NCBI GenBank assembly: GCA_043825735.1
Contig: JBDRRP010000072.1
Coordinates: 1-40,641 of the forward strand
Length of the DNA: 40,641 nucleotides
From: Pseudomonadota bacterium
GTDB lineage: Bacteria > Desulfobacterota > Desulfobacteria > Desulfobacterales > JBDRRP01
Direction: 5' to 3'
In this document: positions 1 through 40,641 of the stretch, piece by piece
Position numbering within the stretch: position 1 is the stretch's first letter
Layout: every line of letters begins with the position of its first letter
Notes under the pieces: model-generated
The model's database searches: none
Told to the model about the DNA's origin: nothing
What the model saw: only the letters and a program-made list of their open reading frames with translations
Position numbers and translations under genes: made by a program

Positions 1-12
1 AAAAGAACCATA

Positions 13-40
13 AACCACGAAACACACGAAACACACGAAA
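13..40 (+). repeat. Solo left arm of 9-bp periodic element (CACGAA core x3)
   Basis: aaccacgaaacacacgaaacacacgaaa; CACGAA at 16, 25, 34; same family as 14314-14393; no inverted partner downstream. Confidence 0.7.
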
Positions 41-177
41 GAAAAATGGATAAACGATAACGGGCTGATCTACCCTAAAAAGCGTGCACCGGGCGGCGCC
101 ATGGCAACGGTGCCGCGCCTTTAATTCGTAGATAATTGCGATTATTTTTTTACCATTTTTCCTGTGAATAGAAATTT

Positions 178-1746
178 ATGACGGCAGATCGCATCAACAC
201 CAAAATTCTCGTCACCGGCGCCACCGGCTATGTGGGCGGGCGGCTGGTGCCGTTGCTGGCGGCGCAGGGCTACCGGGTGCGCGCCATGGGGCGATCGCTG
301 GACAAGCTCAACTGCCGGCCGTGGGCCCGCCACCCGAATGTGGAAACCGTCCAGGGCGATGTGCTGGATCTTGGCGCTTTTGCCAAGGCGGTTGATGGCT
401 GCGAAGCGGCGTTCTATCTGGTCCATTCCATGATCGCCAGCGACAAGGGCTTTGCCGACGACGATCGCACCGGTGCGTTGAACATGGCCGCCGCGGCCGC
501 CGCCTGCGGCCTCAAGCGCATCATTTACCTGGGCGGTCTCGGCGACAGGGACCACGAGGCGTTGAGCCCTCACCTGCGGTCCCGGCACGAGGTGGAGAAA
601 ATCCTCGCCGCCGGGCCTGTGCCGGTGACCAATCTGCGAGCGGCCATGATTCTGGGCTCCGGCAGCGCCAGTTTCGAGATGCTGCGCTACCTGGTGGAAC
701 GGCTCCCGGTGATGACGCCGCCGCGATGGGTCAAGACACCCTGCCAGCCCATCGCCATCGGCGACGTTTTGGCTTACCTCATCGGCTGTCTGGAAAACGA
801 AACGACCGCGGGCGGCACCTTCGATATCGGCGGCCCGGACGTGGTGAACTACCGGGATCTCATCCGGATCTATGCCGAGGAGGCGGGGCTGCCAAGACGC
901 CTGGTGATCACCGTGCCGGTGCTCACCCCTTACCTCAGCGCCAAGTGGGTCCATCTGGTCACCCCGGTACCGGCGTCCATCGCCCAGCCACTGGCCGAAG
1001 GGCTGGCCGTTCCAGTGGTCTGCCGGGACACCCGCATTCTTAATCTGGTGCCCATCGGCCGCACCTCCGTTCGCGAGGCCATGCGAACGGCCCTGGACAA
1101 GATCCTCACCCACCAGGTGGACACCTGCTGGTTCGATGCCGGCCAGATGCACCCGCCGGAGTGGTCGGCTTGCGGGGATGCCAATTGGGCCGGCGGGACC
1201 CTGATGAGTTGCGGTTACCGGGCCCGAATCCGCGCAACGCCGGCCGAAGTCTGGGAACCGGTTACGCGAATCGGCGGCAAAACCGGCTGGTACGCGTTCA
1301 CTGCGCTCTGGTGGCTTCGGGGGTTTGTGGACCGGCTGATGGGCGGGTATGGACTGCGCCGGGGCCGCCGCCACCCGCGGGATCTCTGGGTGGGCGACGC
1401 CCTCGACTTCTGGCGGGTGCTGGCGGTGGTGCCGGAAGAAAAGCTGGTGCTGCTGGCGGAGATGAAAACGCCCGGCGAGGCCACACTGGCATTTGAAATC
1501 ACGCCGTTTGCCGACGGCACCACCGAACTGCTGCTGCGATCACGGTTCCTGCCAAAAGGCCTGGCCGGCATTCTCTACTGGTACATCCTCTATCCCTTTC
1601 ACGAGATGATCTTCTTTGGCATGGCCCGGAACATGGCGCGGTCCATCGGTGCTGAAATCTTAGAGGGGCCGGAGCGGTTCACGCCGAGGATCGCCGAAAG
1701 TTGCGCCTTGCCGGGTGCATTGACGAAAAACCATCATCAGGATTGA
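178..1746 (+). CDS. Atypical SDR / NAD(P)-binding oxidoreductase with C-terminal DUF2867 (YbjT-like)
   Basis: Rossmann motif VTGATGYVGG; LRAAMILGSGSASFE; C-terminal GDALDFWRV...LLAEMKTPGEATLAF. Confidence 0.9.
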   Translation: MTADRINTKILVTGATGYVGGRLVPLLAAQGYRVRAMGRSLDKLNCRPWARHPNVETVQGDVLDLGAFAKAVDGCEAAFYLVHSMIASDKGFADDDRTGALNMAAAAAACGLKRIIYLGGLGDRDHEALSPHLRSRHEVEKILAAGPVPVTNLRAAMILGSGSASFEMLRYLVERLPVMTPPRWVKTPCQPIAIGDVLAYLIGCLENETTAGGTFDIGGPDVVNYRDLIRIYAEEAGLPRRLVITVPVLTPYLSAKWVHLVTPVPASIAQPLAEGLAVPVVCRDTRILNLVPIGRTSVREAMRTALDKILTHQVDTCWFDAGQMHPPEWSACGDANWAGGTLMSCGYRARIRATPAEVWEPVTRIGGKTGWYAFTALWWLRGFVDRLMGGYGLRRGRRHPRDLWVGDALDFWRVLAVVPEEKLVLLAEMKTPGEATLAFEITPFADGTTELLLRSRFLPKGLAGILYWYILYPFHEMIFFGMARNMARSIGAEILEGPERFTPRIAESCALPGALTKNHHQD

Positions 1747-1825
1747 TCCCGCGATGGCGTCGTGAAGCACCCCCTCATTTTACCTTGAATAATATCTCGT
1801 TGCGTCGACGCGTCGTTGCGTGAGA
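1746..1825. repeat. Periodic inverted-arm element, CGTTGCG family (degenerate left arm)
   Basis: Right arm cgttgcgtcgacgcgtcgttgcgtgaga (1798-1825) nearly identical to 16596-16623; left arm atcccgcgatggcgtcg; lies between convergent genes. Confidence 0.6.
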
Positions 1826-1869
1826 TTGTTTTTATTACATGGACCGCGCAGTGAAGGGGACGTGATCGG

Positions 1870-2313
1870 CTATCGGGGGAGGTGCTCCGGGGCAGTGGCG
1901 AAGGGACTGACGACCGTCACAGCTCCGATGGTCTGCTCCGGTTGAAGGTCTTCGGTCAGCAGATATATGCAATCGGATGCCTGTGCTGCTGAGACAATCA
2001 ACGCATCCCACCAGGATATCGCATAGCGATCCTGGATGGCCCAGGCGCCCTCGATGACGGTGGTGTCAACCGGAAGAGGATTCCAAGTTATGAGGGATCG
2101 AACGTCCGTGCGCGCAATGTCTGCCGTCAGGCCGGGTTTAAGTTTTTGAGTGACGGTAATGTAGTATTCCTGTAATACTTGATAACTCAGGCGGCCGTTT
2201 TGATCCTGCCACAGTCGTGTCATCCACGCCATGGCCCGCTTTTGCTTATCGGGCTCCGAAGCGTCTCGGCTGTAAACGAGGACGTTGGTATCGACAAATA
2301 CGCTATCGCTCAT
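1870..2313 (-). CDS. vapC: PIN-domain (VapC-like) toxin
   Basis: MSDSVFVDTNVLVY...ISWWDALIVSAA...LLTEDLQ PIN motifs; start overlaps the end of the upstream small ORF. Confidence 0.9.
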   Translation of the reverse strand: MSDSVFVDTNVLVYSRDASEPDKQKRAMAWMTRLWQDQNGRLSYQVLQEYYITVTQKLKPGLTADIARTDVRSLITWNPLPVDTTVIEGAWAIQDRYAISWWDALIVSAAQASDCIYLLTEDLQPEQTIGAVTVVSPFATAPEHLPR

Positions 2314-2533
2314 GGAGCGCATCCCTGGAAGGGTAGACCACGCCGGGGTCTTTGATCATCATGGGGGGTTGGGAAATGAATCGCTTCATTGCCGCCCGAT
2401 ATTCTTTTTCAGCAAGCATTTCCCGTTTCAGCATTTGGCCCACCATTCGCGAGAGGCTCAGGTCATTTTTGGCGGCCTGAATTCTCGCCCACTGGGCGAC
2501 CTCGGGCTCAAGTGTGATGGTGATGTTTTTCAT
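2303..2533 (-). CDS. Ribbon-helix-helix (CopG-like) antitoxin, 76 aa
   Basis: MKNITITLEPEVAQWARIQAAKNDLSLSRMVGQML, C-terminal SRDALHER; overlaps the PIN gene. Confidence 0.85.
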   Translation of the reverse strand: MKNITITLEPEVAQWARIQAAKNDLSLSRMVGQMLKREMLAEKEYRAAMKRFISQPPMMIKDPGVVYPSRDALHER

Positions 2534-2568
2534 GACAAGAATATAGTGTGACACGATTTTCGTGTCAA
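2534..2568 (-). promoter_or_regulatory. Sigma70 promoter with overlapping palindromic operator for the TA operon
   Basis: Minus strand TTGACA-N17-TATATT-N6-ATG; inverted repeat TGACACGA-ttt-TCGTGTCA at 2549-2567. Confidence 0.8.
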
Positions 2569-2597
2569 GTTTGAGCTGGGAAAAAGGAGGTTTTTCA

Positions 2598-3215
2598 ATG
2601 AACGGATATGGACGCAACCGTGGCACTGTCTCATCGATCATTCTCTCTGTACTGTTTATCCTTGCGGCGGGCTGCGCCACCAACACCGGCCAGCAGGCCG
2701 GAAAAACAGCCGGCATCGGGGCTATTGCCGGCGCTGCCGGCGGCGCGCTGAGCGCGGCCATATTCGGCGGCAATGTGGGCGAAGCCATGGCCCGGGGCGC
2801 CGCGTGGGGCGCCGGCAGCGGTGCCGTCGGCGGCGCCATCGCCGGCTCCCAGATGGACGAGGCCGCGGCCAGCACGCCGGAAGCCAAGGCCGCGAAGCTG
2901 AAAAAGGACATCGGCGACGACGCCTTCAACGGGCTGACCGCGATCGTCGATTGCGATTATACGGCGGCCCTTGCCGATGCTGAAAAGGCCAAAGCCTCCA
3001 GCAACAACGAATACGCCGTGGCAGGCCTGTGGGTGGAGGCCCTGGTCTACTTCGACAGTCGTGAAGAGGCCAAGGCCCGTGCATTGTATCCGGAGATTTT
3101 TAAACAGGACAAGCATGTCTCCACGGAGAAGCAGGCCGAGGAGCACATCCGAAAGGGTCTCGATCAGATCATGCAGACCCGGGAGAAGCGCAACAAGCCT
3201 AGGATATGCCAATAG
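2598..3215 (+). CDS. Glycine-zipper lipoprotein with helical C-terminal domain
   Basis: AGGAGG RBS; lipobox LAAGC; GAIAGAAGGA...GAAWGAGSGAVGGAIAG glycine zipper. Confidence 0.75.
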   Translation: MNGYGRNRGTVSSIILSVLFILAAGCATNTGQQAGKTAGIGAIAGAAGGALSAAIFGGNVGEAMARGAAWGAGSGAVGGAIAGSQMDEAAASTPEAKAAKLKKDIGDDAFNGLTAIVDCDYTAALADAEKAKASSNNEYAVAGLWVEALVYFDSREEAKARALYPEIFKQDKHVSTEKQAEEHIRKGLDQIMQTREKRNKPRICQ

Positions 3216-3287
3216 GCCGCGATTTGCTGGTAAGCTGAGACTTGAACAACCTAATCCTTCGTAGATGGGAACATTGAGGCATTGAAA

Positions 3288-3458
3288 AGGGTTCAAGGCG
3301 TCGAGGGTTCGAGGGTTCAAGTGAACTGCAAAAGCAAAAAACTAAGTGCATAGGCGTTTGCGGCTTTTAGACTGAGGAGCCTCTGCATCCCCCTTCGGCA
3401 CTGAAGTTTTGTTGTTGGTTTTCACTTGGCCCCTAGAACCCTTGACCCCTTGGACCCT
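3288..3458. repeat. 8-bp periodic inverted-arm element (GGTTCRAG family)
   Basis: Left agggttcaaggcgtcgagggttcgagggttcaagtgaa (3288-3325); right ttcacttggcccctagaacccttgaccccttggaccct (3421-3458); ~95-nt spacer. Confidence 0.8.
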
Positions 3459-3462
3459 GTTT

Positions 3463-4422
3463 TTAGAAATCCCACATCACCGGGTTGTCATCCAGGTGGT
3501 CGGTGACGCTGCGGCCGATGGCGTCCATTTCTGAAAGATCTTCCACTGAAAGAACGACATCACCGGCGGCGGCGTTCTGCCTGACCTGGTCGGCGCTACG
3601 GGCGCCGGCGATGGCGCAGGTGTTTTCGTGGGCGACGACCCAGGCCAGGGCGAGCTGGCCCAGGCTCACACCGTTTCGCTCGGCGATGGGGCGCAGTCTG
3701 GTCAGTGCGGCCTGGACCCACGACCACATTTCTGGCTGAAAGAGGCGACTGCCGGCACGGTGGTCGCCCTTGTCGAAAGTGTGGTCCGGGCCGAATTTTC
3801 CCGTGAGAATGCCCTGGGCCATGGATGAGTAGGCCAGAATGGTGATGTCGTTTTCCCGGCAGAAGGCCACGGCATCCTTTTCCACGTGGCGCCAGAAGAG
3901 CGAATAGGGCGGCTGCAAACTGTCGATGCGGCCGTATTTCATGGCTTCGGCGATCTGATCACCGGAAAAATTGCTCACTCCGATGGCCCGGATCTTTCCC
4001 TGTTGTTTTAGATCGTTCAGTGCCCGCATGGTCTCCTCAACAGGCACCATTTTGCTGCCGAAGGCCCCGGCAGGCCAGTGGATTTGGTACAGATCGATCC
4101 AGTCGGTACCCAAATCTTTGAGAGACTGCTCACAGGAGGCGATCACCTGGTCGTAGGCCAACCGGTTGGCAAAAACCTTGGTGGCATAGACGACCTTGCT
4201 GCGGACCTCTCCCAGCGCGGATGCAATGATGCGTTCGCTGTGCCCGTTGCCATAGACCGTGGCCGTGTCGATGGTGGTGATGCCGGCATCCACGGCGGCC
4301 CTGAGCGCACGGATGGTATCGTTGTCGTCGATGCCGGTCCACATGGTCTTGCCGGCCTGCCACGTGCCCATGATGATCGGGGTGATCTGGATATCTGTTT
4401 TTCCCAGGGGGATCGTGTCCAT
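3463..4422 (-). CDS. Aldo/keto reductase
   Basis: IDTATVYGNGHSE, IDLYQIHWP, GKIRAIGVSNFS, LAYSSMAQGILTGK. Confidence 0.95.
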   Translation of the reverse strand: MDTIPLGKTDIQITPIIMGTWQAGKTMWTGIDDNDTIRALRAAVDAGITTIDTATVYGNGHSERIIASALGEVRSKVVYATKVFANRLAYDQVIASCEQSLKDLGTDWIDLYQIHWPAGAFGSKMVPVEETMRALNDLKQQGKIRAIGVSNFSGDQIAEAMKYGRIDSLQPPYSLFWRHVEKDAVAFCRENDITILAYSSMAQGILTGKFGPDHTFDKGDHRAGSRLFQPEMWSWVQAALTRLRPIAERNGVSLGQLALAWVVAHENTCAIAGARSADQVRQNAAAGDVVLSVEDLSEMDAIGRSVTDHLDDNPVMWDF

Positions 4423-4600
4423 GATTTTCTCCTATTCGGTTATGCGGAATGTTTCAGTTGGTCTCTTCCCGCAGTGATATTGAGCCATGGAGAGTTTATA
4501 ATGCCGATACAGCAAAATTCAACCGAAGTGTTTTCACCCGCAGCCCTGGAGGCGGCTCCCCGCGGCGGTGTCCCCACACCATTTTATCCTGCACTTTTAA

Positions 4601-4629
4601 TTGACTTGTGCTGTGGCTGCCGGTAACCT
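4601..4629 (+). promoter_or_regulatory. Putative sigma70 promoter of the octaheme cytochrome gene
   Basis: TTGACT-N17-TAACCT about 50 nt upstream of the start. Confidence 0.5.
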
Positions 4630-4680
4630 TGCACTACGATCGCCAATACGTTGCGTGTTTGCTGAATCCCTTCTTTCCAA

Positions 4681-6192
4681 ATGCCGGAGCCCGCCGTGAA
4701 AAAAATTTTATCTTATGTCATGTTGGCCGCCGTCACCTGGATCGCCGCAATGCCTGTTTACGGCGCTGCCCCCGTCAGTGATGCCACCCAGGAGTGCCTG
4801 GACTGTCATGCCACCTTCCACCCCGGGATCGTTGCCGATTGGCGCGCCAGCCGTCATGCCCAAATGACGGTCCAGGAAGCCATCATTGTCGAGGATGTCG
4901 CTCGGAAAGTCTCTGCCACCGACATCCCCGCACCGCTGCTCAATGTGGCCGTGGGTTGCGCCGAATGCCACACGCTCAGAAACGAAAAGCACGCCGACGC
5001 TTTTGAGCACAACGGCGCGGACATTCACGTGGTAGTGAGTCCTGATGACTGTGCCACCTGCCATGCGGACGAGCGTCAGCAGTACTCGAAAAACCTCATG
5101 GCCCATGCTCACAGCAACTTGGTGGACAACGATTTGTACCGTGATCTTCAGCGCAACATTTCCGGACCCGCCGAAGTGAAAGACGGCGCCCTGGTCTTCG
5201 GCACGCCGTCCACCGCCACCCAGGAAGACTCCTGCCTGTATTGCCACGGCACCCGACTGGCAGTGACCGGGCGCGAAATCCGGGACACCGACGCCGGAGA
5301 GTTGGCGTTTCCTGTCATTAGCGGGTGGCCCAATCAAGGGGTGGGCCGGGTGAATCTTGACGGCAGCCTCGGGTCATGCTCGGCTTGCCACACGCGCCAC
5401 GGGTTCAGTATCGAAGTCGCCAGAAAGCCTCATACCTGCAAGGAGTGCCATGTCGGGCCGGATGTGCCTGCCGTGAAAGTCTACGAGGCCAGCAAGCACG
5501 GCAACATTTTTTCTTCGCTTAACCAGGACTGGGACTTCAAGACGGTCCCCTGGGTGGTGGGCAAGCACTTCACCGCGCCCACCTGCGCCGCCTGCCACGT
5601 GAGCCTGCTCACCAATACCGACGGGTTGGTGGTGGCCCAGCGCACGCATCAGATGACCGATCGACTGGCCGACCGCCTTTTCGGGCTGGTCTATGCTCAC
5701 CCGCAGCCGAAAAGCCCGGAAACCCAGATTATCCGAAGTCCCTCCGGACTGTCCCTGCCCACCGATCTGGACGGTACCCCGGCCAGCGCATTTCTCATCG
5801 ACACCGACGAGCAGGGCCGGCGCCGCGATGTTATCAAGGGCGTCTGCGTGAGCTGCCACGACCGGTCCTGGGTAAGGGGGCATTTCGAGCGGCTCGATCA
5901 CGTGATCGGCGAAACCAACGCCACCGTGAAAGTCGCCACCGGCATCATCTCCAAGGCCTGGACGGACGGTATCGTGAGCGGCCCGCCTCAGAAAAAGAGT
6001 CCCTTCGATGAGGCACTGGAGCGCACCTGGATGGACGGCTGGCTGTTTTACGCCAATACGGTGCGTTTTTCCGCGGCCATGGGCGGCGGCGGCGACTACA
6101 GTACTTTTGCCGACGGCCGCTACCAGCTCACCCGCAGCCTGCTGCAGCTCCACCAGGGATATCAGCAGGGAATGGCAGCCATAAAGAAATGA
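4681..6192 (+). CDS. Periplasmic octaheme cytochrome c, hydroxylamine oxidoreductase (HAO/OCC) family
   Basis: Signal peptide; eight CxxCH motifs (CLDCH, CAECH, CATCH, CLYCH, CSACH, CKECH, CAACH, CVSCH); WPNQGVGRVNLDGSLGSCSACHTRH and YEASKHG signatures. Confidence 0.9.
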   Translation: MPEPAVKKILSYVMLAAVTWIAAMPVYGAAPVSDATQECLDCHATFHPGIVADWRASRHAQMTVQEAIIVEDVARKVSATDIPAPLLNVAVGCAECHTLRNEKHADAFEHNGADIHVVVSPDDCATCHADERQQYSKNLMAHAHSNLVDNDLYRDLQRNISGPAEVKDGALVFGTPSTATQEDSCLYCHGTRLAVTGREIRDTDAGELAFPVISGWPNQGVGRVNLDGSLGSCSACHTRHGFSIEVARKPHTCKECHVGPDVPAVKVYEASKHGNIFSSLNQDWDFKTVPWVVGKHFTAPTCAACHVSLLTNTDGLVVAQRTHQMTDRLADRLFGLVYAHPQPKSPETQIIRSPSGLSLPTDLDGTPASAFLIDTDEQGRRRDVIKGVCVSCHDRSWVRGHFERLDHVIGETNATVKVATGIISKAWTDGIVSGPPQKKSPFDEALERTWMDGWLFYANTVRFSAAMGGGGDYSTFADGRYQLTRSLLQLHQGYQQGMAAIKK

Positions 6193-6245
6193 TGGTTGTT
6201 CAATTATAGAATGCCTTGAGCGGAAGGGCTGCAACCCAAAAACCC

Positions 6246-6335
6246 ATTCTCGCGCGGAGACGCAAAGACGCTGAGGAATTAGTAAGTTATCTCTGCGTCC
6301 TCTGTGGCGATTTCAGACTTTTACGGGACTGCCAA
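6246..6335. repeat. Chimeric 9-bp periodic inverted-arm element ending in a TIR half
   Basis: Left tctcgcgcggagacgcaaagacgctgag; reverse complement of 6277-6335 (ttggcagtcccgtaaaagtctgaaatcgccacagaggacgcagagataacttactaatt) matches 23191-23259. Confidence 0.75.
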
Positions 6336-6337
6336 TT

Positions 6338-6472
6338 TTGATGAATCCGTAGAAAAGCAATTTTCTCGCAAAGACGCCAAGCCCGCCAAGAAAAACTCCA
6401 TTAATATTAGTGTGTTGCCTTTGTGACCGTTGCGGCTTTGCGAGAGATTCGGACTTTTTACGGGAGCATCAA
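6338..6472. mobile_element. MITE-like element: outer TIRs enclosing 9-bp periodic inverted arms
   Basis: TIRs ttgatgaatccgtagaaaag / ctttttacgggagcatcaa; inner arms tctcgcaaagacgccaagcccgccaag / ctttgtgaccgttgcggctttgcgagaga. Confidence 0.7.
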
Positions 6473-6511
6473 TCTTTGGCCTTACACCTTTTTCCTTCAA
6501 CCCAATCAACC

Positions 6512-7879
6512 ATGTCTGTCGTGCCGCCAGGCCGCATTCAGGCCCTCAATGACCGCCCCCCCGCCAAGGGCCGCTACGTGCTCTATTGGATGCAGCAGTC
6601 CCAGCGTGTACCCATGAATCACGCCCTGGCCTTCGCCGTCGAGGCCGCCAACGAACGGCGCCTGCCGCTGTTGGTGGTGTTTGGCCTCACCGCCGACTAT
6701 CCCGAGGCCAACCGGCGCCACTATGCGTTCATGCTGGAAGGGCTCCAGGAAACCCAGCGCGCACTGACCGATCGAAAAATCCGCATGATCGTGCGCCGGG
6801 GAAGCCCGCCAGCGGTGGCGCTGGAAGCGGCCGCCGATGCTGCCGTCGTGATCTGCGATCGGGGGGCCATGCCGCACCAGAAGGCCTGGCGCCGGCAGGT
6901 GGCCGAGCGCTGTCCTTGCCGCGTCCTGCAGGTGGAAAGCGATGTGGTGGTGCCGCTGGCCGAGACCTCCCCCAAGGCTGAATACGCCGCCCGTACCATA
7001 CGCCCGCGGATCCACCGGCACCTGGAGCGCTGCCTTGAGGCATTCCGGATGCCGGCCGTCAAGGTGCCTTCCCTTACCATTGCAGACGATGGGCTTCGGG
7101 TCGATGACCTGGCTGCTGTATTGGATGCGCTTGGCGTGGATGGCGCCGTGCCGCCGGTTACCCGCTTCTTCAGCGGGGGGACAGCGCCGGCCATGGCCCG
7201 ACTCGACAGGTTTATCGAAAACCAGCTGACCACCTACCACACCGATCGCAACCCGCCGGAAAAGGACGTGGGCTCCCATCTCAGCCCCTATCTGCATTTC
7301 GGTCAGATCTCTCCCATCACGATGGCGCTCAGGGTCCAATCCGCCCAGGCCCCGCCCGAGGCGGCGGCGGCCTTCATCGAGGAGTTGGTCGTCCGGCGGG
7401 AACTGGCCTTCAATTTCGTCAACTACACAGCGGGATTTGACCGGTACGAATCCCTGCCGGAGTGGGCCCGCCGAACCCTGGCCGAGCACCGCAGCGATCC
7501 CCGGCCGCACGTCTATGACGCGGCCCGCCTGGAAGCCGCCGACACCCATGACCCTTACTGGAATGCTGCCATGGACGAGATGCGCATCACCGGCTACATG
7601 CACAACTACATGCGTATGTACTGGGGCAAAAAAGTTCTCGAATGGTCAGAGACCCCCGAAGCGGCGTTTGACACGCTGCTGAGGCTCAACAACCGATATT
7701 TTCTCGACGGACGCGATCCCAACGCCTATGCCGGCGTGGGCTGGATTTTCGGCATCCATGACCGCGCGTGGCCGGCTCGGGCCATATACGGCAAGGTGCG
7801 CTCCATGATGGCCAGCGGTCTGGAGCGCAAGTTCGATATCGGCAAGTATGTTGACCGCATTGCGGCGCTAAAAGCATAG
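6512..7879 (+). CDS. phr: Class II CPD (deoxyribodipyrimidine) photolyase
   Basis: YVLYWMQQSQR, SHLSPYLHFGQIS, FIEELVVRRELA, GYMHNYMRMYWGKK, LDGRDPNAYAGVGW. Confidence 0.92.
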   Translation: MSVVPPGRIQALNDRPPAKGRYVLYWMQQSQRVPMNHALAFAVEAANERRLPLLVVFGLTADYPEANRRHYAFMLEGLQETQRALTDRKIRMIVRRGSPPAVALEAAADAAVVICDRGAMPHQKAWRRQVAERCPCRVLQVESDVVVPLAETSPKAEYAARTIRPRIHRHLERCLEAFRMPAVKVPSLTIADDGLRVDDLAAVLDALGVDGAVPPVTRFFSGGTAPAMARLDRFIENQLTTYHTDRNPPEKDVGSHLSPYLHFGQISPITMALRVQSAQAPPEAAAAFIEELVVRRELAFNFVNYTAGFDRYESLPEWARRTLAEHRSDPRPHVYDAARLEAADTHDPYWNAAMDEMRITGYMHNYMRMYWGKKVLEWSETPEAAFDTLLRLNNRYFLDGRDPNAYAGVGWIFGIHDRAWPARAIYGKVRSMMASGLERKFDIGKYVDRIAALKA

Positions 7880-7917
7880 CTGTTCCAGCCGGGTTTTCCT
7901 TCCTTTTACTTCACAGT

Positions 7918-8044
7918 CACGGACGAACACGGACTGACACGGACTGACACGGACTGACACGGACTGACACGGACTGACACGGACTGACACGGACTGACAC
8001 GGACTGACACGGACTGACACGGACTGACACGGACTGACACGGAC
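7918..8044 (+). repeat. 10-bp tandem repeat (GGACTGACAC)x11 with degenerate flanking units
   Basis: Eleven perfect copies at 7931-8040; variant ggacgaacac at 7921. Confidence 0.98.
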
Positions 8045-8260
8045 GTGCATGGACATGTTTCCGGCCCGCTGCCCTCAGGTCGCTGTTTTTGGGCGTGAAC
8101 GTTTGAACGGTCGTTGCTGCCGTGCCAAGCCCCGTAATGATAGGTAATCCCTGTTATAAATCACATATCTTTACCCTATTCCGGCCGGTTGCCAGGTAGT
8201 TGATTCGTTGACATGTTTAGACCACGAAAATCAATGTGGACCGCGACGGAGGGCAAAACG

Positions 8261-9466
8261 ATGAACCTGACCAACGACAATCTGGCGACCATCGAATTCA
8301 AGGCGCAGTGGGAGCATGACGGCATCCGGCATACCGACAGTCTGTGGGCCCAGCGGGTGAACATGTGGCGGGATGTATTTCCACCGACGCTCCACCGGCA
8401 GCTGATGAGCGCTACTGCCGGAGATGCCCCGGTCGTCGAGCTGGTCGGAGACGGACACGCGTCGCCGCCCCGCCCGGAAAATGTCGTCAGGGTGCCCCTG
8501 GCGCGGCTGCAGCCGTTCGGGCCTGCGGGCCTGCGCATCCTGCCGCGATACGGCAGGTTCTATCCCGCCGGCATCCTGGCCGGTCTTCCCGGCGTCTTCA
8601 AAGAGAGCATCACCCCCTTTCGCTGCATTTCGCGGGACGAGGCGGCCATCTCGGCCGATCTCAATCACGCTATGGCCGGGCGCTCGGTGCGCCTCACGGC
8701 CGCCGTCCGTGATGTGCGTGAAAAATTCGAGGAGCGCGGCGGCACGGCCAACGCCTGGGTGGAGACGCTCCTGGAAGGCCCGGGCTTCAAGGCCCGCGCC
8801 AACGGACGGCCGACCGATTTTTTCTCGGATGCGCCTTTCGAGCGGCCGGATGCCGTCGATGACAGTGTGTTTTATGCCCGCCCCCGGCTCGTAAACCACA
8901 TCGATGATACGGCCGTTTTATACCTGAACCGTCTTTACGGCCAATTGATACGGCCGAAAAGCCGGGTTCTCGATCTGATGAGCAGCTGGGTGTCCCACCT
9001 GCCTGAGGGGCTCGAACTGGAGGGGGTAACCGGACTGGGCATGAACCGGGAGGAGCTGGCCGCCAATCGCCGACTGACCGATGCCGCGGTTCACGATCTG
9101 AACCGCGACCCGGTACTGCCTTTTGCTTCCGGCGCCTTTGATGCCGCGGTCTGCACGGTATCGGTGGAGTACCTGACCCGGCCGTTTGAGGTGTTCAAGG
9201 AAGTGGCCCGCGTATTGCGAAACGGCGGCGTATTCATCGTCACGTTCTCAAATCGCTGGTTCCCCCCCAAGGCCATCCGGATCTGGCCGCAGCTTCACGA
9301 GTTCGAACGGGTGGGGCTCGTGACGGAGTATTTTCTAAAGAGCGGCGATTTTTCAGATCTCGAAACCTGGTCCATGCGGGGACTCCCGCGCCCGGTCAAC
9401 GACCGCTACTACTCGCAGCAGCCGTTTTCCGATCCGCTTCATGCCGTGTGGGGCTACCGGACATGA
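8261..9466 (+). CDS. Class I SAM-dependent methyltransferase with N-terminal degenerate FKBP/SlyD-like domain
   Basis: C-terminal FYARPRLVNHID, VLDLMSSWVSHLP, CTVSVEYLTRP, TFSNRWFPPKA; N-terminal ADLNHAMAGRSVRL resembles the SlyD DFNHPLAGK motif. Confidence 0.8.
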   Translation: MNLTNDNLATIEFKAQWEHDGIRHTDSLWAQRVNMWRDVFPPTLHRQLMSATAGDAPVVELVGDGHASPPRPENVVRVPLARLQPFGPAGLRILPRYGRFYPAGILAGLPGVFKESITPFRCISRDEAAISADLNHAMAGRSVRLTAAVRDVREKFEERGGTANAWVETLLEGPGFKARANGRPTDFFSDAPFERPDAVDDSVFYARPRLVNHIDDTAVLYLNRLYGQLIRPKSRVLDLMSSWVSHLPEGLELEGVTGLGMNREELAANRRLTDAAVHDLNRDPVLPFASGAFDAAVCTVSVEYLTRPFEVFKEVARVLRNGGVFIVTFSNRWFPPKAIRIWPQLHEFERVGLVTEYFLKSGDFSDLETWSMRGLPRPVNDRYYSQQPFSDPLHAVWGYRT

Positions 9467-9522
9467 GCGGCCTGTTGTCACAAGGCACCCCTGCCATGCT
9501 GCAGAAAGCTGTAGCACAATAC

Positions 9523-9738
9523 TTTCGCAGAGACGCGGAGAAAGGCAAGAAGAAAAATACCACGGCGGGTTATCACCGTTATTGGTTTGACATCCTTTAG
9601 ATCGGGGTCGTTTCTGGTTGTTCTTGATCATCCTCACCAAAGACTGGTAATTCTTTTTTGCATATTGGTTTGAGGTTTTCTCTGCGTCTCAGCGGCTTCT
9701 TGCCAGGGCGTAGCTCGCAGCGCGAAGCCTGATGCGAG
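9523..9738. repeat. 9-bp periodic inverted-arm element with small insert in its right arm
   Basis: Left tttcgcagagacgcggagaaaggcaag; right ctctgcgtctcagcggct[insert ~9702-9735]tgcgag. Confidence 0.65.
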
Positions 9739-9739
9739 T

Positions 9740-10120
9740 TTGCATGCCCTCGGGGCGTCACCACGGATGGTGCTGGCGCTTTTCCTCGGCGACGGATTCG
9801 TGCTGGGCACCGTTGGATGGCTGATGGCGCTGCCGCTGGGAGGGTTCATGACCCGGGCCATGCTCACCGGCGTGAGCGACACCATTTCCACCCTTTTCGT
9901 GCGCGTTCAGGTGGACCGGTTGCACCTCAGCGGCACCGAGATCCTGCTGAACTATGTCATCAACCCCCAGTCTTTTGGATGGAGTTTTGTCTACCGGGTG
10001 GACTGGTCGGCGCTCATGGTGTCGGTACCGCTGGTGGCGGCCGTGGCGCTGATGGCCGCTATCCCGGCCCTTCGCACGGTTTTCCGAACCCCGCCGGCAA
10101 CGCTGCTCAGAGAGCTGTGA
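9740..10120 (+). pseudogene. FtsX-like (AttFG-type) ABC permease remnant, 5'-truncated and internally deleted
   Basis: LHALGASPRMVLALFLGDG (first FtsX repeat) joined at about 9945 to C-terminal NYVINPQSFGWSF...LLREL; no N-terminus. Confidence 0.7.
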
Positions 10121-10249
10121 GGGAGATGCACCGTTGTCGCCCGGCGAGGGATTACCTCCCGGTCGGAGTGGATGTTTGCAATTTCATTTTCAGAAGACTA
10201 ATTTAAACGGTTATGATGCTTCGCCAATTCCGATCCATGGAGCCGGCCG

Positions 10250-11202
10250 ATGCCTGATCGAAATGATTTCACGAGAGCCATTACCGTGTTTCCGCTGTAT
10301 TTCAGGGACGGCGACCTCGAGCGGCGATTTCTCGATTATCATTTCGAATCCAACCTGCCTCATTTTCGGCTACACCTTTATCCGCCTGCGCTTTGTGTTG
10401 GCCGCGGCCTCCGGTTCGCTGATCACCGCGGCTTATATTGCGACCACTCTCTGGGTTATCCGTCCCCCCACCGAGATCCTGTGGATTCAGTTCCCGTTCG
10501 TTGTGGGGGTCAATCTTTTGGGTATGTTCGTGGCTTTTCACATCGAGTATTCTGCGCGACGGGCATTTTACCTTCGTGAACTGCTGATGGCACAGAAGAC
10601 GGTGGTCGATGCCGCCAATGAGCAGCTGGAGCGCCGGGTCGCCGAGAGAACAGAGGCGCTCGAAGCGGCCAACAAGACCCTGCAGCGGCACATCGATGCG
10701 CTGAAGCAAAGCGAGCTGGAACGCCACAAACTCGCCGCCCACCGTCACCACGCCTGTCGACCAGACGCCCGAAGACCTGGAAGGCCTTCCCACCGGAACT
10801 GAACGTGTCCTTTGCGTGGATGACGAAGCCGCCATCGCGGAGTTGATGGCATCCATGCTCTCCGGGCTGGGCTACCGGGACACTGCTTGCACCGGCAGCG
10901 TCGAGGCGCTGGACTTGTTTCGCGTCGATGCCGCCGCCTTTGATATCGTGATCACCGACATGACCATGCCCGACATGACCGGCACCGCGCTTGCCGAAGC
11001 CATGCTTAAGATCCGGCCCGGCATCCCCATTATCCTACTGACAGGTTACAGCAAGCACCTGTCGGCCGAACGGATTGACGATATCGGTATCCAATCGCTG
11101 ATTTATAAACCCGTTGTTCAAAAGGAACTGGCCATGGCGGTGAGGGCGGTTCTGGCGCAGGACCGTCGGTTGCCACCGCCGGAAGGATCGGACAATTCAT
11201 GA
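10250..11202 (+). pseudogene. Membrane hybrid histidine kinase remnant lacking HisKA/HATPase, in three frames
   Basis: GGAG RBS and MPDRN...LPHFR; frame switch at about 10365 to TM/coiled coil (LERRVAERTEALEAAN); second switch at about 10740 to PTVTT...LPTGTERVLCVDDE intact receiver domain. Confidence 0.75.
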
Positions 11203-11387
11203 AACTGCGCGGCCGCCGGCCGGCGATAGGGCGCGGCATCATTCTGGCGGCCGTCCTGGCACTGACCGGGGCGGTTGCCTCTGCGGACAGCGCGGCGGCG
11301 GTCGGGGCGGTTCGAGGCAAACCGGCGCGGGGACGGGGCTACCTGGAGATGACCGGCTATGCGGGCCCATTTGACGCACCGCTGTGA
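11199..11387 (+). pseudogene. AttH/CrtC-like lipocalin-fold gene remnant (signal peptide fused to C-terminal strand)
   Basis: ATGA overlap with the kinase stop; signal peptide followed almost directly by GRGYLEMTGY, a C-terminal motif typical of AttH-like proteins. Confidence 0.65.
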
Positions 11388-11524
11388 CGCGCCGTGGTTT
11401 GCCCTGGCCAAATGGTTTTTGGCTTGACCAAAAAAGCGCCCGGGGATATTTCAGAATACTGACGCAGATGCCAATATATCGCCCCCACCGCCAATTACCG
11501 AGTGAGACGAGAAGGAGGACATTC

Positions 11525-13476
<1,952 letters not shown>

Positions 13477-13480
<4 letters not shown>

Positions 13481-13646
13481 CAAACTCGCAAAAAGCAATT
13501 TTTAGCATCAGACTTCGCTCTGCTTGCTACGCACGACCAGGTAAAAAGCCTGAAATCACCACAGAGAGCGCAGAGACCACAGAGGTAAACAAATAATTGT
13601 TAAACATATTCTCTGCGTCCCTCTGCGATCTCTGCGGTTCAAAATC
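13477..13646. mobile_element. Composite TIR / periodic inverted-arm element
   Basis: TIR ttgacaaactcgcaaaaag includes the ligase stop codon; insert at 13505-13540; 13541-13646 is collinear with 23202-23307 (both 106 nt). Confidence 0.8.
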
Positions 13647-13661
13647 GGTTTTTTTCTTTTT

Positions 13662-13699
13662 CGTCATCCCGGACGAGTGAAACGAGATCCGGGATCCAG
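13662..13699 (+). repeat. REP-like palindrome (GTCATCCCGG...CCGGGATCCAG type)
   Basis: cgtcatcccggacgagtgaaacgagatccgggatccag; stem atcccgga/tccgggat. Confidence 0.6.
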
Positions 13700-13773
13700 T
13701 ATTCATTATCCGCCTCGGGGCAGGGCTTAGACCGCCCATAGGATCTTGAACGGCATTTTAAAGGAGATGACCG

Positions 13774-14292
13774 ATGGCAGCGCAAACGGAAACCAGGCGT
13801 CGCGCCGACTCGACGCTGCGGATGTCGCATCTGTGGATGAGACGGTTGCTGATCGGTGCACTCGTTCTTACCGTCGGCTGCACGGCCACCTACGGCCGAC
13901 TGGCGCGCAGCCGTGATGTGGACGACCAGTTCACGCGCTCTGAGGTGCGCACCGGCTACCGCTACTATTCCTTCGGCAGTCAGAACGCGCCGCTGGCCAT
14001 CATGGGCATCGATGGTCGCTATACATTGGCCACGTCCGTCTGGACGCCGCTCGAAAACCTCACCCCTGAAATTCTGAAGGCTCGCGTCGAGGGCATGACC
14101 GATCAACTCGGTTTTTCTCCAGCCAACTACGGGGGCGTACTGCTCACCCCGGACGGCACCCCCTTCGGCATCTGGTACTCGCGCTATGCCGATGCCACGA
14201 TCGCCTTCGGTGAAAACAACACCGTATCGGTAACCCCGCCGCGCCGGACAGAGCGGGAAGGGGACGGCCCCTTTCTTCGCCAGCGCGACTGA
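13774..14292 (+). CDS. Hypothetical lipoprotein (start may be a downstream Met)
   Basis: AAGGAG RBS; hydrophobic stretch with lipobox LTVGC. Confidence 0.7.
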   Translation: MAAQTETRRRADSTLRMSHLWMRRLLIGALVLTVGCTATYGRLARSRDVDDQFTRSEVRTGYRYYSFGSQNAPLAIMGIDGRYTLATSVWTPLENLTPEILKARVEGMTDQLGFSPANYGGVLLTPDGTPFGIWYSRYADATIAFGENNTVSVTPPRRTEREGDGPFLRQRD

Positions 14293-14313
14293 CAGATGCG
14301 CCATTGCCTATGA

Positions 14314-14393
14314 AACCACGAAGAACACGAAGTGCACGAAGAAAAATATAAAATTAGATATAAAAAGAAATGATCTTCGTGAACTTCGTGGTT
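14314..14393. repeat. 9-bp periodic inverted-arm element (CACGAAG family)
   Basis: aaccacgaagaacacgaagtgcacgaag, ~33-nt AT-rich spacer, cttcgtgaacttcgtggtt. Confidence 0.85.
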
Positions 14394-14480
14394 CGCGTCG
14401 CCATCGAGAGGCAGGAGATACAGCTTAATTATCCCCGTGCGATGCTATTTTACCCCTGACCCGGTTGAGGTTGTTGCGCC

Positions 14481-16214
14481 ATGACGGCAGAGACGGTCAT
14501 GTGGAGCCTGTTGATGCAGATGGTGCTTTTGCTGGGCGCCGCTTACCTGCTGGGAGTGCTGGCTCAGCGATTTTTGCAGAGCGCCATCATCGGATATCTT
14601 CTGGCCGGCAGTGTGGCTGGCCAGTTTCTGTTCGAAAAGGCGGCCGTGGCCGCGGTCGCCGAACTCGGTGTGGCGCTGCTGCTGTTTTCCATCGGACTGG
14701 AGCTTTCATTCCGTCAGCTGCGGGTTATCGGGAGAAAAGTACTCATCGGGGGCGCCCTCCAGGTGGTGGTGACGCTGGTCGTTATTGCTTCGGGGCTGTC
14801 CTTTGTCATCCCCATGAGCAGTGCCGTCGTGGTCGGCGCCGCGCTGGCATTGAGCTCTACGGCTATTGTCATGAGGGTGCTGCAGCACTCCGGGGCGGTG
14901 GATTCGGTCCGGGGGCGATCCGCACTGGGCATCCTGCTGGTTCAGGACCTGACCGTGGTGCCGCTGGTACTCATGGTCTCGATGATGGGCGGGGATGGTG
15001 GTTTTAGCGCCGTAGCGCTGGCGCTGGGCCGGACGCTGCTGGCCGTGGCCGGGCTGATGGCGATTTTTTATCTCCTTTTTTACCGCATCATCCCCTGGCT
15101 GCTCCATACCGGGGGGCTTTTTGCCAATCGCGAACTGACCATGCTTCTGGCGATCCTTTCGGGCATCGGGTCCACCTGGAGCGCCCACGCCGTTGGGCTG
15201 TCGCCGGCGCTGGGGGCGTTTGCGGCGGGCATTCTTCTGGCGGAATCGCCCTTTGCCACCCAGATCCGGGCGGACACCGACGCCATCCGCACCCTTTTCG
15301 TGACACTGTTTTTCACCTCCGTAGGCATGCTGCTGGACGTGGGCTGGCTGGTGCGGCACGTGGCCCTACTGCTGCCGGCAGTGGCCCTGATTCTGGCCGT
15401 CAAGACCGGTATCGTCTTTGCCATATTTAAGGCCATGCGTATCGATTCGGCGGTGGCCCTCGCAACAGGGATTTCATTGGGACAGGTGGGGGAATTCGCG
15501 TTTGTACTCATGGCGGCTGCCCGGGAGCGATCGCTTCTGGATGAAGCCACCCTGACTGCGGTGGTGGCCACGGCCCTGCTGAGCATGTTCGCAGCTCCCT
15601 ATATGGTGCGATATGCCGATCCCCTGGCGCGGCGCCTGTTGCCCCGGAGGCCGTCGCGCGCGCCAACGGCGCCGGATGCGTCCGCATCGGCGATCGGGTG
15701 CACTGCGCTGGTGGTGGGATGGGGACCGGCCGGCAAAAAAGTGGCGCTCGCGCTCAAGGATGTGGGGCTGCGGCCGGAGATCATCGAGCTGAACCCGGCT
15801 TCGCGCGCCTCGGCGGCACGCTCCGGGTTTTCCATGCATCTGGGGGATGCGACCCAGAGCGAAGTCCTGCTGCATGCCGGTGTCGGGGATGCGGGGGTGG
15901 TGGTGGTCACCGCTCCGGATACGGCAACCGCTCATGACGTCATCAAGGCCATCCGGGCCATTGCTCCGGTGGTTCCCATCGTGGCGCGGGGCCGCTATCA
16001 CCGGCACGCCTCCCGACTCAAGGACGCCGGCGCCACCATCGTAGTGGACGAAGAGCAGGAAGTGGGTGGCCGATTGGCCGAGGAAGTCCGGCGGCTGGTG
16101 GCTGAAAGCGACATGCACTCCTTGGTTTGCAGACTGGCCGGCGTCGGCAGTGATGCGCCGCATACCGCGCCAGCGCCGGCGGCGGCAACCGAACCGCCGG
16201 ACAAAGCCGGGTAG
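14481..16214 (+). CDS. CPA2 cation:proton antiporter with TrkA-N (KTN) domain, Kef-like
   Basis: AELGVALLLFSIGLE, ALSSTAIV, GILLVQD, LGQVGEFAFV; C-terminal VVGWGPAG...GDATQSEVL. Confidence 0.9.
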   Translation: MTAETVMWSLLMQMVLLLGAAYLLGVLAQRFLQSAIIGYLLAGSVAGQFLFEKAAVAAVAELGVALLLFSIGLELSFRQLRVIGRKVLIGGALQVVVTLVVIASGLSFVIPMSSAVVVGAALALSSTAIVMRVLQHSGAVDSVRGRSALGILLVQDLTVVPLVLMVSMMGGDGGFSAVALALGRTLLAVAGLMAIFYLLFYRIIPWLLHTGGLFANRELTMLLAILSGIGSTWSAHAVGLSPALGAFAAGILLAESPFATQIRADTDAIRTLFVTLFFTSVGMLLDVGWLVRHVALLLPAVALILAVKTGIVFAIFKAMRIDSAVALATGISLGQVGEFAFVLMAAARERSLLDEATLTAVVATALLSMFAAPYMVRYADPLARRLLPRRPSRAPTAPDASASAIGCTALVVGWGPAGKKVALALKDVGLRPEIIELNPASRASAARSGFSMHLGDATQSEVLLHAGVGDAGVVVVTAPDTATAHDVIKAIRAIAPVVPIVARGRYHRHASRLKDAGATIVVDEEQEVGGRLAEEVRRLVAESDMHSLVCRLAGVGSDAPHTAPAPAAATEPPDKAG

Positions 16215-16271
16215 ATCAAAAAACGCAAGGTTGATCTCATAACTGGCGCTTCATTGGGAACCCAAAAAATA

Positions 16272-16623
16272 TCCCGCCACGACGCTACGAGATCAATTTG
16301 TACTGTCTTTTAAAATCTGGTCCTCAGGACCAGGTCAGAGATAATTGGCTATGTCGCAAAAACACGTCTCGCGCAGAGACGTAGAGGCGCAGAGAAAACC
16401 ATGAATTTTTCCATCTTCGCCGGATATGACCCAAATCTTCTTGTCGCTGTAAGCTTGAACAGGTTTTTCGCACGATAGTGCGAGGAGATCCTGGTTTTGA
16501 TTTTCTCTGCGCCTCTGCGTCTTTGCGCGATGAAGCCCCTTTCAGGGGCAACCTAAAGCCTGGCCATCAGGGTCAGGAATGTTTACTTTTTCTGCCGTTG
16601 CGTCGTAGCGCCGTTGCGTGAGA
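16272..16623. repeat. Three-layer nested repeat element
   Basis: Outer CGTTGCG-family arms (16272-16290 / 16596-16623); middle small hairpins ctggtcctcaggaccag and cctggccatcagggtcagg; inner CGCAGAG arms (16367-16400 / 16493-16530). Confidence 0.75.
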
Positions 16624-16633
16624 CTAAGATTTT

Positions 16634-19600
16634 TCACGTTTCTCTTGAATCCGTTGCCTCGGGCATCTCGCAGTCATTATCAAGAATCCCGCGAATTTTT
16701 AGTGACAGCTGCTGAAGGTCGAAGGGCTTTTGTATAAAGCCGCTGCAGCCGTTTTTCAGAATTTCAGAGGCCTCGCCCTCAATGCTGTAGCCGCTGGACA
16801 GGAGCACCCTGACGCTCGGTGAAACGGCCTTTAGCTGCGCAAAGGTTTCCCTGCCGCTGAGATCCGGCATGATCAGGTCCAGGACGACGAGATCGATATC
16901 CGAAGTGCGTTCGGTAAACACGGAAACCGCTTTTTTACCACCGCCGGCCGTGATGACATGATAGCCCAGACGTGTGAGCAATGCTTCTCCCACCGATAGA
17001 ATCATTTCCTCATCGTCCACGAGCAGTATGGTCTCACTGCCGCGGGTGATGGTTTCGGTGATATGAGGGATCGCCACGGGCGTTTTCCGGGATGCCGGCA
17101 AAAGAACGGTGAACGTGGTGCCGTCTCCGGGCTTGCTGGCGACCGTGATGGCACCGTTGTGGTGCTTGACGATGCCGTAGGCCGAGGCGAGCCCCAGACC
17201 GGTGCCGCGGTCGCGGGACTTGGTGGAAAAAAACGGCTCGAAGATGCGTTCCCGGGTTTTGTCATCCATGCCGATTCCGGTATCCGATACCTCGATGACG
17301 CCGTAGTCTCCTGGGCCGACGCCGTGCGCCTGGGCTGCCTCTACCGACAATGACAGATTCCGGGTCGAAACGGTCAGATCTCCCCCATCGGGCATGGCCT
17401 GCCAGGCATTCACGAACAGGTTAAGCAACACCTGTTCGATCTGGCTGCGATCCACCACGGCGGTGTAAAGATTGTCTGCGAATTTTTTGGAGATGCGCAG
17501 CTCCTTTCGGGTTCGGCCGAACATGTCGATGGTCTTTTCGAGCAAGGTGTTCAGATCGGTGGCCTTGAGATCGTACTTGCCGCTGCGGGCAAAGCCCAAC
17601 AGCTGTTTGGTCAGTTGAGAGGCGCTTTTGACGTATTCCTCGATCCCCTTGGCGTGCTCCATCTGCGGGGCATCCGGTTCCAGGTCGATCTGGATGAGGG
17701 AGGCCCGGCCCTGAATACCCATGAGCAGGTTGTTGAAATTGTGGGCGATACCGCCGGCCAGGGTTCCTATGGATTCCATGCGCTGGGCCAGGTGAAACCG
17801 TTCTTCAAGGCGTTTACGCTCGGAAATGTCGATGAGAAACCCACGCATCCCGACCGGCTCGCCATCTTTGAGAATGAGTGAGGACCGGGCCATGACCGGA
17901 AACCGGGAGCCGTCCTTTCGGATTGCAGTGTATTCGTTCAGCCCGAGATCTTCCCCCTGGAGAATTCTGGTAATGTTGTCCATCATCTTCCCATGGTCGG
18001 CAGGGTCGATGAGCGTGGCGATGTTGAATCCGATTTCCAGGTCTTCGGGGGTGTAGAGAAACTGATCGAAACCGCTCTTATTGGTGAATCGCAGCCGACC
18101 CTGAAGATCGACTTCGTAGACGGTCTCAGGGAGCAGCTCGGCCAGATCCCGGAACCGGGCCTCGCTTTCACGCAGCTCTTGCGCGGCCTGTTGACGGTCT
18201 GTGATATCGCGGTCAATCCCGCGATAACCGAGAAGGGTCCCGTCGGCGGAGAGGATCGGCGCCCCGGTGGTCTCAAGAATGACCTCCCGGCCGTTTTTGC
18301 TGAGGTTGGTGTTTATGAGCTGTTCGATGGGCAGCCGCTGCCTGCTGACCTCAGCGAACAGTGCTCCGATCCGTTCGGCTTCGGCCGGAGCCATGAAGTC
18401 GAAGGGGGTCTTGCCGATTACCTCTTCCGGTGCATATCCCAGCAGCTCTTTGATCTTTGGGCTCACGTAGGTATAGCGTCCCCGGGCATCCACTTCCCAG
18501 ATCCAGTCGCTGGATGTTTCCACCAGGGTGCGGAATTTGTCCTCGCTCTTTTTCAGCTTTGTCTCCACCGCACGGCGTTCCAAAAGGTTGAGGGCGATGA
18601 CCACGGTGAACAACAGCAGCATCCCGAATGCCAGGGCGACTTGCCAGACGAGCCGCCGATATTGATCATAGAACGACGGTGGCCGGTTGATGACCGTGCT
18701 GCCTGCGGGCAGGCGGGATGCCGGTAGGTCGAATCGTTTGAGGACCGAATCGTCGAAGATATACCGGTTGGGGCCGCCGTCCTTGATGACCGGGATAGCG
18801 GCGGGGCGCTCACCGCTCAAGACGCGCAGGGCCAATTCGGCGGCAGCCACGCCCTGAGAAAAACCGGTGGTCAGCATGCCGCCGACGACACCGTGGTCCA
18901 GGTGGAAATCCCAGAAACTGTAAACGGGGCAGTTGCTGGCGGCGGTGATCAGATCGGCGCTTTGCTCCAGCGAGAACGTATTGCCCGAATGGTCCGAAGT
19001 GAAGGCCAGCAGCAGCACGATGCTCTCGTGCGGCAGGTGGCTGACCTCCTGTTGCACCTCGGCCATGTCCTTGTCGGTGATGGTGATGAACGTCAGGCGG
19101 TCCCCGTAAAGGGGAATGATCTGCTCCAGCAGCTTCAGATTCGCCTTTCCGGTCACTGTTTTGTCCACTACCGAGTAGACGCTGCGCAGGTTCGGGTTGA
19201 TGGTCAGGGCGGCGTCGATGGTGCCCTTGATGCTGAAGGATTCCACCACGCCGGTGAAGTCGGCGGTGTCGGCAATCATTTCATCTTTGAAGTAGTTGAC
19301 GCCGCAAAAGACCACTGGCGCACCGGGGAAAATGGTGTCGTGGTGGGACAGCAGAAACTGAAAGGCATGATCGTCGGAGGAGATGATGGCGTCGAAGCGG
19401 CGGTTGCGATATTTATATTTGAAAAGGGCCGTCAGATCTCCCAGGTATTTCTCATCGAAGATCCGCTTGGTGTCCATATACTCGGTGAAGATTTCTATGG
19501 GTTGACCACTGGTGCGGAAGGTCTTCTCGATGCCCTGGGCGATGCTGTCGGTCCATCCCAGGCCCTTGTGGTAGCTGTGGAGCACCAGGACGCGTTTGAG

Positions 19601-19699
19601 GCCCGTATCGGCGGTTGCCGACGATACGGTGGCAATGAGCACCGTCAGGATGGCTATCGAAGCAGCGGCCAGTTGCTCTAGAACAGAGTGTTTTCTCAT
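16634..19699 (-). CDS. Hybrid sensor histidine kinase (periplasmic ABC-substrate-binding-like sensor, 2 PAS, HisKA, HATPase, REC)
   Basis: RVLVLHSYHKG sensor start; GTLAGGIAHNFNNLL H-box; DTGIGM, GTGLGL; ILLVDDEE receiver. Confidence 0.93.
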   Translation of the reverse strand: MRKHSVLEQLAAASIAILTVLIATVSSATADTGLKRVLVLHSYHKGLGWTDSIAQGIEKTFRTSGQPIEIFTEYMDTKRIFDEKYLGDLTALFKYKYRNRRFDAIISSDDHAFQFLLSHHDTIFPGAPVVFCGVNYFKDEMIADTADFTGVVESFSIKGTIDAALTINPNLRSVYSVVDKTVTGKANLKLLEQIIPLYGDRLTFITITDKDMAEVQQEVSHLPHESIVLLLAFTSDHSGNTFSLEQSADLITAASNCPVYSFWDFHLDHGVVGGMLTTGFSQGVAAAELALRVLSGERPAAIPVIKDGGPNRYIFDDSVLKRFDLPASRLPAGSTVINRPPSFYDQYRRLVWQVALAFGMLLLFTVVIALNLLERRAVETKLKKSEDKFRTLVETSSDWIWEVDARGRYTYVSPKIKELLGYAPEEVIGKTPFDFMAPAEAERIGALFAEVSRQRLPIEQLINTNLSKNGREVILETTGAPILSADGTLLGYRGIDRDITDRQQAAQELRESEARFRDLAELLPETVYEVDLQGRLRFTNKSGFDQFLYTPEDLEIGFNIATLIDPADHGKMMDNITRILQGEDLGLNEYTAIRKDGSRFPVMARSSLILKDGEPVGMRGFLIDISERKRLEERFHLAQRMESIGTLAGGIAHNFNNLLMGIQGRASLIQIDLEPDAPQMEHAKGIEEYVKSASQLTKQLLGFARSGKYDLKATDLNTLLEKTIDMFGRTRKELRISKKFADNLYTAVVDRSQIEQVLLNLFVNAWQAMPDGGDLTVSTRNLSLSVEAAQAHGVGPGDYGVIEVSDTGIGMDDKTRERIFEPFFSTKSRDRGTGLGLASAYGIVKHHNGAITVASKPGDGTTFTVLLPASRKTPVAIPHITETITRGSETILLVDDEEMILSVGEALLTRLGYHVITAGGGKKAVSVFTERTSDIDLVVLDLIMPDLSGRETFAQLKAVSPSVRVLLSSGYSIEGEASEILKNGCSGFIQKPFDLQQLSLKIRGILDNDCEMPEATDSRET

Positions 19700-19851
19700 C
19701 GCAGCCTCCGGTTCGCATAACGAGCGGTATGGGCGAAAGAGAAATGCAGTGACGCCATCCTAACACATTGCAGCTCAGGGTGCACTCCGTTTGCGGAAAT
19801 CAGGATGGGCATGAGACTGCTTAAATCGGTTGATCCGCGGTTCGGTGGCCG

Positions 19852-19959
19852 TCAGTCCTGATCATTTCCCAGCATTTCTTCAGTTTCCATCCACATGACA
19901 TTGATGATGCCAAATGCGCAGGCCAGCAGCACACCGAGGATCCATGAAAAATACCACAT
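19852..19959 (-). CDS. cydX: Cytochrome bd oxidase small subunit CydX, 35 aa
   Basis: MWYFSWILGVLLACAFGIINVMWME; GGAGG RBS; downstream of cydB. Confidence 0.92.
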   Translation of the reverse strand: MWYFSWILGVLLACAFGIINVMWMETEEMLGNDQD

Positions 19960-20042
19960 ATCGATGCCTCCGTTGGTTATAGCCCGGAACGATTGTTTCC
20001 GTGCCGTGGTTTTTTGTGTCATCACTGCCCGCGGTTTCGGGG

Positions 20043-20072
20043 CCGGCATCGAAGTGAAAATTCCGATGCCGG
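20043..20072. other. GC-rich stem-loop between cydB and cydX
   Basis: ccggcatcg-N12-cgatgccgg perfect 9-bp stem; no U-tract. Confidence 0.55.
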
Positions 20073-20088
20073 TCTTCCACCGGTTTTT

Positions 20089-21234
20089 CTAATACGCGCT
20101 GTGCGTGTTCTCCTCGATATGGGCTTCGGTGACCTTGCCGCGCATGATCCGGTAGGCCCAGGTGGTGTAGACCAGCACCAGGGGTAAAAACACCACCACC
20201 ACCGCGAACATGAGATTCAGGGTGCGGTGGCTGGAGACCGCATCGAAGACGGTCAGGCTGTGGCCCGGATGCGTGCTGGACGGCATAATGAAGGGGAACA
20301 TGGCAAAGCCGGCGGTGAGGATCACGCCGGCCAGGGCCGTCCCGTTGCAGATCAAAGCCAGGCCGGGTCGGTCGATGCGGCTCAATGCGATGGCCAGAAT
20401 GCCGCAGAGAAAGACCGCCGCTGGGGCCGCCATCATGAGCGGGTACCGGGAGAAATTGTCCAGCCAGGCGCCTTTAGTCGTCTCGACGGTTTTCATTAGC
20501 GGGGTCAGCACCCCGCCGGCATCGGGCATGGAGACGATCCGGTAGCCATCGATGCCAACCGCCTGCCACACGCCGGCCAGGGCAAAGGCCGCCAGGAAGA
20601 CGGCGCCGAAAAGTGTGGCGGCGGTTTTGGCCCGCAAACAGAGCGTGCCTTCTGTTCGCATCTGCAGATAGATGGCGCCGTGGGTGATGAGCATGGTCAG
20701 ACTCACCACGCCCACCAGCAGGCCGTAAGGATTGAGCAGTCCCCAGAAGCTGCCCGTATAATAGGCGCGCATGAGATCGTCATAATGGAAGGGTACCCCC
20801 TGGAGGAGATTGCCGAAAGCCACCCCGAATACCAGTGCGGGGACGGTGCCGCCTGCAAAAAGTCCCCAGTCCCATGCGTTGCGCCAGCGAGGGTCGGCAA
20901 TTTTGCTGCGATAGTCGAAACCCACCGGCCGAAAGAACAAGGCAAAGAGCACCAGCAGCAGGGCCCAGTAAAACCCGGAAAAGGCCGTGGCATAGACCAT
21001 GGGCCAGGCAGCGAAAATGGCCCCGCCGGCGGTGATGAACCAGACCTGGTTGCCTTCCCAGGTGGGGCCGATGGTGTTGATGAGCACCCGCCGCTCGTTG
21101 TCGTTTCTCCCCAGGAAGGGCAGCAGCGCACCCACCCCCAGGTCGAAGCCGCCCAGCAGGGCGAAGCCGATGAGCAGCGCGCCGACCAGCAGCCACCAGA
21201 TGACTTTCAGTGTGACATAATCAAAGAGTATCAT
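20089..21234 (-). CDS. cydB: Cytochrome bd ubiquinol oxidase subunit II
   Basis: GFDLGVG, IGPTWEGNQVWFITAGGAIFAAWP, FRPVGFDYRSK. Confidence 0.97.
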   Translation of the reverse strand: MILFDYVTLKVIWWLLVGALLIGFALLGGFDLGVGALLPFLGRNDNERRVLINTIGPTWEGNQVWFITAGGAIFAAWPMVYATAFSGFYWALLLVLFALFFRPVGFDYRSKIADPRWRNAWDWGLFAGGTVPALVFGVAFGNLLQGVPFHYDDLMRAYYTGSFWGLLNPYGLLVGVVSLTMLITHGAIYLQMRTEGTLCLRAKTAATLFGAVFLAAFALAGVWQAVGIDGYRIVSMPDAGGVLTPLMKTVETTKGAWLDNFSRYPLMMAAPAAVFLCGILAIALSRIDRPGLALICNGTALAGVILTAGFAMFPFIMPSSTHPGHSLTVFDAVSSHRTLNLMFAVVVVFLPLVLVYTTWAYRIMRGKVTEAHIEENTHSAY

Positions 21235-22814
21235 GATGCCTCCTCTCCCAGACGGGCTGCGGTGGGCTGTTCAAAATGATAGCGCCCGGTGTGCAGGCTG
21301 CTGGGTCCCATCTTGATGAAGCGGATCATCAGGAACGCTTCTACGATAAGGAAGATGGTGTAGAGCAGCACCAGGGCGATGAGGCTGCCGATGACGCTTG
21401 CCGGCGTGAGCGAGGACACGGACAGCGCCGTGGGCAGCACTTCACCGATGCTCCAGGGCTGGCGCCCGTACTCGGCCACGATCCATCCCATGAAACAGGC
21501 GAGCCACGGGGCCGGAAGACTGGCGATGATCACCTTCAGCAGCCAGTTTTTTTTGTCAAAGGCACGCGTGGCGCAAAAGTAGAAACTCACGGCGATTACC
21601 GCCAGCATCCAGAACCCGAGCGCCACCATGATCCGGAAGGTCCAGAACATCACGAACACGTTGGGGATGGTGGACCGGGCCGCTTGCTGGATCTGCGCGT
21701 CGGTGGCATCGAGCACACCCGGCGCGTATTGCTGCAACAGCAGGCCGTAGCCCAGGTGGTCCCGGTGCTCCTCGAACCGGCGGAGGGTTTCGTCGGTCTT
21801 CCGGCCGGCCCGGATCTCGTTGAGCGCCGCGAAGGCGATCATGCCGCTGCGGATGCGGACTTCACTTTCCGCGATAAGGTCCTTGACGCCGATGATGGGC
21901 GTGTCGATGGTGCGGGTGACGATGAGCCCGCCCACCCAGGGCAACTTGATGGCGGCGTCGGTTTCCTGCTTTTCCTGGCGCGGGATGCCCACCAGGGTGA
22001 AGCTGGCCGGTGGCGGTTCGGTCTCCCACTCGGCCTCCATGGCCGCCAGTTTGATTTTCTGTACTTGGCCGGTCACGTATCCGCTTTCATCGCCCAGGAC
22101 GATGACCGAGAGGATGGAGGCCAGTCCGAAGCCGGCGGCCACGGCAAAGGATCTCCGGGCAAAGGCCAGGTCCCGGCCTTTGAGCAGGTACCAGGCGCTC
22201 ACCGCCAGAACGAACATGCTGGCGGTGACGTAGCCCGCGCCAACCGTGTGCACGAATTTGACCTGGGCCACCGGGTTGAAAAACAGCTCCGAAAAACGGG
22301 TGAGTTCCATGCGCATGGTTTCCGGATTGAAAACCGCGCCCACAGGGTTTTGCATCCAGGCATTGGCCACGAGGATCCACAGGGCCGACAGGTTGGAGCC
22401 CAGCGCCACAAAAAATGTCGCCAGCAGGTGACCCCGACGGCTCATCCGGTCCCATCCGAAAAAGAACAAGCCCACGAAGGTGGACTCCAGAAAAAAGGCC
22501 ATCAGCCCTTCGATGGCCAGGGGGGCGCCGAAGATGTCGCCCACATAGTGGGAGTAATAGGACCAGTTGGTGCCGAACTGGAACTCCATGGTAAGGCCGG
22601 TGGTCACCCCCAGGGCAAAGTTGATACCAAAGAGCTTGCCCCAGAACCGGGTCATGTCCTTATAGATCTCCTTTCTCGTCATGACATAAACCGATTCCAT
22701 GATGAAAAGAATCCATGACAGACCCAGGGTTAGGGGGACAAAAATGAAATGATACAGTGATGTCAAGGCGAATTGCCACCGGGACAATTCAACGAGCTCA
22801 GGGGAGGGGATCAT
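21231..22814 (-). CDS. cydA: Cytochrome bd ubiquinol oxidase subunit I (long Q-loop)
   Basis: LSRWQFALTSLYHFIFVPLTLG, MEFQFGTNW, KLAAMEAEW, EYGRQPW; AAGGAG RBS before ATG 22814; ATGA overlap with cydB. Confidence 0.97.
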   Translation of the reverse strand: MIPSPELVELSRWQFALTSLYHFIFVPLTLGLSWILFIMESVYVMTRKEIYKDMTRFWGKLFGINFALGVTTGLTMEFQFGTNWSYYSHYVGDIFGAPLAIEGLMAFFLESTFVGLFFFGWDRMSRRGHLLATFFVALGSNLSALWILVANAWMQNPVGAVFNPETMRMELTRFSELFFNPVAQVKFVHTVGAGYVTASMFVLAVSAWYLLKGRDLAFARRSFAVAAGFGLASILSVIVLGDESGYVTGQVQKIKLAAMEAEWETEPPPASFTLVGIPRQEKQETDAAIKLPWVGGLIVTRTIDTPIIGVKDLIAESEVRIRSGMIAFAALNEIRAGRKTDETLRRFEEHRDHLGYGLLLQQYAPGVLDATDAQIQQAARSTIPNVFVMFWTFRIMVALGFWMLAVIAVSFYFCATRAFDKKNWLLKVIIASLPAPWLACFMGWIVAEYGRQPWSIGEVLPTALSVSSLTPASVIGSLIALVLLYTIFLIVEAFLMIRFIKMGPSSLHTGRYHFEQPTAARLGEEAS

Positions 22815-23030
22815 AACCGAACTCCTTGTGGTTGCGGTGCCGGGGGAACCCTTCGGTGCGGACAGGCTCCCGCCTTGCGGTTTGCGGTTGCGCACCGGCG
22901 GCCGGGGCCGTTATAGTGCACACTGCCTTATATGGTAGCATCTTGCCGGGATGTCAATTGGGATTAACGGAGGACAGGATATGCAGGATAACCATCAGAT
23001 CGGCGTGTCGTTCGAAAACATAAGAAATGG

Positions 23031-23183
23031 CTCTCGCAAAGACGCAAAGCCCGCAGAGAACGGATTAGATTGGCATCGGCAGCCAAGCGTCGCTGATGCG
23101 ATAATTAAGACCGGAATCACCCGAACGGTCAACAGGCACTCTGATTAGAATGTTTCTTGGCGATCTTGGCGGCTTGGCGAGAG
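23031..23183. repeat. 9-bp periodic inverted-arm element (CGCAAAG/CGCCAAG family)
   Basis: ctctcgcaaagacgcaaagcccgcagag, ~97-nt spacer, cttggcgatcttggcggcttggcgagag. Confidence 0.8.
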
Positions 23184-23190
23184 ATAAATT

Positions 23191-23326
23191 TTGACAAACT
23201 CGTAAAAAGTCTGAAATCACCACAGAGTACGCAGCGAGCGCAGAGATAACTTATTAATTATTCATAATATTCTCTGCGGCCCGCTGCGGTCTCTGTGGTT
23301 CAAAATCACTTTTTACGAATGCATCA
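23191..23326. mobile_element. Complete MITE-like element: TIRs enclosing CACAGAG/CGCAGAG periodic arms
   Basis: TIRs ttgacaaactcgtaaaaagt / actttttacgaatgcatca; inner 3+3 heptamer arms around an AT-rich spacer. Confidence 0.8.
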
Positions 23327-23377
23327 GTTTTGATGCACACGATAATAGTTTCCTCTCAGGGGTAAAGGACGCGCTTT

Positions 23378-25162
23378 TTGCCGGTGGAAACCAATGATAA
23401 ATCCACAGAGTCCCGGGCCATTGGCTGGCTTTTGGGCCGGGCGCGGGCCGTGGTGCCCTGGATCGGGCTGAGTGTTGCCGCCGGGCTTTCCGGAGGGCTG
23501 CTGCTCGTGGTCCAGGCCGCTGTACTCTCGCAGCTGGTGGCGGCTGTCTTCATGGATGGGCGCCGCCTGCCGGAGATGGCGATCCCTCTGGCCGTTTTCC
23601 TGGGCATCACGGGGCTGCGGGCACTCATGGCCTGGGCCCGTGAAGTGAGCGGTTTTCAGGCAGGCGCCGTTGTTCGGGAATCGGTGCGCCGTGATCTGCT
23701 GCAGCACCTGGCCGATCTGGGGCCGGACTTTACCGCGCGCACGCCGGCCGGCGCACTGGCCAGCGCCGCCGTGGAACAGGTGGAAGCGCTCCAGCCGTTT
23801 TTTGCCCGGTACCTGCCGCAGCTGGCCCTGGCGGCCCTGATTCCCGGAGCCATTCTGGCGTTCGTGTTCCCGGTGAGTTGGGCCGCCGGCGGTCTGTTTC
23901 TGCTCACCGCCCCCCTGATTCCCCTTTTCATGGTGTTGGTGGGCATGGGGGCCGAGACCATCAGTCAGAGGCATTTCCAGGCCCTGGCCCGCATGAGCGG
24001 GCATTTTCTGGACCTGCTGCGGGGGATGACGACCCTCAAACTGTTCGGCCGCAGCCGATCGGCGGAAGGCAGCGTCCGGCAGGTGGCACGCGACTACCGG
24101 GTCCGCACCATGGCGGTGCTCCGGATCGCATTTTTATCGTCGGCGGTGCTCGAATTCTTTACGTCCATGGCCATCGCTCTTGTGGCCGTGTACCTGGGCA
24201 TGTCCTATCTGGGGTACCTCGACTTCGGCACTTACGGTGAGCGTCTCAGCTTTGCGCACGGGTTTTTTATTCTTCTTCTGGCGCCGGAATTCTTTCTGCC
24301 TCTGCGGGAGCTGGGGCAGCACTATCATGCCCGGGCTGATGCGGCCGGCGCCGCAGAGGAACTGATGCGGGTGCTGGCTATAGAAAGAACCTCTTTCGCA
24401 ATCGCCCCAACCGCGCTGCCTTTTCCCGCTGCACCGCACATCCGGTTCGAGTCGGTGGATCTTTCATATGGCAGTGCCCGCAAGCGCGCGCTGTCGGCAG
24501 TGACCCTGGACATCCCCTTTGGGCAGCACACGGCCGTCGTGGGAGAAAGCGGGGCGGGCAAGACCTCGCTCATCAATTTGCTGCTGGGGTTTGTAGCGCC
24601 TGAAAGGGGGCGGATTCTTGTGGGGGGGGCGCCGCTGCCATTGATTGATCTGACCGCATGGCGGCGCCAGTTGGCCTGGATCGGGCAGCACCCCGTCGTT
24701 TTTTACGGCACCATTGCCGACAACATCCGGCTGGGCCGGCCGGAAGCGGCGCCCGGTGAGATCGCCGCCGCGGCCGAGCGCGCCGGTGTCTTGTCTTTTA
24801 TCCGGACGCTGCCCCACGGGCTCGATACCCGGATCGGCGAGCAGGGGGCCGGACTTTCCAGAGGACAGGCCCAGCGCGTGGCGCTGGCACGGGTCTTTCT
24901 CCGGGATGCCCCCATTGTGCTGCTGGACGAGCCCCTGGCCAGTCTGGACATGGACACCGAACGACAGGTTTCAAAGGCCATTTCGGATTTTTCGCGGGGG
25001 CGCACCCTGGTGATGCTGACCCACCGGCTGGACACCATTCAACGGGTCGATCAGGTGGTGGTGATGGATGCCGGGCGCGTGGCGTTCCAGGGCACACCGG
25101 CGGAATATCGGCGGCGCCGCCTACAGGAGTGCCATCGACCGTTATCCGGGGAGGTGCCATGA
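23378..25162 (+). CDS. cydD: Thiol/heme ABC exporter subunit CydD (start codon uncertain)
   Basis: FFARYLPQ, APLIPLFMVLVG, RTMAVLRIAFLSSAVLEFF, LLAPEFFLPLRELG; Walker A GESGAGKT. Confidence 0.95.
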   Translation: MPVETNDKSTESRAIGWLLGRARAVVPWIGLSVAAGLSGGLLLVVQAAVLSQLVAAVFMDGRRLPEMAIPLAVFLGITGLRALMAWAREVSGFQAGAVVRESVRRDLLQHLADLGPDFTARTPAGALASAAVEQVEALQPFFARYLPQLALAALIPGAILAFVFPVSWAAGGLFLLTAPLIPLFMVLVGMGAETISQRHFQALARMSGHFLDLLRGMTTLKLFGRSRSAEGSVRQVARDYRVRTMAVLRIAFLSSAVLEFFTSMAIALVAVYLGMSYLGYLDFGTYGERLSFAHGFFILLLAPEFFLPLRELGQHYHARADAAGAAEELMRVLAIERTSFAIAPTALPFPAAPHIRFESVDLSYGSARKRALSAVTLDIPFGQHTAVVGESGAGKTSLINLLLGFVAPERGRILVGGAPLPLIDLTAWRRQLAWIGQHPVVFYGTIADNIRLGRPEAAPGEIAAAAERAGVLSFIRTLPHGLDTRIGEQGAGLSRGQAQRVALARVFLRDAPIVLLDEPLASLDMDTERQVSKAISDFSRGRTLVMLTHRLDTIQRVDQVVVMDAGRVAFQGTPAEYRRRRLQECHRPLSGEVP

Positions 25163-26904
25163 GACGCGATCTTGCATCGCTGAGCCCCTTTCTATCGTTG
25201 CTGCGGCCCCACTGGCCGTGGATGGCTCTGGGCATGGTGCTGGGCACGGTCGCCGCACTTTCCGGTATCGGTCTTCTGGCCCTGTCCGGCTGGTTCATTT
25301 CAGCGGCGGCGTTTGCCGGACTGAGCCCTGTGGCGGCCAAACTGTTCAACTTTTTTTTGCCCAGTATCGGGGTGCGCCTGTTTGCGATGACCCGCACCGC
25401 TGCCAGGTATGGCGAGCGTGTCGTTACCCATGATACCACATTTCGTATTCTCGAAAGCCTTCGCCTCTGGTGCTATCGGCGCATTGAACCGCTGGCACCC
25501 GCCGGACTGCTGCGCCACCGCAGCGGGGATCTGCTCAACCGGTTGGTGGCCGATATTGACGCACTGGACAATCTTTATGCCAGGGTGCTGGCCCCGACAG
25601 TGATCGCCGCGGCGTCATCTGCAGCGGTGGTGGTGATGGTCGGCGTCTTCACCCGTCCCGGGGCACTGTGGGTGCTGGCCGCACTTTTTTTAGCCGGTGT
25701 GGGGGTGCCGGTGTGGGCCGGTCTGCGGGGTTTTGCGGTGGGCCGGCGCATTGCCGTGGAGACCGCCACGGTGCGGCGCCGCGTGGTGGACGGCATTCAC
25801 GGGCTGCCCGAACTGCTTGTCTTTGGCGGCTACGGCCGGTATGCCGCCGAATGCATGGACGGACACCGCCGCCTGGTTCGCGAGCAGCGCCGCATGCATC
25901 ATATCGGCGGCGTCTCGTCAGCGCTGTCGGTCTTCATCAACGGCCTTGCCGTAAGCGGGGTCTTTGTGGCCGGGGCTGTGGGGGTCGCGGATCGGCAGTG
26001 GGGCGGCGAAATGCTGGCACTGATGACCCTGGCCGTCATGGCGGCCTTTGAGTCCATTGCACCCCTTTCTGCGGCGTTCCAATACCTGGGGCAGACCCGG
26101 GAGGCGGCCCGTCGACTGACGGATCTGGTGGATGCGCCGCCGGCCGTGGTGTTTCCCGAGGATGTCCCGGCCGGACCGACGGACGGCGGGATAGCGATCA
26201 CCGGACTTTGCTTCCACTATGACCGGAAGGGGCCTCCGGCCTTGGACGGCATCGATCTGGCCATCGCCTCCGGTCAGCGGCTGGCCGTGGTCGGTGAGAC
26301 CGGGTCCGGGAAGACGACCCTCTTTCACCTGCTGGTGCGCTTCTGGGATCCGACTCACGGGCAGATTCGGATCGGCGGCCGGCTGTTGTCCGAATTTTCA
26401 GAGGATGCGCTGCGCCGGCAGATCTGCGTGGTAAGCCAGGAGTCGCACCTGTTTACCGCCTCCATCCGGGACAACCTGACGATGGCGCGGCCCGGGGCCT
26501 CGGACGGCGATCTGTGGCGTGCCCTTGCCGTGGCACAGCTGGAAGGTTTTGTGAGATCGCTGCCTGACGGGCTGGACACCTGGGTGGGGGTTGCCGGCCG
26601 GCTGCTTTCCGGTGGCCAGGCGCGCCGGGTGGCCGTCGCCCGGGGAGTGCTCAGAGATGCGCCCATCTGGCTGCTGGACGAGCCCACCGAAGGGCTTGAC
26701 GATGAGACCGAGCGCCGGCTGGTGGAAGACGTGCTCATTGCCGCGGCCGGCAAGACGCTGGTCATGATTACCCATCGTGCAGCGGGGCTGTCCGCCATGG
26801 ACCGGATCGTGGTGCTGGCACGCGGCCGGATCGTTGAATCCGGATCGCACACGTCTCTGCTCACGGCCGGAGGGCGCTACGCGGCGTTGTTTTCACTTCG
26901 ATAA
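25159..26904 (+). CDS. cydC: Thiol/heme ABC exporter subunit CydC
   Basis: GLLALSGWFI, RTAARYGERVVTHDTTF, SGDLLNRLVADIDALDNLY; Walker A GETGSGKT; ATGA overlap with cydD. Confidence 0.95.
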   Translation: MRRDLASLSPFLSLLRPHWPWMALGMVLGTVAALSGIGLLALSGWFISAAAFAGLSPVAAKLFNFFLPSIGVRLFAMTRTAARYGERVVTHDTTFRILESLRLWCYRRIEPLAPAGLLRHRSGDLLNRLVADIDALDNLYARVLAPTVIAAASSAAVVVMVGVFTRPGALWVLAALFLAGVGVPVWAGLRGFAVGRRIAVETATVRRRVVDGIHGLPELLVFGGYGRYAAECMDGHRRLVREQRRMHHIGGVSSALSVFINGLAVSGVFVAGAVGVADRQWGGEMLALMTLAVMAAFESIAPLSAAFQYLGQTREAARRLTDLVDAPPAVVFPEDVPAGPTDGGIAITGLCFHYDRKGPPALDGIDLAIASGQRLAVVGETGSGKTTLFHLLVRFWDPTHGQIRIGGRLLSEFSEDALRRQICVVSQESHLFTASIRDNLTMARPGASDGDLWRALAVAQLEGFVRSLPDGLDTWVGVAGRLLSGGQARRVAVARGVLRDAPIWLLDEPTEGLDDETERRLVEDVLIAAAGKTLVMITHRAAGLSAMDRIVVLARGRIVESGSHTSLLTAGGRYAALFSLR

Positions 26905-26932
26905 GTGTCTGTCCGTCCAGGATCTTCTCGGG

Positions 26933-26985
26933 ATCGAAATCGATGTTTTTCCAAGGTCGATACCGATACCGATACCGATTTCGAT
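26933..26985. repeat. 6-bp periodic inverted element (CGATAC family)
   Basis: atcgaaatcgat ... tcgataccgataccgataccgatttcgat. Confidence 0.7.
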
Positions 26986-27064
26986 GTGTACACGGCGTTG
27001 TTGAGCAAACGAATCGTATTTATGACATTGGCGATAACCATGAGATCCATCCCCGGTTTTTATT

Positions 27065-27081
27065 TTGGCCAAGGATCTGCT
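27065..27081 (+). promoter_or_regulatory. Putative sigma54 (-24/-12) promoter of glnA
   Basis: TTGGCCAAGGATCTGCT: GG(27067-68)-N10-GC(27079-80), about 85 nt upstream of glnA. Confidence 0.65.
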
Positions 27082-27165
27082 AAGGGTGCGGTTGCCATTT
27101 CCAATGCAACGGACACGATTCAATCCTGCCGGTCCAGACCGGCATCAACAAAAAGGAGTTAAAGC

Positions 27166-28494
27166 ATGTCCCGCGATGAGATCATGAAAATCGTAGAAAA
27201 ACAGAACGTGAATTTTTTCCGGCTGCAGTTTGTCGATATCTTCGGTTTCATGAAAAATATCGCCATCCCCCGCAGCCAGATCGAAAAAGCGCTGGATGGA
27301 CTGATGATGTTCGACGGCTCCTCCATTGAAGGGTTTGTCCGCATCAACGAGTCGGACATGTATCTGAAACCGGACTATGACACCTTTTCCGTGCTGCCGT
27401 GGCGGACCCAAAACGGCGTGAACGCGGCCCGCATCATCTGCGACGTCTATATGCCCGACGGCACGCCGTTCAAGGGCTGCCCGCGCGTCAATCTGAAACG
27501 GGTGCTGGCCGAAGCAAAAACGCTTGGCTATACCATGAACGTCGGCACCGAATGCGAGTTCTTCCTCTTCCAGGAGGATGAAAAGGGAAACCTGAAAACG
27601 GAAACCAACGATGTCGCCGGGTATTTCGATGTCGACCCTGAGGACACCGGCATCAACTGCCGGCGCGAGATTATCGAAACGCTCGAAGCCATGAACTTTG
27701 AAATCGAGGCCTCTCACCACGAGGTTGCAGAAGGCCAGCACGAGATCAACTTCAAGTATGCCGATGCGCTTGTTGCCGCCGACAACACCGTGACCTTCAA
27801 GTGGGTTGTCCGCTCGATCGCCGCCAAGCACGGATTCCACGCCACCTTTATGCCGAAACCGGTTTTTGGTATCAACGGCTCGGGCATGCATACCAACCAG
27901 TCGCTGTTCAACCTGGACGGAACCAACGCCTTCTTTGACGAAAAGGGTCCGCTCAAACTCAGCGAAACCGCGTATCACTACATCGCCGGTGTTCTCAAAA
28001 ACGCTCGCGGATTTGCGGCTGTCACCAATCCGCTGGTCAATTCCTACAAGCGCCTGGTTCCCGGCTACGAGGCTCCGGTCTACATTGCCTGGTCCGCCTC
28101 CAACCGTTCTGCTTTAGTCCGTATCCCGGCCTCGCGCGGTCTTGGAACGAGAGCCGAAGTGCGTTGCCCGGATCCGGCCTGCAATCCGTACTTGGCGTTT
28201 GCCATGATGCTCAACTCAGGTCTTGACGGTGTGAAAAGCAAACTGAAAGCGCCAAAATCGGTCGATGTGGATATTTTCGAGATGACCATGGCTGAAAAGG
28301 ACAGCGCCGGCATCGACAGTCTGCCCGGAAGCCTGGAAGAGGCCGTTGTCGCACTAAAGGAAAACCCGATTTCCCGGGAAACCCTGGGCGAGCACATTCT
28401 CGGAAAGTATATCGAAGGCAAAACCAAGGAGTGGGATTCGTATCGTACGGCCGTCACCGACTGGGAAATCAAAAACTACATCAAAAACTATTGA
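27166..28494 (+). CDS. glnA: Glutamine synthetase type I-alpha
   Basis: FDGSSIEGFVRINESDM, HHEVAEGQHEINF, ATFMPKP..GINGSGMH, NSYKRLVPGYEAP; 442 aa; AAGGAG RBS. Confidence 0.97.
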   Translation: MSRDEIMKIVEKQNVNFFRLQFVDIFGFMKNIAIPRSQIEKALDGLMMFDGSSIEGFVRINESDMYLKPDYDTFSVLPWRTQNGVNAARIICDVYMPDGTPFKGCPRVNLKRVLAEAKTLGYTMNVGTECEFFLFQEDEKGNLKTETNDVAGYFDVDPEDTGINCRREIIETLEAMNFEIEASHHEVAEGQHEINFKYADALVAADNTVTFKWVVRSIAAKHGFHATFMPKPVFGINGSGMHTNQSLFNLDGTNAFFDEKGPLKLSETAYHYIAGVLKNARGFAAVTNPLVNSYKRLVPGYEAPVYIAWSASNRSALVRIPASRGLGTRAEVRCPDPACNPYLAFAMMLNSGLDGVKSKLKAPKSVDVDIFEMTMAEKDSAGIDSLPGSLEEAVVALKENPISRETLGEHILGKYIEGKTKEWDSYRTAVTDWEIKNYIKNY

Positions 28495-28518
28495 CACGGT
28501 GCCCATCGAAGCTTGATT

Positions 28519-31500
28519 TCAGACTTTGTCTGCGCGGATCGTGGACAGGGTGTCGGCGAGCGTTGCGAGCGTGAAGGGCTTTTGTAGAAAACCGTGGGCG
28601 CCTTTTTCCAGAAGGCCTTCGGCGCTGCTGCCACTGCAGATGATGATCTTTGCGTTCGGCAGCAGAAGCTTCATGGCGGCAAGCAGTTCTTCACCGGAGA
28701 TGTCCGGCAGATGGATGTCGAGCATCACCATGGCGATGGCGTCCCGGTGTTTGATGGCCAAGGCCTTTGCAGTTCGGCCGTCTTCGGCGTCCATTACCCG
28801 GTAGCCGATGGCTTCCAGCAGTGCGTGGTTGACCTCCCTGACCAGTTCTTCGTCTTCCACCAGCAGGATGGTGTCAGCCTTGAGCGACGGCGATGCCACT
28901 GCCGCCGGAGACGGCGGTGGTGTATTCTCTTCTGCCGCGGCTTCAGGCAGCAGGATTCGGGCCGTGGTCCCCTTGCCAGGGGCGGAATCCACCGCCAGCC
29001 AGCCGTTGTGGTGGGATACGATCCCGAACACCGCTGCCATGCCCAATCCCCGCCCCTGGAACTTTGTGCTGAAAAAGGGTTCAAAAACGCGCTCCAGGGT
29101 ATCGGCGTCCATGCCGGCGCCGTTGTCGGTGATGGTGATTTGGGCATACGTTCCGGCCGGTACCGCGCTCCCGTGCCACACATCGCCCTCGGCGATGGCG
29201 ATTCGGGTCGTTCCAACGGTGATTCGGCCGTCGGATCGCTCGTGACCGATGGCTTCCGCGGCGTTCATCAGAATGGCTGAGATCGCCATCTGCATCTGCG
29301 CAGCATCGACGAGGATGGCGGTGTTGGCATTTACATCCGGGGTGACGACGATGTTTGTGGTGACGGTGTGCCGGACGATTTTCAGCACCTGCGCCACCAG
29401 CTCGGATGCCGTGAGCGCTTTGCGCTTGTATTTTCCTTCCTGAGCAAAGGCGATCAGTTGGTCCGTAAGACCGGTCATCCGCTGCGCCGACCGGCTCATG
29501 CGCTCAAGGTTTTCCCTGGCGTTGCCGGCCGTGGCCAGCGGGTCCATTTCCAGCAGGCTGATGCCGCTGATGATGACATTGAGCGCATTGTTGAACTGGT
29601 GAGCCACGCCGCCGGCGAGGGTGGCGATGGTTTCCATGCGGCGGGCGTGATGGAGACGACGCTCAAGGTTCTCTTTTTCTTTTCGGTGCTGTGCCCGGCG
29701 GGTAACGTCTTCAGCGATTCCCACGAGCCGGGAGATGGTGCCGTCGGCGGCGATGACCGGGTAGGTGCGGTTGATCACCCACCGGATGGTGCCGTCGGGC
29801 CAAACGAGTCTGAATTCGTCGGTGGTGGTGTCGCCGAGCAGGTGTTTGACCCGGCCGTCTCTGACCCGGTCCACGTCATCGGGGTGAATGGGGTCGTACC
29901 ATTTCTGGGGATTGGCCAGCAGGGCCGCCACCGGTTGTTTCCAGATGGTCTCGTACGCCGGGCTCGCGTAAAGAAACCGGCCGGAGTCCGGTGCGGCGAG
30001 CCAGACCACTTCCCTCAGATTTTCCGCCATCTGCCGGAACCGCTCTTCACTTTCCTTCAGCGCGGCTTCTGCCAGCTTGCGCTGGGTGATGGGCACCACC
30101 AACTCGAGGGCGGCCGCCACGCTTCCGTCTTCCCGCAAAATGGGGGTGGCGATGATCTCGGACCAGAAGGGATCGCCCTTGGCATCCGTGCCTTTCTGTT
30201 CATGCAAAATCATCTCTTTTCCGGTTTCGAAAACCTCCCTGACGCCGCAGTCGGGGCAGACGGTATCGCGCTGATTGTAGACCCGGTGGCAGGGTTTTCC
30301 CTCCACGTCGCCGAAGATGTCTTTGATGACGCTGTTGGCCCAGATGGTCTTGTATTCCGGGGAGATCACCACCAGGCCCGCGCCCATGCTGCGCGTGATG
30401 ATGTCCAGGGTATCGCGCTCCGCCTTGACGGCGCGCTCGGCCCGTTCGCGTTCCCTGACCTCGGTCTCCAGATTCCGGTTCGCCGCCTGCAGCTTCTGCT
30501 GGTGGTGGTCCAGGGTGTTGAAGGCGTCGGCATACCGGCTGGCCAGCACCAGGGCCTGGCACATGATGAAAACGAACAGACCGGCCGGCAGCATATAGAC
30601 AGACTGGATGATAAGACGGGAATAGAGGATGTCGTTGGCGCCGGCGGCCGCCAGCGCGGCAAACCCCAGCAGCAGGGGCAGGGCGCCCTGCTCGCGTCGC
30701 TTGAGCGCGATGACGAGAATGAAGAGTCCATAGATCAGCAGCGCCAGGGTTATCCACTGGTAGGGGGCCATGGTGTGACTGTACACGCTGACCGGCGTCA
30801 CCAGGACCACGGTCGTCAGTGCCAGGGCCAGGATGCCCACGGCGTTGACCGCGCGGCGGGGGCAGATATCGCCATACAGCGCCCTGAGCACCAGACCGAA
30901 CAGCGGCACACACAGGTAAAAAGAGATATATTCGATCTTCTCCAGCAGGCCCCAGTTGAAACCGGGAAAGCCGGCCATGATGATCCGCTCGCCGGTGGTG
31001 AGGCTGCGTGCGGCCACGGCGAGACAGAAGAGACCGAAATACAGCGGTGCCCGCTCCTGCCGGCGCGAAACAAAGAGCCCCAGGTGGTAGATGCCGATGA
31101 TCAGGATGGCGCCGAAGAGAAACCACTGGTGGCCCGCCCGTGATTCCCGCTCCATGACAAGATCTTTAAAAACGCCAAGACGAATGGGTTCCCACAGCCC
31201 TCCCAGCCGGTGGTGGTAATTGGACACCCAGATGACGATATCCACCGCAGGGCCCAGGGCGGGAAGGCTTACGACACCGGGTGTGTAGGCCGGTGTGCTG
31301 TCATCGCGGCCCTTGCCGGGGACGCCCTGAGAGAATACCGCCTTGCCGTTGACAAATACCCGGCATGCGGTGGCCGCATCGAGTATTTTAAGACCCAGAT
31401 CGTTGCCCTGTGCGGCCAGGCGCAGTCGAAGGCGGTACGTGGCCTGGCCCTGCCCGCCGAGCGGCAGACCATTCACCCGGAGCCCGTTCCATGTCCCAGG

Positions 31501-31753
31501 TACGGGCGCGGGTTGCAAGGGTATTTCGATAGCGCCCTCGCCAAACCGTTCAGGGGCTACAAAGGTGTCCCAGTAGAATTGCCATGTGCCGTTGAGGGAA
31601 ACCGGACCGTCAGCGGCGGCATTCCAGCCGCTGACGGTCCATCGTGCCGTTCACGGCGTTTATATCTTCCCGAGTGACATGGCCACAGGCGCCGGCTGCG
31701 GTCAACAGGCAGGTTGCGATCAGGATGAAGAGATGCGTTCGAAAGGTCGTCAT
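28519..31753 (-). pseudogene. 7TM-DISM-type / PAS hybrid histidine kinase with +1 frameshift near the N-terminus
   Basis: ATG 31753 gives signal peptide MTTFRTHLFILIATCLL...AVNGTMD; one extra base at about 31636, then SGWNAAADGPVSLNGTWQFYW continues in the frame of ORF 28519..31518 (TM region, PAS, AHQFNN H-box, REC). Confidence 0.8.
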
Positions 31754-31846
31754 TGGTGACAATTGTAAGAATAACCCGGGCCGAATACAAGCGCATAAAT
31801 GATGGCGTGTGATGATTTGGGCTGTTTCAGCCGGCGCTGTTCACCC

Positions 31847-33649
31847 CTAATAGACAAACCGTATCACTGCCGTGAGCACGACCAGGTAGATGACGGTGAG
31901 CGGGGCTCCGGCTTTGAGAAAGTCACGGCTCCGGTAACGGGCCGGGCCCATGTAAAGGGCGTTGACCTGGTGGGTGGGGAGCATAAAGGAGTTGGAGGCG
32001 GCAAGACCCACCACCATGGCCGCCAGCCGCGGGTCGGCGCCCACATCGAGGGCAAGGCTCACCACCAGCGGCACCAGCAGCACGGTGGCCCCCACGTTGG
32101 AGACCACCAGGGTGAACACCGTGGTGATGGTGCCGATGATGAAAATAAAGAGTGTGGGGGACGGGACACCGATGAAATCAACGATTTCCAGAGCCATCCA
32201 TTGGGCCGCTCCGGTTTTTTCCATGGCCATGCCGAGGGGAATCAGGCCGGCAAGGAGAAAGACCGTTCGCCAGTCGATGCTCTGGTAGGCATCATCGATG
32301 GTGACGACCTTCAGAAGAATCATGCCCACGGCGCCGGCCAGAAGACAAACGGCCAGTTTGAGCGAGGAAAAAATCACCAGCGCGGTGGCCAGGCCAAAGC
32401 AGGCGGCGGCGGACCAGGCTTTGTGGGGCTCCAGGATTTCGTGGTCCAGGGAATGGCTGAATATCAGGTCCTGGCGGTTTCTGAACTGTTTGAACTGATC
32501 CCACTTGCCGTGCATGAGAATGGCATCGCCGGGGTGAAGGATCTGTTCGGCCAGGCTGGTGTAAATGGCGTGGTTCTCCCGAAAGAGCGCCAGGGGGGCC
32601 AGCAGGTGGTTATGGCGAAAGTGGATGTCGTGGAGCGTCTGACCGGCAAAGCGGGAGTGCGGGGCCACGACGGCCTCGACGACACCGCGGTAATCGCTGG
32701 AAAGGGCGTCGGCAAAGACGGTGAGCTCGGACAGCAGTTCAAAGCCGTACTCGCGCGCAGCAGCCGCCACGCTTTCGGCAGTGGCATAGACCGCAATGCG
32801 CGAGCCCGGTTTCACCGCGGCATTTCGGGGCGGGGGGATCAGCGGCAGTCTGCCGCTGGGATCCTGAAGCGCCACGGTGTGGACATTGAACCGGTCGCAC
32901 AGCTCACAGACCGTCGGTGCCACGGCGCCGGTGGGCGGATAGACGATTTCAAACAAGGCCTGGACCTGGTCATAATAATTGGCCGCCGGCGTCATCTCTC
33001 CGCCGGCCTCCGATGCTTCAGTGGTTTTGGGCAACACCTGGCCGCCCACCAGAACGAAATAGACGATGCCCGTGACCACCAGGGCGATGCCGGCGGGCAT
33101 GACGCTGTATAGACTGAGGGCTTTGAGACCGAATGGCGCCATCAGGTCGTTGAGCATGATCAGCGGGCTGGAGCCCACCAGCGTGATGGTCCCGCCGAGA
33201 ATGGCTGAAAACCCCACCGGCATGAGGATCCGCGACAGGGGCACACCGCTGCGGCGGCTGATGCGTCGGATGGCCGGCAGAAACAGGGCGGCCGCCCCGA
33301 CATTTTGCATGACGCTGGAGATGAAGGCGACGGTGATGGACAACAGGGGTACAATTCGGGTGGAGCGGTCACCGCTCAATTTAACCAGGGGCTGCACCAC
33401 CCGGTTGATGACACCGGTGTGATCCAGGCCGCGGCCGATGATCATGACGGCCATGATGGAGACCACGGCATTGCCGGAAAGTCCGCTGAAGGCCTCAGAA
33501 GCGGTCACCAGCCCCAGGACCGGGAGCAGGACCATGACCATGAGGGCGACCACGTCCACGCGCACCCATTCCAGTAGAAACAGCGCAATGACGCCGGCGG
33601 TTACGGCAAAAACGAGCAGCATATCACCTGTCAGTCCGGTCGCGGGCAT
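31847..33649 (-). CDS. SLC13/DASS-family permease with TrkA-C domains
   Basis: TAAGGAG RBS; MQNVGAAALFLP, ILGGTITLVGSS, VSNVGATVLLVP, AASNSFMLPTHQVN. Confidence 0.9.
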   Translation of the reverse strand: MPATGLTGDMLLVFAVTAGVIALFLLEWVRVDVVALMVMVLLPVLGLVTASEAFSGLSGNAVVSIMAVMIIGRGLDHTGVINRVVQPLVKLSGDRSTRIVPLLSITVAFISSVMQNVGAAALFLPAIRRISRRSGVPLSRILMPVGFSAILGGTITLVGSSPLIMLNDLMAPFGLKALSLYSVMPAGIALVVTGIVYFVLVGGQVLPKTTEASEAGGEMTPAANYYDQVQALFEIVYPPTGAVAPTVCELCDRFNVHTVALQDPSGRLPLIPPPRNAAVKPGSRIAVYATAESVAAAAREYGFELLSELTVFADALSSDYRGVVEAVVAPHSRFAGQTLHDIHFRHNHLLAPLALFRENHAIYTSLAEQILHPGDAILMHGKWDQFKQFRNRQDLIFSHSLDHEILEPHKAWSAAACFGLATALVIFSSLKLAVCLLAGAVGMILLKVVTIDDAYQSIDWRTVFLLAGLIPLGMAMEKTGAAQWMALEIVDFIGVPSPTLFIFIIGTITTVFTLVVSNVGATVLLVPLVVSLALDVGADPRLAAMVVGLAASNSFMLPTHQVNALYMGPARYRSRDFLKAGAPLTVIYLVVLTAVIRFVY

Positions 33650-33849
33650 GTCTGACTCCTTAATGGTAGGGGTGGGATCGGGGCCGGCTGTTTTTATTCG
33701 GGGCCCCCGCTGAGACAATGGTTACATGGCACCGAGCATCGACAGTGGCGACAACCGGTTTATACTAAAAGAAGTCACTTGCAGGGTCAACAGCACCCGC
33801 CCTGAACCAGCATGGCGAGCGAATCAAATTGGGCAGTATGCCTTACTGG

Positions 33850-33884
33850 GAAGATTGCCCCGCAGCTTGCTGCGGGGAGCCTTC
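33850..33884. repeat. REP-like GC-rich palindrome
   Basis: gaagattg-ccccgcagc-tt-gctgcgggg-agccttc; perfect 9-bp stem at 33858-33877 between divergent genes. Confidence 0.7.
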
Positions 33885-33984
33885 AATCGCGATTCTCTCC
33901 GGTGTCCGCTGTGCTTGCAATGCCACCCCAGACCCTGTAGAAATGGCCTTAACCAGTCTCGAATGCCAATGAAGAGGTTACGTC

Positions 33985-35289
33985 ATGCCGCCGGAATCCC
34001 TATCCAAACCCCAGTTTCCCTATCCCGTTTTCCACGAGGCACGGAGCCGGTTTTCCAACGGGGTGATCATCGACATCGCTGCCGCGGTGGACGCCGCCGT
34101 TGAGTCCGCGCTGCCGGGCAGCGGCATCGTTCCGGGAGACAGCGTGGCCGTGGCCGTGGGCAGCCGGGGGATTACCGGGATCGCGCAGGTGGTCAGCCGG
34201 TTGTGCCGCCGGCTCACCGACGCCGGCGCCCGGCCGGTTATCGTGCCGGCCATGGGGAGCCACGGCGGGGCGAGCGCCGAAGGCCAGCGGCGCGTTCTCG
34301 AGGCTCTCGGGATCAGTGAGGCTGCCTGTGGCGCGCCGGTGAGAGCCGCCATGGACACGCAGGTGGTCACGTCCGTTCTGGACGGGGTGCCCGTTCATGT
34401 GGCCACCGAAGCCCTGCGCTGCCGCCATACGGTCCTTGTCAACCGGATCAAGCCACACACCAAGTTCAAGGCCCCGTTGGAAAGCGGTCTTTATAAAATG
34501 CTCGTCGTGGGTCTGGGCAAACATGCCGGAGCGCGCGTCTGGCACCAGTGGGCCATCCGCTATGGCTTTTACCCATTGTTGGAAGCCATGGGTGATGCCG
34601 CTTTGGCTGCTGCCAATGTCCGCTTCGGGATTGCCATCGTGGAAAACGCCGCCCACCAGCCACTGGTTATCGAGGCCGTGAGCGCCGAGCGGATGAAAGC
34701 GCGTGAAGCGGCGTTGCTGGCCGAGGCCAAGTCCCATTTTCCGAAGCTGCCGTTTCGGCGGTTGGACGCCCTGGTCATCGGCCGCGCCGGAAAGGACATC
34801 AGCGGCGCCGGCATGGACCCCAATGTCACGGGGCGGGCTTACGATCTCAATGAAGAGGGCTTCGGCGACATCCTGCAGGCAACCCGTCTGGCCGTTCTGG
34901 ACCTCAGCGAAAAGACCGGGGGCAACGCCATCGGCATCGGAAATGCCGACTTCATCACCGGGCGCGTGTTCGAGAAGATGGACGTCGATGTGACCCAGGT
35001 CAACGCACTGACCAGTCTGTCGATCCGAAAAGGAGCCATTCCCATCCGTCTTCACAGCGAAGCGGCGGCGATTCAGGCCTGTTTTACCACCATCGGCCCG
35101 GTGCCGCCGGAAGCCGCTCGGGTGGTGATCATCCGCGATACCCGCGATCTTAATCCGTTTTGGGTCAGCGCCGCTCTGGTGCCGGAATTGACGGCGCTTG
35201 CCCATGTGGACATTTGCGCGCCGCAGCCGCTGGTGTTCGATGCTGACGGCCGTTTGAAATGGCCGCCGTGTCATTTTGCTGGGGATTGA
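33985..35289 (+). CDS. LarA-like (lactate racemase N-terminal / DUF2088-DUF362 type) protein
   Basis: VAVAVGSRGI, VPAMGSHGGA, VNRIKPHT, ESGLYKMLVVGLGK, GKDISGAGMDPNVTGR. Confidence 0.75.
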   Translation: MPPESLSKPQFPYPVFHEARSRFSNGVIIDIAAAVDAAVESALPGSGIVPGDSVAVAVGSRGITGIAQVVSRLCRRLTDAGARPVIVPAMGSHGGASAEGQRRVLEALGISEAACGAPVRAAMDTQVVTSVLDGVPVHVATEALRCRHTVLVNRIKPHTKFKAPLESGLYKMLVVGLGKHAGARVWHQWAIRYGFYPLLEAMGDAALAAANVRFGIAIVENAAHQPLVIEAVSAERMKAREAALLAEAKSHFPKLPFRRLDALVIGRAGKDISGAGMDPNVTGRAYDLNEEGFGDILQATRLAVLDLSEKTGGNAIGIGNADFITGRVFEKMDVDVTQVNALTSLSIRKGAIPIRLHSEAAAIQACFTTIGPVPPEAARVVIIRDTRDLNPFWVSAALVPELTALAHVDICAPQPLVFDADGRLKWPPCHFAGD

Positions 35290-35314
35290 CAACAGTCGGC
35301 CAGTTCTTTATAAC
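35286..35314 (+). promoter_or_regulatory. Sigma70 promoter upstream of dynamin-like gene
   Basis: TTGACA-N17-TATAAC. Confidence 0.7.
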
Positions 35315-35396
35315 CTATCGAACTTATTTCTATTTTTTATGATTCCCCCTGCGGCTGGAGCGGTGCCGCACTGCCGGGGAAGAGAGGGCCGGACCC

Positions 35397-37112
35397 GTGA
35401 GCACATCCATGATCGACGCGACCTTCGAGCAGTTCCGCTCTGAGGCGGTGACCTGGCTCAAGGACCTCCAGGGGCTGATCCGGGAGATCCAAAACCAGCG
35501 CTTGGAAGAGATTGTCAGCGACATGCGGATCCATGCCGGGGAGCCGTTTCTGTTCGTGGTGGTCGGCGAAATCAAGGCGGGCAAGAGCAGCTTCATCAAT
35601 GCCCTGGTGGGAGAATCCATCTGTGCGGTGGACCCTGCGCCGTGCACCGACATGGTCCAGGAAATCGTCTACGCCTCCGAGAAGACCGATACCCGAATCA
35701 GCCCGCATCTGCGTCGCATCGGCCTGCCCGTGGACATCTTGCGGCAGGTGGCCATCGTGGACACGCCGGGCACCAACACCATTATTCGCCACCACCACGA
35801 GATCACGGAGCGGTTCATTCCCAACAGTGGACTGGTGCTGTTCGTCTTCCCGGCCAAAAATCCGCACACCCTATCGGCCTGGGAGCTCTTGGACATGGTC
35901 AAGGACGAATGGCGCAAACGCGTCGTCTTCATCCTTCAGCAGGCCGATCTCGCCACTGAAGACGAACTGCGCGTCAACCGGCAGAAGGTGGCCGAATACG
36001 CCAGGGCGCGGGGCATTGACGCGCCGGTCGTCTTTACCACCTCCGCCCGCCTCGAAATGGCGGGGGACCCGGGCAGCGGCTTCGAGGACATCCGCCGGTT
36101 CATTCGGGAGACCGTTACCGGCGGCAGGCATTACAGCCTCAAACTGATGGCACTGCTCGACAGCGGCGAGCAGGTGCTCAAACAGGTTTACGACGCCCTG
36201 CAGGAGATCCGCCGGGTGCTGGACAGCGACCACGGTCTTGCCGAGCGCCTGCGGCGCCTGCTCGATCAGGCTGAAACGGATCTGCAAAAGGATATCCGCT
36301 TTCTTCTGGACCGTCTGCTCGATCAGTACGACCGCATCGGCATCCAGATCAAGAGGGAGTTCGAGGCGGGGCTGTCGGTGGGCGCGCTTTATAAGCGTGC
36401 GTTCAGCGGGACGTTCAGCCGGCGCCAGTCCGTTCAGGGGTGGCTGGAGGGGCTGCAAAAGCAGTTTCAGGACCGTGTGGGCGTTGCGCTGGAAGATGTC
36501 ATCCAGGAAGGGGCGCGTCATTTTACCGAGAACCTTAAACAACTGGCCGATGAATTGGCCCAAGCGCTCAAGACCGGCGACAGCCCGCCGCAAGCCGCTG
36601 TCGTGCCTGCCATCGGCGCCGACCGCGACGACATGGTCCGCGACATCCGTGAGAAAGTGCGTGAACTGGTGGGCACCGAGTTCGCCGCCCAGGTGCTCCA
36701 GGCAAAACCCGAAAACATGCCCTCGCAGCTCATGAGCGGCAGTGCACTAACCCTGGTTGGCGCCATTTTGCTGTCTACCACCCATGTGGCCTTCCTGGAT
36801 ATCACCGGCGGCATTCTCACCGGGCTGGGGATATTCATGGCCGGCGGCGTGCTCATGGCCAAAAAGGCGAAGATCATCCGGGAATTCAACCGGAGCCTGC
36901 TCGATGGCCGGGACCGCTTCGAGGAGCAGTTGATCGGACGGCTCAAGACCAAGTTCGGTCTTGTGCAGGAAGGCGTGCGCCGCCGGGTGTCGCCGTTTTT
37001 CGAAAGCATTGAGAAACGCGAATCGCAGCTGGCCCCGCTCATGGCCGACGGCCAGTCGCTCCAGCAGCGCCTGGAAGACCTGCGCGGGCGGATGGCCGAG
37101 TATGCGTTTTAG
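35397..37112 (+). CDS. Bacterial dynamin-like GTPase
   Basis: G1 GEIKAGKS, G2 CT, G3 DTPG, G4-like QQAD; helical stalk; hydrophobic paddle LTLVGAILL...ITGGILTGLGIFMAGGVL. Confidence 0.85.
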   Translation: MSTSMIDATFEQFRSEAVTWLKDLQGLIREIQNQRLEEIVSDMRIHAGEPFLFVVVGEIKAGKSSFINALVGESICAVDPAPCTDMVQEIVYASEKTDTRISPHLRRIGLPVDILRQVAIVDTPGTNTIIRHHHEITERFIPNSGLVLFVFPAKNPHTLSAWELLDMVKDEWRKRVVFILQQADLATEDELRVNRQKVAEYARARGIDAPVVFTTSARLEMAGDPGSGFEDIRRFIRETVTGGRHYSLKLMALLDSGEQVLKQVYDALQEIRRVLDSDHGLAERLRRLLDQAETDLQKDIRFLLDRLLDQYDRIGIQIKREFEAGLSVGALYKRAFSGTFSRRQSVQGWLEGLQKQFQDRVGVALEDVIQEGARHFTENLKQLADELAQALKTGDSPPQAAVVPAIGADRDDMVRDIREKVRELVGTEFAAQVLQAKPENMPSQLMSGSALTLVGAILLSTTHVAFLDITGGILTGLGIFMAGGVLMAKKAKIIREFNRSLLDGRDRFEEQLIGRLKTKFGLVQEGVRRRVSPFFESIEKRESQLAPLMADGQSLQQRLEDLRGRMAEYAF

Positions 37113-37866
37113 ACCGTGCATCGATCTTCACGGCGGTGTGGTGAAGCAGATTGTCGGCGGCACCCTGACCGACAACGCGGCGCCGGACACCAACTTTCAG
37201 GCGGACAAACCCGCCGAGTGGTTTGCCGATCTCTATCGCCGAGATGGTCTTCGCGGGGGGCACATCATTCAACTCGGCCCGGGAAACGCAGCGGCTGCGC
37301 GCGCCGCACTGGCCGCATGGCCCGGCGGCATGCAGATCGGCGGCGGGATTAGCGCCGACAACGCGGCCGCCTGGCTGGATGCCGGCGCCAGCCATGTCAT
37401 TGTCACCTCCTTTGTCTTTCACGACGGGGTGGTGGACATGGACCGTCTCAAACGACTGGTGACGGCGGTGGGCCGAGATCGCCTGGTCCTGGACCTGAGC
37501 TGCCGGCGCACCTCAGGCGGCTACGTGGTGGTCACCGACCGATGGCAGACATTCACCCGTGAGCGCGTCGATGACGCTCTCATGGACGCCCTCGCCGCCC
37601 ACTGCGCCGAGTTTCTCATTCATGCCGTGGATGTGGAAGGAAAGTGCCGGGGGATTGAAACAGACCTGATGACGTTGCTGGGCCGGTGGACAGGTATCCC
37701 GGTCACCTACGCCGGAGGGATCCGTTCCATGGCGGATATTGCCGCCATCGATACTTTGAGCCGGGGGCGGATAGATTTCACAGTCGGCAGCGCTCTGGAT
37801 ATTTTCGGCGGCGCCGGGCTCAGCTACCGGGAAGTGGCCGATCTTTTCGGAGGCGCGGATGCCTGA
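37102..37866 (+). CDS. hisA: ProFAR isomerase, eukaryote-type (His6-like)
   Basis: MRFRPCIDLHGGVVKQIVGGTL, GGHIIQLGPGN, RLVLDLSCR, EFLIHAVDVEG, TVGSALDIFGG. Confidence 0.92.
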   Translation: MRFRPCIDLHGGVVKQIVGGTLTDNAAPDTNFQADKPAEWFADLYRRDGLRGGHIIQLGPGNAAAARAALAAWPGGMQIGGGISADNAAAWLDAGASHVIVTSFVFHDGVVDMDRLKRLVTAVGRDRLVLDLSCRRTSGGYVVVTDRWQTFTRERVDDALMDALAAHCAEFLIHAVDVEGKCRGIETDLMTLLGRWTGIPVTYAGGIRSMADIAAIDTLSRGRIDFTVGSALDIFGGAGLSYREVADLFGGADA

Positions 37867-38003
37867 TCGCGCCGTGGTGCCGGGCGGCGTCGATCCGCCC
37901 GCGCTCACCCGGCTGCGCCACGCGCTGCACCGTGAGCAGGAGCTATCAGGGCTGGAAGAAGAAAACCGGTAACGGATGCTGCCTGTACTGAAGGGAGTTT
38001 GAC

Positions 38004-40400
38004 ATGATCCACCGATCCATTGCTGTCATCCTGACGGGTTGTGCCGTCATTTTCGCACTGACCGGCTGTGCGTCCATGAACCGCTACCAGAGCACCGGCG
38101 ATCTTTCCCTTGCGGGGCTCACGGCCCCGGTGACGGTTCACCGGGATGAGAAGGGGATGGCCTTCATCTATGCGGGCAACCGCCGGGACGCACTGGTCGC
38201 CTACGGATTTGTCACCGCACAGGATCGGCTGTTTCAGATGGAACTGGTGCGGCGACTGGCCGAGGGGCGGATCTGTGAGCTGGCCGGCGATAAGGCACTG
38301 GCCCTGGATCGGCGCATGCGCACCATCGGCTTTTACCGGCAGGCCCAGCGGCATGCGGCCTTGCTGGACGATAACACCCGCCGCCACTTTGAGGCCTATC
38401 TGGACGGGGTGAACGCCTACATCGGCACCCGGGAAGAATTCTGGCCGCTGGAGTTCAAACTGGCCGGCATCCGGCCGACGCCCTGGACCGTGGCGGACTC
38501 GCTGGCCATTTTTTATTATATGAGCTGGAATTCTTCGGCCAATCTTCATACCGAAATCATCATGCAGATGCTCGTGGAAAAGCTGGGGCCGCAGCGGGCC
38601 ATGGCCCTGATGCCCATCAACATCAATCCGGATGATCCCTTGGGCGCCCGCGGCGCAGGGGATGCGCCCGCCGCCCGTTTTGCAGCCACCGGCCGCCCGT
38701 TGACGGATGGGCTCGCCGCCTTTCTGGAAGACGGGCCCCTGCGGGTGGGCAGCAACAACTGGGTGGTGGGCCCGAAAATGACCGCTGCCGGCAAACCGAT
38801 CCTGGCCAACGATCCGCATCTGGATGTCCGCATGCTGCCGGGTCCGTGGTATCCGGCCGGATTGATTCTGCCGGAGCAGCGTATTGTCGGTGTGGGTATC
38901 CCGGGCATATCCAGCATGGTGATTTTCAGAAACGATTACATTGCCACGGGGCTCACCAATGCCTACGCCGACGCCCAGGATCTATACGTGGAAGACGTTG
39001 ACCCAGACCAGCCGGATCACTACCGGGAAGGCGAGCGGTCGATTCCTTTCGAGACGGTGACAGAAGAGATTCGAGTCAAGGACAAGTCTGCTCCGGACGG
39101 GTTTCGCAGCGAATCACTGAAAATCCGGCTGACCCGGCGGGGTCCCGTGGTCAGTGGTGTCCTGCCAGGCCTTGAAACGTCCCGGGTAATCACGCTCCGG
39201 TGGGCGCCCTTTGAGACGATGGGGCCCCGCACCGGCGTTGAAAGCTTCATGTTTGCCAAGAGTGCCCAGGATTTCCGCAGCGTACTTGCCGATGTCAACT
39301 GGATGATGCTCAATTTCGTCTTCGCCGACACCGGCGGGAACATCGGTTGGGTGTCATCGGGGAAGATACCCATCAGGGCCGAGGGCACCGGCACAGTGCC
39401 CACCGCGGTTACCGGGCCCCAGGACACCTGGACCGGATGGATTCCATTTGACGAGATGCCCCAGGCCATGAATCCGGCCAAGGGATGGGTGGGGACCTGC
39501 AATCACAAGACCGTGAGCGCGGACTACCCGTATTACTACAGCTCCTACTTCGCATCCTCGTATCGGTACCGACGGCTCAAGGAAATCATGGAAAGCGCGG
39601 CGGAAACCACTGGCGCGGACCACTGGCGTTTTCAGCAGGACACCGTAAACACCATGGCCATGACCATGGCGCCCATCTTTGCCCGCATCCTGAAAGTCTC
39701 TCCGGACACCCGGGACATGGCAAAAATACTGGATGCCTGGGATTACAGCGACGATCCGGACAAAGCCGCGCCGGCCATATTTCAGGCGGTCTATCGTGAA
39801 CTGGCCCGGGCCACGTTCGAAGACGAACTGGGGCCTGATCTGGCCGCCACCATGCTCGAGAGCTGGTATTTCTGGCAGGAACGTTTCCAGCGGATGGTGG
39901 TCGCCGAGGCGGGGCCATGGTTTGACGATGTCTCAACGCCGGAAGTGCGGGAAGACTTCACCGACCGGGTGCTCACTGCCGGAGCGGCCGCGCGCAGCTG
40001 GCTTTCCGAGCGGATGGGCAGCGACCCCTACCGGTGGCGCTGGGGCAAGGTCCACACGATCACCTATTTAAGCCCGGTGCGCCGCAGCGGCTTAGGGCAG
40101 GGCGTGATGGGCGGCGGTACCCACGCCTATCCGGGATCGGGCGAGACGCTCTACCGGGGCATCTACGATTTCAAGACGCCGTTCGATGTCACCGTGTCGG
40201 CGGCGCTGCGCATGGTGGTGGATTTTTCCGATCCGGACCGGATCATGGCAATTCTTCCCGGCGGCGTCACCGGCCGGGTGTTCCACCCCCACCACACCGA
40301 CCAGATCGAGACGTTTCTAAGCGGCGCCCAGGCCTGGTGGTGGTTCAGCGACGCGGCCATCGCGGCGCACACGACCGATACGCTGGTGCTTCAGCCCTGA
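38004..40400 (+). CDS. Penicillin acylase / Ntn-hydrolase (S45) family lipoprotein
   Basis: Lipobox LTGC; AQDRLFQME; catalytic GSNNW; LANDPHL. Confidence 0.92.
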   Translation: MIHRSIAVILTGCAVIFALTGCASMNRYQSTGDLSLAGLTAPVTVHRDEKGMAFIYAGNRRDALVAYGFVTAQDRLFQMELVRRLAEGRICELAGDKALALDRRMRTIGFYRQAQRHAALLDDNTRRHFEAYLDGVNAYIGTREEFWPLEFKLAGIRPTPWTVADSLAIFYYMSWNSSANLHTEIIMQMLVEKLGPQRAMALMPININPDDPLGARGAGDAPAARFAATGRPLTDGLAAFLEDGPLRVGSNNWVVGPKMTAAGKPILANDPHLDVRMLPGPWYPAGLILPEQRIVGVGIPGISSMVIFRNDYIATGLTNAYADAQDLYVEDVDPDQPDHYREGERSIPFETVTEEIRVKDKSAPDGFRSESLKIRLTRRGPVVSGVLPGLETSRVITLRWAPFETMGPRTGVESFMFAKSAQDFRSVLADVNWMMLNFVFADTGGNIGWVSSGKIPIRAEGTGTVPTAVTGPQDTWTGWIPFDEMPQAMNPAKGWVGTCNHKTVSADYPYYYSSYFASSYRYRRLKEIMESAAETTGADHWRFQQDTVNTMAMTMAPIFARILKVSPDTRDMAKILDAWDYSDDPDKAAPAIFQAVYRELARATFEDELGPDLAATMLESWYFWQERFQRMVVAEAGPWFDDVSTPEVREDFTDRVLTAGAAARSWLSERMGSDPYRWRWGKVHTITYLSPVRRSGLGQGVMGGGTHAYPGSGETLYRGIYDFKTPFDVTVSAALRMVVDFSDPDRIMAILPGGVTGRVFHPHHTDQIETFLSGAQAWWWFSDAAIAAHTTDTLVLQP

Positions 40401-40527
40401 GCAGCGGGACTTTCAAAAAAATGATGCCATCTGCCCGAGGGCGCTGGAAACAGGAGCCATCTGGAAGAAGGGGACGCCCTAAACTAATTAACTTGACGAT
40501 CACCACACGGATTGCTACGGGAAACCT

Positions 40528-40641
40528 ATGCCCCGTAAGGCCCGCATAGACGCCGCAGGCGCGCTTCACCACATCATCGTGCGCGGCATCGAGCGCCGCA
40601 AGGTGTTCATCGATGATGAAGATCGGGATGCGTTCATCGAC
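40528..40641 (+). mobile_element. RAYT-like / IS200-type Y1 HUH transposase, 5' part (truncated by window end)
   Basis: MPRKARIDAAGALHHIIVRGIERRKVFIDDEDRDAFID; typical N-terminus of RAYT-like Y1 transposases; not in the ORF track. Confidence 0.8.

Follow-up and report, generated by a model that had tools for sequence, protein, structure and literature searches.

In the available text on the Coxiella 23S rRNA intervening sequence, heptamer repeats precede the S23p gene (PMC4990558). The corresponding text on Xanthomonas heptamers gives 70-75 inverted pairs per genome and describes no gene-order instability (PMC4692102). Such rRNA inserts and the heptamer pairs of Xanthomonas were the only comparable cases met in the literature covered, mostly freely accessible main texts, in which the cassette discussed below is not described outside rRNA. 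MITEs and mobile insertion cassettes are understood here as defined in the available part of PMC3733652.

The window analyzed here is a stretch of 40,641 nucleotides (contig JBDRRP010000072.1 of assembly GCA_043825735.1) from a bacterium of the Desulfobacterota, whose genome is coded G000; G006, G018, G027 and G030 are the genomes of relatives. The hundreds of gene-less hairpins between the genes of this bacterium are probably what is left of a cassette that is widespread though hardly described, and that usually encloses a tiny gene for a nuclease-like or helix-bundle protein; many of them have multiplied within small transposons. The account favored here, with a probability of about 0.65, has two layers: a selfish hairpin cassette that was emptied, and then multiplied inside IS ends.

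The window copies (Table 1) sit between protein genes, and ten of them fold with z of -1.9 to -11.1 on both strands. An earlier note had reported intergenic inverted periodic elements here, and they are real: every word that it listed is in place, far above shuffled counts. Some of its entries proved to be less than whole elements, however, as those at 13 and 1798 are single arms, that at 16596 is the right arm of an outer hairpin, and that at 6246 is a hybrid half-element. It noticed the inner arms but overlooked the outer, IS-type ends with their target duplications, as well as the 13-unit CACGGAC array.

Table 1. Periodic-arm elements along the window
Feature	Position	Strand	Remarks
Cut end of ~310-bp dispersed repeat	1..149	+	carries arm CACGAAA x3 at 16-40
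Lone right arm, CGCAACG word class (CGTTGCG x2)	1798..1824	+	sole match in genome is right arm of GxxExxY cassette at G000:C54:4016
Hairpin without gene, 8-bp-period arms	3285..3461	.	55-nt arms, 78% complementary, z about -8
Hybrid half-element	6246..6332	.	degenerate left arm plus right arm/right end of 6-bp-TSD MITE
Complete shell-A MITE with CGCAAAG/CGCCAAG hairpin	6340..6470	.	target duplication AATTTT/AATCTT; 78 copies
Expanded single arm, CACGGAC x13, period 10	7918..8044	+	absent from earlier note
Decayed CGCAGAG hairpin, unique 140-nt spacer	9523..9700	.	MITE ends looked for, none found
CRCAGAG hairpin of shell-A MITE lineage, ends decayed	13541..13653	.	81% identical to 23202-23314; 146 matches of at least 100 nt
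CACGAAG hairpin	14313..14393	.	family in older shell B elsewhere; shell unrecognizable in this copy
Outer decayed CGCAACG hairpin (sequence and fold)	16275..16623	.	left remnant 16275-16289, right arm 16596-16623; surrounds element at 16367..16531
CGCAGAG hairpin, 96-nt loop	16367..16531	.	three copies at 91-92%, one at 75%
CGCAAAG/CGCCAAG hairpin, ~97-nt spacer	23031..23184	.	MITE ends looked for, none found
Complete shell-A MITE with CRCAGAG hairpin	23193..23325	.	target duplication AATTTT/AGTTTT; 148 copies, some 98-99% identical
6-bp-period hairpin plus right end of TA-flanked MITE (shell C)	26931..27036	.	left end decayed; 60 copies

The repeat cut by the contig start has 15 matches of at least 60 nt, the top six being 97-100% identical; in intact copies its inverted partner arm lies about 100 bp upstream, which here falls beyond the contig. 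The 8-bp hairpin at 3285 is built of words of the class found on either side of four-helix-bundle genes, with similar arms at G000:C15:27890 and in relatives, and the CACGGAC word also makes an in-frame hairpin within a four-helix-bundle gene (G000:C22:55370). When insertions within genes were sought in order to define element ends, a single case was found, within a four-helix-bundle gene. In the 75% copy of the element at 16367 every word is CGCAACG. All six words have changed together in a homologous copy. Rfam at its gathering threshold gave no match within the window. A promoter and terminator scan of positions 1-17000 returned 9 and 28 sites (5.6 and 17.5 in shuffled sequence), and in that scan the arms were not among the terminator stems, except as short sub-hairpins. 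Of the sequencing runs listed as containing the stretch, one was a DNA run, possibly of the source sample, and none was an RNA run. When the contigs of this run and two RNA runs were compared with positions 9000-28900, no interpretable excision joint came out, and the best 15 of 69 joints resembled paralogous repeats or other organisms; neither circles nor RNA processing were seen, in reads not suited to reveal them.

Genome-wide, the arm words are abundant: CACGAA occurs in 271 arms, CRCAGAG in 324, CGCMAAG in 161 and GGTTCRAG in 73, where a genome after shuffling gives 0-3. A strict, word-agnostic detector found 315 inverted periodic pairs (4 shuffled), and a relaxed 9-bp catalogue holds 1522 non-genic arms (162 shuffled) and 425 inward pairs (1 shuffled). 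What had been taken for separate 9-bp families are instead variants of a single word class, C(A/G)C(A/C/G)(A/G)A(G/T/C/A). The spacers, previously described as variable, are conserved inside lineages, where entire elements are repeated in 58-148 copies. An arm lies near 1 of 50 tRNAs.

Periodic arms, read by eye, flank all seven GxxExxY genes of this genome and all five of its four-helix-bundle matches, which bears out the tie to such genes that the earlier note had suggested; the copies in the window are empty. By eye, arms lie within 160 nt of none of the eight Y1 transposases (PF01797). Genes of PF05635/TIGR02436 (S23p/IVP) carry periodic inverted arms. Such arms occur at 58 of 76 related GxxExxY loci from many phyla, and at 20/29 and 14/29 loci in two further sets, with 0 in shuffles; in the 76-locus set, arms also match between different loci in 44 (a shared word), and 13 match in direct orientation. 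Of 105 proteins, 53 have CACGAAG in both of their arms, and these fall without exception within one 76-row clade from 11 named phylum-level groups, in a quick tree of 118 columns whose GTDB loci are the closest 80 of 392 found, so that one clade is over-sampled. In this tree, the arm word follows the protein clade. GxxExxY and four-helix-bundle genes are found in 51 of 151 genomes of the phylum and 88 of 121 of the order.

PF13366 is given as of unknown function in the available text of PMC3424549. In GxxExxY, residues D69, E79 and K81 (a D-ExK motif) are invariant in all seven copies, and the structure model (pLDDT 92.6) has Cas4, lambda exonuclease and AddAB as its top fold neighbors; every top Foldseek neighbor belongs to the PD-(D/E)XK superfamily, at E of 0.005 or weaker and none under 0.001. 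By fold and motif, GxxExxY is thus a predicted PD-(D/E)XK nuclease. A sequence search of the PDB gave no significant match, and one query of viral contigs gave no GxxExxY relative.

The pairing of arms differs between empty and filled copies. Among 9-bp pairs with gaps of up to 120 nt, pairing is seen at 5829 of 6321 core positions but at only 123 of 630 linker positions (permuted, 186 +/- 11), as the earlier note had said of its elements, although these copies stem from a small number of founders. In filled cassettes (n = 71), by contrast, linkers pair above permutation (104/194 vs about 75); unpaired linkers are typical of the gene-less copies of this genome, not of filled cassettes. That co-variation towards pairing speaks for a reading of the elements as RNA-level intervening sequences outside rRNA. 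The hairpin would then be a target of RNase III, whose cuts render the insert harmless or process an operon; the gene would ride along as a passenger, and only recombination or MITE carriage would spread the element. In Coxiella, RNase III cleaves the 23S intervening sequence at the first heptamer repeat, as stated in the available text of PMC4990558, and in 41 of 70 filled cassettes the right arm begins 0-5 nt past the stop codon, which also suits such a reading. Against it, empty elements have no strand bias (26:18, 16:12 and 7:7) and the sense strand of filled cassettes has no G-U excess (G-T to A-C, 23:24), although equal counts of this kind do not themselves discriminate between RNA and DNA level. 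Moreover, the nuclease motif is intact in every copy and the word tracks the protein clade, neither of which a passenger gene needs. We consider an RNA-level explanation rather unlikely.

Intermediates between filled and empty copies exist. A deleted GxxExxY gene lies between CGCAGAG arms at G000:C88:27824-27953, and deleted helix-bundle genes are found in G018, G027 and G006. A profile search of this genome for remnants found that one deleted GxxExxY only; in most empty copies, therefore, nothing of the gene is left. At the junctions between gatA, a small ORF and mutL, periodic arms were seen by eye in 12 of 22 relatives, three of them with a whole gene; depending on the relative, such a conserved junction is filled, has been emptied or is vacant. 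Such presence/absence polymorphism, together with high copy number, supports the earlier suggestion of non-autonomous mobile elements.

The outer layer consists of classical MITE ends, target duplications included, and within them sit the high-copy families; three shell types can be recognized. For shell A, 82 paired terminal inverted repeats lie less than 3.5 kb apart, 53 of them at 130-140 bp, and target duplications are exact 6-mers in 31 of 80 (permuted mean 1.6) and agree in at least 5 of 6 bases in 52 of 80, while control lengths of 4, 5, 7 and 8 yield 0-1 exact duplications. Its candidate partner is a full element at G000:C38:677-2561, with ends that match shell A and a protein of DUF772 and DDE domains, whose best NCBIfam match, IS1182, is below cut-off (202 of 270 bits); its own flanks agree at 3/6 bases only. 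From the matching ends, this IS1182-like element may supply the shell-A transposase. Shell B has duplications of at least 6/8 bases in 7 of 12 cases in this genome and of at least 6/9 in 6 of 7 in G030, and no partner element for it was among the matches listed. In shell C, 24 short pairs are flanked by TA at either end, where TA is indistinguishable from part of the end; one weak IS1380 candidate matches well at a single end. No shell end at all was found in 142 of 393 pairs, and the class with one shell-B end (55) is close to its control (44). The CACGAAG and CACGGAG families were considered as free of outer ends, a possibility ruled out by the decayed shell around them. Whole cassettes are carried as well: a unit of 548-566 bp, in four copies with TAA/TTA duplications, has one inside, and one copy interrupts an AAA_14/DUF4143 gene.

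MITE carriage yields most of the high-copy families here, and repeated capture and amplification of empty hairpins by IS ends leads to uneven copy number, as in the 104 raw CACGAAG matches here against 0 in a genome of the same genus. One could suppose that nothing but ordinary MITEs is involved, with microsatellite hairpins arising by slippage and template switching and small genes sharing insertion hot spots. The three shell types with duplications would fit, as would shell A's other contents, which include CGTC-REP doublets and other hairpins. This is very unlikely nonetheless, as the same word surrounds one protein clade in many phyla, the deleted intermediates exist, and the same hairpin was taken up by different shells (G000, G018, G030).

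A further suggestion of the earlier note was that the elements may act in recombination and reshuffle the unrelated single genes lying between them, which would make them similar to integron attC sites. A PIN pair and lipoprotein gene between 1798 and 3288, and a block at 13.5-19.8 kb, are missing at the same-genus locus and adjoin elements, and an ABC-transporter deletion terminates near 9523. Yet in the same-genus comparison all eight element-bearing junctions for which both neighbors have orthologues keep their gene order, and order breaks at 2 of 10 elements as against 10 of 25 plain gaps (a small sample). Since the elements also occupy conserved operon junctions in either orientation, with the cognate gene inside the arms, shuffling is highly improbable.

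In the two-layer account, the inner unit would have 2-4 short words as its left arm, then a gene of 120-130 codons and then the same words inverted, GxxExxY cassettes using 8-9-bp words and four-helix-bundle cassettes mostly 6-8-bp ones. With inverted words around a gene, a single strand would fold as a long hairpin with the gene in its loop. Comparison of loci shows that the cassette settles between genes, often straight after a stop codon, and crosses phyla with its word. Internal deletion would drop the gene to give the window's empty hairpins (intermediates are seen), and IS ends would then enclose empty, sometimes full, hairpins for resident DDE transposases to copy as MITEs. For insertion of the bare cassette, the likeliest route, though at somewhat less than even odds, is through action of its own protein on the folded single strand: GxxExxY would serve as a nuclease of Cas4/RecB type, the helix bundle as a nucleic-acid chaperone resembling Avd, and repair by the host would complete the insertion without target duplication. 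At the ends of bare arms, duplication did not stand out clearly from permutation at any offset, whether in empty elements (69, 42 and 36) or in 65 filled cassettes. Word changes might reach all units via slippage and template switching.

Eukaryotic foldback transposons have long inverted ends of tandem subrepeats, with DDE transposases and long duplications. A foldback-like DNA transposon, in which the words are double-stranded sites for a small protein, set in inverted arrays, and the hairpin is a by-product, would account for cores that are better conserved than linkers or loops among MITE copies, for the 9-bp period, for the tie between word and protein clade and for the lack of strand bias. 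It is quite unlikely all the same: the arms end without duplication, one layout is used by two unrelated protein folds, and binding sites alone would not predict linkers that pair above permutation in filled cassettes.

GxxExxY and four-helix-bundle genes are common and without known function, and the word-coded hairpin names a candidate substrate for them; the cassette also connects the intervening sequences of rRNA with heptamer pairs and with many of the repeats between genes. A bolder proposal, which we consider doubtful as it stands, sees in the arm-gene-arm cassettes a class of mobile DNA that spans the bacteria and has no known type of transposase, integrase or reverse transcriptase, in which a 125-residue PD-(D/E)XK nuclease or an Avd-like pentamer would recognize its own word-coded hairpin, insert it behind stop codons and into the loops of other hairpins, and rewrite all its words in concert. 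If true, this would assign a role to two very large families that lack a known function, and account for the inverted short-word arrays of many bacteria.

Among known systems, integron attC arrays have a single orientation, a site after each cassette gene and the gene outside the hairpin, whereas the elements here occur in both orientations, at all junction types, and with the cognate gene within the arms. Foldback transposons share inverted ends of tandem subrepeats, but the arms here are 20-50 nt. Bacterial MITEs are matched by shells A-C in terminal inverted repeats, in duplications of 6, 8-9 and 2 bases, in lack of coding capacity and in a candidate transposase acting in trans; what differs here is the cargo, a periodic hairpin that has a history and cognate genes of its own, and the lack of duplication at bare hairpins. 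REPIN-RAYT systems, or REPtrons, are alike in having intergenic hairpin doublets and a small cognate gene with these repeats on both sides (available text of PMC3733652), but the arms here are tandem words without the GTAG/CGTC tag, and the cognate proteins are PD-(D/E)XK or helix-bundle in type, not Y1 transposases. The GGGAATC arrays of Xanthomonas and heptamer arrays of Nostoc are likewise intergenic short-word arrays, often in inverted pairs; in the available text of PMC4692102 they are interpreted as G-quadruplexes, without a link to mobile elements or cognate genes, and the 9-bp words here are not G-tracts. The rRNA intervening sequences of Coxiella, Leptospira and Xanthomonas (S23p/23S_rRNA_IVP) share with the elements, according to the available text of PMC4990558, a four-helix-bundle gene in a stem-loop, heptamers in tandem ahead of the start codon, variation in repeat number, gene decay through deletion and patchy spread. 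Unlike them, the elements described here lie between protein genes, involve a second, unrelated gene family in GxxExxY, and include hundreds of empty copies as well as MITE carriage.

The dispersed system of periodic-arm elements is real. Across the 6.8-Mb source genome (G000), in which the window is an entire contig (C72), arms number 271 for CACGAA, 324 for CRCAGAG, 161 for CGCMAAG and 73 for GGTTCRAG, against 0-3 in a shuffled genome. A strict word-agnostic detector returned 315 inverted periodic pairs genome-wide (4 in the shuffle), and the relaxed catalogue holds 1522 non-genic arms of the 9-bp class (162 shuffled), with 425 inward-facing pairs (1 shuffled) and 62 outward pairs. Of 393 short 9-bp-class pairs, 229 have one majority word common to both arms, where permutation gives 69. 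Every word listed by the earlier note is present in the window, but the sites at 13 (contig end) and 1798 are single arms, and 16596 and 16367 are nested, the former enclosing the latter. Tandem, convergent and divergent placements were all seen as claimed (49, 14 and 5 of 68 CACGAAG junctions, typed with a home-made gene caller), with divergent gaps under-used relative to background (537/2734). Orientation to transcription is mixed in three sets of empty elements (26:18, 16:12 and 7:7), and an Rfam search of the window gave no match.

The arms are associated with particular genes. G000 encodes seven GxxExxY proteins, five four-helix-bundle matches (three full length) and eight Y1 transposases. 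Read by eye, 9-bp arms lie within 160 nt of all seven GxxExxY genes: arms cleanly enclose three of them, flank two more in reversed polarity and, for the last two, form complete empty hairpins alongside. Arm periods at helix-bundle genes are 8, 8, 7 and 6 bp, the fifth having a 10-bp hairpin in-frame; none of the eight Y1 genes has arms (by eye). The earlier note placed similar arms beside both families in other anaerobes, and the link is borne out in this genome. D69, E79 and K81 are invariant in the seven GxxExxY proteins, whose structure model (pLDDT 92.6) has Cas4, lambda exonuclease and AddAB as nearest folds, none at E < 0.001. One helix-bundle protein weakly matches DGR Avd (E 2e-7, below cut-off).

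Word and protein also travel together across genomes. Of 392 GxxExxY relatives found, the closest 80 were kept, which over-samples one clade, and four of these were dropped for short flanks; inverted periodic arms occur at 58 of the resulting 76 loci, at 20/29 phylum-wide GxxExxY loci and at 14/29 loci of the helix-bundle family, 13 of which have a period of 7 or 8, and at none with shuffled flanks. Direct-orientation control matches were also found at 13, 8 and 6 loci of these sets, and cross-locus arm matches in 44 of the 76 close relatives because the loci have the word in common. In a quick tree (105 proteins, 118 columns), the 53 rows with CACGAAG on both arms all fall within one 76-row clade (SH-aLRT 97) that covers 11 named phylum-level groups; other clades use CRCAGAG, CGCAAAG, CGCCAAG or CRCAGAT.

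Periodic hairpins are carried by MITEs with target duplications, within three types of outer end (shells A, B and C). Recurring elements, spacer included, reach 148, 78, 73, 58 and 60 copies, and alignment of copies with flanks showed that inverted repeats of IS type bound the two largest families. Shell A, with 82 paired ends and exact 6-bp duplications in 31/80 (permuted 1.6), mostly encloses CRCAGAG or CGCAAAG hairpins, and also CGTC-REP doublets. The more decayed shell B surrounds CACGAAG and CACGGAG hairpins, with near-perfect 8-bp duplications in 7/12 copies in G000 and agreement at at least 6 of 9 positions in 6/7 copies sampled from a second genome (G030). The 6-bp hairpin is enclosed by shell C, which has TA on both sides. 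On the 393 short pairs, shell A was found at both ends of 103 and one end of 68, shell B at both ends of 25 and one end of 55 (control 44), and neither on 142. The CACGAAG hairpin is enclosed by shell A in G018 and by shell B in G030; therefore capture recurs. In a gammaproteobacterial bin, a unit of 548-566 bp that carries a whole GxxExxY cassette and is flanked by TAA/TTA duplications is present four times (95-99%), and one of these copies splits an AAA_14/DUF4143 gene. No target duplication was found directly at the arm ends of empty elements or filled cassettes. Transposases probably partner the shells; a 1885-bp element on C38 has ends matching those of shell A and encodes a 559-residue DUF772 + DDE protein (IS1182 nearest, below cut-off), its own flanks agreeing at 3/6. 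At two loci (L119, L142) a full GxxExxY cassette lies within a short inverted repeat, itself within a CGTC-REP doublet.

Deletion intermediates and polymorphism are evident. The gatA-small ORF-mutL interval is covered in 22 of 29 relatives' loci, and by eye 12 have periodic arms, either at a single junction or at both, and 10 (one doubtful) have none. Whole genes remain in three (G027, G030, G037) and deleted helix-bundle genes in three (G018, G027, G006), the others being gene-less; the left arm starts 1-5 nt past the gatA stop in G000 and G030. Arm-less small gene pairs, which we take to be HicAB-like and nucleotidyltransferase-like, occupy the gatA 3' end at L023 and L046, and the junction is thus a general insertion hot spot. 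On C88 of G000 a GxxExxY gene is cut down to its two ends between CGCAGAG arms, the only such remnant that a search of this genome found. Of 41 genomes, five match the CACGAAG hairpin pattern (104, 56, 29, 5 and 1 raw matches), and the same-genus genome lacks it; the shell-A CRCAGAG composite occurs in 3/41, with a single match in two. The elements are thus polymorphic among relatives. The window copies are, as the earlier note has it, empty: relics, several within ordinary MITEs.

The proposal that elements shuffle the genes between them found no support. In a small sample (the window and six 20-kb stretches against fetched same-genus loci, contig ends scored as breaks), element-bearing junctions were adjacent in 8 cases, had one orthologue in 2 and none in 9, versus 15, 10 and 17 at plain gaps of at least 80 nt. 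At all eight adjacent junctions the same-genus genome lacks the element (by eye). Some window accessory genes adjoin elements, which common hot spots would also explain. Upstream of the counterpart of the window's first gene, the same-genus genome has a DUF1722-like gene with a decayed CACGAAG arm. In G000 that gene is on C54 instead: either the genome was rearranged at the 310-bp repeat or the assembly was swapped there.

Coordinates of individual features in the window and elsewhere in G000
Location	Feature	Comparison or context
C54 11150-11600; window 1-149	DUF1722-like gene (C54), then 310-bp repeat copy, then another gene	Cut end of repeat is window 1-149
Window 1870-3215	PIN toxin-antitoxin pair and lipoprotein between 1798 and 3288 elements	22-bp gap in same-genus genome
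Window 9466-10120	FtsX permease reduced to 3' piece; deletion begins close to 9523 element	ABC ATPase and long permease in same-genus genome
Window 10134-10802	Pieces resembling broken sensor kinase	Ahead of orphan response-regulator domain
Window 13661-13698	Single CGTC-type REP	Adjoins 13557 element; doublets also shell-A MITE cargo
Window 19852-20022	Small ORF, presumably small cytochrome bd subunit	After cydB
C22:54871-55660 (L020)	Four-helix-bundle gene with suffix domain	In-frame CACGGAC hairpin read as low-complexity protein
C105:28141; C121:32526; C40:78441	CGCAGAG hairpins	In loops of CACGAAG/CACGGAG hairpins
C107:52635-52902	Shell-A MITE, also in orthologous gap of L220	AAACTT duplication in both genomes; cargo differs

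Cores that pair across unpaired linkers had been described, and this stands for empty G000 elements (cores 92%, linkers 19.5% and below permutation, founders few) but not for filled cassettes (n=71, four near-identical copies dropped), where pairing reaches 97% in the cores and 104/194 in the linkers, the latter above the permuted 75; internal loops are therefore not a defining trait. Co-variation between arms is real, and G-T and A-C counts are equal on the sense strand of filled cassettes, so they do not decide between RNA and DNA. In a copy of the 16367 element recovered through its loop alone, six of six words in both arms have changed from CGCAGAG to CGCAACG, which is concerted rewriting. 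Slippage with template switching could produce such concerted words, and the cognate proteins may act on the folded strand.

With the cassette, two large protein families gain a substrate on which they can be tested. In the parts of the sources available, PF13366 is entered as a function-unknown family (PMC3424549), IVP genes are recorded in cas loci (PMC3936711), GxxExxY is recorded once next to a reverse transcriptase (10.1101/2021.01.26.428298), and Xanthomonas inverted heptamer pairs are described without a mobile-element link (PMC4692102); MITE and REP definitions follow PMC3733652, likewise in part. The cassette outside rRNA appears undescribed so far, none being found in the literature searched (mostly open-access main texts). 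That it forms a new class of mobile element is doubtful, at roughly 0.3. The nearest known system is the ORF-bearing 23S intervening sequence, which in Coxiella, in the portion of PMC4990558 available, is cleaved by RNase III and has three GACAGAT repeats ahead of S23p.
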